A DNA stretch of 64,000 nucleotides from IMG/VR virus record IMGVR_UViG_2695420523_000009, positions 12,534 through 76,533 of that record; one strand, written 5' to 3'. This document shows, piece by piece, positions 1-64,000 of the stretch. The notes under the pieces were generated by a model. That model was given only the letters and a program-made list of their open reading frames with translations. It had not been told where the DNA came from and made no database searches. Made by a program: the position numbers and the translations under genes. This DNA is from a virus (taxonomy: Duplodnaviria > Heunggongvirae > Uroviricota > Caudoviricetes). Numbering within the stretch: position 1 is the first letter of the stretch; each line of letters starts with the position of its first letter.

Positions 1-498
1 GGGTGTAACGAATCTGAAATAGATGAATTAACGTTAATAGGCAAAGATAAAAGTGAACTTGAACAAAATTATAAAGCCCAATTCAAGAAGCTAACACAAA
101 ATGTTGAAGTGTTTATTCTTCAAGATAAAAATAGTCCGACTGAAAAAGAACCGCATACGAATGGCAACCTGATCGACGGAAAAGTCGAAATGTCATTAAC
201 CAGTAATGTTGGTAAGTATACATTCATCCAGATAAGTGAAATGCTGACAAAGGAGTACGGAAAACCCGTTGCTACAAAAGATCGTGTTTTTAACAGAGAA
301 GCAGTATCTGGCATGGACTGTATTGAAACTAAAACTTGTGGAGCTGGTAAATATTATGAAATCTTTCGAGGGAAGGATAGATTGATTATGGTGTCAAACG
401 GTGCCGGTCTTTTACACGAAAAGGAAGGTGTAACACTACTCACCATCACCGATAAACAATTTAAATTTTCTCGTTTAGAAGAAGATAAAATAAAATAA
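1..498 (+). CDS. hypothetical protein, 5'-truncated by window edge
   Basis: Frame 1 is open from base 1 (no stop before the ATG at 109) to the stop at 496-498; AT-rich like the adjacent cargo gene; no recognisable motif. Confidence 0.4.
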   Translation, partial: GCNESEIDELTLIGKDKSELEQNYKAQFKKLTQNVEVFILQDKNSPTEKEPHTNGNLIDGKVEMSLTSNVGKYTFIQISEMLTKEYGKPVATKDRVFNREAVSGMDCIETKTCGAGKYYEIFRGKDRLIMVSNGAGLLHEKEGVTLLTITDKQFKFSRLEEDKIK

Positions 499-502
499 TG
501 AC

Positions 503-530
503 AGGGGCGTATACGCCCCTATCTAAAATT
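503..530. terminator. hairpin between convergent genes (possible bidirectional terminator)
   Basis: GGGGCGTATACGCCCC palindrome flanked by A/T runs, between the convergent ORFs ending at 498 and 750. Confidence 0.45.
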
Positions 531-749
531 TGACATTAAACATATATTGCATCTGGTATCAGCAATTTTTGTGCGCTATGTAAGTCCTTACCTGCAATCA
601 GTCTCATAAATATCGGATTTTACGTAGCGTACCATCGTTACAGCAAGCATCAAATTATTCACTGACATTTATGCGCTGAAAACAGCGTTACTTACCGTAA
701 AATAACAATTTTCAGCGCAAAATTTAAAGAGGCTTCGAATCTGCACAAC

Positions 750-2078
750 CTATTGTGCGTACTCGCCCAATTTTAATGTTTCACGCTTATATTCATCAAC
801 TATCTCACATGATTTAATATAGATATGGCACAATAGGTTATCACTATCATCATTATCGTTTATTGCCATAAGTGCCAACTTTTTCTCATATTCATCGATC
901 GCATCACTCAACTGATCACCTGTAATTACATCTGACTCACTCGAGAAATATAACTGCCCAAGATTTACCGCATTTTTTCCAGTTTTTCTTTGCTCTATGT
1001 AATTTTTAATCATATCCTTCACATCCTTTTCACTACTCAGTATTTCACTTTCGAAATGGACATGCTCTGAAATCGACGCGACTCTGCAACCGATCAAACG
1101 ATGAATATAGTCATCAATAGACGTAACACTATCATTAGCTTTTTTTAGTGCTTCATCAAAAATGCTCTTTACCTCATTTGGCAAATTTTTAAAATAATCA
1201 TCAATTAAACCAGATAATGGTGTTTGGTAGTTCATTAATACCGATGAAGCAACTTGCGGACGACGAGCCACCCAGATTTCTTTGACTTCAACTTGAGAAT
1301 AATATTCCTTAATCACGTTCCAAAAGTATTTTAACATCTTGGTTTTAAATATTTTATCAAATCTATCCTTTATAAATAGCTCTACTTCAGGCATGCTTGA
1401 ATAAGCATCATCAAAGAATATTTCATCTTTGAAAAAATCATATTTATTTAATAAAGCATACAGTTTTTTTGAATCCAGCGGTTCACGAGAATCGATGTCC
1501 AATCCAAAAACTGCAATAACCAACTTCATTTGCGGTGGTATTTTTCCACTCAATTGAATAATATATTCCATTTTTTCATCAAAACAATTTCCATCTATGT
1601 AAAATCGGTTATCTACATAGACTAATATATTGGTAATATGTTTTATGTACTGAATAACCTCATGCTTTCTTACCAATGGATAAAAAAACGAATGCATTTC
1701 ATTTTTATTAAATTGTTTTTTTGTCTGTTCAATGATTGGTATGACATTATTGTACAACTCATCATGCTGATTTAATAAAGTGTCAAACCATTCTTTGAAA
1801 GAATTTTTTCTCATCTCAATCAATGAATCGGTAGTTATCCTAACGGCCTCCAGTGCTGCCTTTGCACTTTTTCTTGCTTCATAGGCGTTCCACGCTGTTG
1901 CACAAAAAGCCGCTGTCGTTATAAAACTACTCAATACAGCAATTTGGTCTGTAACCTTCCAATCTTGAAATGGCTCAAGTAGTAAACCTAAAAACAAAAT
2001 TATTATGGAAAACATTAGAATTGCAACAGAAATAAAAACAGGCATGTATGCTCTCGTACTTACCATTGTTAGTTGCAT
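750..2078 (-). CDS. membrane-anchored hypothetical protein (2 predicted N-terminal TM helices); candidate abortive-infection/defence cargo
   Basis: 442 aa ORF, clearly more AT-rich than the phage backbone; hydrophobic N-terminus (PVFISVAILMFSIIILFLGLLL) then a large soluble Lys/Asp/Glu-rich domain; no catalytic motif recognised. Confidence 0.6.
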   Translation of the reverse strand: MQLTMVSTRAYMPVFISVAILMFSIIILFLGLLLEPFQDWKVTDQIAVLSSFITTAAFCATAWNAYEARKSAKAALEAVRITTDSLIEMRKNSFKEWFDTLLNQHDELYNNVIPIIEQTKKQFNKNEMHSFFYPLVRKHEVIQYIKHITNILVYVDNRFYIDGNCFDEKMEYIIQLSGKIPPQMKLVIAVFGLDIDSREPLDSKKLYALLNKYDFFKDEIFFDDAYSSMPEVELFIKDRFDKIFKTKMLKYFWNVIKEYYSQVEVKEIWVARRPQVASSVLMNYQTPLSGLIDDYFKNLPNEVKSIFDEALKKANDSVTSIDDYIHRLIGCRVASISEHVHFESEILSSEKDVKDMIKNYIEQRKTGKNAVNLGQLYFSSESDVITGDQLSDAIDEYEKKLALMAINDNDDSDNLLCHIYIKSCEIVDEYKRETLKLGEYAQ

Positions 2079-2140
2079 TAAATATTAACTAAATTAAGTT
2101 GTGATTAACAGGCAAGTTTACGATGTATTGCAGACATTAA

Positions 2141-2161
2141 ATAGGTTTTTACTTACCTATC
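2141..2161. promoter_or_regulatory. intergenic palindrome (TAGGTA/TACCTA family) upstream of glutaredoxin gene
   Basis: ATAGGTTTTTACTTACCTATC, arms ATAGGT/ACCTAT; member of a recurrent motif family (see findings). Confidence 0.4.
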
Positions 2162-2217
2162 TTTTATAGTAATATTTATTTTCTGGTTAAGTAACACATA
2201 ATTATTATGAGGTAAAC

Positions 2218-2463
2218 ATGACTATCGTTATCTACGGACGAGATAACTGCTCATATTGCAAACGTGCGGTCGAGCTGGCGAAACAACTAAAGGGACACGG
2301 CTATGGTGATTATGAGTACATCGACATCACCACTGCCGGTATCGATAAGGAAAAACTTAGCGAAATTGTTGGCAAACCGGTAGAGACTATCCCCCAGGTA
2401 CTGATCGATGGCCAACCGATTGGCGGATACACAGAACTGGCTGCATACGTCACCACTCTCTAA
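2218..2463 (+). CDS. glutaredoxin (Grx1/NrdH-like redoxin)
   Basis: 81 aa, CSYC active-site motif, GKPVETIPQVLIDGQPIGGYTEL closely resembles E. coli GrxA; RBS GAGG upstream; hairpin terminator follows. Confidence 0.85.
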   Translation: MTIVIYGRDNCSYCKRAVELAKQLKGHGYGDYEYIDITTAGIDKEKLSEIVGKPVETIPQVLIDGQPIGGYTELAAYVTTL

Positions 2464-2468
2464 TTTTA

Positions 2469-2493
2469 ACGGCTCACAGGAGCCGTTTTTGTT
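2469..2493 (+). terminator. rho-independent terminator
   Basis: ACGGCTCACAGGAGCCGT hairpin followed by TTTTGTT. Confidence 0.7.
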
Positions 2494-2542
2494 CCCACCA
2501 AACTCACGCTTGGTTCCCTTAAAATTCAAAAAACAACGGCTA

Positions 2543-2575
2543 AATGATTCCATACCTACTATGTATGGAATCATT
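2543..2575. repeat. perfect 13-7-13 inverted repeat (AATGATTCCATAC-ctactat-GTATGGAATCATT); candidate recombinase core site
   Basis: Exact 13-bp inverted arms with 7-bp spacer, about 100 bp upstream of the tyrosine recombinase gene; lox/dif-like architecture. Confidence 0.5.
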
Positions 2576-2673
2576 ACTGAAAATGAGTTACTTTTACTCT
2601 TGATCCTATAAGAATCTATGCCTAATATACTGTTTACTTATACAGTGAATCGGCGTAACTCGGTGATTGTCAT

Positions 2674-3777
2674 ATGAAAAATAGCTTTGACAGAGCACGC
2701 GCTGCGGAGAACACCTCAAAAGAGGCGATTGAGTATCTCGAAAGAGCATCTCAAATGCAGGCCGTTATGATCTCGCAGGTTAGCAATGATATGAGATTCT
2801 CGGACGCATTCATGTTATTTACTCGCTTATCTCTGCTGATAACCAGACGTCGGCCAGAGATCGCTGTTCATTGTATTTTGATACATGTTTTGCCGCACAT
2901 TGCCGATGTAAAAGTAAGTGACATTAATAGGTTCATGGTGAACCAACTGGTCAACCCACTAATACTGGATGGCAAAATTGTTATGGGCCGCCGCGTTTTC
3001 TCTCTGATGAAGCAGTTCCTTAGCTGGTGCGCCTTCCAGGGGATGATAGACGTGTCACCGTTAAACGATATGTCACTAAACAAAGTTGCCGGTGGCGCAA
3101 AGCCCACACCTCGCGAGCGGAAGCTGACCGACGCAGAGGTATGGGTGTTCTGGAATATATGGGACTACTTCAATGTGTGCGCTGGTACAAAATGGGCGGC
3201 CAGGCTGTGTCTTGTATCCGCAAGACGACCTGACGAAGTACTGCGGGCTAAAAAAAGTGAGTTCAATCTTAAGCGTGGGGTTTGGAATCAAGGCAAGAGG
3301 AACAAATCTGCCCGTGAGCATTCGCTGCCTTTAAGCACATTAATGCGCACATGTATTGAAGAGTTGTTCGAATACGGTAAAGGCAGCCAGTGGCTCGTGC
3401 CTTCGAATAAAAAAATCGGGAAAGATCTTCCTATGTCTAAAGTGGCAATAGCCCAGGCATTACGTCGTATCCTGGAACGACCAGAACTGATGGAGCTTGA
3501 GCCATTTACACCCCGAGACTTGCGCCGTACTGCGCGTAGTTACTTCCCAGCATTAGGCATAAGCCAGGAGGTATCACGCAAAATCATGAACCACAGTCTT
3601 GAGGGGATAGATCGAGTCTACGACCGGCACGATTATATGGACGAGATGCGAGACGCCTTAGAAAGTTTCTCGACGTACATCGCATCAATCGTAGAGCAAC
3701 CGGATTTAGACGAAATTGACCACAAATTCAAGGGAGATCGTCTATCAACAGAGCTTATTCGTGTAAATTTTTCATAG
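2674..3777 (+). CDS. tyrosine recombinase (phage-integrase family, core-binding + catalytic domains, no arm-binding domain)
   Basis: Catalytic signature ARRPDE ... RDLRRTARS ... NHSLEGIDRVYDRHDY (R-H-R-Y); 367 aa, lacking the N-terminal arm-type DNA-binding domain of P4-like integrases. Confidence 0.85.
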   Translation: MKNSFDRARAAENTSKEAIEYLERASQMQAVMISQVSNDMRFSDAFMLFTRLSLLITRRRPEIAVHCILIHVLPHIADVKVSDINRFMVNQLVNPLILDGKIVMGRRVFSLMKQFLSWCAFQGMIDVSPLNDMSLNKVAGGAKPTPRERKLTDAEVWVFWNIWDYFNVCAGTKWAARLCLVSARRPDEVLRAKKSEFNLKRGVWNQGKRNKSAREHSLPLSTLMRTCIEELFEYGKGSQWLVPSNKKIGKDLPMSKVAIAQALRRILERPELMELEPFTPRDLRRTARSYFPALGISQEVSRKIMNHSLEGIDRVYDRHDYMDEMRDALESFSTYIASIVEQPDLDEIDHKFKGDRLSTELIRVNFS

Positions 3778-4158
3778 AGACTTTATGGCCTCAACAACCT
3801 TTTGTGATGCGCCTTTCTCTTTACCGAATCGCTCGTTATATGCAGCAAGAACCTGTTTTTCGTCCTCGTTAAGAGGAGCGGTGCCTTCTTTGTATAAAAA
3901 TGCTGCGAGTTCAGGTTGGCGTTCTTCCAGCACCATCATCATAAGACGACTTGGCTCAATACCCAGCGCCAGCGCCAACGGACGAACCTTATCGATAGGC
4001 AAAGGAATTTTGCCACTTTTAATTAAAGAAAGGTTGTTGGCATTTTTATAACCAATAAGTCTGGCTATTTGGGCCTGACTCATAGGTGAGGATTCAATCA
4101 GCCCTGCGATAAAAGCAGCATAGCGACTTTCTATAAATTCAATCTTGTTGTCAGACAT
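3772..4158 (-). CDS. XRE-family helix-turn-helix transcriptional regulator
   Basis: SQAQIARLIGYKNANNLSLIKSGK HTH_XRE-like motif; 128 aa; convergent with the recombinase gene. Confidence 0.8.
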   Translation of the reverse strand: MSDNKIEFIESRYAAFIAGLIESSPMSQAQIARLIGYKNANNLSLIKSGKIPLPIDKVRPLALALGIEPSRLMMMVLEERQPELAAFLYKEGTAPLNEDEKQVLAAYNERFGKEKGASQKVVEAIKSL

Positions 4159-4189
4159 TGTTACAACCTTTGCGCGTTCAATTCTCTCT

Positions 4190-4203
4190 GGTAAGTGCTT
4201 ACC
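4190..4203. promoter_or_regulatory. palindrome GGTAAGtgCTTACC in promoter region of the XRE regulator (candidate auto-operator)
   Basis: 6-bp inverted arms with 2-bp spacer, about 35 bp upstream of the regulator start codon; GGTAAG/CTTACC half-sites recur nearby (about 4310 and 4375). Confidence 0.4.
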
Positions 4204-4408
4204 GATATTACATCAAAGGTTAGGGTTGTAAAGCTATTATCATTTTTTCGATAGGCACTTAAAAGACCGGTTAAAGGCCATTGCACGGAGAAAAATTAGC
4301 CCAAAACAGGTAAGAAAATTAACTTGCATATGATATGAATGTATTCAGTATTGATATAAATTTTAGTAGTATTCCTTACCATAGTATAAGTTAGAATGGA
4401 TTGATTGA

Positions 4409-4621
4409 ATGAACACCACTATTTCCAGCCTAATCGCTCTTGAGATCGGACACGTACAGAAATTAGCTGATGAGTGTGTAGCTGACATCCTCACCGATCT
4501 ACCGAATGAGCAGATTCAGGTTGGTGTGAATGACACAACTGGCTTTATATTCGAACTTAACAACAAACGCTTCACGCTTCTCAATATCGGCTCCGGGTCT
4601 TTAGCCGTCAGAATCTGTTAA
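4409..4621 (+). CDS. hypothetical small protein
   Basis: 70 aa ORF divergent from the XRE regulator; weak RBS; no motif. Confidence 0.3.
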   Translation: MNTTISSLIALEIGHVQKLADECVADILTDLPNEQIQVGVNDTTGFIFELNNKRFTLLNIGSGSLAVRIC

Positions 4622-4687
4622 CCCCTCTTCTCCCTGCGCGAATGGCTTAGTTCCCTGTTCGCGCAGTGCTACATTAAACACACTAGT

Positions 4688-4702
4688 AAATAATTTGTTT
4701 TC
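4688..4702. promoter_or_regulatory. AACAA-N-TTGTT-type motif (half-site variant) upstream of CobT-like gene
   Basis: AAATAATTTGTTTTC, 18 bp upstream of the ATG at 4720. Confidence 0.35.
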
Positions 4703-4719
4703 ATAACAAAGGATTAGCC

Positions 4720-6828
4720 ATGTCTAAAAAACGTTCCATCAAAGAGGTTCAGGACTTCCGTGACAGTGTAAAACGAGTAGTCGCTCTCCTTTCAGGTAAA
4801 AACATCCCTGTTGCAGAACGAGGGGACGACGCTTATGTACGCTATAACGATGATGGAGAGCCAATTCTCGTAAACATCCCATCAATCCCGGATAACGCAA
4901 CACCGGCATTGATGAATGCTGTGCGCGGATTTCTCGATCATGAGGTTGCTCACATTTTGTTTACCGATATTCGTGTGTCCAACAAAATGAGAGAAAAAGG
5001 ACGCGTTCCTTCCTGGTCGCTATGGAATGCCTTAGAAGACGTGTTCATCGAGCGAAAAATGGGTCAGGTCTTTAACGGAACAAGACGTAATCTGATGGCA
5101 ACTCAGCGCCTTATAATCGAAAAAGTCTTTAAACCAAAGGCTTCAGAGGCTATTGCTTATTGTGGCAAAGATCAGCGCGCGCTTTTTCTAAACTTCTTTC
5201 TCTGTCCGGTTGTAAGAGCCTGGGATGGCCAAGCACCGTTCGTAGATTTCATGGATGAACATTGGCCTGTCATTGAGAAACCAATTTCATTATTAAAAGA
5301 ACATGGTATCGATGTGGCCGTGCGTAACATGTCTTGCACCGAGGATTGTGTAAAGGTGGCTGCGACCATAGCTAAGATCCTCAAAGACACTGAAAGTGAA
5401 AGCAAAGGTAAGGAGTCAGCTCCGGGAAAAACTTCCGATCCTTCAGACGCTGACCAGACGGATGCCTCTGGAGAAAACAATGAAGACAACGAAGATCATG
5501 AGACTCCCTCAGTGTTAGATAATTACAAATCTATCAAATCAGAATCACATAGTAAGTACAAACATGATAATAACGACAGTGATGATTCAGATAATTCTGA
5601 ATCATCAGAAACAATATTCGATGATACAGAAAATGATAAAGAGGTATCAGATTCTGATGCTTCTGATAACGCGGCGTCAGAATCATTAACCGCTGACCAC
5701 GAAAAAAGAAAAACGACAGAAGACGGCTCTTCAGATATCCCAACTCCGTCAAAAATGAGTCTGGAAGAGGCTTTAGAGGAGTTGGATAGCATGGAAGATG
5801 AAGTCGGAGGCATGACAGAAGATGCGCTATCCGAAACGATTAAAAGCGAGTTAACAGAAAGCTCGAAAAGCGAATACAGGCCATACAATCGCTCATACGA
5901 CTTCATCGGCTCGATTGATCAGGCAGAAGCCCATATCAAACGGCTTATTAAAACATTCTCCGATATTGATTTGGGAGGATATCCAATCAGCCGCTATCGC
6001 ATCGTTCCTGAAGGCAACCAGCTCTTCGACAAATATATTGAAAAGCATCTTTCGTCAGGTGTTTCGTCGACGCTGGCAAAAGACCTGGAGCGAGCAATAG
6101 CAAGCAGAAACAGAGTTCAGTTTATACCGGGCCAGCGTCGGGGGCGCATTCATGGTTCTAGTATCTACAGATTAGCAATGAATGATGCTCGCGTGTTTCG
6201 TAAAAAAGAAGAATCTAAAGCCGTTAACGCCTGTGTTCAACAAGTGATTGATTTATCAGGTTCAATGAGTGGTATAACGATTAAACTGGCTCTTGCAAGT
6301 GCATATACCATCGCCGATGCCCTTGATCGAATAAATGTTCCCAACATTATCACCGGCTTCACTACATTTGGTAGTCATATGGCGGCAGGAGAACTTAAGG
6401 CTGTCAAGTATGAGTTCTCTCGCTTTGAATCTTTAATGCTACCTATCATCAAAAATTGGAATGAAAAGGTAAATTCTCGCGAAGTTCGCTCACGTATGGG
6501 GTGTGTAGGCTACACATTCCCACTTCTTAATAACGTGGATGGTGAAAGCATAGCCAGCCTTGCATCGTTATTTTCCGGTCGCATGGAGGACAGGAAGATC
6601 ATGCTTGTTCTGAGTGATGGCGCGCCGTGGGCTGTTGGGAGAGGTTTTGACGCTCATTTGCGTTCAGTTGCGAAGCAAATTGAAACGCAGACTGATATTG
6701 ATTTGATGGCAATTGGCATCATGACTGACGCACCGGAGAGATTTTACTCAAATCATGCCCTGGTAACGAGCGTTGATAGTCTTGGTTCATCTGTAGTTAC
6801 TGAACTATCTCGTATCATTTTAAAGTGA
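4720..6828 (+). CDS. cobT: CobT-like von Willebrand factor A domain protein
   Basis: 702 aa; long acidic Asp/Glu/Ser linker in the middle; C-terminal vWA with MIDAS motif (VIDLSGSMSG); paired with a downstream CobS-like ATPase. Confidence 0.75.
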   Translation: MSKKRSIKEVQDFRDSVKRVVALLSGKNIPVAERGDDAYVRYNDDGEPILVNIPSIPDNATPALMNAVRGFLDHEVAHILFTDIRVSNKMREKGRVPSWSLWNALEDVFIERKMGQVFNGTRRNLMATQRLIIEKVFKPKASEAIAYCGKDQRALFLNFFLCPVVRAWDGQAPFVDFMDEHWPVIEKPISLLKEHGIDVAVRNMSCTEDCVKVAATIAKILKDTESESKGKESAPGKTSDPSDADQTDASGENNEDNEDHETPSVLDNYKSIKSESHSKYKHDNNDSDDSDNSESSETIFDDTENDKEVSDSDASDNAASESLTADHEKRKTTEDGSSDIPTPSKMSLEEALEELDSMEDEVGGMTEDALSETIKSELTESSKSEYRPYNRSYDFIGSIDQAEAHIKRLIKTFSDIDLGGYPISRYRIVPEGNQLFDKYIEKHLSSGVSSTLAKDLERAIASRNRVQFIPGQRRGRIHGSSIYRLAMNDARVFRKKEESKAVNACVQQVIDLSGSMSGITIKLALASAYTIADALDRINVPNIITGFTTFGSHMAAGELKAVKYEFSRFESLMLPIIKNWNEKVNSREVRSRMGCVGYTFPLLNNVDGESIASLASLFSGRMEDRKIMLVLSDGAPWAVGRGFDAHLRSVAKQIETQTDIDLMAIGIMTDAPERFYSNHALVTSVDSLGSSVVTELSRIILK

Positions 6829-6923
6829 ACAAAACAGCCTTAACGATAAGTAACCACTTACGATATATAATGATATATTTATATAAGAAGTTGAACGCTC
6901 ATTAGAGAACAAAGGAAAAACGC

Positions 6924-8159
6924 ATGACGACTACTGCACTGCAAAATGAAAAAAATCCTTCTGATTACCTTGTTTGCAAGTGGTGCGGCAAATCATTTCA
7001 CTATTTTAAGTCCCATGTAGCCAATGGTAATTGCGAGGGCATTCCTGAGTCAGTAAAAGATGCCGATCCTGACACCGTACTGAAAATGTACACAACGCAG
7101 TTTCCAGATGAACCAACGCTATCGAAAAAGGCACTTGATGCAATTCAAGCTAAACGTGCCGAGCAAAAAAGCGAAATGGCCAAATCTTCTGGCTTGACCA
7201 GTAGCCCTGGCTACACAGGCACAGTTGAGTACAAGACAGATCTGGTCGCAGCTCACGAACTGCTAAACGTAACGGTGGAAGAACTCGGAACAAAACGTGG
7301 GACGCCGCTCATGGTTAGCGTCAACGTCAATACGCCGTATCCAGAGTTCGTTCCCGAAGTGAAGAAAGGCTACGTATATGGCGACTTCGAACTGATCAAA
7401 GATATTTTCATGATGCTTGAACTTGGCATACCTGGCTATTTGTGGGGTCATGCAGGAACAGGCAAATCGTCATTGCCTACACAGCTATGTGCTTTGCTCA
7501 ATCGTCCGTTGATCCGTGCCCAACATACAGCATCAATGGAAGAGGCACATGTTACGGGGCAAATTCTGGCGCGTGATGGCTCTACGTATTTCGAACCTGG
7601 CTTGCTTGCGCTCGCAATGAAGCATGGCTGGGTTTACCTCGCGGATGAATACGACTTTGCGTTTCCACAAATTCTTGGCGTGTATCAGCCAGTGCTGGAA
7701 GGTGAAGCGTTGGTCATCAAAGAGGCAACTCCAGAATGGCGTCGCATTACTCCGCATGAACGGTTTGCTTTCATTGGCACTGGCAACACGAACGGATCTG
7801 GTGATGAAACCGGCTTGTACCAGGGTACAAACATCCAGAACGCCGCGAACTTTTCGCGTTTTGGCATCGTTTCGAATGTGAAATACATGAGCAAAGACGC
7901 AGAGATCAACATGTTGACAAATGCAGGCATCGTGGATGAATACGCTGAAAAGATGGTTAAGTTTGCCGGTATCGTTCGCGATGGATACGAAGAACACCTC
8001 ATTAGTCAGCCAATTGGCCCTCGTGAACTTTTGTTGTCGGCCAAGATTGGAATGATGCGAGGCGACTTTGTGACAGGTATTGAGCGTTCTTTCATTAACA
8101 AACTCCCTTCAGCTTCTGCACAAGCGGCTCGTGAAGTTGTTCAAAAAATATTTGGTTAA
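6924..8159 (+). CDS. cobS: CobS-like AAA+ ATPase (MoxR family)
   Basis: Walker A GHAGTGKSS, Walker B VYLADEYD, N-terminal Cys-rich stretch (CKWCGKSFHYFKSH); RBS AAAGGAAAAACGCATG. Confidence 0.8.
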   Translation: MTTTALQNEKNPSDYLVCKWCGKSFHYFKSHVANGNCEGIPESVKDADPDTVLKMYTTQFPDEPTLSKKALDAIQAKRAEQKSEMAKSSGLTSSPGYTGTVEYKTDLVAAHELLNVTVEELGTKRGTPLMVSVNVNTPYPEFVPEVKKGYVYGDFELIKDIFMMLELGIPGYLWGHAGTGKSSLPTQLCALLNRPLIRAQHTASMEEAHVTGQILARDGSTYFEPGLLALAMKHGWVYLADEYDFAFPQILGVYQPVLEGEALVIKEATPEWRRITPHERFAFIGTGNTNGSGDETGLYQGTNIQNAANFSRFGIVSNVKYMSKDAEINMLTNAGIVDEYAEKMVKFAGIVRDGYEEHLISQPIGPRELLLSAKIGMMRGDFVTGIERSFINKLPSASAQAAREVVQKIFG

Positions 8160-8339
8160 TCGTGCGTAAAGGATGTTTCGGCTCTCTTATCGCTGCTTCT
8201 GAAACTGGTAAGGCTTGTCTGGTGTGTCCAGACAAGCCCGATTGTCACCAATCAGCAAAAGAAGTTGCGATTTCGATGCATGGGAAGTTCGTAGGCTTCC
8301 CCAATGACAAAATCAAAAAAACCAGAAATGTAAAAACAC

Positions 8340-11300
8340 ATGAAGGCACTGATGGTTCGAACTGACTTCTCACTTGGGGAGTCGGCTCTAAAAGCAGAAA
8401 ACGCGGTGAAGATTGCCAGAGAAGCTGGCTACACCGCTGTAATTTCAGCAGATAGCATGAATATTGCGAGCGTTATTCCACTACAACGTGCCGCTGGTGA
8501 CGACATGGCGGTTATTTGTGGTGTGAAACTAAACATTGTTGATGATCCCACATACGAGCACCGGGCTAAACTTGCTAAAGAATCTATGAGATGTATGGAA
8601 TCATTAGAGCGGGGACGTAACTACTCGTTTACCGCTCTAATTAAAAATGAGCAAGGATATCGCGACATCTGCGAACTAATGACGGTGGCCAACACACGAG
8701 AACAGTTCTACTTTGTACCGCGTCTCTCGCTCGAACAGTTGGTTTCTACATATGCCAAAGGCAACATCATCCTGCTCACTTCCGACATCGGTAGCGTGTT
8801 CCAACGCAACGATTTTGCAAAAATCATAAGCTCACTGATTACAGCGGGCGGGAAAGACAACTTCTATAGTGTGGTTTATCCGCACCCTACCCCATTCTAC
8901 GACCAGATTAACGTCCGAGCGATGAAAGTCGCCAGCGCACTGAAAATAGAGCCAGTAGCGTTCTATCCCGCTTATTACGAATCGATCGACGATGCAGACA
9001 TTAAAGACATTGCGCACATGGTTACGAACAACATAAAAATCGACCAGCCGCATCGTCTGCGTATCCCCCACCAGCGAGATAACGCCATCAATGGTCGTCG
9101 CCATCTCCTTGAGGCGCTTAAAGCCTTCTCCGTTCGCATGGATGTGCCGGTAACAGCTGCAATGGCCTCAACAACGCAGGACTCCATTATCGATGCCTGC
9201 ACATGGCGCTGGCATGAATTGCCACCAGCACTGCCCAAGATGGCAGACGACGAACCTGCAACGCTGATGAAACTGGCTGTTGCAGGGCTGCGTAAACGTC
9301 TTACCACAAAAGAGTTTGGATACACACCACCTGCTTCTGAGAACAGGGTTTATGTTGAGCGGCTAAAGTACGAAATGGACACGCTGACTCGCCTGGGATT
9401 CTGTGGTTACTTCCTGATGGTACGCGATCTGATGAATCACAGCCGTGAAACTGGCATTCCTGTCGGGCCTGGTCGTGGTTCCTCTGCCGGTTCTCTGGTG
9501 GCGTGGTGCATAGGCATAACCAACGTCGACCCAATCCGTCACGGTCTTCTGTTTGAGCGTTTCATCAACCCTGAGCGTCTCGACTTGCCGGATGCGGACT
9601 TGGACTTCAGCCAGGCACGTCGCCATGAGGTGATCGAGTATCTGAATGAACGCTACGACGAAGATTACGTTGCAGGCATTCCGAACTTCACCTACCTGGG
9701 CGCAGCCTCTGCACTACGTGACACCGCTCGTATTTATGGTGTGGAGTCCGCAGATATGGCGGTATCAAAAGAACTGAAGAACGTCGAGGATGATAGCCTT
9801 CCATTGGAAGAGCTGCGCGAACAACTGGCAAGTCTCGACAAATACGCAACAAAATATCCTGATGCATTCAATGCAGCCTGCAAGTTACAAAGCCTTATGC
9901 GTGGCTTTGGTAGACATGCGGCAGGGATGATCGTAGCAGGTGTTCCTCTAACAGAACGTACACCGGTTGAGCGCCGTGGTGACGCGCGTTGTATCGCATT
10001 TGACAAGCGTTACTGCGAGGCTATGGGCCTAATTAAGCTGGACGTACTTGGTCTGGCAACTCTCGATTTGCTCGATAGTGCAAAACGCTACATAAAAGAG
10101 AACACAGGTGAAGATATCAATCTTGATGCCATTTCTCTTGAAGATCGCAAGGTGCTGGATGGTTTTGCTGCTGGGTACACTCAAGGTGTTTTCCAGCTTG
10201 AATCAGGCCCAATGCGCAAGCTGCTTAAAGATTTAGGTGGTGGAATTGAGCCAATGAGCTTTAAAACGGTTGTTGCTACGACTGCGCTCTTCCGGCCGGG
10301 GCCAATTCAGTCAGGCATGTTGGATGACTATGTTTCTGTAGCCAAAGGCTTTATGACGCCGGAATCATTACACCCCGTTCTTGATGAACTTACCGCAGAA
10401 ACAAATGGCGTGATTCTCTATCAGGAACAGACGATGAACGCGACTCGATTGCTTGCTGGCTTCACAATGGCTGAAGCTGACGGCGTTCGTAAAGCGATCG
10501 GTAAAAAAGACATGGAAAAAATGAAGAGCATGGGCGAGAAGTTCATCGTTCAGGCTCAAGCTGGCTGGATAGACGTTGAGCTGGAAGATGGCACTACACA
10601 GCGCATTCACCGTGCGGAACATTTTAAATGCGAAGACGGAACTCTGAAAACTGTCGAAGAGGCACTTGAGTACGGCGCAAAACTACCTATAAACGCAGTA
10701 CGCGTTACAGCGTCACATCCAGGGCTATCAGAGATGAAAGCGAAGGAGATCTGGACCGCATTCGAAAAGAATGGTGCCTACCAGTTCAACAAATCACACT
10801 CTGTTGCTTACTCCTTAATCAGTTATCAATCTATGTGGTTGAAAACTCATTATCCCGCGGAGTTCTTCGCTGCTGCTCTCACTATTCTTGGCGAAGATAA
10901 ACACCAGGGGCTGGTTAAAGATGCGCTGACCTATGGTATTCGCGTATTGCCACCAGACGTTAACGTGTCATCTAACCGAATCGAGATCCGCACGCTTGAA
11001 GATGGCAGCCAGGTGCTGTATGCGCCCTTCTCTGCTGTGAAAGGGTGTTCTGAGAATGGCTGCCAAGCCATCATGAGAGCGCGAGAAAAAGTTGGCGGCA
11101 AATTCGAGTCACTGGCGCAATTCGAAGAAGCTGTCGAGAAACGTGCCTGTAATAGTCGAGTGCGCGAATCGCTGCAAAAAGTAGGGGCGTTTGCATCCAT
11201 CGAGCCAGGCAGTCTGCCAGCAACTGATCCAGAGCGCCTACGCGACCAGGCTGAATTGATGGGAAACCTTGTCATAGACGCAGTTAAAGCCTCACGTCCG

Positions 11301-11858
11301 TTTGAGATGAACCCCAAACGTTCGGCTGAAATTAACGTACTCATGACGCGGATGGCGGCTGAAATGGGCTTAGGTGATGAACTAATCCGCCCCAGCATTG
11401 GTATTAAGCCGAAAATCATGATCATTCTGGACAATGCGAACGGCAATGATGCTCGAACCGGTTACTTTATGGAGAACGGATACGACGACTTTAAGGCCAA
11501 GCTATTGACGGCTGGAGATTTACGCATGGGCGATCTCTATGTCACAGGTGTTTGCAAGAAGGTTAAAGACAAAGAAAAAGACTACACCAAAGACGAGATC
11601 GGCCAGTTCACCGACTTTATGCGTGAAGAGATCAATCTGGTGCGTCCGACCTATGTGCTGACGTGTGGCAGCCGGGCAACTTCATTGTTTAACAACAAAA
11701 ACAAGCCATCCGATTTGGTCGGCAGGAAGGAGTATCTTCCAGACCTTGACGTTACTGTCTTTTACGGGTTTAACCCCAACATTCTTTACTTCAGACCTGA
11801 AGAGGGAGAACGACTAGAAGCGATATTAGCCGACGTAGCAGAAACCATTAAGACGTGA
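8340..11858 (+). CDS. dnaE: DNA polymerase III alpha-subunit-like replicative polymerase (DnaE family, PHP + polymerase core)
   Basis: 1172 aa; N-terminal PHP-like region (MVRTDFSLGESALKAENAVKIAREAGYTAVISADSMN) and DnaE-type core; start in conserved context AAAAACACATG. Confidence 0.9.
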   Translation: MKALMVRTDFSLGESALKAENAVKIAREAGYTAVISADSMNIASVIPLQRAAGDDMAVICGVKLNIVDDPTYEHRAKLAKESMRCMESLERGRNYSFTALIKNEQGYRDICELMTVANTREQFYFVPRLSLEQLVSTYAKGNIILLTSDIGSVFQRNDFAKIISSLITAGGKDNFYSVVYPHPTPFYDQINVRAMKVASALKIEPVAFYPAYYESIDDADIKDIAHMVTNNIKIDQPHRLRIPHQRDNAINGRRHLLEALKAFSVRMDVPVTAAMASTTQDSIIDACTWRWHELPPALPKMADDEPATLMKLAVAGLRKRLTTKEFGYTPPASENRVYVERLKYEMDTLTRLGFCGYFLMVRDLMNHSRETGIPVGPGRGSSAGSLVAWCIGITNVDPIRHGLLFERFINPERLDLPDADLDFSQARRHEVIEYLNERYDEDYVAGIPNFTYLGAASALRDTARIYGVESADMAVSKELKNVEDDSLPLEELREQLASLDKYATKYPDAFNAACKLQSLMRGFGRHAAGMIVAGVPLTERTPVERRGDARCIAFDKRYCEAMGLIKLDVLGLATLDLLDSAKRYIKENTGEDINLDAISLEDRKVLDGFAAGYTQGVFQLESGPMRKLLKDLGGGIEPMSFKTVVATTALFRPGPIQSGMLDDYVSVAKGFMTPESLHPVLDELTAETNGVILYQEQTMNATRLLAGFTMAEADGVRKAIGKKDMEKMKSMGEKFIVQAQAGWIDVELEDGTTQRIHRAEHFKCEDGTLKTVEEALEYGAKLPINAVRVTASHPGLSEMKAKEIWTAFEKNGAYQFNKSHSVAYSLISYQSMWLKTHYPAEFFAAALTILGEDKHQGLVKDALTYGIRVLPPDVNVSSNRIEIRTLEDGSQVLYAPFSAVKGCSENGCQAIMRAREKVGGKFESLAQFEEAVEKRACNSRVRESLQKVGAFASIEPGSLPATDPERLRDQAELMGNLVIDAVKASRPFEMNPKRSAEINVLMTRMAAEMGLGDELIRPSIGIKPKIMIILDNANGNDARTGYFMENGYDDFKAKLLTAGDLRMGDLYVTGVCKKVKDKEKDYTKDEIGQFTDFMREEINLVRPTYVLTCGSRATSLFNNKNKPSDLVGRKEYLPDLDVTVFYGFNPNILYFRPEEGERLEAILADVAETIKT

Positions 11859-11865
11859 TCCCATA

Positions 11866-11892
11866 AACATGGCCTCTATGGCCATGTTTTCT
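11866..11892 (+). terminator. rho-independent terminator
   Basis: AACATGGCC-tctat-GGCCATGTT hairpin followed by TT run, just after the dnaE stop. Confidence 0.7.
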
Positions 11893-11983
11893 CTTATCCC
11901 CTCATATCCCCTATCCTCGAACTCCTTGCCTTATCATCACAATGATATAATCAATATAAGATGATAAGTAAAAAGGAAAGCAT

Positions 11984-12415
11984 ATGATCACCGATATTTA
12001 CGAGAAAATAATGTCTGATCTCGAGTTTGACCGAGACAATCTGGAGGAAGTCTGGCGTAGACAACCCCGCCTTTTAATGGAGTATGGCTCAAAACTCGCT
12101 CATGCAGAAAGAAGTGTCGCAGAGGCAAAACTTAACCTTGAAGCTGTTGAAGCAAAGCTATACGACACAGAGCGTAAGAACTTGAGTATGAACGGCATTA
12201 AGTTCAACGAATCTGTACTGGACGCTAAGGTTAAAACAAACCCACAGTATCTGTCTAAACGGCAGAAGTTGGATGAAGCACGGCACATCGCAGACATATA
12301 CAAACATGCTGTCGCCGCCTTTTCGCATCGCCGAGACATGATCGTTCAGGCGTCAAAGATGGCCATCGTTGAATTAGAGCGATTAGGCTCTGAACGCTTT
12401 ATTACTCCCCGTTGA
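11984..12415 (+). CDS. hypothetical protein (coiled-coil)
   Basis: 143 aa ORF with RBS GGAAAG; sits immediately upstream of the gp32-like SSB gene. Confidence 0.55.
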   Translation: MITDIYEKIMSDLEFDRDNLEEVWRRQPRLLMEYGSKLAHAERSVAEAKLNLEAVEAKLYDTERKNLSMNGIKFNESVLDAKVKTNPQYLSKRQKLDEARHIADIYKHAVAAFSHRRDMIVQASKMAIVELERLGSERFITPR

Positions 12416-12532
12416 TTTTTGATAGATAATAAGTAAGTACTGATCTATTATTTAACAGCTCGAAAGAGCCACGAATGAACGAAAGCCCAACGCGCATAGC
12501 GCCATCGGCCAAATCACAACAAGGAGAAACAC

Positions 12533-13561
12533 ATGTCTAAGACATTACTTGATTTGCTTAACAAAACTCGTGAAGACATTGCCGCCAAACGTGGTAACAA
12601 CGTTGATCTGACTCGCTTAAAAGACGGCGTCAACTATATCCGCATCTTCCCGAATAAAGACGACCCAAACGGTAAGTTCTTCCAGACTTTCGGTATGCAC
12701 TACGTTAAGTATCAGAACGAGGAAGGTAAAGAAGCAACCAACGCTTATATTTGTGAGCAACATACTCACGGTCGCGCTTGTCAGCTATGCGAAATGGTGA
12801 TGGAAGGTCGCGCTCGTCACAAGGGTAACAAAGCAATGGAAGAACGCATCGGTCAAATGCGTGCCACTCCTCGCTACCTGGTCAACGGCATTCTTTCTGC
12901 TCGTGAGGATTTCGCAGATGCTGAGAAATGCCAGTTAATCGAGCTGCCGTCTACTGTATTCGATGATATCTGCAAAGCAATCACCGAAGACATCGCTGAT
13001 GATATCGGCAATCCACTGAGCAAAGAGGAAGGCTACGCATTCCTGATTAAACGTACTGGCTCTGGTCGCGATACCAAATATGACGTCTCGCCTAAGCGTA
13101 AAGTCTACAAAGGCGATATCGAAGATAAATTCTGGAATACCCAGCATGATCTGATCGCATACGCAAATCAAGCTGATGAAACTCGTCTTCTGTCGACAGT
13201 TCGCACTATGGGTCGTCTGATTGGCATCGCTGCACCAACTGCCGCAGCATCTGCACCAGCAATTTCCTCAACCGCGAAAACATCGGCTGCGGCACTACCT
13301 GGATTTGGCTCTGTCACTGGTCATACGGAGGGTGCGACTGCTGTAGCTACCGCTCATACCCCAGCTTCTGAACCAACCAGTCTGGTTGATGAAGAAATCC
13401 TCCGTGCCGTTGAAACTGAATTTAAACCAGAAGCAAGTCCCGCTGCCGTTGCAGTATCAGTCAAAGAGTCTGAAGCAGTCGCAGCGACATCTGTAGCAGC
13501 CGCATCTGCGACGGAAGATGAAGGTCTGGATGACCTACTGAGAGAGCTGGACTCTCTGTAA
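12533..13561 (+). CDS. single-stranded DNA-binding protein, T4 gp32-like
   Basis: IRIFPNKDDPNGKFF resembles gp32 IRFLPSKNDE; Zn-site-like C-x2-H-x-H-x3-C-x2-C (CEQHTHGRACQLC); Ala-rich linker and acidic C-terminal tail (EDEGLDDLLRELDSL). Confidence 0.7.
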   Translation: MSKTLLDLLNKTREDIAAKRGNNVDLTRLKDGVNYIRIFPNKDDPNGKFFQTFGMHYVKYQNEEGKEATNAYICEQHTHGRACQLCEMVMEGRARHKGNKAMEERIGQMRATPRYLVNGILSAREDFADAEKCQLIELPSTVFDDICKAITEDIADDIGNPLSKEEGYAFLIKRTGSGRDTKYDVSPKRKVYKGDIEDKFWNTQHDLIAYANQADETRLLSTVRTMGRLIGIAAPTAAASAPAISSTAKTSAAALPGFGSVTGHTEGATAVATAHTPASEPTSLVDEEILRAVETEFKPEASPAAVAVSVKESEAVAATSVAAASATEDEGLDDLLRELDSL

Positions 13562-13578
13562 TCCCATTACGTGACCAG

Positions 13579-13606
13579 TAAGGCGTCTACGGACGCCTTA
13601 CTTTTT
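13579..13606 (+). terminator. rho-independent terminator
   Basis: TAAGGCGTC-tacg-GACGCCTTA hairpin followed by CTTTTT; lies inside the ORF-track version of the next gene, hence the re-assigned start. Confidence 0.65.
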
Positions 13607-13621
13607 GGAAGGAATGTACCG

Positions 13622-14566
13622 GTGAATTATCTCTTCGTAGATGGCAATAGCCTGGGTTATTACCACCAACAATCTGACAAATTGCACAACGGCGAAATGG
13701 AAGTACAGGCTGCTTTCGGCTTTGTTAAGAACGTCCGTCGTTATGCCTCCATCCTCCATGCCCGACCTATGATTCTTTGGGATGGATTTAGTGACAAGCG
13801 TCGCGACTTTTACCCGGACTACAAAGCAAATCGCGACGACGATCCTGATATGAAAAAGATGAAGGAAGGCTTTGCTATCCAGAAGCCATACATCCTCAAA
13901 ATGATGACCGCGCTTGGAGTTACCCAACTCATTGCAAAAGATGCAGAAGCGGATGATCTGGCCGGGCTGCTGGTAGCCAGCATTGCACCGCAGCCAATCG
14001 TTGAACACATCTATCTGTTAACAGGCGATAGCGACTGGCTTCAGTTAGTTCGCGAAAACGTAAGCTGGGTAAGCCTGCGCGAAGACGCCAAAAACAAGCA
14101 GGTTAATTTTGAGCAATTTGCGGAACTGACAGGATTCGCTACTCCTCGCGCATTTTTGGAAGCAAAAGCATTACAAGGCGATAAATCGGACAACATTAGC
14201 GGTGTTGGTGGCATTGGTGCTGGCGGTGCGAAAGAGCTGCTGCATGAATGGGGAAGTGTCGCAACGATGGTACGCGGTATCAACGACGGCTCAATCGTGG
14301 TTGACAAAGGACGCCATAAGACCGCCTTCAACAAACTAGCGAAGAATGCCTTCAACGAGAAAACAGGCTGTCGAATGCTCGAAGCGTTCAAGAGAAACAT
14401 CACGCTAATGAACCTGATTGAGACGAAGTTTCCGCCTACCGAAATCGAAACAATCAAAGGCAATCGTGACGTGAAAGCATTCGAGCAACTGTGCTACGAG
14501 CTGAATTTCCGTTCGTTCCTTGAAGACCTTGAAGTGTTTGTTCTTCCATTCGAAAGGTATTGCTAA
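13622..14566 (+). CDS. 5'-3' exonuclease / flap endonuclease (T4 RNase H / PolA 5'-exo family)
   Basis: FVDGNSLGYYH N-terminal motif, GDSDWLQLV, H3TH-like ALQGDKSDNISGVGGIGAGGAKEL; start set to GTG 13622 (RBS GGAAGGA 6 nt upstream) rather than the ORF-track GTG 13571, which overlaps the terminator. Confidence 0.8.
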   Translation: MNYLFVDGNSLGYYHQQSDKLHNGEMEVQAAFGFVKNVRRYASILHARPMILWDGFSDKRRDFYPDYKANRDDDPDMKKMKEGFAIQKPYILKMMTALGVTQLIAKDAEADDLAGLLVASIAPQPIVEHIYLLTGDSDWLQLVRENVSWVSLREDAKNKQVNFEQFAELTGFATPRAFLEAKALQGDKSDNISGVGGIGAGGAKELLHEWGSVATMVRGINDGSIVVDKGRHKTAFNKLAKNAFNEKTGCRMLEAFKRNITLMNLIETKFPPTEIETIKGNRDVKAFEQLCYELNFRSFLEDLEVFVLPFERYC

Positions 14567-14832
14567 TGCTTAAATCGATTATCAATGGCGCTACAACCAC
14601 CCCTGCCCAACTGGCAAAAGAGATTGTCTTTTATCACGGTGAGTACGCTGTCATCGCACTGCCGTCAATTCTAGGCGCTGCCGGAATGAAAGCGACAGAT
14701 CGCGAGTTTGGATTAGTCAGCGAGCAGGTCGTAAAAATCCTCGCTCGTGTATCCAGACTCCTTAACCACGATGCGATTGTATTCGATGAATCCGCCGCTT
14801 TAAAACGAATCAACGAAACAAAAGGAGCCTGA
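14566..14832 (+). CDS. hypothetical protein
   Basis: 88 aa from ATG 14566 overlapping the upstream stop (TAATG coupling), RBS GAAAGG. Confidence 0.5.
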   Translation: MLKSIINGATTTPAQLAKEIVFYHGEYAVIALPSILGAAGMKATDREFGLVSEQVVKILARVSRLLNHDAIVFDESAALKRINETKGA

Positions 14833-14834
14833 TC

Positions 14835-15908
14835 ATGGCAAAAGGAAAATCCGCACTGGCACTTGCTCTGAAAAAGAAAATCGGTAGCAACGACGAAATT
14901 CAGAAAGTAACTCATTGGATTGATACAGGCTTTCCACCGTTAAACAAAGCTATTTCTGGTCGTTACGATGGCGGCTTCCCATGTGGTCGTATCGTCGAAG
15001 TATTCGGTCCTCCAAGTGCAGGGAAAACGTTCCTTGCAACAGCAGCGATGATCTCCGCTCAAAAACAAGATGGTCTGGCGGTATTCCTCGATCATGAAAA
15101 CAGTTTTGACGTTGGCCTGGCTGTAGCCAATGGCCTGAACGCAGATGAAGATGACGGCCAGTGGGTATACAAGCAGCCAGATACCTTCGAAGACTCTGTG
15201 GAGTTGATCGGCACAATACTTAAATTGGTACGTGATGAAGAGCTTATCCCTGAATCAGCACCTATCTGTATCGTGGCGGACTCACTTGCGTCTATGGTTC
15301 CGAACTCCAAAGCCGAGAAGTTCGAAAAGATGGCTGAAGGCACTGCCAAAGACAAAGATCAGCTAAACATGAATGACAATACGGCGCTGGCTCGTGCGAC
15401 GAGTGCGAACTTCCCCACTCTGGCTTTGTGGGCACGCAAATACAACGCCTGCATCATCTTCTTGAATCAGGTTCGCACAAAAATCGGTGTAATGTTTGGC
15501 GACCCTACGACGTCACCAGGTGGCGATTCGCCGAAGTTTTACGCTTCTGTGCGCATCCGTCTCGGTGCATCGGTGATGAAGGATGGTAAAGAGAAGATCG
15601 GTCAGGACGTAGGCGCAGAGTGCATCAAAAACAAAGTTGCACCACCTTATGGCAAGTGCACCTGGAAATTCTACTTCGATCCTACTCGTGGCCTCGACGT
15701 TATCGAATCGCTCGTCGAGTACATGCTGGATGAAGGATACCTGCCAAAGAACGCAAGCGGTCGAGTAGAAATTGGCGACAAGAAATACACCAAATCACAG
15801 ATCGTCGAGATGTATCGGGAGAAGCCACTAGCTGAAATCATTGCGGCTTTGCAGGCAATCGACGACCGGAGAGCAAAAGACACCCCCACCGAGTCAGTAG
15901 AAGAGTAA
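14835..15908 (+). CDS. RecA/UvsX-family recombinase
   Basis: Walker A GPPSAGKTFLA, RecA-like core (VFLDHENSFD ... IIFLNQVRTKIG); 357 aa. Confidence 0.85.
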   Translation: MAKGKSALALALKKKIGSNDEIQKVTHWIDTGFPPLNKAISGRYDGGFPCGRIVEVFGPPSAGKTFLATAAMISAQKQDGLAVFLDHENSFDVGLAVANGLNADEDDGQWVYKQPDTFEDSVELIGTILKLVRDEELIPESAPICIVADSLASMVPNSKAEKFEKMAEGTAKDKDQLNMNDNTALARATSANFPTLALWARKYNACIIFLNQVRTKIGVMFGDPTTSPGGDSPKFYASVRIRLGASVMKDGKEKIGQDVGAECIKNKVAPPYGKCTWKFYFDPTRGLDVIESLVEYMLDEGYLPKNASGRVEIGDKKYTKSQIVEMYREKPLAEIIAALQAIDDRRAKDTPTESVEE

Positions 15909-15912
15909 ACAC

Positions 15913-15937
15913 AAGGCGTCCACAGGACGCCTTTTTT
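15913..15937 (+). terminator. rho-independent terminator
   Basis: AAGGCGTCC-aca-GGACGCCTT followed by TTTT; stem nearly identical to the terminators at 13579 and 17052. Confidence 0.75.
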
Positions 15938-15952
15938 ATCTCTTGAAAATAT

Positions 15953-15968
15953 ATAAGTACCTACTTAT
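15953..15968. promoter_or_regulatory. palindrome ATAAGTA-cc-TACTTAT
   Basis: Perfect 7-bp inverted arms, 2-bp spacer, about 30 bp upstream of the ATG at 16001. Confidence 0.4.
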
Positions 15969-16000
15969 TATTTTCGCATAACAACCACATAGGAAAACAC

Positions 16001-16201
16001 ATGATCAAAATCTATCTATTGGCAGTAACCACAGGCCTTTCAGTGGCTCTCATCTACGGTTTACTGGTTCCGTCGCTGATTTCTACCAAGAGTGATTTAG
16101 CCGTCATGTTTGGAATTATCGTTGGTTTTGGTGCTCCTGTAATCGGTCTTATTGCTGGTCGTAAATTTATTAACTCATTAATCAAAGCAAAGGGGAAATA
16201 A
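16001..16201 (+). CDS. small membrane protein (2 predicted TM helices)
   Basis: 66 aa, hydrophobic, RBS AGGAAAACACATG; directly upstream of the SPFH lipoprotein gene. Confidence 0.55.
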   Translation: MIKIYLLAVTTGLSVALIYGLLVPSLISTKSDLAVMFGIIVGFGAPVIGLIAGRKFINSLIKAKGK

Positions 16202-16204
16202 GTA

Positions 16205-17035
16205 ATGAAGAAAGGTTTACTTGCAGTTGCTCTGGCGGCTATTTGCACAATGGGTCTTACTGGCTGTGATCGCGTGGAGCCTGGATACGTTGGCATCAAA
16301 GTAAACAAATTAGGTGAAGACAAAGGGGTTGGTGAAGTAGTTGGCGTTGGTCGCCAATGGACAGGTCTTAACACCGAACTTTACGTATTTCCGACCTTCA
16401 AACAAATGAAGACCTACGACGAACCGTTCACATTCCAGATGAGTGACGGTACTGCTATTGGTCACAAAATTGGCGTTGCATATCTGGTTAATCGTGACAA
16501 GGTAACGACGGTGTTCCAGACCTATCGCAAAGGCGTAGACGATATCACCGAATCAGATCTGCGTCAGAAAATTGCCGACTCTCTAAACCGTTTGGCCAGC
16601 CGTATGACCACTGACTCATTTATCGACGGTGGTAAGGCGCAATTGCTGGACAACGCACTGAAAGATATTCAGAAAGAGATGTCTCCGGTTGGTATTGAGG
16701 TACTGAGCCTGTCATGGGTTGGAAAGCCTGATTACCCAAAAACCGTCATTGAATCTATCAACGCCAAAGTAACGGCTAACCAGCGTACTCTGCAACGTCA
16801 GCAGGAAGTTGAACAACGTAAAGCTGAGGCGAATATGCTACGTGAACAGGCTAATGGTGAAGCTGATGCTATCCGTGCTCGTGCGCAAGCAGAAGCAGAC
16901 GCCATTCGTCTGCGCGGTGAAGCTCTGCGTCAAAACCCGAACGTTATGGAACTGGAAGCCATCAATAAATGGAATGGCCAGTTACCGCAGTACATGACTC
17001 AAGGGGCTAACACTCCTTTCATTACAGTGAAATAA
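16205..17035 (+). CDS. SPFH/band-7 (stomatin/prohibitin-like) lipoprotein
   Basis: Lipobox LTGC after signal peptide; band-7-like core followed by Ala/Glu/Arg-rich coiled coil. Confidence 0.7.
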   Translation: MKKGLLAVALAAICTMGLTGCDRVEPGYVGIKVNKLGEDKGVGEVVGVGRQWTGLNTELYVFPTFKQMKTYDEPFTFQMSDGTAIGHKIGVAYLVNRDKVTTVFQTYRKGVDDITESDLRQKIADSLNRLASRMTTDSFIDGGKAQLLDNALKDIQKEMSPVGIEVLSLSWVGKPDYPKTVIESINAKVTANQRTLQRQQEVEQRKAEANMLREQANGEADAIRARAQAEADAIRLRGEALRQNPNVMELEAINKWNGQLPQYMTQGANTPFITVK

Positions 17036-17051
17036 CTCCCCTAAAAAGTTC

Positions 17052-17076
17052 AGGCGTCCAGTTGGACGCCTTTTTT
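17052..17076 (+). terminator. rho-independent terminator
   Basis: AGGCGTCC-agtt-GGACGCCT followed by TTTTTT. Confidence 0.75.
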
Positions 17077-17095
17077 ATCGAAATTATCTTATTAA

Positions 17096-17111
17096 GAAAA
17101 CAATTTGTTTA
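17096..17111. promoter_or_regulatory. GAAAACAA-N-TTGTTT palindromic motif
   Basis: GAAAACAATTTGTTTA, 15 bp upstream of the ATG at 17127. Confidence 0.45.
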
Positions 17112-17126
17112 AAAGGATAAGAAAAC

Positions 17127-17552
17127 ATGACAGTTATTAAGAAACTCTACGATGCCGCAAACGTGGCTCTGGATGTTATTGATGATGAAGTAGCAAAAGG
17201 CTTTCCTGAACCTGATTGGGCGCATCAGCTACGAAACGCTATCGCAGAAATGACCCCACCAGATCCAACCCCCGACGAGACAGACTGGCAGCGATTCATC
17301 CGTATGTACGCTCAGGAAATAGGTCCAACGCCAACGGCAGAGCAGGCAATGCTGCTGAAATACTTCAAAGAGGCGGGAGAGGATTTACCAATTGATGACT
17401 CAGCATATTGGTTCCACTGCGCATGGCGTAAGTATGACGTGATATTCACACAAGGCATGGGAAGCAAAGATATGGTTGTGTGGCATCTACTCCATATAGA
17501 CACAGCCGTTGACAGAGTTATTGAACAGTTTTTCCCTAAACAAGAAGATTGA
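17127..17552 (+). CDS. hypothetical protein
   Basis: 141 aa ORF, RBS AAGGATAAGAAAAC. Confidence 0.55.
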   Translation: MTVIKKLYDAANVALDVIDDEVAKGFPEPDWAHQLRNAIAEMTPPDPTPDETDWQRFIRMYAQEIGPTPTAEQAMLLKYFKEAGEDLPIDDSAYWFHCAWRKYDVIFTQGMGSKDMVVWHLLHIDTAVDRVIEQFFPKQED

Positions 17553-17607
17553 TCGCCTATTCATAACTAACAAAATAAGTAAACACTAACCACAAAAGGA
17601 AAAACAC

Positions 17608-17883
17608 ATGAGAGTTTTAGTTCGAATCGTTACCAGCACTGTCTATGACGTGTTTCCGCTTTTTATGGTCAAAGTCGATGGCCTTAACGATGAAGAAACT
17701 GACGCGCTGATCCAGCGTACTCTTGTTGAATATACAGGTCATGACGCTGATTCAGTGATGGTTGATGATGATGGTGTTTGTTGGCATAACGGCAACTGTT
17801 GGTACGTAGAAGAGACTCAACAAATCAGTAATGAAGATGCTGAACATCTTGAGCGTATTTTAAGCATCAGCACTTTTGAGTGA
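17608..17883 (+). CDS. hypothetical protein
   Basis: 91 aa ORF with conserved initiation context AAAAGGAAAAACACATG. Confidence 0.55.
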   Translation: MRVLVRIVTSTVYDVFPLFMVKVDGLNDEETDALIQRTLVEYTGHDADSVMVDDDGVCWHNGNCWYVEETQQISNEDAEHLERILSISTFE

Positions 17884-17922
17884 GTTTACAGTAAAGTTTA
17901 TATAAGTTAGTATCTACCTATC

Positions 17923-18102
17923 ATGAAGATTTTTATTGAATACTTGTTACTCATCGTTTCAATAGCTTTTGTCATCGACTGCATTTTCACTGGTGTCATT
18001 CGTAAAGTCTTTTCCCCGGTGCACGACGTAGTCATAAACGCTTTGGCTATCGTGCTCGTATTTAATTCAGCATTTGATGTAATCAAAGAGGTGGCAGCAT
18101 GA
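17923..18102 (+). CDS. hypothetical small hydrophobic protein
   Basis: 59 aa ORF (below ORF-track cutoff) whose stop overlaps the next start (ATGA); hydrophobic. Confidence 0.35.
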   Translation: MKIFIEYLLLIVSIAFVIDCIFTGVIRKVFSPVHDVVINALAIVLVFNSAFDVIKEVAA

Positions 18103-18434
18103 AGGCCATCCCATTCGCTCTGTTGTTCCTTTCCTCGATCGTTGTGGCCGACACCACTGTTTATCAGTGTGAAATGTCTGTAGCCGACGTTAAGAATGGC
18201 GCTCTTACCGACGTCATAAAAGCACCATATGGAGCGATGGTCGTAGACAGCGGCGACCAGTTCTATGTTGTGCGTGACGATCGAGTATTGTCATCCCCAT
18301 ATCTCACAAACCGTAATGGCAAATTAACCGGCGTCGGAGAAGACCACTTCGTATACAACAAATACAAGGGCTTCTATGGCGTGCACGCTTCTCAGCAAAG
18401 CTACCTTTTCGATGACTGCAAGGAGGTTGGATAA
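18099..18434 (+). CDS. hypothetical secreted protein (signal peptide)
   Basis: N-terminal MKAIPFALLFLSSIVVA signal-peptide-like segment; RBS AAAGAGG. Confidence 0.55.
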   Translation: MKAIPFALLFLSSIVVADTTVYQCEMSVADVKNGALTDVIKAPYGAMVVDSGDQFYVVRDDRVLSSPYLTNRNGKLTGVGEDHFVYNKYKGFYGVHASQQSYLFDDCKEVG

Positions 18435-18646
18435 TGGCATTAACACTGGCAGGTCTGGAAATCGAGAAAACAAGCGGATACTGGCGTGCTAAGGGTTTCA
18501 AGCAGCCTGGCATTCTTGAGCGTCTGGAACGTGAAGATGGGTATATCGTCCACCAGCGACGTGAATGGCGTATGTACGATCCAGAAACAGGAAAACTGAC
18601 TACAAAAGCCGGAACACTTTGGGGTCTGTTGAAGAAAATACACTAA
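18434..18646 (+). CDS. hypothetical protein
   Basis: 70 aa, start overlaps upstream stop (translational coupling). Confidence 0.45.
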   Translation: MALTLAGLEIEKTSGYWRAKGFKQPGILERLEREDGYIVHQRREWRMYDPETGKLTTKAGTLWGLLKKIH

Positions 18647-18655
18647 TAGCACCAA

Positions 18656-19129
18656 CCACTGCGGTGAGTAGCCAGCTCACCGCATTCGTATCAGCTCATT
18701 ATCCACTGTGGTCTGCAGTCCTCTCTTCCTACATATCTGCTAACCACTGTAGCGAGTAGACAGCCTTTCATTCGCATCAAACAACCACTATGGTGAGTAT
18801 TGGAGTGAGATGTCCAGCGGGTATCCACTATGGTGAGTAAGCCTTTGCTGTTTTCAGTGGATATCCACTCGCCACAGTGGATACGCTCAAAGATGAGGGC
18901 GACAACAACCACTATAGACAGTGAATTTTCCAAGATACCCAGTGACCACTAACCTCGCAGCCCTTGTTTCATCAGTGTTAGTGATCACTAACATTTAATT
19001 CAGTATTTGCATTCTACTGCCTACAGTGGTTATCAACAGATAACGATACTCATTATAGTGGATAGCGAATTACAGATATAAGTAAGGCTCACTACAGTGG
19101 ATAGTGAGCCTTACTACTAACTACAGTGG
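18656..19129. repeat. iteron-like repeat array downstream of repA (incA-like)
   Basis: About 11 copies of CCACT(A/G)T(G/A)G / CTA(C/T)AGTGG cores (e.g. 18703, 18745, 18785, 18825, 18909, 19021, 19053, 19092, 19121) in two orientations at 30-47 bp spacing. Confidence 0.65.
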
Positions 19130-19134
19130 TTGGG

Positions 19135-20190
19135 CTATTTGCGAGTCTTTGCCTTGCGCAACTCTTCGAGAAGCGCCAGTTCTTCTTTACTCAACATGAC
19201 CATTTTGCCTTCTTTTTCGTCAGGCACAACGTCGATAATGTCATCTTGATTCTCATCTGGGAGGCTATATTCCGTCTCATCATTATCGATTTTTGTTGAT
19301 ATTTGTGCCTGGCGTAACTTTGGCCGCCTATAGTGGATGACGAAGTAGACCGAGTTTCCGCGCTTAACTTCCGTGTAATCGAGATATCCTATCTCTCGCA
19401 GCTGTTCCATAGCCTTTCTTACCGTCGCATTCTGAGTAATAGTGCGACTTGTCAGATTAAGTCTGGCGCGTAAACGGGCTAGTGATATTGGTGCCGGATC
19501 AGGCGGCAAACTTTCAATAAAAGTATAAAGCGCCTGAGCGGATTCTTTTCTTGAGAGTTCGTTTATAGCCCGGAGTTGCAGAAGAACCTTTTTGTCGAAC
19601 TGGTAGAGTTCGAAAATCTTGGGATCTGCTTTCAGTTCGACCGTATCGTGCTTGACACTATATTTTGCCGTTTGCACAAGATGCGTTACGTAAAACTCAT
19701 CAGAGCCTTTGCTACGGAACGAGATGGTATTTGTGGCAATACGGCTTAGCGAACTGTCCAGGCGTTTGCGTAACTTCGCTGATGACCTGGCGGTCGGAAT
19801 GCCACACAGTCTTACAAACTCAACGAACGGCAACGTGACAGTATCGCCAACGACCTTGTGTTTGGCAAACGCGTGGATTATTCCCACCCACGTTTTAAAG
19901 TCGTTATCCATATCAAGCCGAAGGCCAGAGATCCTTATGTCTTCGTACCCTTCGGCTTTTGCCAGAGACAGCTGTTTGAGTTCAGCAGAGGCATCCATAG
20001 AGACCATTTGCCCCTTTCTTCCTCTGGATGTCGATTTCAGCGTCGGAACGAAGAGGCCCAGACGCATCAAAGCAACAGGCTGAACAGTGTTATTAGTGTT
20101 AGGAACCAACGTAACAACTTCGCCTGTCTTTTTATCTGTTTCTGAAAATGCTTCAACGATCGCTATGTTTTTATTGCCGTTTTCGCTCAT
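19135..20190 (-). CDS. repA: plasmid-type replication initiator, RepA-like (iteron-binding; RepFIB/P1 RepA family suspected)
   Basis: 351 aa; N-terminal [17 protein letters not shown] motif recalled from RepFIB/P1-type RepA; flanked on both sides by iteron arrays. Confidence 0.75.
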
Positions 20191-20236
20191 TCCAAATGTC
20201 TCTTGTTATTCGACGGCTTTGGTGGCCTTTGCTGAT

Positions 20237-20350
20237 TACAGTGGATAGTAGCACTCATCACAGCGGTTATCCTACCGTCTATAGTGGTTTTTCTCCTCTC
20301 TATAGTGGTTGCTTTGCTCCCTATAGTGGATTATTCGCTCTCTATAGTGG
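20237..20350. repeat. iteron array A (21-bp periodicity)
   Basis: CTATAGTGG cores at 20279, 20300, 20321, 20342 (exactly 21 bp apart) plus two degenerate copies upstream. Confidence 0.75.
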
Positions 20351-20399
20351 ATATCGATCATGTCTGAAGGCAGATGGCACAACGGTTTGAGGTGGGCGG

Positions 20400-20521
20400 G
20401 GATCTTATTGGGTCTTTATGGGTCTCTTTGGTTCTCTTTGTGATCTGAATTACTGGATCGGGCCTGTGGATAAAAATCAGAGGATTTCAAGAACAGGTAA
20501 CTCTACTCTTCTGTGGATATT
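20400..20521. promoter_or_regulatory. origin module A: GATC-containing 13-mer-like repeats plus DnaA boxes
   Basis: GATC at 20401, 20442, 20456; tandem GGTCTTTATG-like 10-mers; DnaA box TGTGGATAA at 20465-20473 and TGTGGATAT at 20512-20520. Confidence 0.65.
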
Positions 20522-20636
20522 TAAGGACATAAGAATCATGACTAAGAGTAGAGTTTAAAATATATCTATGTATATCAGTATGTTAATGAAGAATTAAGTC
20601 ATTAAGTTATCCATAAAAGACAATGTGCTCTACTCT

Positions 20637-20731
20637 CTACAGTGGATATATACAGCTCTCCAGAGTGGTTGTTTTACTCTTCATAGCGGTTATTCAGCTC
20701 TCTACAGAGGTTTCTTTGCTCTCCATAGTGG
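20637..20731. repeat. iteron array B (about 21-bp periodicity)
   Basis: Five copies of CTACAGTGG / CCAGAGTGG / CATAGCGG / CTACAGAGG / CCATAGTGG at 21-23 bp spacing. Confidence 0.7.
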
Positions 20732-20759
20732 ATGGCAACACCCTTTCAGACCAGTAACC

Positions 20760-20846
20760 GCAACGGCTAGAGGCGATCGGGGATCTCTTTGGATCTTCTA
20801 TTTGATCTTACTTGGGATCTCTTATTTGGATCTATCCAGTGGATAA
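20760..20846. promoter_or_regulatory. origin module B: oriC-like 13-mer DNA-unwinding element with 6 GATC sites and a DnaA-box-like site
   Basis: GATC at 20775, 20782, 20792, 20804, 20816, 20829; GATCTCTTATTTG-type repeats match the oriC 13-mer consensus GATCTnTTnTTTT; AGTGGATAA at 20838-20846. Confidence 0.65.
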
Positions 20847-20933
20847 CTGGGATAAGTAAAACAGGCAAATGCAGATTAAGGTATGCCTAATGAGTTATCG
20901 TAGCATCGGCCAATAACTACTGAAAAAACGATT

Positions 20934-21578
20934 ATGGATCTAAAACGCACGCGCTGGGTTCGTCGTCTTGAGGACGGCTCCTACACTATCGAATCAAATT
21001 CCAACCTGAATAAGCAGAAGTTACTTTGTGATATCTGCGGTATAGCGGCGAAGTGCCCGATCTACGAAACCAGAATTAAACTTGATAAGGCTGGTGTGAA
21101 CTTTCATTTGAATAGTTGTATCAGGTACGTTCCATTGCTCGCATTTCGTAAACCGATCATCGGATTGGATGCGCCCTACTTCAACACACTCCGTTCAGGT
21201 GTGACGTGGCGAGATCGTTTATCACCAGACAAGCTGATTTGCCTCGTATCCGCAGACACAGGGAAAATCATCCGTTTTGGGAAAGTAGACAAGGTTTACT
21301 CAGGCCCAGTAGACGAAATGTTGCGGAAACACAGCCGGTTTAATCATCTCTGTATGGGTGGTGAGAAAATCGAGAAGGTAGAAGAAGTGATCCGCAAATC
21401 CTACGGACACTTTCTGACCAAAGATAGCCTGCTCACAGCAATCTACATCAGACATGTAAAACGTGAGTTCGACCTCGAATACCACAGCGAAGAAGAGCTT
21501 AACCTTGTTGACCCACGTCCAAAAGCTGGCGTCATAAGCATAAACGCAGCGCGTAAAAAGCCCACTGACGCGCTGTAA
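20934..21578 (+). CDS. hypothetical protein
   Basis: 214 aa ORF; no motif recognised. Confidence 0.5.
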   Translation: MDLKRTRWVRRLEDGSYTIESNSNLNKQKLLCDICGIAAKCPIYETRIKLDKAGVNFHLNSCIRYVPLLAFRKPIIGLDAPYFNTLRSGVTWRDRLSPDKLICLVSADTGKIIRFGKVDKVYSGPVDEMLRKHSRFNHLCMGGEKIEKVEEVIRKSYGHFLTKDSLLTAIYIRHVKREFDLEYHSEEELNLVDPRPKAGVISINAARKKPTDAL

Positions 21579-21700
21579 CCCTCCAGATCGTATATTGGCG
21601 TAGATAGAATCTACGCCCCCTCAAAATAGCTCTCATAGCGTTCTACAGTGATCCTGTCTTATTTTTAGTCATACAGACAAGCAAAGTTGCGCCACAATAA

Positions 21701-21720
21701 ATAGGTATATACTTACTTAT
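21701..21720. promoter_or_regulatory. intergenic palindrome (TAGGTA/TACTTA family)
   Basis: ATAGGTATATACTTACTTAT. Confidence 0.35.
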
Positions 21721-21832
21721 AAATTTTGTATATTAAGACGCTCGTTTCATTCCTAACATACCGTTATGCATAGTTGTTTACCTTCTCATTGCTCTTAAAA
21801 TTTGTATCAAAATAACCACAAAGGAAAAACAC

Positions 21833-22918
21833 ATGACTTTGCCATACGGCGTCATTTCTGACTGCCACTACCACAAATGGGATGCGTTCTCCACGACGAA
21901 CGCAGAGGGGCTTAACTCCAGACTTGAAATACAGTTGGAAGCAACGAAAGAAGCAGCCATCGCCATGAAGAAGGCCGGTTGTAAGTACATGTTGGTTGCC
22001 GGTGATACATTTCACGTCCGAGGAACTGTGTCCCCTTCTGTTTTGCATTACGTAACTGAAACGTACAAGTGGATTATCAACGAGCTTGATCTGACAGTAG
22101 TAATGCTGGCCGGTAATCACGATCTTGAAACCAACGATTCAGTATATAGCGCCAACGCAGCAGCATCGCTGAGTTCTATCGGCGTGGTAATCGTATGTGG
22201 CAAACGCCCACACTCAATAAAAATTGGTGATGTGACTGTCCACCTGATTAGCTGGCGTAACAATCATGCGGAGCTTATCAGCGATCTGAAAGCATTACGT
22301 AAGAGCGTAGAAGGTGATAATCATGACGTTGTTATCCATACATCCATTAACAAAGCCATTCCAACAATGCCTGACGTCGGTATCGATGCGCAGGAGTTAA
22401 AGGATATCGGCTTTCGTCTCGTGCTTAGTGGGCATTACCACAACCACAAAGAGGTCATTCCTGGAGTTATCAGTGTCGGTGCGCTGACCCATCAAAATTG
22501 GGGAGATGTTGGATCTCTGGCTGGTTACATGATCGTAAACCCGGACGGCAGTTTCAGTCACTACGAAACCAGTGCGCCTAAATTCATTAACCTGGAAGAT
22601 TATGTTGCCGATGACCAAATTCGCGGCAACTACGTGCGTTTCCGCGCCGTAATTGAGAACGATGAAGAAGGCATTAAGTACCAGAACATCCTCAAAACAA
22701 TGGGTGCAAAAGGTGTCGTGTGCAACTTCATCCGTAAGTCATCAATGATGGAAGGGACAGCAAGCACAACGGAAACCAGCAAAATCGATAGCCTGGGAGA
22801 GTCGGTATCTGCTTATTGCAAGATTGTCCACGATACTGACGGCGGATTTGATCTGAGCAAGTTGGATATTTTGTGTCAGGAAATCCTCACCGAAGCGGAG
22901 AGTTCGGAGGCTGTGTGA
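21833..22918 (+). CDS. sbcD: SbcD/Mre11-family nuclease (T4 gp47-like)
   Basis: Calcineurin-like phosphoesterase motifs SDCHYH, GDTFH, GNHD; conserved start context AAAGGAAAAACACATG. Confidence 0.85.
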   Translation: MTLPYGVISDCHYHKWDAFSTTNAEGLNSRLEIQLEATKEAAIAMKKAGCKYMLVAGDTFHVRGTVSPSVLHYVTETYKWIINELDLTVVMLAGNHDLETNDSVYSANAAASLSSIGVVIVCGKRPHSIKIGDVTVHLISWRNNHAELISDLKALRKSVEGDNHDVVIHTSINKAIPTMPDVGIDAQELKDIGFRLVLSGHYHNHKEVIPGVISVGALTHQNWGDVGSLAGYMIVNPDGSFSHYETSAPKFINLEDYVADDQIRGNYVRFRAVIENDEEGIKYQNILKTMGAKGVVCNFIRKSSMMEGTASTTETSKIDSLGESVSAYCKIVHDTDGGFDLSKLDILCQEILTEAESSEAV

Positions 22919-23151
22919 GGCAAAGTCGTTATGGGAGCTTTCGAGACTTTGCCATCACGATGAAAAGACTTGAACGAGGCCAGACGGTGATGTTTCACAA
23001 GCCCTACCCGCCACAAGGAAATCCCGTAGCGTTTTATCTTGGAAGGTTAACCAGAAAAGGCGTATTGAGGCGCAGATCCTTCCCGGCGCATACGGAGTTC
23101 AGATTGAAAGAAGGTCAAAAGCTAACACACGGTATCAAAGGTGTTATATGA
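22873..23151 (+). CDS. possible small basic protein (doubtful)
   Basis: 92 aa ORF spanning the 229-bp gap between sbcD and sbcC; no RBS; may be non-coding. Confidence 0.2.
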   Translation: MSGNPHRSGEFGGCVRQSRYGSFRDFAITMKRLERGQTVMFHKPYPPQGNPVAFYLGRLTRKGVLRRRSFPAHTEFRLKEGQKLTHGIKGVI

Positions 23152-25064
23152 AGTTTTTAAAGCTCCAGGTTGAGAATTTTATGGCTATCGCCAGCGCGGA
23201 GGTCGAGTTAGATCAGCGTGGTTTAGTGCTCATTCAGGGTGTTAATAGTGATGATAGTTCCGCATCAAGTAATGGCTCTGGAAAGTCAACGCTAATGAAT
23301 AGCCTGATGTGGTGTCTTTATGGCGAAACAGCTCATGGTGTGAAGGGTGACGATGTGTTGTCTACCGACCATGAAAAGAACTGTCGTGTTGCAGTAACCA
23401 TCGAGGATGAAGGCAAGAGATATGCGATCATTCGTCACCGTAAACACAAAGAGTTCAAAAATCGGCTTATCGTTCGTGGTGAAGACGGCGATATGACGAA
23501 AGGCAAAGATGCGCTGACGCAAGAGTTCGTCGAGCGTCTGATCGGTGCATCTAAAGAGGTTTTCATGGCTTCCATCTATGCGAGCCAAGAAGCTATGCCA
23601 GATTTACCTGGAATGTCCGACAAAAACCTCAAAACCATCGTAGAAGAAGCCGCTGGCGTTGACAGACTGACACGCGCCTACGCTATTGCTCGTGAGCGAG
23701 CTAATGCAGCTGCCGCACGTATGGATGTGGTTAAAACCAAATTGGAGTCGACAATCTCGACCATTGAGGCAACACAGTCAGAAATTGAGTCAGCGAAAGC
23801 CTCCTCTGAATCATGGGAGCAAGAGCGTTCTAAACGTTATGACGATGCCCTGGCTGGGCTGGCCAGTGCCGAAGTTGAGTTAACGGAAGTTGAACTTGAG
23901 ATCCGCACTCTTCCCGAACAGATCCGTGATGCCGAGAAGGCAATCGAAAGTGAGCGCAAAAAGTTAGCCTCAAAAGAAGAACATGACGCCAAGTTGCTCA
24001 AAGTTCGTGGTGCGATAACTGATATTCGGGCAAGCATCAAAGCTACAGAAAATAGTCAGGCTGATGCAATGAACCGTGCGCGTAATTTTAAGACCAAAGC
24101 AGAAGAGGTTGGTACTAAAGTGGGATCACCATGCCCTACTTGTGGCAAAGCCTACTGCGAAGAAGATCTATCAACGGTGAAGGAGAATTTCATTGAACAA
24201 GCACGTCAGGAAATTGGTCAGGCGAAGACACTTGCAGAGGCAATGGCTAAACACAAAACGAATCTTGAGAAAGCGTTAAGCATTGAGTCTGCCCTTGTTA
24301 AAACGACACCTGATGTAACGGCTATCATTGCCCGGATTGAAGAGCTTACGAAACAACTCTCATCTTTGCGTCATCGTGAGAAGGAGGTTGTTGCTATTGA
24401 GTCTCTTGTGACTCGTGCTCGTACTGAGGTCGATCGTATATCAAAAGAGATTAATCCGTTTATTGCTCTTATCGCCAGACACGAAGATAACCTGGTATCC
24501 AGTAAGTCTACCTTCAAGTCCTTAAAAGATGAGTTGAAGGCTATTCAGGAACAAACGTTGCTATTGGAAAAAGCTCGTCAGGTCTACTCTCCTGCCGGGG
24601 TGCGTTCTCATATTTTGACGTCTGTTACGCCTTTCCTGAATACACGCACTGCCGAGTATCTCAATACGTTGTCTGACGGGAATATTACTGCTGAGTGGTC
24701 GACGATGGATGTCACTAAAAAAGGTGAGTATCGCGACAAATTCAACATTAGTGTGCAGAAGAAAGGTTCAAGTAAGTCGTTCCAGACCCTCTCTGGTGGT
24801 GAGAAGCGGAAGGTTCGCATTGCGTGTTCTTTGGCATTGCAGGATCTGGTTAGTAACCGGGCGAGTAAAAACATCGATTTGTTTATCGGCGACGAAATTG
24901 ACGATGCACTCGATACAGCCGGTCTTGAACGCCTCATGGGTATTCTGGAGTCCAAAGCTCGCGAGCGAGGTACTGTGCTGATTATCTCCCATAAAGAGAT
25001 GAAGTCATGGTTCCGGGAAACTATTACGCTGGAAGTTAAAGAGGGGCGCAGCTATGTCGTTTAA
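23148..25064 (+). CDS. sbcC: SbcC/Rad50-family ATPase (T4 gp46-like)
   Basis: Walker A NGSGKST, long coiled coil with CPTCGKAYCE zinc hook, signature LSGGEKRK and Walker B LFIGDEIDDALD. Confidence 0.85.
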   Translation: MKFLKLQVENFMAIASAEVELDQRGLVLIQGVNSDDSSASSNGSGKSTLMNSLMWCLYGETAHGVKGDDVLSTDHEKNCRVAVTIEDEGKRYAIIRHRKHKEFKNRLIVRGEDGDMTKGKDALTQEFVERLIGASKEVFMASIYASQEAMPDLPGMSDKNLKTIVEEAAGVDRLTRAYAIARERANAAAARMDVVKTKLESTISTIEATQSEIESAKASSESWEQERSKRYDDALAGLASAEVELTEVELEIRTLPEQIRDAEKAIESERKKLASKEEHDAKLLKVRGAITDIRASIKATENSQADAMNRARNFKTKAEEVGTKVGSPCPTCGKAYCEEDLSTVKENFIEQARQEIGQAKTLAEAMAKHKTNLEKALSIESALVKTTPDVTAIIARIEELTKQLSSLRHREKEVVAIESLVTRARTEVDRISKEINPFIALIARHEDNLVSSKSTFKSLKDELKAIQEQTLLLEKARQVYSPAGVRSHILTSVTPFLNTRTAEYLNTLSDGNITAEWSTMDVTKKGEYRDKFNISVQKKGSSKSFQTLSGGEKRKVRIACSLALQDLVSNRASKNIDLFIGDEIDDALDTAGLERLMGILESKARERGTVLIISHKEMKSWFRETITLEVKEGRSYVV

Positions 25065-25797
25065 ATTAAGCCGCTCGCAGTTTTTGCAGGTATTTGCAGT
25101 GATGCAGTCGATAAAACTGATCAATGGGCATACTTCCAATGGTGCGGCTCCACGTATTCTGTGGGGCAGCAACAATATTGACGGAGTACAATTCGCCGCG
25201 TTGCTTGGTCTAATATCCGAGACGCCATTGATGCAAAGTTTGAAATCACTACCACCTGGATGTATTGCGCCGATCCTGATTAATCCTTTTGTTGAGGGGG
25301 GATATCTTCCCAACGTCGGGCCTGGGTTTATTGCATCCCATGAAAATGAAGATCTTAACATTAATAGCGAAGGGTTCTTTGGGGGAATGGGTGCGCATCA
25401 CTGTATGGCTTTCACGAACCTTATTCGACTTGCCAATAAGCGGGTGGATAGTTTGGCATCGCCAGGTGATGCTTTTACTGGTTTCCTTATCCAAAGGAGG
25501 GATAAAAAGTACAGTGTGGACAAACTACAGTTTGTTGGTAAGTATGGAGAAATGGTAGAAATCGAACTTCAGCTCCCTCATGTTTTAGCAAACGATAGTG
25601 CAGACAGTCGGAGGCTGTTGGGCATCATGCGTCATTTCATAGCAAGTGGTGTTAAACATGCCGCAGATAAACGTGTCACGCAGGAAAATGAGTATTCAGA
25701 CTTTGCAAACTCTCCCCAACCAACGTTGCAAACGGCAATAGTAACCAATTCGTTGGAGGCGAGATTATTGGAAAACCCTATATGGGGAACATGGTAA
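25054..25797 (+). CDS. hypothetical protein
   Basis: 247 aa, RBS GAGGGG, start overlaps sbcC stop. Confidence 0.55.
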   Translation: MSFKLSRSQFLQVFAVMQSIKLINGHTSNGAAPRILWGSNNIDGVQFAALLGLISETPLMQSLKSLPPGCIAPILINPFVEGGYLPNVGPGFIASHENEDLNINSEGFFGGMGAHHCMAFTNLIRLANKRVDSLASPGDAFTGFLIQRRDKKYSVDKLQFVGKYGEMVEIELQLPHVLANDSADSRRLLGIMRHFIASGVKHAADKRVTQENEYSDFANSPQPTLQTAIVTNSLEARLLENPIWGTW

Positions 25798-25806
25798 GGA
25801 GACTAT

Positions 25807-26376
25807 ATGAGTAAAAAAATCAGCGTAGTTGGTGTTGATCCCTCTATGAGCAACTTTGGGCTTGCTGTGGGCACTTTAGACCTTGAAACGGACGAACTTG
25901 AGATTCACGGCCTTACTCTTGTTGAGACTAAGGCGGGGAGTAACAAAAAGACCGTTCGTGTGAACAGTGACGATCTGCGTCGTGCCAGTGAAATATGGCG
26001 TGTTGCGAAGCCAATCATTGATAAGGCAAATATGGTTTTTTGTGAGCTACCGGTTGGGAGCCAAAGCTCTCGTTCGCAGACGTCTTACGGTATTTGTATC
26101 GGTGTACTTGCGTGTGTGGATAAGCCATTGATCCAGGTTACTCCAAACGAAATTAAGCATTTTGTCGGCAATAAACTTACTACATCGAAAGAAGAGATTA
26201 TCCAGTGGGCTACGAAAAAACACCCTAAAGCACCGTGGCTGCGTCGTAAGCAATCTGGACAGGATGTTCTCGTGAACAAAAACGAACATTTGGCTGATGC
26301 GGTGGCTGCCATCCATACCGGTATGCAAACAGATCAGTTCCGCCAGGTGCGCGATGTTCTTAAGTCTCTCATTTGA
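25807..26376 (+). CDS. RuvC-like Holliday-junction resolvase
   Basis: N-terminal ISVVGVDPSMSNFGLAV (RuvC IILGIDPG-like) and C-terminal HLADAVAAIHTG (RuvC DAADALAIA-like); RBS AAGGAG. Confidence 0.65.
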   Translation: MSKKISVVGVDPSMSNFGLAVGTLDLETDELEIHGLTLVETKAGSNKKTVRVNSDDLRRASEIWRVAKPIIDKANMVFCELPVGSQSSRSQTSYGICIGVLACVDKPLIQVTPNEIKHFVGNKLTTSKEEIIQWATKKHPKAPWLRRKQSGQDVLVNKNEHLADAVAAIHTGMQTDQFRQVRDVLKSLI

Positions 26377-26383
26377 TTTCATT

Positions 26384-26401
26384 GATAGGTAGGTACTTAT
26401 C
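26384..26401. promoter_or_regulatory. intergenic palindrome GATAGGTA-gg-TACTTATC
   Basis: 8-bp arms with one mismatch, upstream of nrdA. Confidence 0.4.
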
Positions 26402-26410
26402 TATTAACAT

Positions 26411-26441
26411 GGGCCACTATATTTAGTGGCCCTCTTTATTT
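26411..26441 (+). terminator. rho-independent terminator
   Basis: GGGCCACTA-tattt-TAGTGGCCC followed by TCTTTATTT. Confidence 0.6.
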
Positions 26442-26449
26442 GGTGATAC

Positions 26450-28765
26450 ATGATAAGCATCGTAAAACGTAACGGCCAAACAGAGCCGTTATCCGAAGAA
26501 AAATATAACCGCGTCGTAATGTATGGCGTAGAAGGCATTCGTGGTGTAAGCGCATCCGCTGTAGCAATGGGAGCTGCGGCCAGCATTTTTGATGGGATGA
26601 CCACCAGCCAGTTGCATGAGGCTTTGGTTAAATCTGCCGCTGATTTGATCTCACCAGAAGCACCAAATTACTCACAGGTGGCTGCCCGCCTGAACATTTT
26701 TAAAATCCGCAAAGATGCCTTCGGTCGTTACGACTATCCGAACTTCTACCAACACATTGTCAAGAACGTTAACAAGGGCGTTTATGACAAGGATTTGCTG
26801 ACACATTATTCGTTTGAAGAGATCGAAGAACTCGGCAATTACATTAAGCCGAAACGTGACGATCTTTTTGGCTATGCAGCTACGGTGCAGTTGCAAAGCA
26901 AATACCTCGTTCAAAACCGTGTTACTGGTGAGATTCATGAGGGGCCGCAACATATCTATATGCTGGTAGGCATGTGTCTGTTCCAGAATTGGGAAGACGA
27001 CTGCGCTGGCAAAACACGTATGGAGATGGTCAAAGGTTTCTATGACGTTACAAGTACGTTCAAACTGTCTCTGCCCACACCAATCATGGCCGGCGTCCGT
27101 ACTCCAACCCGTCAGTTCTCCAGTTGTGTGCTGATTGAGTCTGGCGATAGTCTGAAAGGGATTAGTGCAGCTTCAGCCGCAATTATCGACTACGTTTCAC
27201 GTCGTGCTGGAATTGGTATTGGTTTTGGCCGTATCCGTGCGCTGGGCAGCGAGATCCGCAATGGTGAAGCCACCCATACCGGAGTTATTCCATTCCTGAA
27301 GCATTTCCAGACGGCTGTTAAATCTTGTTCGCAAGGTGGTGTTCGTGGTGGCGCAGCAACAGCGTTTTACCCGATCTGGCATCTTGAAGTTGAAAGTCTG
27401 CTGGTGGTGAAAAATAACCGTGGTATTGATGAAAACCGCGTTCGCCATCTTGATTACGGCGTCATGAGTAACCGTCTAATGTACCGTCGACTCGTCAGAA
27501 GCGAGAACATCACTCTGTTCAGCCCGCATGATGTGCCTGATATGTACGAAGCCTTCTTCACAGACCAGGAGCTGTTTGAAAAGCTGTACCATAAATACGA
27601 AGCCGATGATTTAATTCGCAAGAAGTCAGTACCTGCCATTGAGCTGTTCTCATCTCTGATGCAGGAACGAGCGTCCACGGGCCGAATTTATATTGCGAAC
27701 GTCGATCATATTAATGAGCATGGCGCTTTCATTCCTGCTCTTGCACCTGTCCGCCAGTCAAACCTGTGTATGGAGATCACCCTACCCACCCGTCCACTGG
27801 CATTTACCGACGACCCGAACGGTGAGATCGCGCTATGCACTTTATCCGCTTTTAACCTCGGAGCCATCCGTTCACTGGAGTCTCTTAAAGAGGTGGCGTT
27901 CTATGCCGTTGCTGCACTGGATTCGTTACTGGATTATCAAGACTATCCGATGGAGGCAGCCGAAGTGCCTGCCAAAGCTCGTCGTAGCTTGGGAATTGGT
28001 GTAACCAACTTTGCTTATTACCTGGCAAAGAATGGCGTTCGTTATTCTGATACCGCTGGCAATAAACTGGTGCATGAAACATTCGAAGCTATCCAGTATT
28101 ACCTTCTTGATGCCAGCTGCCGACTTGCTGAAGCAAAAGGTGAGTGTGACTGGTTTGAGCAGACCAAATACGCAATTGGTCAGTTGCCGATCGACCATTA
28201 CCGTTCTTCATTAGACGAAAGTGGCGAAACCAACTTTGAGTTAAAGATGCCGTGGGAAGAACTGCGTGAACGTATTGCAAAATACGGCCTTCGCAACTCC
28301 ACACTGACGGCACAAATGCCATGCGAGACTTCCAGCCAGATCACTAATTCCACCAACGGCATCGAACCGCCTCGTGGCCCGGTGTCGGTGAAATCTTCTA
28401 AGGACGGCATCGTTAAGATGGTCGTGCCTGAGTTTGAAAAACTGAAGGAACAGTATGAATACCTGTGGGATATGCCGGACAACCGCGGCTATCTGACAAA
28501 GGTGGCGATCATCCAGAAGTTCTTTGACCAGGCTATTTCAGCCAATACCAACTATGACCCTTCTCGCTTTGAAGGCGATAAAGTCCCAATGATGACGCTA
28601 CTGTCAGATTTGCTTCTCGCCTACAAGATGGGAGTTAAAACGCTTTACTACCACAACACCAGAGATGGTGCAGGAAAGCGTGATGACGACGAACCGCAGA
28701 ATCCACTGGCGCAAGCTGTAGCCGTCGAGCCAGAAGATGAGTGCGACGGAGCCTGCAAAATCTGA
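26450..28765 (+). CDS. nrdA: ribonucleoside-diphosphate reductase class Ia, alpha subunit
   Basis: 771 aa, near-collinear with E. coli NrdA including ATP cone, catalytic core (SNLCLEI, PSETSS) and C-terminal CxxC tail. Confidence 0.95.
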   Translation: MISIVKRNGQTEPLSEEKYNRVVMYGVEGIRGVSASAVAMGAAASIFDGMTTSQLHEALVKSAADLISPEAPNYSQVAARLNIFKIRKDAFGRYDYPNFYQHIVKNVNKGVYDKDLLTHYSFEEIEELGNYIKPKRDDLFGYAATVQLQSKYLVQNRVTGEIHEGPQHIYMLVGMCLFQNWEDDCAGKTRMEMVKGFYDVTSTFKLSLPTPIMAGVRTPTRQFSSCVLIESGDSLKGISAASAAIIDYVSRRAGIGIGFGRIRALGSEIRNGEATHTGVIPFLKHFQTAVKSCSQGGVRGGAATAFYPIWHLEVESLLVVKNNRGIDENRVRHLDYGVMSNRLMYRRLVRSENITLFSPHDVPDMYEAFFTDQELFEKLYHKYEADDLIRKKSVPAIELFSSLMQERASTGRIYIANVDHINEHGAFIPALAPVRQSNLCMEITLPTRPLAFTDDPNGEIALCTLSAFNLGAIRSLESLKEVAFYAVAALDSLLDYQDYPMEAAEVPAKARRSLGIGVTNFAYYLAKNGVRYSDTAGNKLVHETFEAIQYYLLDASCRLAEAKGECDWFEQTKYAIGQLPIDHYRSSLDESGETNFELKMPWEELRERIAKYGLRNSTLTAQMPCETSSQITNSTNGIEPPRGPVSVKSSKDGIVKMVVPEFEKLKEQYEYLWDMPDNRGYLTKVAIIQKFFDQAISANTNYDPSRFEGDKVPMMTLLSDLLLAYKMGVKTLYYHNTRDGAGKRDDDEPQNPLAQAVAVEPEDECDGACKI

Positions 28766-28770
28766 CATAT

Positions 28771-28800
28771 GGTGGGGGATATCCCCACCTTCTCTTTGAT
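28771..28800 (+). terminator. rho-independent terminator
   Basis: GGTGGGGGATATCCCCACC perfect hairpin followed by T-rich run. Confidence 0.7.
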
Positions 28801-28826
28801 TTGTAAGCCTTGTTTAAACACATAAG

Positions 28827-28844
28827 ATAACAACTTGTTTAAAC
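28827..28844. promoter_or_regulatory. AACAA-N-TTGTT palindromic motif (two TTGTTTAAAC half-sites in this spacer)
   Basis: ATAACAACTTGTTTAAAC, upstream of nrdB; second TTGTTTAAAC at 28811-28820. Confidence 0.45.
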
Positions 28845-28871
28845 GCACCAAAAAAGAAAAAGGAAAAACAC

Positions 28872-30014
28872 ATGTCATATTCAACGTTCCGTTTGGGTGC
28901 TAATGATGCAACCAAAGAGCCTATGTTCCTCGGACAATCTGTCAACGTGGCACGTTACGATCAGCAAAAATACCGTGATTTTGAAAAGTTGATTGAACGT
29001 CAATTGTCTTTCTTCTGGCGGCCGGAAGAAGTTGATATTTCGAGCGATCGTATCGACTTCAACACGAAGCTGCGGGACCACGAACGTCACATTTTTCTGA
29101 GCAATCTCCGTTATCAAACGTTACTCGATTCAGTTCAGGGACGTAGTCCAAATGCAACGCTGCTGCCGCTTATCTCTATTCCTGAACTGGAAACGTGGGT
29201 TGAAACATGGTCTTTCTCTGAGACTATCCATAGCCGCAGCTACACCCACATTATTCGTGGCATGGTGGACGATCCGAGCATTGTTTTTGACGGTATTGTT
29301 ACGGATGAAGAAATCATCAACCGAGCGATCAGTATCTCTGCTGAATATGACAGGCTTTATGGGATGACCTGCGAGCGCCAGTCGTTAGGTGAGAAGGAAT
29401 TTGAGCGTCTGTACGTAAATGAATATGGCTGGAAGCCATACCCTTTGCATCGTCAGCTTTTCCGCACGTTGGTGTCCATTAATGCGCTTGAGGCGATCCG
29501 TTTCTACGTAAGTTTTGCATGTACGTTTGCCTTTGGTGAACGGAAGTTGCTTGAGGGTAACACCAAAATTATGCGCTTTATTGCCCGTGATGAAGCTCTG
29601 CATTGCGAAGGAACTGAACGCATGATCCGCTTCATGCGTACCGGTCGCGAAGGTTTATTGTGGAAAGAGATTGCTGCTGATGAAGAAAACGTCATTTACG
29701 ACACCATGAAATCAGTCGCCGAACAAGAAATGAACTGGGCAGACTATCTCTTCAAAGACGGTTCGATGATTGGTTTAAACGCGGATATTCTCAAAACCTA
29801 TGTAAAATACCGCACCAATCTGGCTATGAATCGTCTTGGCCTGAAGGCTTTATTTCCAGAAGTTACCACTGATCCGCTGGTCTGGATGAACAAGTGGTTG
29901 TTAACCGACACACTGCAAATTGCACCACAAGAGGCAGAGCAAAGCACATATCTGGTAGGTCAGATCGATTCTACCGTGGATAAGGCTTCTCTAAGCCAGT
30001 TTGCAGACCTGTAA
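28872..30014 (+). CDS. nrdB: ribonucleoside-diphosphate reductase class Ia, beta subunit
   Basis: 380 aa, collinear with E. coli NrdB (di-iron/tyrosyl radical region), conserved start context AAAGGAAAAACACATG. Confidence 0.95.
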
Positions 30015-30091
30015 ACCGATACAAAGCATTATGTGGCCTGGCAACGCTGGGCCACAATGGATCACAAGAATTAAGAAGGAGCAAAACTAGC

Positions 30092-30961
30092 ATGAACTTT
30101 ACCAAACTGACTGACCACCTGAAACTTGCCACCGATCGACTCATTGGATTTAAGCCAGAACCATATGAGTTGCATGAAGGCCATGGTGTAGCCACTGAAA
30201 GTATTTACAAGATGGTCGATCAGTTTCATGAACTCTTCCAGCATCCGAGACGCGTTATGCCGACACCAGAGCTGCTTCGTCTCCGTGCAAGCCTGATTCA
30301 TGAAGAAGCTGTAGTGGAAGGTATTCCAGCCGCAATGAATGGGGATATTGAGCAACTGCTGGATGCAATGGCCGACTTTTTATACGTTGGTGTTGGTACG
30401 ATGGTCGCCATCAAAGGTGGTATTTCTACCGGCATGACTTATTACACGCAGGAACAGAGCATTGATCGCTTTATGCAGACAATTTTTGTGCCTGGTAACA
30501 CTGTTTTCGATGATATGGCAATGCCATTTCAGGAAGCTCGTGAGGCGTCATGTATGCTCGAAGAGCTGGCAGATAAACTTGAGAAGAAGACTGTTAAGGA
30601 TTCTGAGCTGATTCAGGAACTGCGCCGTGTAATGAACAAAATCTATGTGGCGTGCATGATGACTTATCGACTGGCTGATTTTCTCGGTATCAATGTCGTC
30701 GAGCTGGTTGGCGAAATTCATCGGTCCAACATGACAAAATTATGGCCTGCAGATGCCGAAGAGCGTCGCCATGCTGTGGCCAACTGCAAATACGACTCTT
30801 CTGACCTGGGATTTCGCCATGCTGATGGCACCGATAAGATGATCGGTTTTCGAATTTCCGATGGAAAGATTCTGAAGTCTCCAACCTATAGTGATGTCGA
30901 TTTATCCTCCTTTGTTGAGCAAGCTAAAGCCTCAGCAATGTACGGAATGATCAAAAAATAA
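30092..30961 (+). CDS. putative all-alpha NTP pyrophosphohydrolase (MazG-like, tandem domains)
   Basis: Two EExxE...D-type repeats (IHEEAVVEGI ... DAMADFLYV; EEAREASCMLEELADKL ... RLADFLGI); function inferred, not certain. Confidence 0.45.
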   Translation: MNFTKLTDHLKLATDRLIGFKPEPYELHEGHGVATESIYKMVDQFHELFQHPRRVMPTPELLRLRASLIHEEAVVEGIPAAMNGDIEQLLDAMADFLYVGVGTMVAIKGGISTGMTYYTQEQSIDRFMQTIFVPGNTVFDDMAMPFQEAREASCMLEELADKLEKKTVKDSELIQELRRVMNKIYVACMMTYRLADFLGINVVELVGEIHRSNMTKLWPADAEERRHAVANCKYDSSDLGFRHADGTDKMIGFRISDGKILKSPTYSDVDLSSFVEQAKASAMYGMIKK

Positions 30962-31105
30962 TTGTAGGTAGTTATCTATCTGTGTATATTGCGCTGGCGC
31001 GTTAAATTTCTGAAACAACTATTCGTTTTTGGTGGCCTATGGCCACCATTTTTTTATCTGTCTGGTCTTGTTCTCTCAATAAATGTAAACTCACGCAATG
31101 AATAA

Positions 31106-32236
31106 GTGGTTACTTATCTTTGTGAGGTTTTTGTGTCACTCCTTTTGAATCGTGAGCATACGAACGGTCAGGTAACAAACGCATCGTATGCAAAAGTTAT
31201 TGAGACGGTGCTTAAAAGCGGCGTGCAGGCTGATGATCGCACAGGCACTGGTACTTTAAGCACCTGCTACGTTCCCTCTTACTACATGCTTACTGGTGGG
31301 ACTGTGCCGCTTATTTCTGGAAAGGCGGTAAATCTTAAGCCACTGCTTGTCGAACTTGAGTGGTATCTGAAAGGCACGGGCAACATCCAATTTCTCAAGG
31401 ATAACGGCGTTAAGATTTGGGATGCATGGGCCGATGAGAATGGCGATTTGGGGCCGGTTTACGGTAAGCAGTGGCGTCGATGGGAAGATACCCGCATCGT
31501 GAGCCATAGTGAATATCTGAGCAAGATCGCTACTTTCCGTGAACGCGGGTACAAAGTCGAGGGATACCTGGGTATCAGTGAAGATCGCGTAGTGCTGTCC
31601 CGTGAAATCGATCAGCTACAGCGTATTGTCGATACACTGCGCACGAACCCTACCGATCGTCGCATCATGCTTAACGCATGGAACGTAGGCGAGCTTGAGG
31701 ATATGAAACTGCCACCTTGCCACTTTGTCTTCTCTTTGTGGAGTCGTGAACTGGATTTTGAAACCCGTTTAACGATGGCAACTGACATTGGTCTTCAACA
31801 CAGTCGCCTCGGTTACGAGTCTATCTACACCAAGATGCTATACGATCTGGAGATGGACGGCAGTGTTACTGAAGCTGAACTGGATGAACTTGGAATCCCC
31901 AAACGCATCCTCAACTCCTGCCTCGTACAGCGTAGCGTAGACACTTTTGTTGGTATGCCATTCAATATTGCTGGCTATGGCATTCTCACTCATTTTCTCG
32001 CGAAGATTACGGGTCACATGGCCGGTGCATTTGTGCATTTTGGCTTTGACGTGCATTTGTACAACAACCACATGGAAGGTGTGTGTGAGCTAATGCAACG
32101 ACAGGCTCCAGAGCATTCAGATCCGGTCGTTATATTCCCTAATGAATGGTCTGAGCTGGATGATTTCAAATGGGACGAGATTCTTATTCTTGGCTATGCC
32201 CCTCTACCGTGGATCAAGGTTCCAGTGGCGGTGTGA
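31106..32236 (+). CDS. thyA: thymidylate synthase (ThyA family, with insertions; start uncertain)
   Basis: DRTGTGTLS, WADENGDLGPVYGKQWR, catalytic LPPCH, uracil-type PFNIAGY; about 100 extra residues relative to E. coli ThyA; possible starts GTG 31106 or GTG 31133 (GAGG 5 nt upstream). Confidence 0.8.
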   Translation: MVTYLCEVFVSLLLNREHTNGQVTNASYAKVIETVLKSGVQADDRTGTGTLSTCYVPSYYMLTGGTVPLISGKAVNLKPLLVELEWYLKGTGNIQFLKDNGVKIWDAWADENGDLGPVYGKQWRRWEDTRIVSHSEYLSKIATFRERGYKVEGYLGISEDRVVLSREIDQLQRIVDTLRTNPTDRRIMLNAWNVGELEDMKLPPCHFVFSLWSRELDFETRLTMATDIGLQHSRLGYESIYTKMLYDLEMDGSVTEAELDELGIPKRILNSCLVQRSVDTFVGMPFNIAGYGILTHFLAKITGHMAGAFVHFGFDVHLYNNHMEGVCELMQRQAPEHSDPVVIFPNEWSELDDFKWDEILILGYAPLPWIKVPVAV

Positions 32237-32237
32237 T

Positions 32238-32651
32238 ATGGCAAGAGGTATGTATGTCTTATGCGAAATTGAAGGTGTGCTGGCAAATACCAGCCATCGT
32301 AAATCTGTATCTGACTCGGATGCAGGCCAATTCATTGCCGGTGATGAACTCATTTTCCCCACCAGCCGTATGTTGCGTGGTTTTGCTCGCTCAGGGGCTG
32401 AAGTGGTGCTTATCAGTAGCCGCTCTGAAACTCTTGAAGCGCCCACTAAACGATGGCTGAAAGATTTTGGTGTTGATTACGACTGGCTTCACCTCGTACC
32501 GAATAGCACCAGTTATGAGAAGCATATTAAGCGCACATTAGCGGAGCATAAAGGCGATCTGCTTATCGCTGCGCTGGTGCACGATCCTCGACTCCGTGCC
32601 GCTTTAGCTGACTCTCATCATAGACCGGTCATCTATGAGGTGAGCAAATGA
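32238..32651 (+). CDS. hypothetical protein
   Basis: 137 aa from ATG 32238 directly after thyA stop; the upstream part of the ORF-track ORF overlaps thyA. Confidence 0.45.
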   Translation: MARGMYVLCEIEGVLANTSHRKSVSDSDAGQFIAGDELIFPTSRMLRGFARSGAEVVLISSRSETLEAPTKRWLKDFGVDYDWLHLVPNSTSYEKHIKRTLAEHKGDLLIAALVHDPRLRAALADSHHRPVIYEVSK

Positions 32652-33124
32652 AGATGATAGCTGCTGTTGGCCGTAACTATGAGATCGGCATAGCGAACGA
32701 ACTGCCCTGGCGTTGTTCTACCGATCTGAAGCTATTTAAGAGACTCACCAAAAACGCCACTGTCGTTATGGGGCGTAAAACGATGGAAAGTCTCAAACGC
32801 CCTCTTCCAGAGCGTCATAACCTCGTTTTGACGCGCTCTCATGGCTTTGTACCAAATGGATTCTACCCTGCTGGTGTGGATGATGTGTTGCGATTACCAG
32901 AGCCTGTGTGGGTGATTGGCGGGGAACAAATTTACTCGCTATTCATGCCGCATGTTGAAGAGATTTGGCTCTCCCACATCGGCGTTGATGTGCCAAACGC
33001 CGATGCATTCTTCCCGGCAAGCATGATGCGTAATTTAGGCTTTGTGCCTGTTGAAACAGCTTATACCCAACGAGCCAGCGAGGAAGAGCCTGGCTTTTCG
33101 CAGATCGTATACAGAAGGTCGTAA
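32648..33124 (+). CDS. folA: dihydrofolate reductase
   Basis: MIAAVGRNYEIG ... LPW ... VMGRKTMESL ... VIGGEQIY pattern typical of DHFR; 158 aa; start overlaps upstream stop. Confidence 0.85.
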   Translation: MKMIAAVGRNYEIGIANELPWRCSTDLKLFKRLTKNATVVMGRKTMESLKRPLPERHNLVLTRSHGFVPNGFYPAGVDDVLRLPEPVWVIGGEQIYSLFMPHVEEIWLSHIGVDVPNADAFFPASMMRNLGFVPVETAYTQRASEEEPGFSQIVYRRS

Positions 33125-33768
33125 TGGATTACCGGATTGGGATCACTGGTGCTCAGGGCAGTGGGAAAACAACCCTGGCTAAATATATCGACAAACATTA
33201 CGGAATCCCTTACGTGGATGCTGGTGTCGGAAGTTTGATGAGCCGCCTCGGTGTTCGAGTAGGTGATTCTATGCCTCTATATGAGCGGCTTCAGATTCAA
33301 ATGGAAATAGCAAAGCATATAGAGCTACTTACGCGTGGTGCTGAAGGCTTTGTTATCGATCGCACACCTGCTGATGTTATGGCCTACACGTTGGATTTGG
33401 TCGGCCATACAAATGAAGATCGGTGTATTGAGTTAGCCCTCGATATCGAAAAGTTTTGCCACAAAACTGCTATTTCAAACTTTAACGCCATTGCTGGCCT
33501 ACGCCCGGGGGTCGCTCTCTCAGAGCGAGATTACTTGCGGTCACAACGAGCATCATTAGACCGTCTGTATGTCGCTCGTATTGATGCGTTGATGTGCGGG
33601 GAACTGACAAAAATTCACCTGCATCCGCAAAGGGGAGATCTGCAAACCTTCGTCGTTTCCAACCGGTATCGCACAGTTGAAGCAAGAGCCAGATCAGTGA
33701 TGAGAATGCTAGATAACGCTGTAGAAAAGATAGAAAACCGGTTCTGTGGCCGAGTGACCGTTCATTAG
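33124..33768 (+). CDS. P-loop nucleotide kinase (putative dNMP/thymidylate-kinase-like)
   Basis: Walker A GAQGSGKTT and DR-type motif FVIDRTPADVMAYT. Confidence 0.55.
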   Translation: MDYRIGITGAQGSGKTTLAKYIDKHYGIPYVDAGVGSLMSRLGVRVGDSMPLYERLQIQMEIAKHIELLTRGAEGFVIDRTPADVMAYTLDLVGHTNEDRCIELALDIEKFCHKTAISNFNAIAGLRPGVALSERDYLRSQRASLDRLYVARIDALMCGELTKIHLHPQRGDLQTFVVSNRYRTVEARARSVMRMLDNAVEKIENRFCGRVTVH

Positions 33769-33829
33769 AAATTGTTCGCCTCTTCGACATTGCGACAATA
33801 AAACTCTCAAAATGGGTTAAGGATAAAAA

Positions 33830-34249
33830 ATGTTTAGTGAAATGTTGCTTGAAGATGAACTGGATCGGAAAACAACAGAGGCTTTGATTCGTGTAGCGGA
33901 CGAACATTCCCGGTCGCTTATGAGCGATCGAGAGGCTCGTCTGGCTATTCGTGCCATATTCGAAACTGCGCAGGGGCTTGTTGGTACACAAGTGGGTGAA
34001 GCCATTAACATCGCCATGTCTCAGTTCAGTGAAGGCAGTAAAAAGCCTCTGTTTCCTATGCATTTGATGCTGGCTGGTGGCACGGTGCTTTATATCTCTG
34101 TTTGTCTGGATAGCAACCAAATCAATATTCTCAACACTGTGTCAGGTAAGTGGAAAGATCCGATTGTCTGTGAAACCAGTGAAGAAACTTTGAAAAAAGC
34201 GGCTCAATTTGTACGTAGCGCACTACTTAAGGGCGCTAAGAAGTTGTAA
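33830..34249 (+). CDS. hypothetical protein
   Basis: 139 aa, RBS AAGGA. Confidence 0.5.
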   Translation: MFSEMLLEDELDRKTTEALIRVADEHSRSLMSDREARLAIRAIFETAQGLVGTQVGEAINIAMSQFSEGSKKPLFPMHLMLAGGTVLYISVCLDSNQINILNTVSGKWKDPIVCETSEETLKKAAQFVRSALLKGAKKL

Positions 34250-34258
34250 GGAGTTCTG

Positions 34259-34816
34259 ATGACAACGATTGTTGCAGGCATCGATATCGAGTCTACGGGA
34301 CTGGATTTCCTTGCTGGTCATAAAATTATTGAAATCGCAATTACCCGCTATGAACTGGAGACACAGAGACATATTGATAGTCTGGAGATGCGTTTTAACC
34401 CTCGCAGAAACATAGATCCGAAAGCTCAAGCCGTTCATGGCATTTCATTGGAACAGCTCGCAGCTGAACCTTTGTTGTCAAATCATGCCAGCGAAATTGG
34501 CGCTTATATGGGGGCATGTAGTGTGTGGGTTGCTCATAACGGCGAAGCATTTGATATACCATTTATTCGACACGAGTTTTCAGGGTATGGAGTAAGACTG
34601 CCAGAAGTTCCTGTTATAGATACTATGTTATCGGGATTGTGGGCCACAGAAGACGGTAAACGTCCCCGCCTTGAAGAGTTGGCCTTCTCTCTTGGCTTTA
34701 TATACGATCATGCCAAAGCACATAGTGCCTTATATGACACAAACTTAATGATGCAATGCTTCTTTAAGGCACGTAATAAGTACGGATTTTTTAAATTACC
34801 CTCTGAAATTGTGTAA
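34259..34816 (+). CDS. DnaQ-like DEDDh 3'-5' exonuclease (candidate proofreading subunit)
   Basis: Exo I GIDIESTGL, Exo II HNGEAFDIPFI, Exo III HSALYDT. Confidence 0.8.
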   Translation: MTTIVAGIDIESTGLDFLAGHKIIEIAITRYELETQRHIDSLEMRFNPRRNIDPKAQAVHGISLEQLAAEPLLSNHASEIGAYMGACSVWVAHNGEAFDIPFIRHEFSGYGVRLPEVPVIDTMLSGLWATEDGKRPRLEELAFSLGFIYDHAKAHSALYDTNLMMQCFFKARNKYGFFKLPSEIV

Positions 34817-34822
34817 AACAAA

Positions 34823-34858
34823 AGCCTACTTTAAAAAGTTTAAAGTAGGCTTTCTTTT
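34823..34858 (+). terminator. rho-independent terminator
   Basis: AGCCTACTTTA ... TAAAGTAGGCT hairpin followed by TTTCTTTT. Confidence 0.65.
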
Positions 34859-34974
34859 AAAGAACAGTCGCCTTTCAATCATTTCCTGCCTGTATTTAAT
34901 ACTTTTCCGCCTGATAGGTTTAGTCAAAATGCAGCCATCGAAACGCAAATGTAACCAAACAGAAGGAGACTTAC

Positions 34975-35784
34975 ATGAGTTCGGTTGAAAATGTAATGAC
35001 AAATGATGATCTGGACGAGCTGACAGCCATGTTGCAATCACTTGATGAACCAGTAAAAAAAGCTGCACAGGTTGAAAATACTGATGATATTGACGATCTG
35101 CTGCTCGGCCTAGATGCTGGCGTAGCCATGAGTTCTGATGATGTTGCCGAAGAGCTGTTCAATGAAGAAAAAGCAGGTGATTTCAGCTCTGCTTTAAATG
35201 AGTTGGAGTTAGCGCATGAGCCTATAAACGTAATTAACGCTGAAAGTGTTGAAGCTGCCGAAAACGAGCCAGAACAATTGGGATTTATTGAGGTTGAAGA
35301 GTGTGTTGAGGTTAATGATGAATTAAAAGTTCAACAGTCAAATGATAGCAATACAAATAAAAAAGCTCGTACTGCAAGAGGTCCTCGTTTTACTTTAAGT
35401 GATAAAGATGATTCGTTTTTCAATAAAGCGGGCTTAGAAAAAGATATTTTCTTAGACGCTTACGATAACGCGCCTGTCAAAGCAAAGGATAAGATATTAA
35501 ACCTTCTTAATTGGTTTAGCGGAGGTCCAGATATTAGTGTTTACACGGTAATTTCCATGAGACACCTTCTCACAGAAAAGAAGGCTACAAGTAATAGTAT
35601 TAAGATTGCTTTAATGAGCAATCCAGAAAAACCGTATCCGCTTAACACTGCGTCAACTCAGGCTGGGCAAATGATGGCTGTATTTCCAGCGACAGGAATT
35701 GCCGTTAGAGACGGTGGAAATCTAACATTGAACGAAGAATCACCGATCGTTAAGAAGTTTGTCGCGGAGTACACTATTGGATGA
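34975..35784 (+). CDS. hypothetical acidic protein
   Basis: 269 aa; N-terminal half strongly Asp/Glu-rich; RBS GGAGA. Confidence 0.55.
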   Translation: MSSVENVMTNDDLDELTAMLQSLDEPVKKAAQVENTDDIDDLLLGLDAGVAMSSDDVAEELFNEEKAGDFSSALNELELAHEPINVINAESVEAAENEPEQLGFIEVEECVEVNDELKVQQSNDSNTNKKARTARGPRFTLSDKDDSFFNKAGLEKDIFLDAYDNAPVKAKDKILNLLNWFSGGPDISVYTVISMRHLLTEKKATSNSIKIALMSNPEKPYPLNTASTQAGQMMAVFPATGIAVRDGGNLTLNEESPIVKKFVAEYTIG

Positions 35785-35863
35785 CGTTCCCCTACTTAAA
35801 ATAAAGCCCATAGAGAGCTTTATAGTACTGGGTAAGCCAATCACATACCCAGCACCACAAAAA

Positions 35864-35906
35864 CGCGCCAGAGAGCTTCTCGTTTGCATTTCTGGCGCGT
35901 TTTATT
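35864..35906 (+). terminator. rho-independent terminator (long loop)
   Basis: CGCGCCAGA ... TCTGGCGCG stem followed by TTTTATTT. Confidence 0.55.
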
Positions 35907-35937
35907 TGATTGCCAGACATAAAATCAAATGCAAAAA

Positions 35938-35957
35938 TAGGTATATACTTACCTATC
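35938..35957. promoter_or_regulatory. palindrome ATAGGTA-tatact-TACCTAT
   Basis: Perfect 7-bp inverted arms around a TATACT (-10-like) hexamer, 10 bp upstream of the ATG at 35968. Confidence 0.45.
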
Positions 35958-35967
35958 GAGAAAGAAG

Positions 35968-36561
35968 ATGATTGCAGCCGAAAAAATCAAACAGCGAAAG
36001 CGCGACAACTCTCTTCGTGACCTCTGGAGAACACCTGACTGGCTGTTTTCTGCCATTCAACGTTATCTTGGAGTGACATTTGATGTTGACGTTGCCTGCA
36101 ACAAGGACAATGCAAAGCTGCCTAATTTCATAGGCGTTGAGCGTGATGCTTTGAAATCTGAATGGGGACAGCCAGGTACAATTGCCTTCCTCAATCCACC
36201 CTACTCCAAAATCTACCCATGGATTGATGCGGCTATACGTGAGCAGGCTCGCGGAGTTACAACAGTGATGCTAATTCCTCAATCCCTAGATACAAAGTGG
36301 TATGAGCGTGCAACAGAGTGTGCGAATGAGACGATTATTCTGTCTGGTGGCCGCGTAGCGTTTGTCGAGCCTGACGTAAATCTGGGTCAGGTAGAAGTAA
36401 ACATCAACCCAGGTGGCAGTATGCTCGTTGTTTTTCGAGGATTCTGTAAGGACGCTGGGCACTCTATAAGCAAGATCCCTTTGGACGTCATGAAAAGTCT
36501 GGGAGGGTATGATCCTGCGAATGTGATCAGGAAAAAAAGACCATCAAAGAAGGCTGCTTAG
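35968..36561 (+). CDS. DNA N6-adenine methyltransferase (phage Dam-like, orphan)
   Basis: FLNPPYS catalytic motif (NPPY); about 197 aa, typical size of phage orphan Dam-family MTases. Confidence 0.75.
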   Translation: MIAAEKIKQRKRDNSLRDLWRTPDWLFSAIQRYLGVTFDVDVACNKDNAKLPNFIGVERDALKSEWGQPGTIAFLNPPYSKIYPWIDAAIREQARGVTTVMLIPQSLDTKWYERATECANETIILSGGRVAFVEPDVNLGQVEVNINPGGSMLVVFRGFCKDAGHSISKIPLDVMKSLGGYDPANVIRKKRPSKKAA

Positions 36562-36746
36562 TTTGTTCTGGCGTCTGTAATTAGCCTGCTTCTGTATATA
36601 TAAATAACTACATATTAATTATTAATATACGGAAGCAGGCTGTTTTGTATCAGAGACTCCAGACCTGAACATCACTACAGAATCCACTAGAACCCCTTCC
36701 CAGACGCTTTAAAATCGATTTTATGAACCACTTTAAGGAAACCAAC

Positions 36747-36977
36747 ATGTCATACCCGACTAATGTCGTTGCGCTCGTAGAGAGCGATTTTCTGGCCCAG
36801 GCTCGTGAAATGATGAAAGATCGTGAGCAGGCTTTCAACTTGTACGAATGGGCAATTAAGTGCTTGCATCTTGGCGAGCATCGCGAACTTGTTGAACAGC
36901 TTTTAGGTGAGTTGATCAATGAGGTGTTTGCCTTGAATGTTCAACTACATGGTAGAGAAAATAATCAATCACAATGA
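36747..36977 (+). CDS. hypothetical protein
   Basis: 76 aa from ATG 36747 with RBS AAGGAAACC. Confidence 0.45.
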   Translation: MSYPTNVVALVESDFLAQAREMMKDREQAFNLYEWAIKCLHLGEHRELVEQLLGELINEVFALNVQLHGRENNQSQ

Positions 36978-36989
36978 TAGATAAGTACA

Positions 36990-37480
36990 AACTATTCATA
37001 AAGTGAATTGTAAGTGCTAAGATCTGATAGTTTCCAGTCGTAGACTGGAGACTCGACCTGATGGGTGGGGGTAAGCGTCACTGGCGTCAGGTTTAAAAAA
37101 GCTCACTACCAGCGTAGAACTGGTGCCGTTTAGGTGTCGGGGAAGGGGGAACCAAAGTGAGCAGAGACAAGGGTCACTTTATGATTGTCGAGTCTGGGGG
37201 TGTTTCGAGAGGTTGAATCCAGTACTCCCCTTCATAAAGTGTGGGAAGATCTCGGTTCTGGGGTGCTGTCATCCATAACTTCCCAAGTCTAAGCTGGCAG
37301 TAGACTTAGACCATAACTTTTCAGGTTATGAAACGACCAGGTTGGTGAGAGATTTTTATACTCACCTCCCTGGGAGAGTATTACCTGAAAAGACAACCTC
37401 TCACTTCGTTCGAGGTGAACTTCACTCACTTCGTTCGTTCAGTTCAGGTTTATAAAAACCTGTTCTGGGAAGTAATTTGT
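36990..37480. other. ORF-free region, candidate structured non-coding RNA or origin element
   Basis: About 490 bp without ORFs of 60 aa or more on either strand; G-rich blocks (GGGTGGGGGTAAG, CGGGGAAGGGGGAAC), short direct repeats (CACTTCGTTCG x2). Confidence 0.3.
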
Positions 37481-37499
37481 TTATTTTAATAATTATTAA

Positions 37500-37523
37500 C
37501 ACGCACGCGTGTGCGCACGCGCG
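37500..37523. repeat. alternating purine-pyrimidine GC tract (adjacent 8-bp palindromes CACGCGTG and GTGCGCAC)
   Basis: CACGCACGCGTGTGCGCACGCGCG in the rnhA leader; Z-DNA/cruciform-prone. Confidence 0.45.
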
Positions 37524-37560
37524 AGGAAAAATCGGCGCGGCGCTTGATTCAGGAGTTTAT

Positions 37561-38151
37561 ATGACGACGAAGACACCAGCCCGATCGCAAGCAAAAACTC
37601 GCAAAAAAGACAAAAACAAAAATTCTCCCCGCACCAATCCCACAACGCCTGTCGTAGAGTTCAATCCCCAGCTTAAAACCGTGAAAATCTTTAGTGATGG
37701 CTCTTGCCTTAAAAATCCGGGCGGCCCGGGCGGTTACGGTATCGTTCTCCAGTATCGTGGTGAGGAACGCGAGTTCTCAGATGGTTTTCATAGCACCACC
37801 AATAACCGCATGGAGATGATGGGGGCACTTATCGGGCTGGAGCGTTTGAAATATCCATGCAACGTTATTTTGCACTCTGATAGCCAGTATCTGAAAAACG
37901 GCATGACACAGTGGATGAAATGGTGGAAACGCAATGGATGGATGACTTCTGACAAAAAACCGGTAAAGAATGTTGATCTGTGGAAGCGTCTGGATGAGGC
38001 CGCAAGTCGACATAATGTTCGCTGGAAGTGGGTTAAAGGTCACGCCGGGCATCGTGAAAATGAAATATGTGATCGACTCGCGAAGATCGCAGCTTTTTCA
38101 GCAGCAGATATGCCTCACAAGAAAGATATTGGTTTTGTTTATAACAAATAG
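37561..38151 (+). CDS. rnhA: ribonuclease HI
   Basis: [20 protein letters not shown] ... [11 protein letters not shown] ... HSDSQY ... [18 protein letters not shown] near-collinear with E. coli RnhA; basic 40-aa N-terminal extension; start at ATG 37561 (RBS AGGAG). Confidence 0.9.
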
Positions 38152-38252
38152 TAAGTAAGTGTTTACCTATCATTTTAAATCATGTATCTTATCGGCGTCA
38201 GGATGACAATGTGTCGGTAAGACACAGTTCCAGGATGGAACGAGAAAGGCGG

Positions 38253-38290
38253 NNNNNNNNNNNNNNNNNNNNNNNNNNNNNNNNNNNNNN
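38253..38290. other. assembly gap (run of 38 N)
   Basis: Literal N characters in the sequence. Confidence 1.
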
Positions 38291-38325
38291 CCCGCAACTC
38301 TTTCTGACACTGGATGGAGTCCACA

Positions 38326-38819
38326 TGGCACGTCAAACCTATTTCACTTCTGTAACTAAACGTCCTCGTTCTTTACGTCAAATTTTGGCCGAATTATTTA
38401 GCGGTCGTGTTATGTCACGTCTTGATGAACTAGAGACTACCGTTCGGTTGCTGAATGAACGTTTAGATAATCAAGCGTCAGTTGTTGCGAACGTGGGGGC
38501 GATTGTTGCCTCTGGTTCTTCACGCGAAGCGAAAAGTACACGGCCTTTAGTGAAGGAGAAAAACAACAAGGACAGTTCGAATGGAAAATTTTCAAAGAAA
38601 GAGGCTGAAACCAATGGCCTACGTTCTCATTATAGTTTCACTGGCGACGGTAGCCGTTCCAGCCGGCCAGAGCCTTTTGATGCCGGGTTCATCCATCACC
38701 ACACCTCCGTCGACGACAATTACCACCACTCCAGTAGAGCGTCCTGTCACTCTGGATGGGATGACGGTGGATGCGATACCTCAAGTTCATCCGGTTACTC
38801 AGGATCATGCTGTGACTAA
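38326..38819 (+). CDS. hypothetical protein (frame conflict with 38581..38832; uncertain)
   Basis: ORF continuing from the gap-spanning frame; N-terminal part looks coiled-coil-like, C-terminal part is low complexity (Ser/His/Gly/Cys). Confidence 0.3.
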
Positions 38820-38832
38820 GGCGGTTGTATGA
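38581..38832 (+). CDS. hypothetical membrane protein (alternative frame; uncertain)
   Basis: 83 aa with one TM segment; RBS AAGGA; stop overlaps next start (ATGA). Confidence 0.3.
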   Translation: MENFQRKRLKPMAYVLIIVSLATVAVPAGQSLLMPGSSITTPPSTTITTTPVERPVTLDGMTVDAIPQVHPVTQDHAVTKAVV

Positions 38833-39017
38833 ACTGGTTTTCAAATCACTTTGGAAAAATTTGGCTGGCAATTCTTGCCTTCATGGCCGCCGGTTGGGTA
38901 TCGAACATTATAAAACTTGTTTGCTCTGGCGATCTCCAGTTTCAGGCTGGCATGACCTTGGCTCGTGTAGTTGGGATTTTTGTTTTTCCAGTCGGTTCGG
39001 TACTTGGTTATTTCTGA
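38829..39017 (+). CDS. hypothetical small membrane protein
   Basis: 62 aa, two hydrophobic segments, translationally coupled to the upstream ORF. Confidence 0.4.
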   Translation: MNWFSNHFGKIWLAILAFMAAGWVSNIIKLVCSGDLQFQAGMTLARVVGIFVFPVGSVLGYF

Positions 39018-39073
39018 CGGCTGTTAGTGCATATGCATTGACCATCTTTGCGTAAGCAATTTATGAAACTATA

Positions 39074-39089
39074 AAACAACTTGTTTTGA
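39074..39089. promoter_or_regulatory. AAAACAA-N-TTGTTTT palindromic motif
   Basis: AAAACAACTTGTTTTG, 22 bp upstream of the ATG at 39111. Confidence 0.5.
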
Positions 39090-39110
39090 CAAATAACAAA
39101 AGGAAAACAC

Positions 39111-39536
39111 ATGTTAGGTTTCTTCAAAAAGAAAACTCGTAAAGCAGTTATCGAAGTCAAAAAAATGGAGAACCGTGATGCGGTTGAGGCCACCGTGTGG
39201 GGCGCGTACATGATCTCCTATGCCGACGGCACATGTGACGCAAAAGAAATTGCCATTCTTGAGAAGACAATTGCAGCTCTGCCTGCGTTTTCTCCGTTTG
39301 CTGGTGAAATTGCCCAAATGAGCGCCAATATCCGTGCTCGTTACGAAGCGTCCCCTCGTTCTGCGAATGCGCAGGCTATGCGTGAGCTGGCTGATATTGC
39401 GGGCACTCCAGAGGCGGTCGATGTTCTGTGTCTGTGCCTTGATATTGCCGACCAAGACGGTATTGGAGAACAAGAAGAGCAGGCACTGAAAAAGATAGCC
39501 CAGGCGCTTCAGTTGTCACTGGATGCTTATCTCTAA
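39111..39536 (+). CDS. TerB-like domain protein
   Basis: Helical ADG-containing repeats (AYMISYADGTCDAKEIAILEK ... LCLCLDIADQDGIGEQEEQAL) resembling the TerB fold. Confidence 0.55.
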   Translation: MLGFFKKKTRKAVIEVKKMENRDAVEATVWGAYMISYADGTCDAKEIAILEKTIAALPAFSPFAGEIAQMSANIRARYEASPRSANAQAMRELADIAGTPEAVDVLCLCLDIADQDGIGEQEEQALKKIAQALQLSLDAYL

Positions 39537-39694
39537 TGCTTGAGAGATTCCGGCTTGTGATCGTCATTGCTCTTCTGGTGATGGCGGTGTTGGTGGATTT
39601 TACGGGAAAGATGATGTCTGTCATTTCTGATGGCGTCCTCATTGGTTTGGCGATCTACTTCGCTTATCCGTTAGTTCGTAAAGCAAAGTGTTAA
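39536..39694 (+). CDS. hypothetical small membrane protein
   Basis: 52 aa ORF (below ORF-track cutoff), start overlaps TerB-like stop (TAATG); two hydrophobic segments; terminator follows. Confidence 0.4.
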   Translation: MLERFRLVIVIALLVMAVLVDFTGKMMSVISDGVLIGLAIYFAYPLVRKAKC

Positions 39695-39698
39695 TGAC

Positions 39699-39724
39699 AA
39701 GGGCCATTTGGCCCTTGTGTTTCG
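39699..39724 (+). terminator. rho-independent terminator
   Basis: AAGGGCCATTTGGCCCTT hairpin followed by GTGTTT. Confidence 0.6.
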
Positions 39725-39800
39725 TTGACCGAAATAGAGAGTTTGCACCTTTACGTTTAGCTTGCTCCCCTTATATGCCACATCACAATAAAGCCAATAA

Positions 39801-39818
39801 GAAAACAACTTGTTTAAG
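39801..39818. promoter_or_regulatory. GAAAACAA-N-TTGTTT palindromic motif
   Basis: GAAAACAACTTGTTTAAG, 16 bp upstream of the ATG at 39834. Confidence 0.5.
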
Positions 39819-39833
39819 CATTAAGGAAAACAC

Positions 39834-40400
39834 ATGTGCGAGAAATGCAAAGCAATAGCTGATGAACAAAACGCCCTATTCGAAGAAATGGATGCTAATG
39901 AACTTGTCAAAATGTTAGCCATTCTTCGAGGAATAGAAGACGTTTCCATATTTGAGAGACTGTTTACAATACTTAATTTTAATTCCACCTTTGAAGAGCC
40001 AACTCAGATTGTAGCTTTGGCACACCATTTCGGTGTTCATTACCTTGCTGAAAAAGAGAGAGCTGATAAGTTGCAAGCGACTTTGGATATGGTGAGCGAG
40101 ACTCAAGGAACTGATGACGGCAACAAAAGTGAGACGATTATTGCCAGCAAACATCGTGAAATTGCCGGGCTTAAATCCTCTCTAACGATGTTGATGTCTG
40201 CAATCAACCTTATGTCTTCTAAAGCAGGTTATAAAATGCCATCACTAAACAGCGACGATCCGATGGCCGTTCGCCAGCTTTTAGGTGCAATGGCCGACCA
40301 GCTCGACGACACAAAGAGTCGCCTTGAAGACATGATGCGGGAGCTCACGCATCGCCATGACTTGAATAAGCAGCCGCACAAAACGCAATACGCACTCTAA
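39834..40400 (+). CDS. hypothetical protein
   Basis: 188 aa, conserved start context AAGGAAAACACATG. Confidence 0.55.
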   Translation: MCEKCKAIADEQNALFEEMDANELVKMLAILRGIEDVSIFERLFTILNFNSTFEEPTQIVALAHHFGVHYLAEKERADKLQATLDMVSETQGTDDGNKSETIIASKHREIAGLKSSLTMLMSAINLMSSKAGYKMPSLNSDDPMAVRQLLGAMADQLDDTKSRLEDMMRELTHRHDLNKQPHKTQYAL

Positions 40401-40417
40401 TACAGCACCAGTCGACA

Positions 40418-40439
40418 GGGGGCGACAGCCCCCATTTTT
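40418..40439 (+). terminator. rho-independent terminator
   Basis: GGGGGCGACAGCCCCC hairpin followed by ATTTTT. Confidence 0.7.
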
Positions 40440-40541
40440 ACGCCTTAAATCTGCTGTAACGCCTATGAATGCAGCTTTTATGCCTTTTCAAGTTTGCGAT
40501 AATTACACCAATCAGAAAACAAATTATTTAATGGTGTAATT

Positions 40542-42227
40542 ATGAATACAGCCCTTTCCATCATCGACGATGCCAGCTCAAACACGGCTATCGACTATCG
40601 TCAGGAAATGAATGTCATCCACGAAATCGTGGCCGAGTGCGAGAAAGAGATCGCCTTCATGTATCAGGTACACGACTTCGTTTATGGCGACGAACGCCAC
40701 AACATGATTAATCGCCTGCTGAGACTAAACCATCGACCAGATGAAGATCGCTCGCGTTTAAATCGAGGTTGGTTGGATAAAGTCGATCTGGAATGGGTGA
40801 AACAGAATATTTGGGCCGAGTACTGGAGGAAGGTCACGGACATGACTAACGTTTTGCTGATCATGCCAGCTTCCCGTCGAGATGAGTGGCGCGAGCAGTT
40901 TATAGAGGGCAAACAGGAAGTCATCAAAACTGACAGAACCGGCTACCAGATGAAGGTTAAAGAGTTCGTTGGTGTACCGGAGTTCAAAGCAGAAACGGTC
41001 ATACCCACGATGCTTAATTTACTGAATGACAGGCACAAATATCTCTCTGAGCGCGTGTATGGCTTGTTTAAGGCGCTGAGTCCTGCGCACAAGACAAATA
41101 AGACAAACGGTTTCAGCGAGCGGCTGATAATCGCTGACTGCATTTCTGATTTCTGGCGGGACAGCGTTAGCGTGAACTATCGCAAAGAGGACTACATCGA
41201 CGATCTACGTGTCTTGCTTCATTTCTTCGCGCACAAAGAATTTATTACCATCAACCGCACTGCTGAGGTGCTATCAGCTGCGTATAGGGCAAACGACTGC
41301 CAGACCGGTGACTGGATGAACGTCGATGGAAATCTGATGCGCGTGAAGATGTTCAAGAACGGCAACGTTCACTTTGAAATACATCCTGACGTGGCCTGGA
41401 AGTTGAATGAGGTGCTGGCTTACAGTATGCCTGCTGCAATCCCCGCGCCATGCCGAACTGCGCCAAAAACACGGGCACCAAAGCAGTTCGGGTTAATCCA
41501 GAAGACGATCTCCGTGCCGGTTCGCACTGCGCTTCGTGACGGGCGATTGAGCAAAGACAAAGGCGTATGGTACTTCTCTGATTCAGCTCTCCAGAAGTCG
41601 CAGGTGGAAGAGCTTGAGCGCACACTGAGCTTCATTGGCGGCGTGCAGGAGAAAAAGCACTGGCAGTTCCCGTATAACATCGGCCATACGCTAAATACGA
41701 TTGTGGCTACCGGTTTAATACCGGATACAAAATCACACCAGTTCTACCCTACCCCACGCTTGATTGCTGAGTACGTTGCAAGAGCCACTGAATTGAAGCC
41801 TGGTGAGAAGCTGTTGGAGCCTCAAGCCGGACGTGGGGATCTTCTGGCCTATATAAACGCCGATCTGGAAGATGTTACCTGCATAGAAATCGCACCTCTC
41901 TTCGCTGATATCCTGCGTGGAAAAGGGTATACGAACACGATTTGCTGCGACTTCATAAAGTGGTCTGAGGACAACGCAGGTTATCAGTTCGACAAAATCG
42001 TTATGAACCCGCCGTACTCGCTTGGTCGTCATAGAGAGCACACGCTGGCTGCGCTGGGGCATCTGAAAGTCGGCGGGCGTCTTGTAGCAGTATTGCCAGG
42101 CACTGCGCCAATACTGGACTGGATGACGATGGATAATTACGTTTATGCCAGAGGGAAGTCGTTTACCAACGAGTTTGAAGACACAGGGATCACAGTCAGC
42201 GTATACGTTTTCAAACGCGTTAAATGA
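40542..42227 (+). CDS. DNA methyltransferase (N6-adenine type) with about 380-aa N-terminal domain of unknown function
   Basis: C-terminal FYPTP, LEPQAGRGD (SAM-binding motif I-like) and IVMNPPYS (motif IV). Confidence 0.7.
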   Translation: MNTALSIIDDASSNTAIDYRQEMNVIHEIVAECEKEIAFMYQVHDFVYGDERHNMINRLLRLNHRPDEDRSRLNRGWLDKVDLEWVKQNIWAEYWRKVTDMTNVLLIMPASRRDEWREQFIEGKQEVIKTDRTGYQMKVKEFVGVPEFKAETVIPTMLNLLNDRHKYLSERVYGLFKALSPAHKTNKTNGFSERLIIADCISDFWRDSVSVNYRKEDYIDDLRVLLHFFAHKEFITINRTAEVLSAAYRANDCQTGDWMNVDGNLMRVKMFKNGNVHFEIHPDVAWKLNEVLAYSMPAAIPAPCRTAPKTRAPKQFGLIQKTISVPVRTALRDGRLSKDKGVWYFSDSALQKSQVEELERTLSFIGGVQEKKHWQFPYNIGHTLNTIVATGLIPDTKSHQFYPTPRLIAEYVARATELKPGEKLLEPQAGRGDLLAYINADLEDVTCIEIAPLFADILRGKGYTNTICCDFIKWSEDNAGYQFDKIVMNPPYSLGRHREHTLAALGHLKVGGRLVAVLPGTAPILDWMTMDNYVYARGKSFTNEFEDTGITVSVYVFKRVK

Positions 42228-42247
42228 TAGGTAAATACTTACTTAAT
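42227..42247. promoter_or_regulatory. intergenic palindrome (TAGGTA/TACTTA family)
   Basis: GATAGGTAAATACTTACTTAA. Confidence 0.35.
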
Positions 42248-42288
42248 TTGTGTAAGAATTTAGTGACTAAACGATAAGAGAAAAACAC

Positions 42289-42993
42289 ATGAACAACCTC
42301 CAGTTAGAGCATTTTAACGTCACAGGCCATTCTGATTTTCCTTTCAAGTTTACATTGAAAGGTTATGCAGAGGATGCGGTAGGCCAGATCATTATTGATA
42401 AAGGCATCGTTAAGTTTGAGGGGAATTTTGATGAATCCGCGAAAACATTCATAGACTTCGTTGCCAAACGTTGGAGCGAGCAATGGAAAGACATGGAAAA
42501 GCGCGCTAGTGAGTTTGATCGGTTCATGGATGCAATGGATACAGCAAAAGAGGCTCTTGCTGCCGGGACTCCGTTAGATCTTGAGTCACTTTTCAACGGC
42601 GAAGTGGCCTCTGCGATGTTCGCCACCATGTTCGCGGGTGAGTTCGTCCGCAGCGGTGCCAAAAACTACCTTGAGCTGGATTACAACGTCCCTGCAATTG
42701 GCGATTTCGTCGTTACCATCCAACGCAAAGAAGGTAAGACGCCAGGTGAATGCGTCGCAGAGCTTGAGGCCGTTGTGGATCAGCGTAACGGAGAGTGTGA
42801 CCGTTTGATCAACGAGCTTCATGCACTTCGGGAAGAAAGAATATGTGCGGGTAGCAATACACGTAATGCAGCGGATATCTACTTCCAGTTAGTTGAGGAA
42901 TGCCAGATTCCACCAGGTGGCTCTCTTGTCGATTACGTCAGACATTTAATGGCGGAAGTTAACTCCAGCCATAAAGATGGTGAGGTGCGCTGA
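42289..42993 (+). CDS. hypothetical protein
   Basis: 234 aa, start context AGAGAAAAACACATG. Confidence 0.55.
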   Translation: MNNLQLEHFNVTGHSDFPFKFTLKGYAEDAVGQIIIDKGIVKFEGNFDESAKTFIDFVAKRWSEQWKDMEKRASEFDRFMDAMDTAKEALAAGTPLDLESLFNGEVASAMFATMFAGEFVRSGAKNYLELDYNVPAIGDFVVTIQRKEGKTPGECVAELEAVVDQRNGECDRLINELHALREERICAGSNTRNAADIYFQLVEECQIPPGGSLVDYVRHLMAEVNSSHKDGEVR

Positions 42994-43373
42994 TGTTTGG
43001 CATTGACGCACAGCGTATAGCTGCTTTTGCAAAAAGCCCTCTTGATAATCCCTTGTCTCGTAGTGAGCAAATGGAGCTGGCAAGGCTTTTTATTCACATT
43101 CAAAAACAGGCAGACGTTTTCAATAACATGCCTAATCAACCTATTCTGGATGGTCACATCCAGATGGTCATTAACAGTCATGAGAAAGGCTGGGCTGCAA
43201 TCGTCCCCTGCACAATTACATACAGGTTGGCGAAAGAGGTTCAAGAGTTTCGAAAAGCCAGTGTCGAATCGGAGTCTACCAAAGCCGCAATAAACACTCT
43301 TATTCGCATGGGGTTCACATGGACCGGTGGAGCCTACTGGCAAGCACCTCACCCCATTTTATCCGGCAATTAG
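42993..43373 (+). CDS. hypothetical protein
   Basis: 126 aa, start overlaps upstream stop (TGATG). Confidence 0.5.
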   Translation: MFGIDAQRIAAFAKSPLDNPLSRSEQMELARLFIHIQKQADVFNNMPNQPILDGHIQMVINSHEKGWAAIVPCTITYRLAKEVQEFRKASVESESTKAAINTLIRMGFTWTGGAYWQAPHPILSGN

Positions 43374-43511
43374 ACGCTACAAATCCTTCGGCATGAATAA
43401 ATAAAGGCCATAAGTTGTGGCCTTAAATAAATTGTTTTCTACCTTTTCTTATTTGTGAAAATAAACCAGCACTTGGTAGTGCTTATGTAACAGCAAAGAA
43501 GAGAAAAACAC

Positions 43512-44012
43512 ATGAGTAACAAAATCGAAAACCCCGTAGTTCTCATTCACAAGCGTGAGAACCACGACTCCTATGCGGTGGCGATCACCAATGGGAGTCA
43601 CGATTATTACGATGGTCTGCTAATGGCCTCAGTGTCGCCTGATGAGGCAGACAACTCTTTTGCCGTCTTCGCTATGGTTGGTTACTACATGGCTGCCGAA
43701 ATTGAGAAGTTGCGGGCGCAGAGAGACGCATTAGCGGCGGAGAATGCAGCCCTGAAAGAATCTGAGCGAGCATTCGATGAGATGTGTGCCGACGAACACG
43801 GAGATAATTGGGTTAGCGAATTAACGGAGACTCCAGCCACCGATGCTTTTCTGGCTGAAGTACGTGCGCAAGGCGTGGATATGGCTCGTAACGCGATGAT
43901 TGATTTTGTTGATGGTGAAGTTGGGCCAAACAAGAACGTTCCGGGGCTGATTAGAGGCGCAGAGATATGCGTAAGTATTGCTGAACAGCTTCGTAAAGGA
44001 GTCGAAGAGTGA
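43512..44012 (+). CDS. hypothetical protein
   Basis: 166 aa, start context AGAGAAAAACACATG. Confidence 0.55.
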   Translation: MSNKIENPVVLIHKRENHDSYAVAITNGSHDYYDGLLMASVSPDEADNSFAVFAMVGYYMAAEIEKLRAQRDALAAENAALKESERAFDEMCADEHGDNWVSELTETPATDAFLAEVRAQGVDMARNAMIDFVDGEVGPNKNVPGLIRGAEICVSIAEQLRKGVEE

Positions 44013-44230
44013 ATAAAGCAGAGTTATTTCAGAAAATATCGGCTCTCGCGACTGAATGCCACGCTATAGCATCTGAGTTTGATGTTGGCGATGAACGAAC
44101 CGAGATGTTCGAAATATACAGTGTGCTGCGCAATCTCTGTCGGCGTGGCTACGCCACTCAAGTAGGGCGAATGACTAACCCACTACTCTCATCCTGTGAT
44201 GAGGATGACTCGGATGAGGATGACGAATGA
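44009..44230 (+). CDS. hypothetical protein (acidic C-terminus)
   Basis: 73 aa, GTG start overlapping upstream stop. Confidence 0.4.
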   Translation: MNKAELFQKISALATECHAIASEFDVGDERTEMFEIYSVLRNLCRRGYATQVGRMTNPLLSSCDEDDSDEDDE

Positions 44231-44898
44231 TGCATAAATCAGTAGCCGGTGAGTTTCAGAAGGAAGTCGATAATACCACTGATCTATTGGACGATATTTT
44301 AAGCATTCTCGCGCTGCTTGAGGCTGGCGATTGGTCAGAACATTGCACTAAAACAGAGCTAGGCGGTCGGCTTGAAAGAGAGATTACACGACTTATTGGT
44401 GATGCGCAGGAAGCTACAGTCACTAGTTATGAGTTAATCGCTGAAGCCTGGCGTTTGATGGATGGACAAGATCCTAAAACCAGCGATTGGCATAGCAAGG
44501 CTTCGAAGTATTTAAATTCCGATAGGGTAGAAAAAGTTGATGATGTGAAACCGAAGCCAGTAGACCACGGTTTCCGCGATAACTGCGAATGCTCTAGTTG
44601 CCAGACCACGGCCCGTATTTGTTCCGAATTGACAGATAAGTCCAGCCTAATCTACGAAGTTAATGTAGGCGGTAATACATGGGTCGAATGCACAAGAGCT
44701 GCATACGTAAGAGCAAAAGACAAGGGTGAATTAACCAGAGTTGTTGCCCATCACCCAAATAATGAGCTTAAAGATCACCAGATTAGAGAACTGGTGAATG
44801 AGTTGCGGGATATTGCGGTTCAGTACCACGGAACGCAGCAATTGCGGGAGAAAATTGCCAGAGCAGTGAACAACTCAATTAGATCAGAAAGTATGTAG
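44227..44898 (+). CDS. hypothetical protein
   Basis: 223 aa, overlapping start/stop with upstream gene. Confidence 0.5.
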   Translation: MMHKSVAGEFQKEVDNTTDLLDDILSILALLEAGDWSEHCTKTELGGRLEREITRLIGDAQEATVTSYELIAEAWRLMDGQDPKTSDWHSKASKYLNSDRVEKVDDVKPKPVDHGFRDNCECSSCQTTARICSELTDKSSLIYEVNVGGNTWVECTRAAYVRAKDKGELTRVVAHHPNNELKDHQIRELVNELRDIAVQYHGTQQLREKIARAVNNSIRSESM

Positions 44899-45334
44899 TC
44901 AATACAATAAAATGGCCCCATTTGGATGGGGCCGGTAACAACTAGCATTATGGGCGCTGGTTGACGTACTCAATGATCGCTTCGATGATTGCGAACATAG
45001 GCGGCACGATTTTGAAAAGTAAGTTAAGCACTATAGGCCTCACTTAGTTTTATCGCACCTAGCTGCAAATACCTTTGAGCTTGCCTTTGCAGTTGCAATA
45101 TCTGTAGTCGCCAGATACTTACGGCACGATTTCGAGTTAAGGTAAGGTTTTAGAGTCACCAAAAACCTGGACTTAAATCTTCTTTGAGAACAACGATGTT
45201 TGGTAAATGGTCATTATTACCTAGCATGACGGCTCAACGTTTCTTGATGAATCCAGTACATTCGGTTAATCTTAGCTCAGTCGCCAGATACTTATGGCTC
45301 AGGAACAGAGGCGCAAACTCTGTTTCCTTTTAAA

Positions 45335-45363
45335 AAGCCCAGCCTAGTCAACTGGGCTTTTTT
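45335..45363. terminator. bidirectional rho-independent terminator
   Basis: AGCCCAG ... CTGGGCT stem flanked by AAAAA on the left and TTTTTT on the right. Confidence 0.6.
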
Positions 45364-45658
45364 AATGTCCGTTTTTAACCAAATGTACCCACAATACCGC
45401 AACATCAGTGTCTTGCGAATTAAGATAGGATTTATAGAGACTATGTGCAAGTGCATAACTTTGTGGATAACTCGTAAAGGAAAAAGTGGTTTCCGCGGAC
45501 ATTAGTTCAGACAAGGAGTCTGGGAAAGTCAATGGGAAGTAAAAATTTGTTAAAAATAACGTTTGTTGGAATTGTATATATTTATGCCTTTCAATAGTTA
45601 GCATCTTATTAACATCTTTTTTAAGAGATAGAGTTCAAAAATATATAGCTTCAACATA

Positions 45659-45678
45659 TACTGTATGCATATACAGTA
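45659..45678 (+). promoter_or_regulatory. LexA (SOS) box
   Basis: TACTGTATGCATATACAGTA matches the CTGT-N8-ACAG consensus; 17 bp upstream of the UmuD'-like start. Confidence 0.8.
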
Positions 45679-45694
45679 TTAAGAGGCGAGTATT

Positions 45695-46084
45695 ATGGGC
45701 TTCCCTTCTCCTGCGGCGGATTATGCTGAGAGCCGTATTTCTCTTGATCAGCAGATAATTAGACATCCTTCAGCGACCTACTTCATGAGGGCGGCTGATA
45801 GTCATCATCGTGAGGGAATATTGCAGGGTGCATTGCTGGTGGTCGATTCCTCACTGACTCCTGTTGATGGATCTCTTCTTGTATGTGCTCTGGATGGGGA
45901 ATATCGCGTAAAAAGATACCGGAAGTATCCACGTCAGCATCTGGAGGATTTAAGAACTGGTAAGAAGGAAGCATTGCCAAAGGATGATGATGGATGCACG
46001 GGCAGCAATGCCGTGTTTGGTGTGATCACTCACATTATCAACGACGCAAGAAGTGGCGAGTTTGATGATTGTCCTGTGATGTAG
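45695..46084 (+). CDS. UmuD'-like protein (S24 peptidase family; pre-processed UmuD analogue, HumD-like)
   Basis: Starts MGFPSPAADY, equivalent to UmuD just after its Cys24/Gly25 cleavage site; HPSATYF, DS (Ser) and VK (Lys) catalytic positions retained; RBS AAGAGG; SOS box upstream. Confidence 0.75.
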   Translation: MGFPSPAADYAESRISLDQQIIRHPSATYFMRAADSHHREGILQGALLVVDSSLTPVDGSLLVCALDGEYRVKRYRKYPRQHLEDLRTGKKEALPKDDDGCTGSNAVFGVITHIINDARSGEFDDCPVM

Positions 46085-46096
46085 GAGAACTGTTTA

Positions 46097-46121
46097 GGTG
46101 GTGCATTGCACCACCTTTTTA
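46097..46121 (+). terminator. rho-independent terminator
   Basis: GGTGGTGCATTGCACCACC hairpin followed by TTTTTA, abutting the mrp stop codon. Confidence 0.65.
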
Positions 46122-47222
46122 TCACACTGCGCGGAATGCGATTTCGCCAGGTATTACTTCACCTTGCCAATACATTTGGGCAGCAACGCGATCTGCGAGG
46201 TCACGATAAATAGCCGTAAATTCGCTATCTGGACGACTAATAACGGTTGGTGTTCCGTTATCCAGATCTTCACGAAGAGAGATATGAAGTGGCATTTGGC
46301 CTAACAACTGCGTGTTGTATTTCTCGGCCAGTTTCTGTGCGCCACCGGTGCCAAAAATTGGCTCGTGATGACCGCAGTTACTGCAAATATGCACACTCAT
46401 GTTTTCGACGATACCTAGTACCGGCACTTCGACTTTTTCGAACATCACAATGCCTTTCTTCGCATCGATCAGCGCGATGTCTTGCGGCGTAGTTACCACA
46501 ACCGCACCAGTTACAGGAATGTTCTGCGCCAGCGTCAACTGAATATCACCAGTGCCCGGCGGCATATCGAGAACGAGATAGTCCAGATCAGGCCATAGAG
46601 TTTCCTGCAACATCTGCATCAGCGCCTTGCTGGCCATCGGTCCACGCCACACCATTGCATTGTCGTCGGTGACCAGATAACCAATAGAGTTGGTTGCCAG
46701 GCCATGAGACATGATAGGTGCCATGTGAGTACCGTCAGGTGAGGTTGGACGTTGGTTTTCCGCGCCCAGCATGGTTGGAATTGATGGACCATAGATATCG
46801 GCATCCAAAATACCAACTTTCGCACCTTCAGCAGCCAAAGCCAGTGCCAAGTTTACTGCTGTGGACGATTTGCCTACACCGCCCTTGCCTGAGCTTACGG
46901 CGATAATATTCTTAACACCATTAATGCCTGGTTGGTTTTTGACGCGCTTAAGCGTGGCAATGTTGTACGACAGCTTCCAGTCAATAGCCTTTGCGCCAGT
47001 GATACGGAGCAGATCACCACTACATTGCTCTTTCAGGTCTTCAAAAGGCTTATTCCACACGAAAGGCATGATTAGTTCGACATGCAGTGTGTCATCCATC
47101 AACGCAACATGGTGTAACGCTTTAAGCGTAGTCAGGTTGTGTTTCAGGGTTGGGTGCTGAAAATTAGCCAGCGTACCGGCTACCATTGCTCTCAGGGCAT
47201 CCGGCGATTTGGACTCGCTCAT
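46122..47222 (-). CDS. mrp: Fe-S cluster carrier ATPase Mrp/ApbC
   Basis: Protein essentially identical to E. coli Mrp as recalled (GKGGVGKSSTAVNLALALA, CSNCGHHEPIFG); RBS AAGGAG. Confidence 0.95.
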   Translation of the reverse strand: MSESKSPDALRAMVAGTLANFQHPTLKHNLTTLKALHHVALMDDTLHVELIMPFVWNKPFEDLKEQCSGDLLRITGAKAIDWKLSYNIATLKRVKNQPGINGVKNIIAVSSGKGGVGKSSTAVNLALALAAEGAKVGILDADIYGPSIPTMLGAENQRPTSPDGTHMAPIMSHGLATNSIGYLVTDDNAMVWRGPMASKALMQMLQETLWPDLDYLVLDMPPGTGDIQLTLAQNIPVTGAVVVTTPQDIALIDAKKGIVMFEKVEVPVLGIVENMSVHICSNCGHHEPIFGTGGAQKLAEKYNTQLLGQMPLHISLREDLDNGTPTVISRPDSEFTAIYRDLADRVAAQMYWQGEVIPGEIAFRAV

Positions 47223-47379
47223 CCCGTCTCCTTTATTTTAATTTGCGCAATTGTCGCCTTGTAGTGTACTCCAGCTGCGACATTTAATCATTTATGAGAA
47301 ATGCTGTTATCACATGGCAGACATAAGGCCATTTTGTTACTATCAAGCCCCTTTTCACTACAAAGAAGTAATGCCTACT

Positions 47380-49413
47380 ATGACCCAAGTCGCGAAGAAA
47401 ATTCTGGTGACGTGCGCGCTGCCGTACGCTAACGGCTCAATCCACCTCGGCCATATGCTGGAGCACATCCAGGCTGATGTCTGGGTTCGTTACCAGCGAA
47501 TGCGCGGCCACGAGGTTAATTTCATCTGTGCCGACGATGCCCACGGTACGCCGATCATGCTGAAAGCACAGCAACTTGGTATCACACCGGAGCAGATGAT
47601 TGGCGAAATGAGTCAGGAACACCAGACTGATTTCGCAGGCTTTAACATCAGCTATGACAACTATCACTCGACGCACAGCGAAGAGAACCGTCAGTTGTCT
47701 GAGCTTATCTATACTCGCCTGAAAGAGAACGGTTTTATTAAAAATCGCACTATCTCTCAGTTGTACGACCCGGAAAAAGGCATGTTCCTGCCGGATCGTT
47801 TTGTGAAAGGCACCTGCCCGAAATGTAAAGCGCCAGATCAATACGGCGATAACTGTGAAGTTTGCGGCGCGACCTACAGCCCGACTGAACTGATCGAGCC
47901 GAAATCGGTGGTTTCTGGTGCTACCCCGGTAATGCGTGATTCTGAACACTTCTTCTTTGATCTGCCCTCTTTCAGCGAAATGTTGCAGGCATGGACCCGC
48001 AGCGGTGCGTTGCAGGAGCAGGTGGCAAACAAAATGCAGGAGTGGTTTGAATCTGGTCTGCAACAGTGGGATATCTCCCGCGACGCACCTTACTTCGGTT
48101 TTGAAATTCCGAACGCGCCGGGCAAATATTTCTACGTCTGGCTGGACGCACCGATTGGCTACATGGGTTCCTTCAAGAATCTGTGCGACAAACGCGGCGA
48201 CACTACCAGCTTCGACGAATACTGGAAGAAAGACTCCACCGCCGAGCTGTACCACTTCATCGGTAAAGATATCGTTTACTTCCACAGCCTGTTCTGGCCT
48301 GCCATGCTGGAAGGCAGCAACTTCCGCAAGCCGACCAACCTGTTTGTTCATGGCTATGTGACGGTGAACGGCGCGAAGATGTCTAAGTCTCGCGGTACCT
48401 TTATTAAAGCCAGCACCTGGCTGAATCATTTTGACGCTGACAGCCTGCGTTACTACTACACTGCGAAACTCTCTTCGCGCATTGATGATATCGATCTCAA
48501 CCTGGAGGATTTCGTTCAGCGCGTGAATGCCGATATCGTGAACAAAGTGGTGAATCTGGCGTCCCGTAACGCGGGCTTTATCAATAAGCGTTTTGACGGT
48601 GTGCTGGCAGGCGAACTGGCTGACCCGCAACTGTACAAAACCTTTACTGATGCCGCTGAAGTGATTGGTGAAGCATGGGAAAGCCGCGAATTTGGTAAAG
48701 CGATTCGTGAAATCATGGCGCTGGCTGATCTGGCTAACCGCTATGTCGATGAACAGGCTCCGTGGGTGGTGGCGAAGCAGGAAGGACGCGATGCCGATCT
48801 GCAGGCGATTTGCTCTATGGGCATTAACCTGTTCCGCGTGCTGATGACGTACCTGAAACCGGTACTGCCGAAACTGACTGAACGTGCAGAAGCATTCCTG
48901 AATACAGAACTGACCTGGGATGGTATCCAGCAACCGCTGCTGGGCCATAAAGTGAATCCGTTCAAGGCACTGTATAACCGTATCGATATGAAACAGGTGG
49001 AAGCACTGGTGGAAGCATCCAAAGAAGAAGTGAAAGCCACAGCTGCACCGGTAACTGGCCCACTGGCTGACGACCCGATTCAGGAAACCATCACCTTTGA
49101 CGACTTCGCCAAAGTTGACCTGCGTGTGGCGCTGATTGAAAACGCGGAGTTTGTCGAAGGTTCTGACAAACTGCTGCGCCTGACGCTGGATCTCGGTGGT
49201 GAAAAGCGTAATGTCTTCTCAGGCATCCGTTCCGCTTATCCAGATCCACAGGCACTGATTGGTCGTCACACCATTATGGTGGCTAACCTGGCTCCGCGTA
49301 AAATGCGCTTCGGTATCTCTGAAGGCATGGTGATGGCTGCTGGCCCCGGCGGGAAAGATATCTTCCTGTTAAGCCCGGATGCCGGTGCTAAACCAGGCCA
49401 TCAGGTTAAGTAA
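47380..49413 (+). CDS. metG: methionyl-tRNA synthetase
   Basis: From [26 protein letters not shown] (HIGH motif) through KMSKS and the C-terminal tRNA-binding domain, collinear and near-identical to E. coli MetG (677 aa); start set to the internal ATG 47380. Confidence 0.97.
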
Positions 49414-49432
49414 TTAAACAACCTCTCTTCGC

Positions 49433-49461
49433 AATGCCCGGCAACACGCTGGGCATTTTCA
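49433..49461 (+). terminator. rho-independent terminator (metG)
   Basis: AATGCCC ... GGGCATT stem followed by TTTC. Confidence 0.6.
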
Positions 49462-49496
49462 TATAGACACAATCCCTCCTGATTTACACAAGCCCT

Positions 49497-49512
49497 AAAA
49501 CAATTTGTTTTC
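49497..49512. promoter_or_regulatory. AAAACAA-N-TTGTTTTC palindromic motif (copy 1)
   Basis: AAAACAATTTGTTTTC, near-perfect palindrome. Confidence 0.5.
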
Positions 49513-49546
49513 TACCTTTTGTTGATTGAGATAATAAGCCACATAA

Positions 49547-49563
49547 GAAAACAAATTGTTTTG
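49547..49563. promoter_or_regulatory. GAAAACAA-N-TTGTTTT palindromic motif (copy 2)
   Basis: GAAAACAAATTGTTTTG, 12 bp upstream of the ATG at 49575. Confidence 0.5.
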
Positions 49564-49574
49564 GAGTGGTTGAA

Positions 49575-49874
49575 ATGTTGAACATTACCCAAGCCTACCA
49601 GGTGGCATTGATCAGTTCATCTCATACATCAGAGGAAGATGCTCGCCGATTCATGATCGCAAGCAATGAGCTGGATTGGGTTTCACAAATTGACGGCGGT
49701 TGTATTGTCCACGCCGGGTTACAGGATGATGTCTGGAAAGAGGACTTGCGTCGATATGGTATATCCGAAGGCGCGATTGCTAACATTCAGAAAGTACTTG
49801 ATGTAGGCTTTGACTCTGTACATTTTGATTGTGGTGCACCGGTCGTTGAAGGGCTAGAGTGCTGGCAATGGTAA
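49575..49874 (+). CDS. hypothetical protein
   Basis: 99 aa from ATG 49575 (RBS GGAGTGG); ORF-track start 49566 is a GTG inside the RBS. Confidence 0.5.
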   Translation: MLNITQAYQVALISSSHTSEEDARRFMIASNELDWVSQIDGGCIVHAGLQDDVWKEDLRRYGISEGAIANIQKVLDVGFDSVHFDCGAPVVEGLECWQW

Positions 49875-49910
49875 TCCGGCAATCGCTTCATACTAGACAA
49901 CGGAGAATTT

Positions 49911-50096
49911 ATGCTTAAAGAAGACTCATATCTACTAAAGGCGCTTGAAATGCGTGGCGTTGAACCTACAGTGAAAAACGCTCACGATATCTACCTTCAG
50001 TTTTCACCGGAGCTGAAACGGTTCATAAATCAATACGGGGTTAATGACTCAAGTGTTAAAGCAATGATAGATGATGAATTAGACCATCTCATCTAA
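49911..50096 (+). CDS. hypothetical protein
   Basis: 61 aa, RBS GGAG. Confidence 0.4.
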   Translation: MLKEDSYLLKALEMRGVEPTVKNAHDIYLQFSPELKRFINQYGVNDSSVKAMIDDELDHLI

Positions 50097-50248
50097 TCGT
50101 TTCCTATGATAATGGTTTTCACTTTGAGATTGTTATTTTTCATAGCTAAAGCTGATGTTTGTGGAAGGTGAATTGATAAACGGATGCGTATTTAGGTTAT
50201 ACAAGTGAGAAAATTGATAATATATAAACGCGATTTTTATGTGATGGA

Positions 50249-50818
50249 ATGGATGTGATGGAAACCCAGAACCAACAAACAAAACCTCTGAATAACATTT
50301 ATGCGTGGATTCTAGCGTTCATGCCTTTCTTCTTTGGAGTATCGCCGGAAGAGTATACCAATTACGCTATTATAATTGGGGGTGTAACTACCATCGGTTT
50401 GTTAGTAGCTGACAGAATGGCTCTATCGGAGTCTGGCTGTGAACCACCTTCAATTCTATGGGGGGTATTCCTCCTGCCTGTCTATCTCTGGAAGCGCGCG
50501 ACTATTACAAAAGGCAGCAGAGTGCCATTTATCATAATCGTTGCGTCGCTGGCTTGGATTATCTTCATCGGCATCCCACACAAGGACGAGGTTGCTCTTG
50601 AAGAAGCAGCCTGCCCTCTCGTGACAACTATTCTGAAAGAGAATAACGGTTCGACTGCACCAAAATGTATGAAGGTGACAATAGAGGACAAGGTGACGGA
50701 TAAGTTCTATAGAGCAACGGCTACACTAGACAATGGTAATGACATTAACATTACTCTGGAACTTACCGGCGACAGGAACTTCTACGTCCGTGTTCCAAAT
50801 GTTTATCTGAACAACTAA
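50249..50818 (+). CDS. hypothetical membrane protein
   Basis: 189 aa with 3-4 hydrophobic segments; preceded by an AT-rich spacer. Confidence 0.5.
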   Translation: MDVMETQNQQTKPLNNIYAWILAFMPFFFGVSPEEYTNYAIIIGGVTTIGLLVADRMALSESGCEPPSILWGVFLLPVYLWKRATITKGSRVPFIIIVASLAWIIFIGIPHKDEVALEEAACPLVTTILKENNGSTAPKCMKVTIEDKVTDKFYRATATLDNGNDINITLELTGDRNFYVRVPNVYLNN

Positions 50819-50939
50819 CGGTTGCAACTCATTGATAATGGCGGTCACAATTTGATTCTTTTCTATAAGAATCCGTTGATCGCCACTACTCCCTTTCCAT
50901 ACCCGCAATCACATCCTTAAATATCAATAAGTTATAGTT

Positions 50940-51700
50940 TTTATACAATCAAGAAAACAACTGAATAACAGATCAACGAAACATCAACGCTTTCACCCGA
51001 TTTGGTCTAAAAAATTGACGTTTTCACACATCACTTCTTATACCCGTAATTCTACGCAGCAGACAGCGCCACAGCGTCCAATTTTCACCACAGACGACCC
51101 AACACACTACCAACAAAAACACACGCTCAAAATCGCTCCCGTTGCGTTACACAACCATATAAACAACTTATTTTCAGGCATAACAAAACAACTAAATAAC
51201 ACACATGCCATTCCCAAAAACAACCAACCTCTTTATGGCAGGCTACCGAAAAGACCCACCTCTTCTCCCCAGGCTACCGGACAGCCAACCTAACTTTCAC
51301 AGGCAATCCGAAAACATTCATACGCGCAATACCCACGACACGCCATTACCCAAACAGCGAAGAAACACCAGAATCACTGAAACCCCAACGAAGCCTGTAA
51401 CCACAAGGATTCTCTCAATCCCAAAAGACACGAAACATAACAATCACGGGAAACGCCATTACCCAATACACGAATAACTACAAAAGCCCTTCACGCACTC
51501 CAGACAAACAACTCAAACACAACAACGAAAGGAATCGCCCACCTGCCATTACTCCATACATGGAGAAGAACAATCACCAAAACGACGAGAACACCCCATA
51601 GAAGAACCACCGCAAAACGAACGAAACCACATACACCGACAGAGAAACAACACACCCAATTCACCAACAGAAATAGTCGCCGTATAGAACATTCTGGAAG
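50940..51700 (+). other. A+C-rich, G/T-poor non-coding tract (strand-asymmetric)
   Basis: Top strand dominated by A and C with few G (e.g. CAACACACTACCAACAAAAACACACGC); the ORFs called here are composition artefacts with no RBS. Confidence 0.6.
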
Positions 51701-51875
51701 GAGTGAGCATTAACGCCTATAGAGAGGTTGAGACAGAAAAACACAACATGTATAGCGAAGAAGCCAGGTATGTATAAGTGGGGAGGGAAGGAGGGGTGTC
51801 GCCTCCTTTTTCGTATTTATTCAACTCCTGATTTTATCCCCCCGTAACACCCCTACGGTCAGTCTTCGGTCCATA

Positions 51876-52009
51876 CAGGGAAAAGGTTGCATCCCGCTAC
51901 AGAAACGGCTGGGTTGCCTTCGGGGAACGGCTGGGGATTTTCAGGGAAACGGTCGAGTTGCCTGTGTGGATTTCGGGAAAAGGCTCGATGCCGGTTCAGG
52001 AACGGCGGC
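51876..52009. repeat. direct-repeat array, GGGAAACGG family, about 22-bp periodicity (array 1)
   Basis: Six copies (CAGGGAAAAGG, CAGAAACGGCTGG, CGGGGAACGGCTGG, CAGGGAAACGG, TCGGGAAAAGG, CAGGAACGG) at 21-22 bp spacing (one 31 bp); TGTGGAT DnaA-box-like core at about 51965. Confidence 0.6.
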
Positions 52010-52343
52010 GTACCGGTATAGCGAGAGGGAGAGTTGCGGCTACCCACCTGTAATGTGCGGGAAGAAGAGAGGCGCTCACGTGCAGGCGAACTTACTTACC
52101 GCTGGATTCCCTCTGAATGCCCAACTACAGCGTAATTGTGCCAGACAGCCAGCGGGTCACAATCGATTTCAGTAGGTTTTCGGGGAGAGGATTATTCTGC
52201 CTACCAGCCACTTTCGGCCACTAAATCAGAATAATGTAAAAAGTGTACTCGGTACTGAACCTGAAAACTCACTGCCAAAACCACATTCACCGGAATAAAA
52301 TCCTTTTCCGCCTTTGTCTTATTGCGATAATAACACCAACAAG

Positions 52344-52359
52344 TAAACAACATGTTTAG
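52344..52359. promoter_or_regulatory. AAACAA-N-TGTTTA palindromic motif
   Basis: TAAACAACATGTTTAG, upstream of the ATG at 52390. Confidence 0.45.
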
Positions 52360-52389
52360 ACGTTATATAAACGAAGTGAGGATGAAGAG

Positions 52390-52608
52390 ATGATTAAGAT
52401 GCCTGTGACGGTTGAGGTGTGGGGCGTGGATTCCCTGGCTGAGTGTCTGGATGCAGTGGGGCCGGAGTTGTACCGCAAGTTGTGGTCGTTCGTCCCGGCA
52501 GAAGGGGAATCGCCCAAAGGGAAGGATATCTGGCACCTGCTGAGTGAAGATGAAAAGCGAGAGCTGGTGGACGCGGTACACAGCGAGTTCCCGGGCGACG
52601 AAGATTAA
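52390..52608 (+). CDS. hypothetical protein
   Basis: 72 aa, RBS GAGGATGAAGAG. Confidence 0.5.
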   Translation: MIKMPVTVEVWGVDSLAECLDAVGPELYRKLWSFVPAEGESPKGKDIWHLLSEDEKRELVDAVHSEFPGDED

Positions 52609-52617
52609 GAGTGAGGC

Positions 52618-52640
52618 CACCAGCACGGTGGCTTTTGTCG
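52618..52640 (+). terminator. rho-independent terminator
   Basis: GCCACCAGCACGGTGGC hairpin followed by TTTTGT. Confidence 0.7.
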
Positions 52641-52682
52641 CTATTAACCTCCGGGCAGCGCAGCACCGTAACGATATACTTT

Positions 52683-52740
52683 GTGGCCGTTTTCTTACTG
52701 GTATTATTTACGCAATTCAGAAAACAACATGTTTAAGGAT
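52683..52740. repeat. about 57-bp promoter-region cassette, copy 1 of 2
   Basis: GTGGCCGTTTTCTTACTGGTATTATTTACGCAATTCAGAAAACAACATGTTTAAGGA; near-identical copy at 53167..53222. Confidence 0.7.
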
Positions 52741-52746
52741 TGCGTT

Positions 52747-53076
52747 ATGTTTGCAAATATCGACATCAACCAAATCAAGAAAATGACTCAAAAAGAGTTT
52801 GACCAGTTTTATGAGTTAGAAGGTTGGTCTTCCACGCTGATCAATTCGCGCTGGGTGCTTGAGCTGATGACTCGTGATGATGCTCCTGCTTTGATTATTT
52901 GCGACCTGGGTGAAGATGCTGACTTTATGGATATGAGCGAATTTTGTGTGGACACATACAACCGCAGCCAGAAGTACTACTTCACATGCGATAGCGAGAA
53001 TGACGTTATTTCTAAGGTCTATCTTCACCTCGTCCAGCATTGGGACGTTCAGGAGTTTCTTGAAGTATTCGAGTAA
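52747..53076 (+). CDS. hypothetical protein
   Basis: 109 aa from ATG 52747 (RBS AAGGA 8 nt upstream). Confidence 0.5.
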   Translation: MFANIDINQIKKMTQKEFDQFYELEGWSSTLINSRWVLELMTRDDAPALIICDLGEDADFMDMSEFCVDTYNRSQKYYFTCDSENDVISKVYLHLVQHWDVQEFLEVFE

Positions 53077-53086
53077 CCCCAACCAA

Positions 53087-53110
53087 AGCCAGCAATGCTG
53101 GCTTAATTTC
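53087..53110 (+). terminator. rho-independent terminator
   Basis: AGCCAGCAATGCTGGCT palindrome followed by TAATTT. Confidence 0.6.
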
Positions 53111-53166
53111 TCTATAGCCGCAGGGAAGAACCTGCATATCGCTCATGCACCTGATCAATATGCTTT

Positions 53167-53222
53167 GTAGCCGTTTTCTTACTGGTATTATTTACGCCAT
53201 TGAGAAAACAAGTTGTTTACGG
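53167..53222. repeat. about 57-bp promoter-region cassette, copy 2 of 2
   Basis: GTAGCCGTTTTCTTACTGGTATTATTTACGCCATTGAGAAAACAAGTTGTTTACGGA. Confidence 0.7.
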
Positions 53223-53229
53223 AGTTGTA

Positions 53230-53541
53230 ATGAAAAAATCATTGGTTCTTGGTCTGGACAAAGACCAGAAGAGAAAAGAGAAGCCTGCGCTGGTTGCTCA
53301 ATTAACTTTGCTGGACATCGTTGCCAATGGGACCTCTATTCGTCTGTTCCGTGAAACAGCGGTGTCTTTCGATAAAAACACCTTTACTCGTTATGTAATG
53401 AATGTTCGTCGCCAGCGTGGAAAAGGCTGGGTGGCATTTCAAAGAATGTGGCCGGAACATCAGCTCGAACTGGCTTTGATGGAAGTTAACCGCGTGGCCC
53501 AGCAAGAGATTCAGAGAGCATCAGTGATGGCAATAGCCTGA
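53230..53541 (+). CDS. hypothetical protein
   Basis: 103 aa from ATG 53230 (RBS ACGGAG). Confidence 0.5.
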   Translation: MKKSLVLGLDKDQKRKEKPALVAQLTLLDIVANGTSIRLFRETAVSFDKNTFTRYVMNVRRQRGKGWVAFQRMWPEHQLELALMEVNRVAQQEIQRASVMAIA

Positions 53542-53575
53542 TAATGTGCAAGTGGCAATTAGTCGACAGTACGAC

Positions 53576-53604
53576 AGCCCCGCCATCCTTACGGGGCTTT
53601 TTTG
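53576..53604 (+). terminator. rho-independent terminator
   Basis: AGCCCCG ... CGGGGCT stem followed by TTTTTTG. Confidence 0.75.
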
Positions 53605-53608
53605 TATT

Positions 53609-53624
53609 GTAAGTACATACTTAC
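53609..53624. promoter_or_regulatory. palindrome GTAAGTA-ca-TACTTAC
   Basis: Perfect 7-bp inverted arms, 2-bp spacer; same architecture as 15953..15968. Confidence 0.45.
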
Positions 53625-53667
53625 GATCATAGAATATAAAAATAATCAAAACACTACGGAGAGTGAA

Positions 53668-54063
53668 ATGACCGTTAAACGCGAAAAACTGACAGTTGAT
53701 GTTTACTATGCCTCTGAAACCGCCGAAGGTAAGAATGTGGCAAAAATTACCGTTGTTACGTACAACACCGAAACTGGTGCCGAAGTCCAGGCCAGTACGA
53801 TCGTGCGTAAAGGTGATGCCTCCGGCGGCGAGTACGCGACTCAATACCAGTCCATTCTCGATGCAACTGACCCGCTGCTGCTGAAAATCGAGAACTACTT
53901 CCGCCAGGTTGATGAAGAGGTGTTTGAAACCATGATGAATATGGTTAACACCGTATTCGCCTCCAGCCTGAATACCAACACTACCTGGATTGGTCAGTAC
54001 GGCCTGCGCATTACCTCTGGCATTCCTGCCGACACCTTAATCCCTGAAAGCGTATTCGCTTAA
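53668..54063 (+). CDS. hypothetical protein
   Basis: 131 aa from ATG 53668 (RBS GGAGAG). Confidence 0.5.
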   Translation: MTVKREKLTVDVYYASETAEGKNVAKITVVTYNTETGAEVQASTIVRKGDASGGEYATQYQSILDATDPLLLKIENYFRQVDEEVFETMMNMVNTVFASSLNTNTTWIGQYGLRITSGIPADTLIPESVFA

Positions 54064-54072
54064 TCCTCTTTA

Positions 54073-54100
54073 AATGGCGCGTAAACCGCGCCATTTTATT
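54073..54100 (+). terminator. rho-independent terminator
   Basis: AATGGCGCG-taaac-CGCGCCATT followed by TTATT. Confidence 0.7.
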
Positions 54101-54107
54101 AAGCCCG

Positions 54108-54123
54108 ATAACAATTTGTTTTC
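54108..54123. promoter_or_regulatory. AACAA-N-TTGTTTTC palindromic motif
   Basis: ATAACAATTTGTTTTC. Confidence 0.5.
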
Positions 54124-54180
54124 TGCCTTATCTGATTTGTGAAAATGATTTCACTGAAGCAACTTAATAAGGAAACCATC

Positions 54181-54555
54181 ATGGGACTTGATATCTATAT
54201 CGAGACACAGCCTAAAAACGATCTGAATAACGAGGCATCCAGAAAGCAGGTTGCTTACTTCCGTAAGTTCAATGCGCTCGTTGGGTGGATGGAGCGCAAC
54301 GTAGGTGAAGTCGAAAATTGTGAGCTTTTAGAATTAACGATGAATGACATTTGTTTTCTGAAGGCTCATTTGATGCACATAAACGAAAGTAATTGCGAAG
54401 AGTACTTGCCTACCCGGGAAGGTTTTTTCTTCGGCAGTCAGGAGTACGATGAAGGTTACTGGCATGATGTGGGGCAGTTGAAAGAGCTTGTGGAAGACCT
54501 GATTAAGAACCACGACTTTCACAATAACAGACTGACCTTCTGCGCCTGGTGGTAA
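54181..54555 (+). CDS. hypothetical protein
   Basis: 124 aa from ATG 54181 (RBS AAGGAAACC). Confidence 0.5.
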   Translation: MGLDIYIETQPKNDLNNEASRKQVAYFRKFNALVGWMERNVGEVENCELLELTMNDICFLKAHLMHINESNCEEYLPTREGFFFGSQEYDEGYWHDVGQLKELVEDLIKNHDFHNNRLTFCAWW

Positions 54556-54557
54556 AT

Positions 54558-54701
54558 ATGGGCGATTTCAAGAAACGCCTGAAGGAAAGAGCCGAGATGG
54601 TCAGAAAGCAAAACGCCTCTTCTGTCATCAGATACGCAAGGCAGTTTAGTCGCAACAACAAATCAGTTGAGGAAAAGATCCTTAGCGTAATCGTGCGATA
54701 A
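54558..54701 (+). CDS. hypothetical small basic protein
   Basis: 47 aa ORF (below ORF-track cutoff) starting 2 nt after the upstream stop. Confidence 0.3.
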   Translation: MGDFKKRLKERAEMVRKQNASSVIRYARQFSRNNKSVEEKILSVIVR

Positions 54702-54870
54702 TTATTAAGGCCATCAGCATTGGTGGCCTTAAATGACCATCTTGTTTCCCGCAGGCTAAAAACACCAACCTCTTACCTCCAGGCAACCGACAAACCCACC
54801 TGTTCCCGTCCGGCTACCGCAACTTTCCACTTTGACGCCTTATTCGTACAACGATAATTAACGCCAACAA

Positions 54871-54886
54871 GAAAACAATTTGTTAT
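54871..54886. promoter_or_regulatory. GAAAACAA-N-TTGTT palindromic motif
   Basis: GAAAACAATTTGTTAT, 19 bp upstream of the ATG at 54906. Confidence 0.5.
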
Positions 54887-54905
54887 TTACGATAAGGAAT
54901 TAATC

Positions 54906-55388
54906 ATGAATTTTATCGCTACTGTAAACGCACCCGCACATGGCAATATCGCTGTAACGTTCTCTGACATTGAAAAACGAGTACTTGGTGCATGGCGCGA
55001 CAATGAGACGGTAGAACTGTCAGCACAAGAAAAATGCATTATTGCACGCGACATCATTGGCAATCGTCGTTACTCGCGGGTATTTGAGAAAGCGTATGTG
55101 GTAAATTCTGGATTCGGAACGTTCGTCTTTCCGGTGCGCTCCGGGCGATTCTGCCAGTCCAAGCTGATTGAGTTCGCTACGCAGATTTCTGTCTGGATTA
55201 AAACTCAATCGTCGTTCAAATTTTCCGACGATGAAGCAGTATCGCAGGGGATGCGGATCGCCAACAATGCGATTAAATGCAAAAACATTACGTATACCGC
55301 TGGCGTTGATACATGGAAACTGTTTTGCGCTAACTTTATGCTGAATGTATACGCAAGCAACCGCATCCACATCCTTGATGGCGTGTAA
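54906..55388 (+). CDS. hypothetical protein
   Basis: 160 aa, RBS AAGGAA. Confidence 0.55.
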   Translation: MNFIATVNAPAHGNIAVTFSDIEKRVLGAWRDNETVELSAQEKCIIARDIIGNRRYSRVFEKAYVVNSGFGTFVFPVRSGRFCQSKLIEFATQISVWIKTQSSFKFSDDEAVSQGMRIANNAIKCKNITYTAGVDTWKLFCANFMLNVYASNRIHILDGV

Positions 55389-55392
55389 CTGA

Positions 55393-55420
55393 GAAGAGGG
55401 CCAGAAACGGCCCTTTCTCT
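55393..55420 (+). terminator. rho-independent terminator
   Basis: GAGGGCC-agaaac-GGCCCTT followed by TCTCT. Confidence 0.6.
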
Positions 55421-55438
55421 ATAGCCACCAGCTGCCGC

Positions 55439-55550
55439 AGGGAAATTTTCAGAAGCGGCGAGGAACGTATTCATGAGCCGACGGGGAACGGCCAGGATTT
55501 TTTCGGGAAACGGCTGCATTTGCCTTTGTGTAGAAAAAACATCGGGAAGC
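55439..55550. repeat. direct-repeat array, GGGAAACGG family, about 22-bp periodicity (array 2)
   Basis: CAGGGAAAT, GAGGAACG, GGGGAACGGCC, CGGGAAACGGCTG, CGGGAAGCTGG; same family as array 1 at 51876..52009. Confidence 0.55.
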
Positions 55551-55963
55551 TGGTGGAATCCAACCAGCGGTTGTCGGACAGGTGAGCGGGGAAAATTATG
55601 ATGACTTTCGTCACCTGAGACATCCAGATTTCTTTCGTAGCATAATCACATACGTGATTAAGTGGTGTGATTATGTGAAAAATCACGCGCACATAATACG
55701 CGAGCGGATACGGAACAAAACAAAATGCCGATCCGCGCCGACAAATAAACGCGGATCATAAAGCAAGACTAAAAGCCAATGATTAACTATGCGCTATAAC
55801 GCGTTTTAAGCGCGTTAATGTGTTAAGTAATGGGTATGTACTGGCAAGGATATAAAAGCGCGTCTATGGCGTTATTTTGGCGCTTATTTTTATGTTGTTG
55901 GAGTGAGTTAAAGACAATAAAAAACGCGCCATCAATGGCGCGTTATTGTGGAAGTATTGGAAA

Positions 55964-56000
55964 CGAAAAAAGCGCCCATAGTGGGCGCTCGATTTTATTT
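55964..56000. terminator. bidirectional terminator; GCGC-rich hairpin family member
   Basis: AAAAAAGCGCCCATAGTGGGCGCTCGATTTTATTT; serves the minus-strand operon ending at 55995. Confidence 0.7.
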
Positions 56001-56225
56001 ATGTAAACTGATTTCAAATCCCATTTCTACAAACGCTTTTAACATTAAAAATAGATCAGCGTCGTTCACGTCTGCTTTTTTTCGCTCCTGGTCGCTCAAT
56101 AAGTCAATTTTGCGCGTCGTTTCATCTATAAGCTCGACTGCGCGCCCAGCGTAACCAGCGATCCCAGCGATGCGATTAACATAATATTCATTATGGACGT
56201 TAACGCCAGCGATAAGAACAAACAT
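55995..56225 (-). CDS. hypothetical protein
   Basis: 76 aa, last gene of a 3-gene minus-strand operon in an AT-rich islet. Confidence 0.45.
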   Translation of the reverse strand: MFVLIAGVNVHNEYYVNRIAGIAGYAGRAVELIDETTRKIDLLSDQERKKADVNDADLFLMLKAFVEMGFEISLHK

Positions 56226-56246
56226 GATTAAGCTCCTTAAAAAAAA

Positions 56247-56495
56247 TTAAATAGAATTTTGAAGTTTTCCGATTAATGCGCTTAAGCGTAAGTATTCACG
56301 TTTGCGCTTGCAATCTCGCTTGCTGTTAAGCAAATCAGAAAACGTAAAATTTAATTGGTCGCGTTGCGCGATCAAATCGTCGATTAATTCCAGTTTATAA
56401 GCGCGATAATTTGCGCGATATTCTGCGCGGATCTTGTCATAGCTGACCATCTTTAAAGCTCCTTTAAAGCGCCCATTGTGGGCGCTTGATTCCAT
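56247..56495 (-). CDS. hypothetical protein (start possibly internal, at about 56450)
   Basis: 82 aa ORF; a GCGC hairpin at 56467..56487 lies in its 5' end. Confidence 0.4.
   Translation of the reverse strand: MESSAHNGRFKGALKMVSYDKIRAEYRANYRAYKLELIDDLIAQRDQLNFTFSDLLNSKRDCKRKREYLRLSALIGKLQNSI
56467..56487. repeat. GCGC-rich palindromic hairpin AAGCGCCCATTGTGGGCGCTT
   Basis: Near-identical to the 55971..55989 palindrome; related palindromes at 55924..55945 and 55797..55815. Confidence 0.6.
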
Positions 56496-56498
56496 TAA

Positions 56499-57149
56499 TT
56501 ACGCTTTAAAAGCATCAGCTAAATAATTGTAGAAATCATTCTTGATAAAGCGATATTGCTGTGTACCAGCTTTGGCGCTCCCAGCTCCTTTGACTTTTTC
56601 AACAAGTCCGAGACGTTCGCAAAGATTGATCAACTGGTTGGCTTGAGTATAGCCAGCGTCCAATTTAATTTCACACGCTTTTTTAGCTTCATTCATTAAA
56701 TCGAAAACAGCGCCATTGGTGAACGTGTCGATCTCGTCGTTAATCATATCGATTAAAGCGAATACACGAGATCCAGACATATCAGCGATGGAATAAATGC
56801 ATTTACCAGATTTAATTGATTTAACCAGATAAACCAGTTTTTCCAGAGAATAACTATTAGTCATTGCATCACGAAAAAATACTTCTGGCGCTTGTTTGCT
56901 TGCTTTAATCGCATAGTAGAAAACAGAGCACAATTTTTCGTCTTCTACAGCGTTTACAACGTTGTTGATGAAGTAAGCTAGTTTAGTGGTCGCAGCTTGC
57001 ATATTTGCTTTGTCTGCTTTAGTGTGCGTACCATTTTTATAATGTTCGTTGTATGTTTGAGTTGCCAGATCTGCTTTTTCGCGCAGTTCATCGGATACAA
57101 TGGAAGCAGCTTCAACGATGGATTTTTTAGAAATGATAATGTTAGCCAT
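56499..57149 (-). CDS. hypothetical protein (C-terminal winged-helix-like segment)
   Basis: 216 aa; C-terminal QLINLCERLGLVEKVKG resembles a wHTH recognition region; preceded by a 280-bp AT-rich promoter region. Confidence 0.55.
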   Translation of the reverse strand: MANIIISKKSIVEAASIVSDELREKADLATQTYNEHYKNGTHTKADKANMQAATTKLAYFINNVVNAVEDEKLCSVFYYAIKASKQAPEVFFRDAMTNSYSLEKLVYLVKSIKSGKCIYSIADMSGSRVFALIDMINDEIDTFTNGAVFDLMNEAKKACEIKLDAGYTQANQLINLCERLGLVEKVKGAGSAKAGTQQYRFIKNDFYNYLADAFKA

Positions 57150-57433
57150 GATGATTTTTCCTTATGTAAATTTAAAATTTATTGTCGTTAGCGTCTTCGC
57201 TTTCGACGAGTTCAATCATCGATATACGAAAAAAGATTGCAAGTGTTTTTTTTAAAATTTTTTGCAGGGATGAAAGTCCTAGAAATAAAAGCGAGATCGT
57301 CGAAGGTGTTCCCTAAATAAATAATCGATTCCGGCTTTAGACCTTATATATATTTAGGTTATTTGATTTATAGATATAAAGAAGTGATGTGAAAAATAAT
57401 AACCGGACTTAGCCGGTTATTAACCTTATAGAT

Positions 57434-57742
57434 TTATTGAACAGACTCTACAGCCTTACGATTGGTGTCAAATAGCGCATCAACGAACTGTGCCGATGAC
57501 TCGCTAGATTCGCAATCCAACATTGCCCGTTCTTCATTTGCCACTTTCTTACACAGTTCCACATTCTCGCCTATCGCTTTTCCTGCTTTTACGGCTGCCG
57601 AAAATTGATACATGCAAACTGATACATTCTGAGACGTTGAGCACACGTCATTCATCAGCGACTGAATGACAGGCTTATAGTCCATTGCATTTGCTGCAAC
57701 TGAGCAAAGTAAAAATAATGGTGGTAACAATATCGATTTCAT
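57434..57742 (-). CDS. hypothetical secreted Cys-containing protein
   Basis: Signal-peptide-like MKSILLPPLFLLCSVAANA; 102 aa; 3 nt after the upstream gene. Confidence 0.5.
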   Translation of the reverse strand: MKSILLPPLFLLCSVAANAMDYKPVIQSLMNDVCSTSQNVSVCMYQFSAAVKAGKAIGENVELCKKVANEERAMLDCESSESSAQFVDALFDTNRKAVESVQ

Positions 57743-57745
57743 AAC

Positions 57746-58270
57746 TCAAAAAGGCAAAATTCGTTCAACCCAATCGAACAAAACAACTATTTTTCTACCG
57801 TTCTCGACACGTAGTGTAACCTGACAAGCATCTGCACCTGCTGACACCCCCTCAATTTCACGGCCATCCGCCATGTACACCCTTATAGATTTGTTTGCTT
57901 TGTAGGCTTGGTTGCAAATTGCAAAAAAATCGCGGCGTGATGGCCGATTATCGACATAATCAGGGTGAACTGTTAGTCGACCTTTGAAATCGTGAGCGAT
58001 ACTGTCAACCACACCTGATTCAATTGTACTAATGCGTTCAAGTGGGAGCCTTATACGATTTTCTTTGTCAAAAGGGGCTGGGCAAAGGTCAACTTTGTTA
58101 CGAGATGGCATGAGGCCATAAACGTACATGCAAAACGCCTGGCCATCTTCGAGAGTGACCCTTACAGGAATTTGTTCTCTGCGCCAGAACATCAGTAGTT
58201 TTTCAACGTTAGTGTAATCTCGCGGCCAGAGTTCAGCTTGGATACCGTAGGTAATATCTTTGGTTGTCAT
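57746..58270 (-). CDS. hypothetical protein
   Basis: 175 aa from the internal ATG at 58270; the ORF-track start 58348 would overlap the upstream lipoprotein gene by 74 nt. Confidence 0.45.
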   Translation of the reverse strand: MTTKDITYGIQAELWPRDYTNVEKLLMFWRREQIPVRVTLEDGQAFCMYVYGLMPSRNKVDLCPAPFDKENRIRLPLERISTIESGVVDSIAHDFKGRLTVHPDYVDNRPSRRDFFAICNQAYKANKSIRVYMADGREIEGVSAGADACQVTLRVENGRKIVVLFDWVERILPF

Positions 58271-58274
58271 GTCA

Positions 58275-58739
58275 TCACAGAGTTGTTGGCAGAATGTCGA
58301 TGTCACCAGAATTGCTGGTGAACACCCTGAACGCTTTTGTGTCTCCATTCTTCAGAGTCGTTTCTCGCTCTTGACGAGCGGGGTTTAGAGCACATAAACC
58401 TGCACCTTCAAGAGATGCACCCACAATTAATTCTCCGGCATTTAAATGGAAAGTCGCTTTTTCGCCTGTAGCCAGTTTTGCGACAGTTTCGCCGTTGATG
58501 AAAATGGAAGCATCACATCCAGCTCCTACAAAACCTGTGTCTCTCATTACCACCAACGTAGCTGGCGCTGCGCTTTGATACTTGAACACTTTGGCCTGCG
58601 GTGCTGGTTTGGCGTCATGGATTGATATTGGGCGTGATTGGCACGCGGTAAGCATCAACACTGGTAACGTTAGTAGAGGGAGAAGCGAGTATTTCATGAT
58701 AGTTTTAGAACAGAAAGTGAACAGTATGGGAGACTTCAT
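58275..58739 (-). CDS. putative lipoprotein
   Basis: Lipobox LTAC; the internal Met (58697) gives a canonical 19-aa lipoprotein signal peptide (MKYSLLPLLTLPVLMLTAC); RBS AGGGAG before the 58739 start. Confidence 0.6.
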   Translation of the reverse strand: MKSPILFTFCSKTIMKYSLLPLLTLPVLMLTACQSRPISIHDAKPAPQAKVFKYQSAAPATLVVMRDTGFVGAGCDASIFINGETVAKLATGEKATFHLNAGELIVGASLEGAGLCALNPARQERETTLKNGDTKAFRVFTSNSGDIDILPTTL

Positions 58740-58765
58740 CTTTGTCTCCCTAATTGATAGCGTGA

Positions 58766-59044
58766 TTATTTTAATCTGCTTAATAGCGTTTCGAGATCTT
58801 CCTTTGTCATATTAGAGTTCTCATAGATACGCATGATTTTCTCACGAGTCTTAGCGGAAGCCCCGACAGAAGATATAACCTTGTCAAAGTCGGCCATTGT
58901 CAATTGTTCCAGAATGGTATTTATGACTTCAGCCTTAGACATTTTGATATTTTTTTCTTTTAGTTTCACTTGAAACTTTCCAAGTTTGTCATTGGCCTTA
59001 TCAGACAATGCTACCTGACAGTAAGTTGTTTTCTTTTCACTCAT
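58766..59044 (-). CDS. hypothetical protein
   Basis: 92 aa, starts 2 nt after the helicase stop (coupled). Confidence 0.5.
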   Translation of the reverse strand: MSEKKTTYCQVALSDKANDKLGKFQVKLKEKNIKMSKAEVINTILEQLTMADFDKVISSVGASAKTREKIMRIYENSNMTKEDLETLLSRLK

Positions 59045-59046
59045 AA

Positions 59047-60606
59047 CTAATCTCGTTTCAGAACTCCAAAATCGAATGCTCCATCAATAGGCAATACACC
59101 TTCTGCAAAGCCAGGTGTGGTGTCGATGATGTGTTTTCGCTCATAAGAGTGAGACAACAGGTATTTGTTGCTAATGTCAATGAAATCAGTGATAAAACAC
59201 ACGTTTGCCTGATTTTTTTTGGCTCGTAAGCCACGACCGACACGCTGTCTCATTTCAACTTCTGCTTTCCCACCACCAGCAAGAATGACCGCACCAACGC
59301 TTGGCACATCAACACCAACATCCAGAATAGTCGAGCCTATTAAAACATCTATTTCACCAGACGCTAAACTATTCAGCTTTGCTTGCCTTGTCGTCTGGTT
59401 AGATTCCCCATAGATGAAATCAACTTTAAGACCTGACTCCTTCATCATCTCCATCAGGATTTGCCCGTGGCGTTTAAGACGAACCAGAGTCATGCAGTTG
59501 AGTGAATGTTGCTTATAAAGCAATGCCTCGCGCACTATGGCCTCGTTACGTCCCAAATTATACACGATCCCCAACTGATAAGCCTTTTGGTAGGCGGTGC
59601 TCATACCAACTCTAAAATTGAGGTGTTTGTTGGCAAGTTCGGCCTTGATTCTGGCCTCGTCTGGCTTGTAGGCAACTTTATGATAAAGGAAGTACGGCTT
59701 TGCCAGAATGCCTCGATCAATCAGGTACTTTTCTGTGACTTTAATTTCAATTCGCCCGGCCACCGCCATCAGGCGCATGTTGGCTTCCGTCGAATCCTTC
59801 ATGAACGGCGTGGCTGTAAGCGCCAGACGATAGTCTGCGTTCACACATAATCTGGCAATGTCATAGAAATTAGAGCCTGAAGACTCATGCGCTTCTTCCA
59901 GAATAAGCAGAGACACACTTGAAAGGAAGCGTTTCACCAACTCCCGACGTTTGAGATGGTAGCTCTTTTTATCTGGTGTTGCATCGCGTGGTGGTTCTTC
60001 AAGGAAACTTGCCAGAGTTTGAACTGTAGCGACGTTGATATGTCGTGATACCTGGAACTCACCCGAGCCAATGACTCCAACCTTTTGGCCCTTTAACCAC
60101 GGTTCGCCATTTTCGGCGCGGTAGTCGATGGATCTCTGGAAGTTTTCGGCCATTTGAAACATCAGAACAGAGCGGGTTGTTAAAAATAATGTCATTCGAC
60201 CGATACGTGCAGCTGCTTTGCAGGCAACGTTAGATTTCCCGCCACCAGTAGCGATCTGCGCAATCATCATTCCCTCTCGAACCAGTGTTTCCACAGTCTG
60301 ATCCTGATACGCATAATCAGGATTGTATGGGAATGGGTTAACCGCCGGATTTGGTTTACCAAGCGCCGGGGCTTTGTCTTTGCGGATATGAACACATTTG
60401 ATGCCCGCCTTGTTCAAGTTCGCCGCTACAGGCTTGGCAAAGCCAGCAGGGAACGAGTTTTTACTCCAGTTGAACATCGTGCTTGTGCCCTTCCAGTCGC
60501 CAGTCTCGACTTCGTAGCTCAACATTTGCTGCACCAGTTGCTTTACCTTGTCATCTGCGCCAGAAATAAGCGCATTTACTGCGTTAGATACAATCCGAAC
60601 AGTCAT
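59047..60606 (-). CDS. superfamily-2 DNA/RNA helicase (DEAD/DEAH-like, ResIII-type)
   Basis: Walker A IATGGGKS, DEAH-like LILEEAHE, motif III LTATP, motif VI QRVGRGLR. Confidence 0.85.
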   Translation of the reverse strand: MTVRIVSNAVNALISGADDKVKQLVQQMLSYEVETGDWKGTSTMFNWSKNSFPAGFAKPVAANLNKAGIKCVHIRKDKAPALGKPNPAVNPFPYNPDYAYQDQTVETLVREGMMIAQIATGGGKSNVACKAAARIGRMTLFLTTRSVLMFQMAENFQRSIDYRAENGEPWLKGQKVGVIGSGEFQVSRHINVATVQTLASFLEEPPRDATPDKKSYHLKRRELVKRFLSSVSLLILEEAHESSGSNFYDIARLCVNADYRLALTATPFMKDSTEANMRLMAVAGRIEIKVTEKYLIDRGILAKPYFLYHKVAYKPDEARIKAELANKHLNFRVGMSTAYQKAYQLGIVYNLGRNEAIVREALLYKQHSLNCMTLVRLKRHGQILMEMMKESGLKVDFIYGESNQTTRQAKLNSLASGEIDVLIGSTILDVGVDVPSVGAVILAGGGKAEVEMRQRVGRGLRAKKNQANVCFITDFIDISNKYLLSHSYERKHIIDTTPGFAEGVLPIDGAFDFGVLKRD

Positions 60607-60652
60607 AAACCTCTTTCCTTAGTGCCTTTTGTATGTTATTTGGCTATTATAA

Positions 60653-60668
60653 TAAGTAAGTGATTACT
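60653..60668. promoter_or_regulatory. palindrome AAGTAA-gtga-TTACTT in divergent promoter region
   Basis: Between the helicase (minus) and ParB-like (plus) genes. Confidence 0.4.
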
Positions 60669-60670
60669 TA

Positions 60671-61369
60671 GTGGATTGTAGCAATAAAATGGATGTAAAA
60701 ATCACGATTTTGCAGGTTGATGTTGCCAACCTTCGCCCGAATACCTGGAACACCAATTCGGTTGGTGCGCAGAATTTTGAAAAACTGAAAGGTTCTATCG
60801 AAAAATTGGGCTTTTTTAAGCCAATTTTGGCTCGTGAACTTGAAGATGGATTTTTTGAAATCCTCGGCGGTGAACATCGCTGGCGTGCTGCTATTGAGCA
60901 AGGAATTTCAACGGTTCCGGTGCTTTCTGTGGGCAAAATTAGCGATGTCGTAGCTAAACAGATGTCACTGGTGGACAACGAGCGATACGGTGAAGACGAC
61001 CAAATCGCATTGCAACGCTTCATTGAAGAAATTCAGTCAGAACTTGACTATCAACTGTCTGAAATCGCCCCGTATGACGACGAAATCTCGATGGTTTTAG
61101 CAAAAGAGGCGGCAATCGACCTTGAAGCACTGGAGGCGTTGTCTCGTGGTAGTGATGAGCCTGTCGATACCGACAAACGAGAGAAAACCGAACGTGTGGG
61201 TGCGGAACATCAGACCATGCGCTTCAAAGTAACTTTCGATGCGTCAGATCGTGTTGCAGAAACCATAAAAAACATCATCAAAGAGCAGGCTATTAACACC
61301 GGTAATGAAATGGAGAACGCTGGTGAGGCTCTGGTGTGGCTGGTTGACTACTACAAGGAGCGTATGTAA
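60671..61369 (+). CDS. ParB-like N-terminal (ParB/Srx) domain protein 1
   Basis: ParB/Srx core ILGGEHRWRAAIEQG; start uncertain (GTG 60671 or ATG 60689); stop overlaps next start. Confidence 0.7.
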   Translation: MDCSNKMDVKITILQVDVANLRPNTWNTNSVGAQNFEKLKGSIEKLGFFKPILARELEDGFFEILGGEHRWRAAIEQGISTVPVLSVGKISDVVAKQMSLVDNERYGEDDQIALQRFIEEIQSELDYQLSEIAPYDDEISMVLAKEAAIDLEALEALSRGSDEPVDTDKREKTERVGAEHQTMRFKVTFDASDRVAETIKNIIKEQAINTGNEMENAGEALVWLVDYYKERM

Positions 61370-62037
61370 TGACCAAAAAGTTTGAAATCGTATATCGCGA
61401 CCCGGCAGATCTTATTCCCTATGAGATGAATGCCAAAAAGCATGATGAACAGCAGATCCGAGATCTAGCCGCAGCCATTAAAAAGCGCGGATTTGACCAG
61501 CCAATTACGGTCGATAAGAACGACGTAATTATTACTGGCCACGGCCGCCGTGAGGCTGCAATTTTTGCTGGACTTGAGCGCGTACCGGTTATTGTTCGCG
61601 ATGATCTCAGTGATGACGAGGTTCGTGCGAAGCGCCTTGAAGATAACCGACTTGCCAGCATTGATTACGATGCAATTAAGCTACAGAAAGAGCTTGAGTC
61701 GCTTGTTCTGGACGATATCGAGGTTTTCGGCTTTGAAGAGCGTGAGTTGAATGTTCTCGTTGGCAGTATGACAGAAGAAATGGACACCGACTCGCTAGTT
61801 ATCGATCTTGGCGAAGAAACTAAACGACAGAAGGATGAACACACCGAGATCAGTCGTGAAGTTGCAGCGGAGGAAGTACGTGTTGTCGACGTATTGGGCT
61901 TTAAAACGCTCCCTGCTGGCTCTGCCATTGTTGTTGGTGATTTGCTTGCCCACATGGAAGAAATGACGGGAGAAAGCGGGGTAGACGCATTTGTGGCATA
62001 TGCGGAGAAGATCTCTTCCGGGGAGATGGCTGCATGA
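61369..62037 (+). CDS. ParB-like N-terminal (ParB/Srx) domain protein 2
   Basis: IITGHGRREAAIFAG ParB-box-like motif; acidic C-terminal half; 4-nt overlap with next gene. Confidence 0.7.
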   Translation: MTKKFEIVYRDPADLIPYEMNAKKHDEQQIRDLAAAIKKRGFDQPITVDKNDVIITGHGRREAAIFAGLERVPVIVRDDLSDDEVRAKRLEDNRLASIDYDAIKLQKELESLVLDDIEVFGFEERELNVLVGSMTEEMDTDSLVIDLGEETKRQKDEHTEISREVAAEEVRVVDVLGFKTLPAGSAIVVGDLLAHMEEMTGESGVDAFVAYAEKISSGEMAA

Positions 62038-62699
62038 GCAAATACATCATCAACGTATCGTTTCAGACACGCGTAAATAAAACCACGCGCACGTTGGAAA
62101 TCGCTGAGTCGTTCGGGCTTGGCCTGGACGAAAAAGAGTGGACGCTTTACGACAATCTGGAGCTGGAAGTGAAGCAGGGCGATGTGGTGTACATTACCGG
62201 CCAATCCGGTTCCGGCAAATCCGTTGTGCTGCGCGAGCTGCAACACCAGATGAAGGATGAAGGGCTATCTGTGGCCTCCATCGATGATTTTACCTTCGAT
62301 AATGAGGTTAACGTCATTGACCAACTGGGCAAAACTACCAGTGATGCGCTTGGGTTGTTATCTATGGCTGGTCTGAACGATGCATATCTGTTTGTTCGCA
62401 AGCCTTCTGAAATGTCAGACGGTCAGAAATATCGTCTCAAGATTGCCAAACTGATTGAGTCAGGCGCTAAAGTGTGGGCTGCTGACGAGTTCGGCGCTGT
62501 TCTCGACCGTGTAACCGCTCAGGTTGTGGCGTCTAACCTCCAGCGTGCCGCTCGAAAGGTTGGTGCGACGGTAATGGTGGCGACGACTCACGAAGACCTG
62601 AAGAACGCGCTGCGCCCGGATATGCAGATCACCAAGCACTACAAAGAACGCGTGAAGGTGGAATATCACAATGGTAGTCATGATGAGGTCCATTCATGA
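62034..62699 (+). CDS. ABC-type ATPase (stand-alone nucleotide-binding domain)
   Basis: Walker A GQSGSGKS, ABC signature-like MSDGQKYRL, Walker B/D-loop VWAADEFGAVLD, H-loop ATTHED. Confidence 0.75.
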   Translation: MSKYIINVSFQTRVNKTTRTLEIAESFGLGLDEKEWTLYDNLELEVKQGDVVYITGQSGSGKSVVLRELQHQMKDEGLSVASIDDFTFDNEVNVIDQLGKTTSDALGLLSMAGLNDAYLFVRKPSEMSDGQKYRLKIAKLIESGAKVWAADEFGAVLDRVTAQVVASNLQRAARKVGATVMVATTHEDLKNALRPDMQITKHYKERVKVEYHNGSHDEVHS

Positions 62700-63586
62700 C
62701 GGACATCATCATTAAACGCTACCGCCCTGAAGAGTTTCCGCGTCATCTGGACTTTCTGGAGCGAATGACTGTTACAAAGGGAACTGTAGAGGACTGGCAC
62801 GCTCTTAAGTCGCTTCACTACAAAACAGACGGCAAACCTTTCGCGCCAACTTACTATCGCTGCGAACTTGATGACCGTCTGGTGGGCGTCGTGGTTATGG
62901 CTTACCCGAAACTACTGTTGGCACCTCGCCACCGCATGTTTCCTAAGTTGAAACCAACCACTAATACCACCGTGGCTAACCAGTACTGGGGTCGGTACGT
63001 GAATAACAACTTTGCGGTGATCAGTCGCTCAGTTGTGGATACTCAGTATCGTGGCGTAGGCGTCTCTTATCGAATGATTAACCTGGTTAGCAGGATGCAT
63101 GACCGGCCAATCATTGAGATCCAGTCCTCGATGAGCAAATACAATCCCTTCGCCATGAAAGCAGGGTTTAAGTTCATCCGCCCTGAGCGACCGAAGAGCT
63201 ATGAAAGTGCACTGCGTGTATTCCAGCGCCATTTCCGTTCCGACCCGGGTGATAACGAGGCGATCGTCAAAGAGTTGTTCGCAATGAGCGAGTCTCGTCG
63301 TCGCCGTGCACTGCGTGATCTGGTGGCGGACTACCACAAGAACAGTTCCCTGGCAAAAGCTGGGCGGAATCGTGGCACGACGATTCAGGACATTGCCGAC
63401 AGTCTGGTGGACGAGGCCAGCATTGTGAAGCTGCTCAAGGACATTCACAACCTGAGCTTTACGTCTCCGTTGTATGGTGTGTACCGAAACCCTGACTTTG
63501 GTCGTCGACTGCCTGACACGCTGCCACTGCTGGCATTCGACAAACAATCTTTGGATAAACCGTTAGAAATTGCTTTACCGGCATAA
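62696..63586 (+). CDS. GNAT-family acyl/acetyltransferase domain protein with C-terminal extension
   Basis: Motif A-like VVDTQYRGVGVSYRMINLV and motif B-like NPFAMKAGFKFI; 4-nt overlap with upstream ATPase gene. Confidence 0.6.
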   Translation: MTDIIIKRYRPEEFPRHLDFLERMTVTKGTVEDWHALKSLHYKTDGKPFAPTYYRCELDDRLVGVVVMAYPKLLLAPRHRMFPKLKPTTNTTVANQYWGRYVNNNFAVISRSVVDTQYRGVGVSYRMINLVSRMHDRPIIEIQSSMSKYNPFAMKAGFKFIRPERPKSYESALRVFQRHFRSDPGDNEAIVKELFAMSESRRRRALRDLVADYHKNSSLAKAGRNRGTTIQDIADSLVDEASIVKLLKDIHNLSFTSPLYGVYRNPDFGRRLPDTLPLLAFDKQSLDKPLEIALPA

Positions 63587-63595
63587 GGATTTGCC

Positions 63596-63862
63596 ATGAC
63601 GTTAACCGATAAACAAAAGGACATCATCAAAACGCTCAATCTCGGTTATGAGCGAGGTCATCTACTTGACCTGGACGAATTGCTTGAAGTTTTGCCGTAC
63701 AAGACAACCAAGCAAAGTATCCAGTTCTCAATTCGCGCTCTGATAAAAAAAGGGCTGGTGGAGAAAGGGCATACGCGCCAACGCAGTGACAATCGCTATC
63801 ACCGCCGAACTCTTGGGTTAACTACTTTAGGTCGAGCCAAAGCGAAGTTACTGGTGATGTAA
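63596..63862 (+). CDS. putative winged-helix DNA-binding protein
   Basis: 88 aa; IRALIKKGLVEKGHTRQRSDNRYHRRTL resembles a wHTH recognition helix and wing. Confidence 0.45.
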   Translation: MTLTDKQKDIIKTLNLGYERGHLLDLDELLEVLPYKTTKQSIQFSIRALIKKGLVEKGHTRQRSDNRYHRRTLGLTTLGRAKAKLLVM

Positions 63863-64000
63863 TCGGTCTGGGAGCTTATTTAAAGACCTGCTTCTGGGTG
63901 ATGCTGCCAACTTACTGATTTAGTGTATGATGGTGTTTTTGAGGTGCTCCAGTGGCTTCTGTTTCTATCAGCTGTCCCTCCTGTTCAGCTACTGACGGGG

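Follow-up and report, generated by a model that had tools for sequence, protein, structure and literature searches.

A promoter-linked palindrome as a candidate operator in SSU5/pHCM2-type phage-plasmids

The 64,000-nucleotide stretch of DNA analysed here (the window) belongs to an SSU5/pHCM2-type phage-plasmid whose closest relative is E. coli phage Cyrano, and a 17-bp palindrome recurs in its promoters. Given the fixed positions that this palindrome takes in ~15 promoters of the window and in those of relatives, it most likely, judging from sequence, serves all of them as binding site for a single regulator encoded by the element. We put the chances at about even that it is a DNA operator, probably a repressive one, for a regulon of ~20 transcription units. 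Our literature search found no paper describing the motif, and the site appears to be undescribed.

The palindrome and its place in the promoter

With ≤3 mismatches allowed, the consensus GAAAACAAnTTGTTTTC matches the window 16 times, compared to a mean of 0.78 and a maximum of 3 in 100 dinucleotide shuffles, which confirms the original observation. Non-coding DNA only (10.1 kb, 40% GC) holds 11 matches versus 0.165 expected from 200 Markov-1 simulations. A scan for the core AACAAnTTGTT with ≤1 mismatch gave 17 matches versus 2.5 expected and gained the site at 52344, which departs from the full 17-mer at 4 positions. Fifteen copies lie 5' of + strand genes, as the original prediction had it, and the site positions given there are all right to within 2 nt (Table 1). 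The matches at 57779 and 59017 sit within minus-strand ORFs and are doubtful copies; the flank of the one at 57779 is like that of the upstream type described below, yet no -10 accompanies it.

Twelve of the 15 copies are of a downstream type, with a centre-to-ATG distance of 18-39 nt that places the 3' end of the palindrome 10-31 nt before the ATG. The three upstream-type copies (43423, 49496 and 54107), which the original prediction did not set apart, lie ~66-81 nt ahead of the start codon, the distance for 54107 being based on the corrected ATG at 54181. At most downstream-type sites a -10-like hexamer begins 25-26 nt before the palindrome centre, and at all upstream-type sites, in four genomes, it begins exactly 26 nt after the centre; all -10 assignments are consensus matches. 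Because the distance to the ATG varies while the hexamer offset is fixed, the palindrome goes with the promoter rather than with the RBS, and the earlier idea of a fixed position relative to the RBS or start codon has to give way to the -10 as the fixed reference. Relative to the predicted start the centres lie at ~+14 or ~-38, and some promoters carry both copies, with centres 51 bp apart.

The hexamer often takes the extended form TGnGATAAT, a TG standing two bases ahead of it at 5 of 9 sites counted in the window. Palindrome-bearing promoters have no canonical -35, and a simple -35/-10 scanner did not call them. These are extended -10 sequences of the ordinary sigma-70 kind, which makes the dedicated sigma factor once considered for these promoters unlikely.

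Terminator-like hairpins, which had been described as often lying just 5' of the palindrome, do so at 17096, 43423 and 54107. The two cassettes reported as ~90% identical (52683-52740 and 53167-53222) indeed differ at 6 of ~59 positions. The core shared by both site types, AAACAAnTTGTTT, is exactly the symmetric part. The flanks are conserved too, e.g. ACACCAACAA on the 5' side and CTACCTTTT on the 3' side.

Table 1. Palindrome copies and genes of proteins considered as binders in the window
Feature	Sequence	Position	Strand	Remarks
Palindrome	GTAAATAATTTGTTTTC	4686-4702	+	Downstream type; -10-like TACATT 4670-4675; CobT-like gene ATG 4720
Palindrome	GAAAACAATTTGTTTAA	17096-17112	+	Downstream type, after terminator-like hairpin; -10-like AATTAT 17082-17087; ATG 17127
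Palindrome	GATAACAACTTGTTTAA	28826-28842	+	5' of nrdB (ATG 28872); preceded by TTTAAACAC, no clear -10; orthologous alignment
Palindrome	TAAAACAACTTGTTTTG	39072-39088	+	5' of TciA-like gene, ATG 39111
Palindrome	GAAAACAACTTGTTTAA	39801-39817	+	-10-like CACAAT 39784-39789; gene ATG 39834
Palindrome	GAAAACAAATTATTTAA	40515-40531	+	Extended -10 TGcGATAAT, hexamer 40498-40503; DUF4942 gene ATG 40542; alignment
Palindrome	TTAAATAAATTGTTTTC	43423-43439	+	Upstream type, centre ~-38; extended -10 TGtGAAAAT, hexamer 43457-43462; ATG 43512
Double-operator promoter		49496-49563	+	Palindromes 49496-49512 (~-38) and 49547-49563 (~+14), centres 51 bp apart; extended -10 TGaGATAAT between them, hexamer 49530-49535; gene ATG 49575
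Palindrome	ATAAACAACTTATTTTC	51159-51175	+	No clear -10; gene ATG 51205
Palindrome	GTAAACAACATGTTTAG	52343-52359	+	4 mismatches; extended -10 TGcGATAAT, hexamer 52326-52331; ATG 52390
Palindrome	GAAAACAACATGTTTAA	52720-52736	+	In first ~90% cassette; TGgTATTAT, hexamer 52702-52707; ATG 52747
Palindrome	GAAAACAAGTTGTTTAC	53204-53220	+	In second cassette; TGgTATTAT, hexamer 53186-53191; ATG 53230
Palindrome	GATAACAATTTGTTTTC	54107-54123	+	Upstream type, after terminator-like hairpin; TGtGAAAAT, hexamer 54141-54146; ATG 54181
Palindrome	GAAAACAATTTGTTATT	54871-54887	+	TTGACG, then GATAAT (hexamer 54853-54858); gene ATG 54906
Doubtful copy	CAAAACAACTATTTTTC	57779-57795	.	Within 3' end of minus-strand FljA-like gene
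Doubtful copy		59017-59033	.	3 mismatches; over codons 4-9 of minus-strand 92-aa gene
XRE-type putative prophage repressor		3772-4158	-	Considered; unlikely palindrome binder
FljA-family protein (PF03614)		57746-58270	-	Pfam 2.5e-84; considered as RNA-level binder
88-aa winged-helix-like protein		63596-63862	+	Candidate binder; Cyrano CYRAN_123, SSU5_130

Conservation among relatives and expression in a lysogen

The palindrome also stands at promoters of Cyrano (20 sites), SSU5 (21 sites), two Klebsiella lineages (19 sites in Klebsiella p2), Cronobacter and Yersinia pMT1, and is kept across lineages with only ~69-80% nucleotide identity. The same layouts are found in Cyrano, SSU5, Klebsiella p2, Cronobacter and pMT1, the last of which retains sites in the 41-kb stretch examined; in 34.5 kb of a Moellerella relative the motif is largely gone. 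None of the 20 Cyrano sites falls inside the 28-kb structural operon, and most exact copies in the rest of IMG/VR occur singly and are unrelated. Alignments of orthologous promoters reveal that sites are gained and lost promoter by promoter, which resembles the behaviour of transcription-factor sites and supports the operator reading. Together with the fixed -10 distances and the conservation, this turnover favours the original proposal that a dimeric regulator encoded by the element controls a regulon through this operator. The regulon was thought to consist of early/replication genes; it includes these, but relatives add the parA promoter and that of the late gene terS, where Klebsiella p2 has one palindrome and Cyrano, SSU5 and pMT1 have two each.

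In the lysogen of LF82 (Cyrano), expression of the genes that follow the motif is close to background (PMC9928086, table S1). Extended -10 promoters should work unaided, which argues for repression. We infer that a protein binds the palindrome and that binding is repressive. The operator would be double-stranded DNA built into sigma-70-type promoters with an extended -10 and no good -35, lying either just past the predicted start and before the RBS (~+14) or in the place of the -35 element (~-38). One element-encoded protein, as a dimer or dimer of dimers, would occupy the sites and repress ~15 transcription units in the window and ~20 per whole genome, covering replication, nucleotide-metabolism and many small genes and, in relatives, the terS and parA operons. 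Repression could work by occlusion of RNA polymerase or blocked promoter escape and, at two-site promoters, also by bridging of both sites.

Candidate binders and other explanations

The identity of the binder we likewise infer. Our tentative first choice is a small protein whose gene comes immediately behind that of a short ParA; it could be a centromere-binding repressor of the omega/ParG type. This conserved 119-aa protein (Cyrano 29975-30334, SSU5_034; the gene lies outside the window) follows a 222-aa ParA, and the parA promoter carries the palindrome in four lineages and a remaining half-site in Moellerella. The protein is expressed at ~9 times background in the lysogen, is 90-100% identical in ~736 of the 797 plasmids with a homologue, and keeps IKSRTMS and FTRSDVIRAAI segments unchanged next to a helix that varies. 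Omega offers a precedent: this RHH ParB has sites that overlap promoters, and its dimers of dimers bind inverted repeat pairs (PMC9499535); an RHH fold of the post-parA protein found no support from Pfam, PDB or hhalign. Against this candidate count the parA operon, which runs at 5-9 times background in the lysogen despite its own operator, and the palindromes themselves, which have two half-sites only. For omega, at least 4 contiguous repeats are required for partition activity (PMC9499535). One lineage has Q for K in the protein's conserved strand but an unaltered palindrome, so no covariation links protein and site. The 797 plasmids include no Yersinia record, yet pMT1 keeps its sites. The lytic growth of SSU5, which encodes the protein, also counts against it.

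The 88-aa protein is our second guess, and a doubtful one. Already named in the original prediction, it is still viable, with a weak full-length LexA_DNA_bind match (E 0.07). It is 78% identical in a divergent Klebsiella lineage (7th of 47 proteins), and its gene is the final one ahead of the terS promoter. Its level in the lysogen is that of background, so any role as the binder would more probably belong to the lytic cycle.

Other regulators fit less well. The XRE-type protein, also put forward earlier, is unlikely to bind the site: the region that controls its gene holds no copy of the palindrome and has a different one, GGTAAGTGCTTACC, at 4190, and its gene is absent from SSU5, which keeps ~20 sites. 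For the protein at 56499-57149, we found no evidence of the winged helix ascribed to it.

A lytic-phase factor such as the 88-aa protein could instead use the palindrome as an activator site and turn on -35-less promoters in an Lpa-like manner, which we consider unlikely. It would suit the missing canonical -35, the upstream-type site that stands in for the -35 region, and a protein that is among the element's best conserved, is silent in the lysogen as its target genes are, and is encoded directly before the palindrome-bearing terS promoter in relatives. In P1, moreover, 11 late promoters share an inverted repeat bound by Lpa (PMC10695390). However, most copies are centred at ~+14, past the predicted start, a place that is classic for a repressor but unusual for an activator. 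Nor do extended -10 promoters normally need an activator, and no Lpa homologue was found, the P1 -22 boxes (AAGTTACTT, ATGTGACTT) being unrelated in sequence and position. Action as RNA in the 5' leader, with an FljA-family protein binding the A-/U-rich halves and blocking translation, seems improbable to us. FljA-like proteins are reported to stop fliC mRNA translation (PMC2652032), and the window as well as all relatives examined encode a PF03614 protein. In the window its ORF ends at 58348 and probably starts at Met27; lysogen expression is log2 ~7-8 in several conditions. As the protein's model has tandem Hfq-like domains, it is probably an RNA binder. While 12 of the 15 copies lie in the predicted leader and, in some leaders, the sequences flanking the palindrome pair and cover the RBS, upstream-type copies precede the -10 and so fall outside the transcript, and spacing is fixed to the -10 instead of the RBS. 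The hairpins are weak and inconsistent (z-scores +0.7 to -3.6), an Rfam search gave no match, the E. coli fliC leader has nothing similar, and although the Klebsiella lineage has the same motif, its version of the protein shares only 36% identity.

It is very unlikely that the element exploits the site of a conserved Enterobacterales host transcription factor or nucleoid protein. The motif is invariant in Escherichia, Salmonella, Klebsiella, Cronobacter and Yersinia elements while most candidate regulators diverge, and the retention of sites in pMT1 fits here too, but ~20 fixed-position promoter sites in 108 kb suit a dedicated regulator better, and the Moellerella relative has largely lost the motif. 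Nor do we know an E. coli factor that recognises this palindrome; the nearest E. coli site is presumably the KdgR box GAAACAnTGTTTC, whose half-site spacing differs by 2 bp. We give hardly any credence to the palindrome being no binding site at all but part of a promoter-plus-leader cassette spread by duplication, its dyad symmetry incidental. The similarity of the two ~59-bp cassettes and the conserved flanks would fit such a history, but the palindrome occurs in three promoter contexts and at two positions, both types have exactly the symmetric part in common, and it persists where flanks have diverged between lineages.

Comparison with known systems

The palindrome sites are comparable to the C1 and Lpa sites of P1, to RK2 KorB and to omega of pSM19035. 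P1, too, is a plasmid prophage with dispersed transcription units that each have a short shared promoter site; its record annotates C1 operators over sigma-70 promoters, and late promoters as a -10 plus a shared repeat. The C1 operators are asymmetric 17-mers and the Lpa boxes lie at -22 with an unrelated sequence, whereas here a true palindrome lies at +14 or -38. We found no C1 or Lpa homologues in Cyrano, SSU5, pMT1 or the partial Klebsiella and Cronobacter loci, and no Lpa homologue in the window, which was searched for Lpa only.

The OB site of KorB, a partition-family protein with global repression, is a 13-bp palindrome with a central base that is dispersed over the IncP replicon, some copies standing just 5' of the -35 (~-39/-40). 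KorB is an HTH ParB, however, and here most sites lie past the predicted start; this element's two ParB_N proteins (60671-62037) are silent in the lysogen. Lambdoid CI/Cro operators share the 17-bp 8-1-8 dyad that overlaps promoter elements but cluster beside the repressor gene, while our sites are dispersed, with none in the XRE control region. The IR sites of N15 are near phage control regions. These SopB centromere sites, IR1-4, are single palindromes scattered over a phage-plasmid genome and occupied by its partition protein (PMC7205306), but they number four and bind an HTH ParB, compared to ~20 sites at fixed promoter positions here. Like the candidate, omega and ParG (TP228) are small proteins encoded behind a short ParA; they bind centromeres, and their sites overlap promoters, with several operons repressed (PMC9499535; PMC3130281). 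Omega, however, uses heptads in arrays of 7-10 at three promoters, with a total of six parS sites, whereas single 8-1-8 palindromes stand here at ~20 promoters, mostly of phage lytic genes.

Palindrome-bearing promoters of the window

The 17-mer (8-1-8) palindrome at about 15 promoters is real, conserved and promoter-coupled, and it is most likely the operator of an element-encoded regulator, as the original prediction had proposed. Searched as GAAAACAAnTTGTTTTC with up to 3 mismatches, it gives 16 matches in the window against 0.78 expected, and in non-coding DNA alone 11 against 0.165. The copy predicted at 52344 is recovered by the core AACAAnTTGTT at up to 1 mismatch (17 matches against 2.5 expected), and the cassettes 52683-52740 and 53167-53222 do share the roughly 90% identity ascribed to them. 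Fifteen copies lie before plus-strand genes, where the original prediction had placed at least 12; the part of that claim that failed is the spacing, which is set by the -10 and not by the start codon. We found no description of the palindrome in the literature, and a bioRxiv preprint of 2026 about an SSU5-like phage-plasmid may hold a prior one.

Two layouts can be seen in the flanks. In the downstream type (n = 12 in the window) the palindrome lies 3' of the -10, and in the upstream type (n = 3) it lies 5' of it. At most downstream-type sites a -10-like hexamer begins 25-26 nt before the palindrome centre (overall range -26 to -21). This hexamer is mostly GATAAT or TATTAT, often with TGn in front (TGcGATAAT, TGaGATAAT, TGgTATTAT), and beyond the palindrome come an RBS and then an ATG 18-39 nt from its centre. 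If transcription starts 7 nt past the hexamer, the palindrome would span about +6 to +22. In the upstream type the distance from centre to hexamer start is exactly 26 nt at every site in four genomes, and the centre would fall at about -38, the place of a -35 element. Since the -10 spacing is nearly invariant and the ATG spacing is not, we infer that the element is part of the promoter rather than of the translation start. Both types share the symmetric core AAACAAnTTGTTT; the left GA is kept in the downstream type and the right TC in the upstream type. The centres of the double promoter 49496/49547 are 51 bp apart, and promoters of SSU5, Klebsiella and pMT1, whether orthologous or not, show the same arrangement.

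Consensus matching predicts a sigma-70 extended -10 (TG at -15/-14, and a hexamer with A at position 2 and T at position 6) at 5 of 9 downstream-type window sites and at all 3 upstream-type sites, the latter read by eye; besides the three examples just named, TGtGAAAAT belongs here. A simple sigma-70 and terminator scan of 49000-55500 was uninformative, and such a scanner misses the palindrome promoters because they lack a good -35.

Coordinates of palindromes, genes and other features discussed in the text
Feature	Genome	Position	Remark
Upstream-type palindromes	Window	43423, 49496, 54107	Followed by CT(a/g)CCTT, then TGnGA(t/a)AAT
Palindromes missing a convincing -10	Window	28826, 39072, 51159	
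Doubtful palindrome copies	Window	57779, 59017	Within minus-strand ORFs
Leaders with flank pairing	Window	40506-40544, 49538-49577, 52711-52749, 17087-17129	
Paired palindromes upstream of terS	Cyrano (L001)	55-135	25 bp apart
Paired palindromes upstream of terS	SSU5	54-133	25 bp apart
Paired palindromes upstream of terS	pMT1 (L009)	32815-32895	25 bp apart
Second palindrome	Window	4190-4203, 26388-26401, 35940-35953, 38154-38167, 42230-42243, ~60646-60663	
Second palindrome	Cyrano (L001)	22451, 26660	
Second palindrome	SSU5	2034, 5474, 27477, 67778, 77654, 78712, 79907, 84181	
LexA-box match CTGTTTACTTATACAG	Window	2630-2645	Directly before integrase gene
LexA-box match CTGTATGCATATACAG	Window	45661-45676	Directly before UmuD-like gene
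Integrase (+) and XRE (-) genes	Window	2674-4158	Convergent, 6-nt overlap
XRE (CI-like) repressor gene	Window	3772-4158	
XRE control region	Window	4159-4408	
70-aa gene	Window	4409-4621 (+)	Divergent from XRE, Cro position
FljA-family gene	Window	57746-58270 (-)	
92-aa gene	Window	58766-59044 (-)	
ParB_N genes	Window	60671-62037	
88-aa gene	Window	63596-63862	Just before terS promoter
Sequence after 88-aa gene	Window	~63897-64000	Unlike Cyrano and NZ_CP024271.1
Post-parA gene	Cyrano	29975-30334	SSU5_034 in SSU5

Occurrence in related phage-plasmids

By sequence comparison, the window covers two thirds of an SSU5/pHCM2-type phage-plasmid, namely its non-structural part. One segment of 8 kb is 94-97% identical to Escherichia phages PhiR41_1, CMS-2020a and Cyrano (window coordinate = Cyrano coordinate minus about 38,416), and another of 801 bp matches E. 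coli plasmid NZ_CP024271.1 at 100% identity. With the window's nrdA-nrdB junction as query, 737 plasmid records matched, from Klebsiella, Escherichia, Enterobacter, Salmonella, Citrobacter, Yersinia and Cronobacter. Phage-plasmids of the SSU5/pHCM2 type are common in clinical Enterobacteriaceae, and to our knowledge their quiet plasmid state and the switch to phage growth are essentially unstudied. Some phage-plasmids, SSU5-group members included, carry resistance genes (PMC9600943).

Cyrano has 20 palindrome matches, of which two precede terS, one parA and one the helicase gene, and none lies within its 28-kb structural operon. There are 21 matches in SSU5, 19 in a divergent Klebsiella plasmid (nrdAB about 69% identical), 7 in a 41-kb pMT1 locus and 2 in a 21-kb Cronobacter locus. 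Individual sites are gained or lost: the copy at the DUF4942 promoter is lost in Cyrano, and that before nrdB is missing in the Klebsiella plasmid. A distant Moellerella relative (34.5 kb) has almost no palindromes, and a AAGAAAACAA half-site remains before its parA. When IMG/VR was scanned with the exact motif, contigs outside the SSU5-like group gave mostly single matches, which look like chance.

Upstream of terS in Cyrano, SSU5 and pMT1, the two palindromes are followed by a GC-rich hairpin with TGTGTGTTTT and then by the terS start, a promoter-terminator-gene layout that may point to control of the late operon by antitermination. In the window, the sequence after the 88-aa gene (GGTGATGCTGCCAACTTACTGATTTAGTGTATGATGG...) is one that we take to resemble the end of IS1; if so, the IS parts this gene from the terS promoter in the window element.

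A second palindrome, (a)TAGGTAAGTnCTTACCTA(t), is scattered over early and late regions alike and lies flush against a -10-like hexamer; ahead of the parB operon, for instance, the junction reads TATAAT-AAGTAAGTGATTACTTA. Counted as a 14-mer it gives only 8 matches against 2.5 expected. Its form in the divergent Klebsiella plasmid is TAAGTAAGTATTTACTTA, with both arms altered symmetrically, and this covariation suggests a DNA-binding dimer with shifted specificity. A perfect core of the second palindrome lies beside the XRE gene, which makes the XRE repressor a candidate to bind it.

The region around that repressor has features of its own. The SSU5 genome is without the genes for the integrase, the XRE repressor and the divergent 70-aa protein; all three are present in Cyrano and show 57-68% identity in representative full-length plasmid matches, and about 960 records match the XRE protein, part of them much more distant. 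SSU5 is possibly a derivative without the repressor. The integrase gene and the UmuD-like gene, each preceded by a LexA-box match, rise strongly in macrophage-grown LF82. Because the integrase and XRE genes converge and overlap, SOS-driven integrase transcription would run antisense through the XRE repressor gene, a possible induction route. The 70-aa gene rises about 90-fold in macrophages (log2 4.3 to 10.8, LF82).

Mode of action and candidate binders

As RNA, the palindrome gives weak, inconsistent hairpins (-0.6 to -10 kcal/mol, z-scores +0.7 to -3.6), and Rfam 15 at the gathering threshold has no match in the window. Sites before the -10 make up 3 of 15 in the window and number 12 across four genomes, and these upstream-type copies would be untranscribed from their own promoter. 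Together, the weak hairpins, the empty Rfam search and the untranscribed copies make a double-stranded DNA site the economical reading. An FljA-type translational operator is improbable, since not every site is in a leader by the RBS and the spacing tracks the -10, not the ATG. In four leaders the flank 5' of the palindrome pairs with the RBS region 3' of it (through CACCA, GCCAC, CGCAATTC and TCTTATT), so that the palindrome caps a hairpin of -3 to -10 kcal/mol; no such pairing is seen in the other leaders.

The bound protein could be a repressor or, at promoters without a -35, a lytic-phase activator. Extended -10 promoters should fire unaided, +14 and -38 are classic operator positions, and a spacing of five helical turns between two sites fits cooperative binding. 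When these features are taken together with the LF82 lysogen, in which genes downstream of the motif are at or near background (PMC9928086, table S1), repression is favoured, and we regard an activator as unlikely. Nearly all window genes are on the plus strand; the genes expressed in the Cyrano lysogen are those on the minus strand (PMC9928086, table S1). When LF82 grows in macrophages, motif genes rise only about 0.3-3 log2 units, with the exception of the parA operon at about 4.5.

As to which protein binds, the XRE protein, one of the candidates named in the original prediction, is unlikely, because its control region is without the palindrome, carrying GGTAAGTGCTTACC at 4190 and related half-sites, and SSU5 is without its gene yet keeps the palindromes. 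The ParB_N proteins were rejected as silent in the lysogen. Also silent there is the 88-aa gene, whose product is still a candidate binder: it has a weak full-length match to the LexA DNA-binding domain (E 0.07) and is 78% identical in the Klebsiella lineage (rank 7 of 47 proteins). The 92-aa protein is not favoured: its model is poor (pLDDT 60), it has no profile support, and the strand supposed to read DNA is not the same in the Klebsiella lineage. This protein is conserved, its N-terminus is RHH-like by eye (TYCQVALSDKANDKL...MSKAEVINTILEQL), and its lysogen expression is about 12-fold above background. Small proteins encoded behind the palindrome received no function from Pfam or PHROG.

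The FljA-family protein (PF03614, Pfam E 2.5e-84) is modelled as two Hfq-like domains (pLDDT 78, Foldseek matches to Hfq) and, at 36% identity between lineages, is among the most divergent proteins. It was rejected as a DNA binder because the model holds tandem Hfq-like domains and no HTH, and because it diverges strongly whereas the DNA site is invariant. Going by the model, it is plausibly an RNA binder, and the tandem Hfq/Sm-like domains of this homologue of FljA ('repressor of phase-1 flagellin') would fit the reported post-transcriptional action of FljA.

Another candidate is the post-parA protein, the 119-aa product of the gene directly after a short parA. Cyrano ParA, likewise outside the window, has 222 aa and matches AAA_31, MipZ and CbiA; it is a short Walker-type protein without an N-terminal DNA-binding domain, as a type Ib partition locus expects. 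In about 736 of 797 plasmids the post-parA protein shows 90-100% identity. Its N-terminus, MGDLAKR, is invariant, it has a basic tail, and its variable helix is flanked by IKSRTMS and FTRSDVIRAAI, both invariant. The succession of basic tail, IKSRTMS strand, helix and FTRSDVIRAAI fits RHH; Pfam, PDB and hhalign gave no support. Its gene is expressed in the lysogen, and the palindrome is found at the promoter of the parA/post-parA operon in four lineages: Cyrano, SSU5 and Klebsiella p2, where it comes 8 nt past a TATATC or TATAAG hexamer, and locus L106, where it likewise precedes parA. One lineage has a K-to-Q change in the protein and an unaltered palindrome, with no covariation of protein and site, and no post-parA homologue was seen in Yersinia records, although Y. 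pestis pMT1 retains palindromes.

One could speculate that the post-parA protein is both a partition adaptor and a global repressor of lytic promoters, the roughly 20 palindromes being dispersed centromere sites and operators, but we consider this distinctly improbable. The copy number of the element would then set occupancy by the repressor; once induction or infection had led to runaway replication, the autoregulated post-parA protein would be titrated by the sites and the lytic regulon would open. If true, this would tie maintenance as a plasmid to the choice of lysis across a family with about 800 sequenced members, which includes pHCM2-type plasmids from S. Typhi.

Comparison with known systems

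By analogy, the dispersed set of palindromes appears to work like the sites of P1 C1 and Lpa, pSM19035 omega, RK2 KorB and N15 SopB. No homologue of P1 Lpa was found by tblastn against the window, Cyrano and SSU5 (nothing better than E 0.7), and P1 C1 had no tblastn match in a database made up of Cyrano, SSU5, pMT1 and partial Klebsiella and Cronobacter loci. The Lpa boxes AAGTTACTT and ATGTGACTT are unrelated to the palindrome, and P1 late promoters have a 9-bp repeat centred near -22 before the -10, whereas the centres here are at about +14 or -38. Because these searches found no homologues and sequence and position differ, the palindrome does not belong to the P1 systems.

As in the omega/ParG type, where par repeats overlap the par promoter, the palindrome stands at the element's own parA promoter. 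That type expects an array of at least 4 contiguous repeats as centromere, whereas here each site consists of two half-sites, and palindromes come singly or in pairs spaced 25 or 51 bp. A 17-bp site at about 20 promoters is a direct handle on the circuit, predicting transcription units and offering bait for the regulator. Taken with the second palindrome, which covaries with lineage, it points to no fewer than two sets of scattered operators, comparable to P1.

Follow-up and report, generated by a model that had tools for sequence, protein, structure and literature searches.

A P1/RepFIB-family plasmid-maintenance replicon with a tandemly doubled origin unit in an SSU5/pMT1-type phage-plasmid

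We analyzed a 64,000-nucleotide stretch of viral DNA (Caudoviricetes; the window) and identified the locus surrounding its repA gene as the replicon by which a known SSU5/pMT1-type phage-plasmid is maintained as a plasmid; it is close to the replicon of phage P1. The main observation is already known biology, and the tandem doubling of the origin is its sole less familiar feature. Our sequence comparisons make it quite probable that this is a theta-type, iteron-controlled maintenance replicon of the P1/RepFIB family, in which the unit distal to repA serves as the origin and the proximal unit acts mainly as an operator and control element.

We compared the window to sequenced phages and plasmids. 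Escherichia phage Cyrano is 99.3% identical to the window and has the same gene neighborhood, and Salmonella phage SSU5 is 83% identical. There are 475 matching plasmid records. Circular, non-mobilizable plasmids of ∼100-125 kb from E. coli and Shigella, typed as IncFIB, reach up to 99.8% identity, and the closest of these are ∼109 kb in size. The same element with its SSU5-like backbone is seen both as a phage (Cyrano) and as an extrachromosomal circular plasmid, as expected from an earlier note on this DNA, which had called it a phage-plasmid and suggested replicon typing. PLSDB/MOB-suite indeed returned IncFIB for a near-identical E. coli plasmid, and also for pMT1, pHCM2, and an Enterobacter plasmid. 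The SSU5 supergroup is a recognized group of phage-plasmids (PMC7969092), and SSU5 (IncFIB) rep genes are reportedly part of plasmid typing tools (bioRxiv 10.1101/2025.09.12.675607).

The initiator gene is located on the minus strand, and its coding sequence contains one iteron-like site:

19135 to 20190, minus strand: repA, an open reading frame of 351 amino acids encoding a Rep_3 (WH1 + WH2) iteron-binding initiator (PHROG 775)
19325 to 19343, plus strand: iteron-like site CGCCTATAGTGGATGACGA (12.6 bits in the weight-matrix scan described below), with an exact CTATAGTGG core at 19328

The RepA-like initiator of the earlier note is confirmed by two Pfam domains, Rep3_N (PF01051, 42.2 bits with a cutoff of 22.4) and Rep3_C (PF21205, 22.6 bits with a cutoff of 21.1), both of which exceed the curated gathering thresholds. 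The protein shares 47.5% identity with P1/P7 RepA over residues 40-293 (E = 1e-71) and 44-45% with the RepA annotated as 'RepFIB' in p0111-type P1-like phages, and it is 91-92% identical to the RepA proteins of pMT1, pHCM2, and SSU5. A C-terminal extension of ∼60 amino acids is absent from P1 RepA in the protein alignment. Searches against NCBIfam gave no meaningful match, and a sequence search of the PDB matched no solved structure. The iteron-like site lies at the 3' end of the coding sequence, over the codons of a conserved IHYRRPK motif. It is hardly conceivable that the locus is no replicon at all and that the frame encodes a non-replicative DNA-binding regulator, with the repeats being its operators or chance matches. 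Only weak, sub-threshold Pfam matches (LytTR and T4_y05I_C) would speak for such a regulator, whereas the Rep3_N and Rep3_C scores and the homology to RepA of P1, an experimentally characterized protein, rule out a non-replicative DNA-binding function. Furthermore, the DNA of the locus is homologous to the annotated P1 oriR, and the elements carrying it assemble as circular, IncFIB-typed plasmids. The non-replicon reading is effectively refuted.

We next describe the iterons, which were located with a position weight matrix trained on the 11 upstream iterons only and scanned over the 64-kb window. There are 23 putative sites flanking repA and one in its coding sequence, all within 18649-20738, and only one match of at least 12.5 bits was found in the remaining window. 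Downstream of repA, 12 sites of at least 11.5 bits are located between 18649 and 19136, six on each strand:

18649 to 19136, both strands: downstream iteron array of 12 iterons (weight-matrix scan), counterpart of P1 incA
starts 18649, 18696, 18737, 18778, 18818, and 18902, minus strand: reverse iterons (weight matrix)
starts 18849, 18869, 19018, 19050, 19089, and 19118, plus strand: forward iterons (weight matrix)

The presence of this array had been predicted correctly by the earlier note, its number of about 11 iterons becoming 12 by the matrix. In P1 incA, iterons are likewise found in two orientations, but they number nine (6 + 3) rather than 12 (6 + 6). The array is kept in pMT1, pHCM2, and one Enterobacter plasmid, and by analogy with P1 and FIB it probably functions in copy control.

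Upstream of repA, an origin unit of ∼375-380 bp is tandemly duplicated, and both modules align end to end, base by base, with the annotated P1 oriR. The proximal module comprises the following elements:

20233 to 20357, plus strand: proximal array of six iterons (starts 20233, 20255, 20276, 20297, 20318, and 20339)
20397 to 20460, plus strand: proximal GATC-type block, with GATC at 20401, 20442, and 20456 and the other three units reading GGTC, GGTC, and GTTC
20465 to 20473, plus strand: proximal DnaA box TGTGGATAA, matching the consensus at 9/9 positions and aligning with the P1 DnaA box

The distal module contains a second set of the same elements:

20634 to 20738, plus strand: distal array of five iterons (starts 20634, 20657, 20678, 20699, and 20720)
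20775 to 20832, plus strand: distal Dam-site array with six GATC (20775, 20782, 20792, 20804, 20816, and 20829)
20838 to 20855, plus strand: distal tandem DnaA boxes, AGTGGATAA (8/9) at 20838 followed by CTGGGATAA (7/9)

All feature coordinates given in the earlier note were found as reported there, including the CTATAGTGG cores at 20279, 20300, 20321, and 20342 and the DnaA box in the proximal module, and the second iteron set (five copies by our count), the six GATC sites in 58 bp, and the DnaA box at 20838 in the distal one. The proximal iterons are spaced by 22/21/21/21/21 bp, located 43-167 bp upstream of the repA start codon, and their array directly abuts repA. It shows 82% invariant columns among six diverged relatives. 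The proximal block carries GATC in three of its six repeat units, a hybrid state that is kept in pMT1, pHCM2, Kluyvera, and Buttiauxella. The distal iterons (spacing 23/21/21/21 bp) align with the five iterons of P1 incC and have position-specific core variants such as CCAGAGTGG, TCATAGCGG, and CTACAGAGG, which are largely kept in relatives. Two plus-strand open reading frames (20148-20390 and 20625-20846) represent read-through of the iteron arrays and are unannotated in all related records.

The distal GATC cluster is unique in the 64-kb window, where no other 58-bp stretch contains more than three GATC (Poisson P ∼1.5e-7 per site and ∼0.01 for the whole window). The cluster corresponds by homology to the methylated repeats at the core of P1 oriR, by analogy with which it is presumed to form the DNA-unwinding and SeqA-binding region, and the stretch TTGGATCTATCCAGTGGATAA is identical to a P1 oriR segment overlapping the annotated DnaA binding site. 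The earlier note had further described the GATC repeats as fitting the 13-mer consensus of oriC (GATCTnTTnTTTT). The repeats are there, but their fit is weak: only two of the six distal units and none of the proximal units match at least 9 of the 11 specified positions, a level reached 30 times in the whole window, those two units included, and the distal block is only 59% A+T. The likeness to the 13-mer is too weak as stand-alone evidence; what counts is the clustering of GATC sites together with the DNA homology to the Dam-site/DnaA-box segment of P1 oriR.

We investigated how far the duplication extends among relatives. In pMT1, pHCM2, and SSU5, the whole 743-bp two-module region is kept, with ∼80% identity over 98% of its length. 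The duplication is also found in Enterobacter plasmids and in non-phage plasmids of Pantoea, Rahnella, Erwinia, and Xenorhabdus that encode the same RepA clade. By sequence comparison, it tracks the RepA clade and not the phage backbone. The earlier note had called the doubling unusual, which holds relative to P1 but not within this clade, where duplication is the rule. We considered a phage lytic origin as a general explanation for the second module and rejected it, because the module is present in the non-phage Pantoea and Rahnella plasmids and is missing from sister SSU5-like phage-plasmids that carry another RepA. We found no description of a tandem origin duplication, or of iterons in pMT1 or pHCM2, in the open-access literature; the 1998 pMT1 sequence papers are said to have called the replicon RepFIB/P1-like.

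A conceptual question raised by the two modules is which of them fires. In 33 of 33 two-array loci, counted at species level, fewer GATC sites follow the proximal array (0-5) than the distal one (5-7), a figure that overstates the number of independent cases, as these loci are phylogenetically related; a second count had a similar outcome (51/52). In Moellerella, Phytobacter, Scandinavium, and Pseudescherichia, the proximal iterons are present and the proximal GATC array is absent, while the distal module is complete. Plasmid matches came from a total of 929 records, and the partial ones, including those from Klebsiella and Pantoea, mostly cover the distal segment only. In PhiR41_1 and in the Klebsiella and E. 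coli sister plasmids, the GATC/DnaA-box half of the single module is the counterpart of the distal module. Homology between the window and PhiR41_1 extends at 98.3% up to 18664 and resumes at 95.5% from 20745. Between these points lies the exchanged cassette, which starts with the first downstream iteron and ends 6 bp beyond the last distal one, and the swap leaves the distal GATC/DnaA-box segment in place as a backbone shared with PhiR41_1. Together, GATC retention, the counterpart in sister elements, and the swap breakpoints at the outermost iterons favor the distal module as the actual origin.

The proximal module would then probably be the repA promoter/operator and a control copy. We read it as an operator because one-module relatives carry their single iteron array at the same position relative to repA, as does P1 with incC, where PrepA is located. 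It does not appear to be a decaying pseudo-origin in the pMT1/SSU5 subgroup, where its conservation equals that of the distal module: among six diverged relatives, invariant columns amount to 82-93% in the proximal module versus 64-82% in the distal one. With this conservation, a perfect DnaA box, and three GATC sites, the proximal module may still fire. A true dual origin, at which the same RepA starts replication from both tandem modules, is nonetheless improbable. Both modules do show the full arrangement of P1 oriR, including a DnaA box in each, and both are equally conserved in the six relatives, where the spacer is not; some Pantoea plasmids, with 4-5 GATC sites still in the proximal unit, carry dense GATC arrays in both modules. 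A Dam-rich module that can be sequestered by SeqA and a Dam-poor one might, for example, fire in different conditions or hosts. Against a dual origin, each of the 33 two-array loci shows some degree of erosion of the proximal GATC array, which several lineages have lost altogether; the distal array is never affected in this way, and only the distal host-factor half is common to the one-module sister elements.

Very much less probable again is that replication starts from the proximal module, next to repA as in P1, with the distal module as a relic or a purely regulatory set of incA-like iterons. The proximal module adjoins repA as in P1, its iterons are closest to the consensus, with four exact CTATAGTGG cores, and its DnaA box matches at 9/9 positions versus 8/9 for the distal one. 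However, the distal module retains GATC in six out of six units along with tandem DnaA boxes, and it is the most widely conserved segment, still complete in those lineages that have no proximal GATC array. Methylated GATC sites are reportedly required for P1 origin function, a finding attributed to Abeles and Austin in 1987, which likewise argues against a proximal origin.

We thus favor the distal unit (20634-20855) as the putative working origin and the proximal unit (20233-20473) as a candidate repA promoter/operator with extra control iterons, which may have residual origin activity. As in P1, RepA monomers would bind the 21-bp-phased iterons and, with host DnaA bound to the flanking boxes, would open the adjacent GATC-rich segment, where Dam methylation and SeqA may act; the homology to P1 predicts that DnaA, Dam, and SeqA are needed. 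The element has a Dam-family gene of its own (35968-36561). If the models developed for P1 and FIB apply, RepA bound to the 12 downstream iterons would pair with the origin iterons ('handcuffing') and the array would titrate RepA, and both effects would keep the copy number low.

The two modules are separated by a spacer, which contains several additional sites:

20476 to 20633: inter-module spacer, 70% A+T, the least conserved part (54% invariant columns)
20512 to 20520, plus strand: DnaA-box-like site TGTGGATAT (8/9)
20607 to 20615, minus strand: DnaA-box-like site TTATCCATA (8/9)
20499 to 20510 and 20544 to 20555: perfect 12-bp inverted repeat
20586 to 20559, toward repA: best promoter-like site found

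A consensus scan found no convincing sigma-70 promoter near repA within the proximal iterons. Promoter-like sites are not enriched (8 found versus 4.6 ± 2.4 expected), and promoter and terminator matches were not above the shuffled background, so the scan did not place the repA promoter. Antisense control is not expected in the P1/RepFIB-type replicon family, and an Rfam scan of 18000-21500 at E values of up to 1 gave no match and no sign of an RNA regulator.

We compared the locus to other iteron replicons. In P1 (oriR/incC-repA-incA; IncY), RepA is homologous and five 21-bp-phased iterons, a Dam-site cluster, and tandem DnaA boxes are shared. The P1 annotation (AF234172) has the same order of incA-like array, repA, iterons, Dam sites, and DnaA boxes, in line with the P1/F-RepFIB-style organization proposed in the earlier note and with the alignment of the modules to P1 oriR. 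Unlike in P1, the window iteron reads TCTCTATAGTGGTT instead of the CCCTCCAGCACACAT type, the origin unit is doubled, and parAB does not follow repA. The pMT1 (pFra) plasmid of Yersinia pestis, pHCM2 of Salmonella Typhi, and SSU5 have the same replicon, flanking genes, and IncFIB type (MOB-suite) and differ in sequence divergence only: their inter-module spacer is different, and their DnaA boxes read TGTGTATAA / TGTGAATAA. The sister phage-plasmids of the SSU5 supergroup (PhiR41_1, the Klebsiella pKpn-type, and an E. coli O169 plasmid) share the backbone, flanking genes, and the GATC/DnaA-box half, but their RepA is 49-51% identical, their iterons are of the CCGCTGACAGCATAC type, and they have one origin module in a much shorter region upstream of rep (∼320 bp in PhiR41_1). 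In RepFIB of F, P307, and pO157, rep is located between upstream origin iterons (BCDD'D'') and downstream control iterons (E-K), which are the main inhibitory, handcuffing element, and there is a DnaA site (PMC11983097). The window locus also has iterons on both sides of rep and a DnaA site, but the p0111/RepFIB-type locus that we compared has a single upstream module. One initiator serving extra clusters or origins is found in RK2 oriV (iteron clusters of 5 + 3 + 1) and in R6K (α, β, and γ origins), and an extra cluster of this type acts in copy control. For RK2, iteron 10 affects copy number (PMC11983097). These initiator subfamilies are unrelated to the window RepA, and the extra clusters are not full origin duplicates equipped with a DnaA box and Dam-site block of their own.

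The conserved duplication could represent an undescribed bipartite origin that splits the jobs of P1 incC/oriR, a suggestion we make tentatively and consider rather less likely than not to hold: a Dam-rich, SeqA-sequestrable copy would fire, and a Dam-poor copy would regulate repA and copy number or act as a conditional second origin. Such an arrangement would span pMT1, pHCM2, SSU5/Cyrano-type phage-plasmids, and many plasmids of Pantoea, Rahnella, Erwinia, and Xenorhabdus. The breakpoints seen with PhiR41_1 suggest that replicon exchange between phage-plasmids would swap the block bounded by the first and last iterons and join it to a fixed, host factor-binding half of the origin.

It is already established that SSU5/pMT1-type phage-plasmids persist at low copy by means of a P1/RepFIB-family iteron replicon, which plasmid typing includes. 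Our analysis adds the comparative detail that the RepA lineage including the pMT1 virulence plasmid and pHCM2 has two full origin units, the distal one being the constant, and that replicon swaps in sister phage-plasmids have their breakpoints exactly at the outermost iterons, with one and the same Dam-site/DnaA-box segment being used again. If correct, this would be relevant to the control of copy number and incompatibility in these phage-plasmids, a group that is clinically widespread, and to the design of curing or incompatibility cassettes, which would draw on the downstream and proximal arrays. It would also bear on how iteron origins may evolve by duplication and a split of function between the copies.

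We compared the RepA encoded in the window to known replication initiators. The ORF matches Pfam Rep3_N (WH1) and Rep3_C (WH2), each above the curated cutoff. In tblastn searches, the window protein has 100% identity to the RepA annotated in Escherichia phage Cyrano, 91% to SSU5 RepA, 47.5% to P1 and P7 RepA (E = 1e-71), and 44-45% to the RepA annotated 'RepFIB' in p0111-type P1-like phages. An alignment shows the window RepA to be colinear with P1, pMT1, PhiR41_1, Moellerella, Pantoea and RepFIB-type proteins. Membership of a non-replicative DNA-binding family, which according to the earlier note would have spoken against a replicon, was checked with Pfam and tblastn and is ruled out by the Rep3_N and Rep3_C matches above cutoff and by the homology to P1 RepA. 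A C-terminal tail of ~60 aa (19135-19317, minus strand; residues about 291-351) is present in SSU5-, pMT1-, Pantoea- and PhiR41-type RepA, whereas P1 and RepFIB-type RepA lack it. The tail runs from acidic to basic and has a sub-threshold Pfam match to T4_y05I_C (E = 0.005); among the aligned proteins, its presence does not correlate with one- or two-module origins. In RefSeq phage records H84, H95, H98, H104, H110 and H112 and in PHROG 775, RepA-type initiators, P1 repA included, are named 'replication helicase'. This label is a misnomer; the proteins are Rep_3 iteron-binding initiators.

The 2.8 kb around the replicon share 99.3% identity with phage Cyrano and 83% with phage SSU5, and the replicon region matches 475 plasmid records (Escherichia, Enterobacter, Yersinia, Salmonella, Citrobacter and others), 451 of which are typed as non-mobilizable. 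The best plasmid matches (up to 99.8%) are mostly circular and ~100-125 kb in size, and all four related plasmid records examined, those of pMT1, pHCM2, an Enterobacter plasmid and a near-identical plasmid of E. coli, are typed IncFIB. The neighbors of repA are RecA, SbcCD, RuvC, ribonucleotide reductase, Pol III alpha and similar genes, an identical set to that in Cyrano. The SSU5 supergroup of phage-plasmids includes pMT1 and pHCM2 (PMC7969092), and its rep genes are already listed as IncFIB in replicon-typing databases (bioRxiv 10.1101/2025.09.12.675607). The element is an SSU5-supergroup phage-plasmid. The phage-plasmid lifestyle proposed earlier is thus right and already known, the same DNA being found in phage Cyrano and in circular IncFIB plasmids; the replicon and its family are likewise known, with sequence near-identical to many database records.

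The replicon comprises the following features, the iteron core, DnaA boxes and GATC cluster being located by string match:

18649-19136, both strands: downstream iteron array, past the 3' end of repA
19135-20190, minus strand: repA ORF, 351 aa
19325-19343, plus strand: iteron-like site within repA, containing CTATAGTGGAT, 12.6 bits
20279, 20300, 20321 and 20342, with one copy at 19328 within the repA ORF: exact iteron core CTATAGTGG
20233-20473: proximal module, adjoining repA; six iterons, four with the exact core, a perfect DnaA box, GATC kept in three of six repeat units
20465: proximal DnaA box TGTGGATAA
20499-20510 and 20544-20555: perfect 12-bp inverted repeat AACTCTACTCTT / AAGAGTAGAGTT with a 33-nt loop, in the A+T-rich inter-module spacer
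20634-20855: distal module; five iterons with position-specific variants, six GATC, tandem DnaA boxes
20775-20832: GATC cluster, six sites
20838: distal DnaA box AGTGGATAA

All exact strings of the earlier note (CTATAGTGG, TGTGGATAA, AGTGGATAA and six GATC) were found in place. Repeat finding recovered both upstream arrays with their 21-bp spacing, as had been described, and detected the upstream iteron motif on both strands of the downstream region. A position weight matrix trained on the 11 upstream iterons only located 12 more iterons at 18649-19136, six per strand, and one within repA, with just one match of comparable score in the other ~62 kb of the window. The downstream array is hence real, with 12 iterons in place of the about 11 counted before. 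The six-GATC cluster is unique, with a maximum of three sites per 58 bp elsewhere in the window (Poisson P about 1.5e-7 per site). The specificity of the matrix scan and the unique GATC cluster therefore confirm the observation, which is far beyond chance. The proposed match of the GATC repeats to the oriC 13-mer is weak: of the six distal units, two agree at no fewer than 9 of 11 specified positions, and there are 30 such matches window-wide, those two counted. The site at 19325-19343 overlaps codons of a conserved motif, IHYRRPK, close to where the P1-homologous part of RepA ends, and could be a coincidence or an internal RepA binding site. The window also contains 38 non-ACGT characters in a row (masked or unknown bases) at 38253-38290.

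The P1 GenBank record, read in the direction used for the window, lists nine incA iterons (six one way, three the other), then repA, then five incC iterons containing PrepA; beyond these lie five Dam sites and a DnaA binding site, which together with the incC iterons form oriR. The order of elements in the window matches this annotation and each window module aligns full-length with P1 oriR, in agreement with the P1-style organization claimed initially. The single origins of PhiR41_1 and of a Klebsiella phage-plasmid can be aligned with each module as well, and all of them share a layout in which five phased iterons are followed by a spacer, GATC repeats and a DnaA box. P1 and the distal module share the identical string TTGGATCTATCCAGTGGATAA, and P1 incA parallels the two-orientation downstream array, which is kept in pMT1, pHCM2 and an Enterobacter plasmid. 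P1 reportedly depends on Dam and SeqA, as Abeles and Austin in 1987 and Brendler et al. in 1995 are said to have described, and by homology the origin of our element would share this dependence. In P1 and FIB replicons, the origin is opened by RepA with DnaA, and its iterons are handcuffed by the downstream ones (PMC11983097; PMC4980987); the same steps would, by analogy, operate here.

P1, the RepFIB/p0111 type and the PhiR41_1 type have a single module, whereas the window has two, offset in register by ~375-380 bp. Plasmids pMT1 and pHCM2 and plasmids of Enterobacter and Citrobacter match 98% of the 743-bp region at ~80% identity, and 335 records cover at least 80% of it. We scanned one genome per species, yielding 80 loci. 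Two iteron arrays, with a dense distal GATC cluster, accompany RepA relatives as distant as about 62-67% identity (Yersinia, Kluyvera, Buttiauxella, Rahnella, Phytobacter, Franconibacter, Erwinia, Pantoea and Xenorhabdus), and one module is present in a sister clade whose iterons are of the TACAGTGAAC type. The double module also occurs on a 207-kb Pantoea plasmid that has parAB adjoining the origin, and therefore the duplication follows the RepA lineage, not the phage backbone. This distribution indicates that the tandem duplication is real, old and conserved. It had been called unusual, which holds relative to P1 but not as a peculiarity of this phage. Moellerella wisconsensis pW1-b (L010 2843-3200) has degenerate proximal iterons and a DnaA box with no GATC block, and a distal part with four perfect iterons, 5 GATC sites and tandem DnaA boxes. 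In a Tolumonas MAG locus (L056), a complete distal origin lies 650-865 bp upstream of repA, separated from it by about a dozen scattered iterons. Both loci vary the same theme.

We investigated the contributions of the two modules. Sister SSU5-type phage-plasmids, with a RepA of 49-51% identity and other iterons, have a single module whose GATC and DnaA-box half is the sequence counterpart of the distal module. Against one of them, PhiR41_1 (L003 4264-5968), identity in the flanks is 98.3% and 95.5%, and homology is lost sharply at 18664/18665, at the first downstream iteron, and at 20744/20745, 6 bp past the last distal iteron. The exchanged cassette thus has the first downstream iteron at one end and the last distal iteron at the other, with repA, the proximal module and the spacer in between. 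With breakpoints at the outermost iterons, it evidently comprises all parts that have to fit RepA, and the Dam-site and DnaA-box segment of the distal module is shared backbone that would work with either initiator. With iteron arrays defined independently of GATC content, fewer GATC sites follow the proximal than the distal array in 33/33 loci having exactly two arrays (0-5 versus 5-7); a cruder GATC measure gave the same direction in 51/52, and several lineages lack the proximal GATC block altogether. Because of the sister-module counterpart, the PhiR41_1 breakpoints and these counts, we favor the distal module as the probable origin proper. The proximal array sits, relative to repA, like the single array of one-module relatives and like P1 incC with its promoter, and from this position we read it as a putative repA operator and additional control array. 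In the pMT1/SSU5 subgroup, the proximal module, its non-GATC units and DnaA box included, is as conserved as the distal one, the A+T-rich spacer is not, and some Pantoea plasmids have dense GATC in both arrays. These findings argue against a simple 'relic' and lend some weight to a dual origin, in which both modules act as origins and which we consider improbable next to a distal origin proper. The conserved duplication may constitute a bipartite origin. The inverted repeat in the spacer encloses a DnaA-box-like TGTGGATAT at 20512-20520; pMT1 and pHCM2 keep this element but not the repeat. A consensus promoter scan around the replicon gave no informative result, and no Rfam family matched at the replicon. 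The accessible literature yielded no account of the doubled origin or of a cassette swap bounded by iterons; the original pMT1 and pHCM2 papers lay outside this search, so we claim no priority for either.

Elsewhere, a 366-aa P-loop ATPase (46122-47222, minus strand) carries the name 'MinD' in the Cyrano annotation, and PHROGs labels it 'ParA-like partition protein'. Because Pfam places it closest to the Mrp/NUBPL iron-transfer NTPase family (PF10609, E = 2e-102), it may not be the partition ATPase. The examined parts of the window showed no parAB pair. A full-length methionyl-tRNA synthetase gene (47251-49413, plus strand; tRNA-synt_1g, E = 5e-166, with anticodon-binding and tRNA-binding domains) is annotated in Cyrano too. 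A HicA/HicB toxin-antitoxin pair annotated in Cyrano (L094 9615-10463, window coordinates about equal), ~9 kb from repA, is a plausible plasmid-addiction module. A 197-aa ORF (35968-36561, plus strand) matches the phage-type Dam family (PF05869, E = 3.9e-38), and its Cyrano counterpart is annotated as adenine methyltransferase. If its product methylates GATC, the element could methylate the Dam-site arrays of its own origin without host Dam.

Follow-up and report, generated by a model that had tools for sequence, protein, structure and literature searches.

An enterobacterial-type apbC–metG cassette carried as cargo by SSU5-supergroup phage-plasmids of Escherichia and Shigella

Why does a tailed-phage record encode what look like two housekeeping genes of Escherichia coli, one of them specifying an aminoacyl-tRNA synthetase? 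The question is raised by a locus in the window, the whole 64,000-nucleotide stretch analyzed here (virus record IMGVR_UViG_2695420523_000009, positions 12,534 to 76,533). A first-pass annotation had noted two divergent reading frames flanked by phage genes, named their products Mrp (ApbC) and MetG, and proposed either capture of a host segment or a chimeric contig. The frames, their identities and the phage-plasmid character of both flanks were borne out (Table 1). The metG product is identical to K-12 MetG at 668 of 677 residues (98.7% in a protein alignment), matches the NCBIfam equivalog NF001100 over residues 4-677 with 1018.9 bits (cut-off 587) and TIGR00398 with 696.7 bits, and displays the tRNA-synt_1g, Anticodon_3 and tRNA_bind domains of Pfam. 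Its H22-L-G-H25 and K333-M-S-K-S337 motifs (numbered from Met1) and all four zinc-knuckle cysteines (C146/C149/C159/C162) are the same as in K-12; thus, it is by its sequence an intact E. coli-type class I MetRS. ApbC shares 346 of 365 residues (95%) with K-12 Mrp, scores 759.3 bits against NF008669 (cut-off 348), matches PF10609, and contains both the deviant Walker A motif GKGGVGKS and the cluster-binding C-x-x-C motif as CSNC. On phage-plasmids it differs from the K-12 protein by an N terminus shorter by 3 residues and about 20 fixed substitutions.

The cassette is not peculiar to this record. The region is present in 104 complete E. coli genomes, the 20 best matches listed all being plasmids of 72-120 kb, and the apbC–metG block is found in 190 PLSDB plasmids, those inspected being 62-120 kb in size; an ApbC protein at least 99% identical is present in 189 plasmid records from E. 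coli, Shigella, E. albertii and E. fergusonii. The phages Cyrano, CMS-2020a and PhiR41_1 also have the cassette, and one cassette-bearing phage record gives MG1655 as the host. Across positions 30000-54999, the window is 98.1% identical to the plasmid pECOH89 (NC_023916.1) and 98.3-98.4% identical to KY515224/KY515225, over 94% of that span. These plasmids share both the backbone and an annotated apbC–metG cassette with the window, and differ from it by an ISEcp1-blaCTX-M-15 insertion. As pECOH89 is related to SSU5 and pHCM2 in an announcement that makes no mention of metG (PMC3999498), the element, judged by its sequence matches, belongs to the SSU5-supergroup phage-plasmids of the pECOH89 type. 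Given its near-identity to complete phage (Cyrano, PhiR41_1) and plasmid records, it would be expected to combine phage structural genes with plasmid replication and partition genes. A host-type segment with an aminoacyl-tRNA synthetase gene, described by the first-pass annotation as very unusual for a phage, is so for phages in general, but the 3.4-kb cassette is typical of the Escherichia/Shigella branch of this supergroup, and has already been published.

The limits of the cassette are defined by a related plasmid, pBL12EC-1, whose flanks match the window up to 46084, exactly where humD ends, and resume at 49484; the same slot is there occupied by a 744-bp DUF4145 gene in place of apbC–metG. 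The carriers have the cassette in this same slot, between the SOS-boxed humD and the DUF5983 ORF, and the latter is kept next to metG in relatives. The chromosome-derived part is therefore 46085-49483 and not, as had been suggested, 44940-49480: the segment 44940-46084 comprises a non-coding region and a P1-type humD module. Inspection of the sequence at the two junctions revealed neither IS nor transposon borders. Further host-type housekeeping genes (nrdB, thyA, DHFR, RNase H and Dam) lie near the cassette.

Table 1. Features of the apbC–metG locus and its surroundings (positions in the window)
Feature	Position	Strand	Remarks
Non-coding region preceding humD, conserved and unannotated	44940..45650	.	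without annotated CDS in relatives
LexA (SOS) box CTGTATGCATATACAG	45661..45676	+	pattern CTGT-N8-ACAG; 19 nt upstream of humD start codon
humD, UmuD-like S24 peptidase	45695..46084	+	left border gene of slot; NCBIfam NF051876 HumD equivalog, 219.8 bits
Cargo slot holding the apbC–metG cassette	46085..49483	.	3399 bp
GC-rich hairpin followed by TTTT	46096..46116	+	between humD and apbC, whose 3′ ends converge here; 9 pairs, 6 G-C (terminator scan)
apbC/mrp, Fe-S cluster carrier P-loop NTPase	46122..47222	-	366 aa; intact ORF, divergent to metG
Divergent intergenic region	47223..47379	.	157 nt, versus 131 nt in K-12
metG, methionyl-tRNA synthetase	47380..49413	+	677 aa; full length, C-terminal tRNA-binding domain present
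Recombinant tract relative to closest relative (plasmid of E. coli 2013C-4991)	48123..49427	+	50 differences, versus 1 in preceding 3023 nt
Candidate terminator hairpin AATGCCCGG-CAACACG-CTGGGCATT, then TT	49433..49459	+	20 nt past metG stop; read from sequence
DUF5983-family ORF	49566..49874	+	right border gene of slot; Pfam PF19419, E=8.6e-11

Selection and mosaicism were analyzed in ten phage-plasmid copies, to which eight chromosomal Escherichia alleles were added for the latter. The ten copies, all with intact reading frames, vary at 59 sites in apbC and 206 in metG, almost all of them synonymous: polymorphic codons with only synonymous changes outnumber amino-acid-changing ones by 56 to 1 in apbC and by 190 to 9 in metG. 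This codon pattern indicates that both genes are under very strong purifying selection, and hence both are selected cargo; a neutral hitch-hiker lacking a selected function, which these ratios and the intact frames contradict, has practically no chance of being the explanation. Together with a dN/dS of about 0.02 versus chromosomes, the metG ratio is indirect evidence for an enzyme that may be active in aminoacylation. ApbC is more tightly conserved than MetG. A pairwise alignment of window positions 45100-50100 with the plasmid of E. coli 2013C-4991 uncovered a recombinant tract with a breakpoint inside metG, at about 48123. Further tracts point to chromosomal alleles: one in the metG of PK8276 differs from E. 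ruysiae at 1 position per 200 nt, versus 14 from the nearest phage-plasmid allele, and for 301 nt of the PhiR41_1 metG the best matches among E. coli genomes are chromosomes (98.0-98.3%). No chromosome-like tracts were found in apbC among the phage-plasmid copies compared. Accordingly, metG reads as an allele of the Escherichia type, which undergoes recombination among phage-plasmids and has tracts in common with chromosomal metG.

A possible benefit of this cargo is suggested by recent work on Shigella sonnei, in which phage-plasmid-borne metG is cited as promoting antimicrobial tolerance and as giving rise to a subpopulation predisposed to third-generation cephalosporin resistance (Tam et al., medRxiv 10.1101/2024.10.27.24316207, as cited in PMC12452169); the account, as cited there, leaves out ApbC. 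pWPMR2-like SSU5-group phage-plasmids occur in both S. sonnei and E. coli (bioRxiv 10.1101/2025.09.12.675607), and the element studied here resembles that of Tam et al., as cited, in being an SSU5-supergroup phage-plasmid of Shigella/E. coli with an additional metG. NZ_CP099775.1, a plasmid of S. sonnei, shares 98.1% identity with window positions 30000-54999 and has the same cassette; that the phage-plasmid of Tam et al. (pWPMR2) shares exactly this cassette is our inference. Between the window metG and the p38 allele of S. sonnei, 49 of 2034 nt and one amino acid are different.

The comparison with chromosomal metG bears on how such an effect might arise. The persistence or tolerance alleles metG83/87, the ETIT deletion and metG630 lower MetRS function or expression (PMC11004401). 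Although they concern the same enzyme and the same class of phenotype as is claimed for the phage-plasmid copy, these alleles are hypomorphic or editing-defective, whereas the phage-plasmid MetG looks wild-type: aligned to K-12, it shows neither G263S/S264F nor the ETIT 569-572 deletion nor the 630 frameshift, with G263-S264 and ETIT 569-572 intact and the protein at full length. Moreover, no MetG substitution fixed on the phage-plasmids is missing from the chromosomal Escherichia alleles. Since the genes are intact and selected, and the MetRS has neither a phage-plasmid-specific change nor a persistence mutation, an effect of dosage is the most likely one. We accordingly consider it probable, with good confidence, that this is a long-held, selected cargo cassette of enterobacterial mrp–metG origin, acting most likely through the dosage of MetRS (and ApbC). 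The cassette comes from an enterobacterial chromosomal mrp(apbC)–metG locus and has long been carried by phage-plasmids; under this proposal, the lysogen would gain MetRS of a wild-type-like kind (and ApbC) in addition to its own, with expression driven by the cassette's native-type promoter at the phage-plasmid copy number, and the expressed metG would, going by the second-hand account of the S. sonnei work, leave a bacterial subpopulation that survives antimicrobials.

The putative promoter lies in the divergent spacer, of which only the 47 nt adjoining the metG ATG (47333-47379) match Escherichia chromosomes, at 89-94% identity. This conserved part includes TGT-TACTAT at 47335-47343, which may serve as an extended -10 element. 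The promoter region that had been described as shared with K-12 is thus shared over these 47 nt; the remainder of the spacer is unalignable with Escherichia by alignment and blastn, and the full spacer is about 78% identical to those of Citrobacter (blastn). As a counterpoint to the dosage mechanism, the persistence-linked metG changes reduce MetRS, so that tolerance from an extra wild-type copy is not an obvious outcome.

Alternatively, the cassette might primarily serve the phage, with MetRS supplying initiator and elongator Met-tRNA for translation and ApbC supporting Fe-S enzyme maturation, either while the phage grows lytically or in hosts that grow slowly and are limited in MetRS; any antibiotic tolerance would be incidental. 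The extreme purifying selection on both genes, and not on metG alone, is in line with such a role, as are the further housekeeping genes near the cassette, its occurrence in records deposited as phage genomes (including the one with an MG1655 host) and the MetRS-like genes of some jumbo phage records, e.g., Microcystis phage MaAM05. However, the chromosomal-type promoter region has been kept, the accessory slot is filled by an unrelated gene in a related plasmid, and SSU5, present in the phage collection, yielded no MetRS match; we therefore regard this role as rather unlikely.

Second copies of aminoacyl-tRNA synthetases on mobile elements are often inhibitor-resistance genes. By this analogy the additional MetRS could shield the host from a natural inhibitor of MetRS or from a MetRS-targeting toxin, as plasmid-borne MupA does for IleRS, and MupA and MupB are indeed listed as exceptions in NCBIfam. 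The likeness extends to the extra synthetase gene on a mobile element; however, MupA-type enzymes are divergent and inhibitor-insensitive, whereas the window MetRS is, as a protein, indistinguishable from normal Escherichia alleles and scores as a standard equivalog. With no fixed substitution beyond those of ordinary chromosomal Escherichia MetG, a titration effect alone would remain, and a resistance or immunity function is accordingly very doubtful.

The cassette could also be host DNA in transit, captured recently from the chromosome of its present E. coli host, for example by illegitimate recombination or transposition. The MetG protein is nearly identical to that of K-12, and the K-12 mrp–metG locus (b2113-b2114) has the same two genes in the same order and divergent arrangement. 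At the DNA level, however, the near-identity claimed by the first-pass annotation does not extend beyond the MetG protein: metG is 94.1% identical to K-12 (dS 0.29; dN/dS about 0.02 versus chromosomes) and apbC only about 81-82% (81.3-81.8%; dS about 1.8, dN/dS about 0.02), as compared to 97.6% and 98.8% for the metG and apbC genes, respectively, of S. flexneri against K-12. Among 80 enterobacterial chromosomal loci retrieved, the best apbC match reaches about 83%, and the GC3 of apbC is 0.50-0.54 on phage-plasmids versus 0.59-0.63 in Escherichia chromosomes. Synonymous sites of apbC are saturated with respect to all chromosomes sampled, and the gene's composition has shifted to the lower GC of the element. 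The K-12 neighbors yehE and yehF are absent from the window, and the 3′ region differs: homology ends at the metG stop codon, so the K-12 metG terminator that had been recognized here is not present. A different hairpin downstream of the stop codon (Table 1) may act as the metG terminator; it went unreported in the terminator scan on account of its short T-run. The recurrence of the cassette, with its junctions, across four species and about 190 plasmids, and the junctions devoid of visible IS or transposon borders, also argue against this scenario, which is barely credible. Recently transferred E. coli chromosomal DNA was ruled out, with both DNA identities below the within-species level and the flanks not shared. 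Of the proposed host capture, the origin in an enterobacterial mrp–metG locus stands and a recent, K-12-like event does not; the comparison with chromosomes and related phage-plasmids gave the very outcome that the first-pass annotation had named as a refutation, in that related elements conserve the block and its sequence has diverged from that of the host.

A mis-joining of a chromosomal contig piece into a phage-plasmid scaffold, to which the N run at 38253-38290 in the window might point, is refuted for the lineage and has a negligible likelihood: the gap is about 7.8 kb away from the cassette, the cassette alleles are of the plasmid and not the chromosome type, and both junctions are colinear in phage genome records and, as single alignment pieces, in the closed circular plasmids NZ_CP023851.1 (96.6% over 44000-50500) and NZ_CP027358.1 (98.7% over 45600-49600).

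On the left of the cassette, humD is 83-85% identical at the nucleotide level to the humD genes of P1, P7, D6 and SJ46, and the LexA box upstream suggests that it is under LexA control; the GC-rich hairpin past its 3′ end is likely its terminator. The non-coding region preceding it features a 20-nt direct repeat (at 45106 and 45279) and a terminator-like hairpin with a T-run at 45341-45358. Its Rfam matches are all sub-threshold: an RNAI-like one at 45276-45365 (E=0.05) and RF02278 at 45321-45365 (E=0.11). With matches of about 90-100% in relatives and at least 80% of its length covered in 83 plasmid records, this region is part of the backbone, outside the chromosome-derived cassette.

The divergently arranged apbC (mrp, coding for the Fe-S carrier ApbC/Mrp) and metG (coding for methionyl-tRNA synthetase, MetRS) are both intact ORFs, and the identities assigned to them in the first-pass annotation are borne out by NCBIfam matches and by alignment to their E. 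coli K-12 counterparts. MetG matches the NCBIfam equivalog NF001100 at 1018.9 bits (cut-off 587), displays the Pfam domains tRNA-synt_1g, Anticodon_3 and tRNA_bind, and in the protein alignment is identical to K-12 MetG at 668 of 677 residues, with the same HLGH and KMSKS motifs and four zinc-knuckle cysteines. The longest mechanical metG ORF begins at a TTG at 47251; the K-12 alignment places the true start at the ATG at 47380. Each difference from K-12 also occurs in chromosomal Escherichia alleles, none being specific to phage-plasmids; at residues 319 and 538 K-12 is itself the outlier among the compared alleles, and the known persistence alleles of metG, sought through the same alignment, are absent from the MetG of the window. 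ApbC retains intact Walker A and CxxC motifs and is identical to K-12 Mrp at 346 of 365 aligned residues; about 20 substitutions are fixed on phage-plasmids (nine seen in no sampled chromosome; most in the N-terminal 90 residues).

Both genes show a dN/dS of ~0.02 against chromosomes. In a set of ten phage-plasmid copies, 59 sites segregate in apbC (56 synonymous-only codons versus one amino-acid-changing) and 206 in metG (190 versus nine). This synonymous excess indicates strong purifying selection on both genes during their residence on the elements. Judged from sequence, the second MetRS and ApbC are thus likely to be functional, wild-type-like and equipped with their own regulatory region, in which case they would act on the host through gene dosage, not through changed enzyme properties. 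The apbC-metG feature of phage-plasmids is already known and a phenotype has been published, which we take from a citing paper: as summarized there (PMC12452169, citing Tam et al., medRxiv 2024), expression of metG from a Shigella sonnei phage-plasmid gives rise to a subpopulation predisposed to acquiring cephalosporin resistance. A 2025 bioRxiv survey (10.1101/2025.09.12.675607) records pWPMR2-like phage-plasmids of the SSU5 group from S. sonnei as well as from E. coli of CC131, CC23 and CC73. ApbC goes undiscussed in the available portions of the literature found on phage-plasmid metG; its contribution to the cassette function may be selected for just as much. The main rival explanation is a phage-centred auxiliary role, wherein the pair would support translation and Fe-S supply in lytic growth; this would better explain the extreme conservation of ApbC, and we nevertheless regard it as rather improbable. 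A dosage effect on the host would mean that an infectious element with a working essential translation enzyme can alter the antibiotic survival of its host without a classical resistance gene. Screens for resistance genes overlook phage-plasmid metG, and the cassette is also found in epidemic S. sonnei.

The block had initially been described as near-identical to K-12, inclusive of a shared promoter region and the metG terminator, and as a possible captured host segment. Near-identity holds for the MetG protein alone: DNA identity to K-12 is 94.1% for metG and 81.3-81.8% for apbC. As for the shared promoter region, similarity to Escherichia chromosomes is confined to the 47 nt immediately preceding the metG ATG, the remainder of the intergenic region (157 nt in all) being unaligned; this conserved stretch contains a TGT-TACTAT motif, a putative extended -10 promoter. 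The K-12 alignment breaks down directly past the metG stop codon; hence, the 3' hairpin at 49433-49459 is unrelated to the K-12 terminator. Both genes were compared with 80 chromosomal loci retained after scanning GTDB species-representative genomes. Here metG fits into the genus-wide Escherichia pool, its dS to every Escherichia species being 0.29-0.41 (K-12 versus E. albertii, 0.34). apbC is equally far from Escherichia (dS ~1.4-2.1) and Citrobacter, with Salmonella farther still and its dS saturated; none of the 80 GTDB-representative loci exceeded ~83% nucleotide identity, and no chromosomal apbC donor was identified among them. Within Escherichia, the dS of apbC is only ~1.7 times that of metG, and the two values thus cannot be reconciled with a single shared age. 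Over its full length, the spacer aligns with Citrobacter-type spacers (at ~78%) but not with Escherichia ones. The GC3 of apbC is 0.50-0.54 on phage-plasmids versus 0.59-0.76 on chromosomes, consistent with a long stay in an element of 46% GC. The segment is host-derived as proposed, but old, conserved across phage-plasmids and not K-12-like; the first-pass observation is confirmed, and its interpretation supported, in part.

The metG gene is also mosaic. The plasmid of strain 2013C-4991, the closest relative, differs from the window at one position in 45100-48122 and at 50 in 48123-49427, a jump that places a breakpoint within metG at about 48123. Some phage-plasmid metG alleles hold tracts far nearer to chromosomal than to other phage-plasmid alleles: a tract of PK8276 differs from E. 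ruysiae at one position per 200 nt, versus 14 from the nearest phage-plasmid allele, and a 301-nt piece of the PhiR41_1 metG finds its best matches among complete E. coli genomes in chromosomes (98.0-98.3%). No apbC window in the phage-plasmid alleles comes within 8% of any chromosomal allele. From this small allele panel, we infer that metG, at ~94% to the host copy, probably still recombines with it, whereas apbC, at ~82%, does not. We tentatively suggest that the cassette might be a two-speed module, combining an older, phage-plasmid-adapted apbC with a metG kept host-like by recurrent exchange with Escherichia chromosomes. apbC appears to be the older, adapted partner in view of its saturated synonymous sites against all chromosomes, its elementward GC3 and its near-invariant protein in 189 plasmid records. 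If this is true, the phage-plasmid could shuffle essential-gene alleles, possibly including tolerance alleles, among Escherichia and Shigella lineages. It is the sole aspect that may add to the known feature.

The remaining proposal, a chimeric contig, is refuted: 44000-50500, both junctions included, is colinear (96-98%) with plasmids found in 104 complete E. coli genomes (the best 20 matches listed are all plasmids, of 72-120 kb). The block is present in 190 PLSDB plasmids, and ApbC proteins at least 99% identical are encoded by 189 plasmids from E. coli, Shigella, E. albertii and E. fergusonii; a 301-nt metG segment was matched on plasmids at 219 places in a set of 5,426 complete E. coli genomes (roughly 4%). 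Among the plasmid matches are KY515224/KY515225 and pECOH89, described as a phage-like plasmid related to SSU5/pHCM2 (PMC3999498), and over 25 kb the window shares 98.1% identity with the cassette-bearing S. sonnei plasmid NZ_CP099775.1. Among phage records, Cyrano, CMS-2020a and PhiR41_1 (host given as MG1655) also carry the block. SSU5, present in the phage collection searched, was not among the MetRS matches. The plasmid ApbC search found no intermediate copies on Klebsiella or Salmonella phage-plasmids; thus, the cassette marks an Escherichia/Shigella branch. For annotation, an apbC-metG pair on a ~110-kb non-conjugative plasmid is a phage-plasmid lineage marker, not contamination or misassembly.

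Alignment of the related plasmid pBL12EC-1 to the window extends as far as 46084, the humD stop codon, and resumes at 49484; between these points pBL12EC-1 has a 744-bp DUF4145 gene instead of apbC-metG, and these limits define a cargo slot of 3399 bp (46085-49483). The humD module to its left (45446-46084, inclusive of the LexA box) shows 83-85% nucleotide identity to humD of P1, P7, D6, RCS47 and SJ46, which suggests that it may have been exchanged between P1-type and SSU5-type phage-plasmids. The stretch at 44940-45650, initially taken as the left part of the host block, is conserved non-coding backbone: these ~700 nt upstream of humD have no annotated gene and are ~90-100% identical in related phage-plasmids. 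They could represent a small RNA or regulatory region. Rfam searches of 44800-45750 at E<=1 gave only sub-threshold matches, to a toxic-sRNA family and an RNAI-like one (45276-45365; 24 bits versus a gathering score of 47, E=0.05); no family was found at gathering thresholds, and no tRNA genes were detected anywhere in the window by a tRNA scan. In a promoter/terminator scan of 44800-49700 counts were not above shuffles, making it informative only for the humD-side hairpin.

Features in and around the cargo slot (window coordinates unless a record is named)
Feature	Position	Strand	Remark
20-nt direct repeat	45106 and 45279		AGTCGCCAGATACTTAYGGC; in non-coding stretch 44940-45650
Hairpin with T-run	45341-45358		in non-coding stretch 44940-45650
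LexA box of humD	45661-45676
humD	ends 46084		left neighbour of slot; NF051876 match
Hairpin 3' of humD	46096-46116
apbC/mrp	46122-47222	-	intact ORF, divergent from metG; NF008669 match, 759 bits
metG	47380-49413	+	intact ORF; full-length methionyl-tRNA synthetase
DUF5983 ORF	49566-49874		right neighbour of slot
Insertion upstream of humD	17309-19702		S. sonnei p38 (NZ_CP099775.1)
Insertion upstream of humD	2043-3263		E. coli J-8 pCTX

Relative to pBL12EC-1 there are two neighbouring variable segments, 43483-45586 and 46085-49483, the former of ~2.1 kb in the window (ORFs 43512-44898 plus the non-coding stretch) versus 330 bp in pBL12EC-1, and the region around humD looks like an accessory-gene hot spot. 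When relatives were checked for IS elements, none turned up between apbC and metG; ISEcp1-blaCTX-M-15 and ISKox3 sit on the upstream side of humD (~2.3 kb and 98 bp from it, respectively), a few kb from apbC-metG. Thus, the same neighbourhood gathers resistance cargo.

The N run noticed at 38253-38290 is real; this 38-nt scaffold gap interrupts a stretch that is otherwise colinear with complete plasmids, and it is unrelated to the cassette. Several short "phage" records with a MetRS resemble host fragments, and Acinetobacter phage MD-2021a was rejected as a source of a phage MetRS, being a chromosome-like WGS contig on which mrp and metG are accompanied by dcd, pfs and efflux genes. For apbC, metG and the spacer, CP170191.1, whose title names Enterobacter hormaechei B56, gives exactly the identity values of E. 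coli K-12, and CP061244.1, a 1.41-Mb E. coli "plasmid" in PLSDB, carries an apbC-metG of chromosome type; these two records and MD-2021a look mislabelled. The 62-kb E. albertii plasmid p3RM15112 (CP043255.1) keeps apbC-metG and the right flank, with genes for a GNAT acetyltransferase and a polysaccharide deacetylase in place of humD on the left, and may be a reduced phage-plasmid derivative still holding the cassette.
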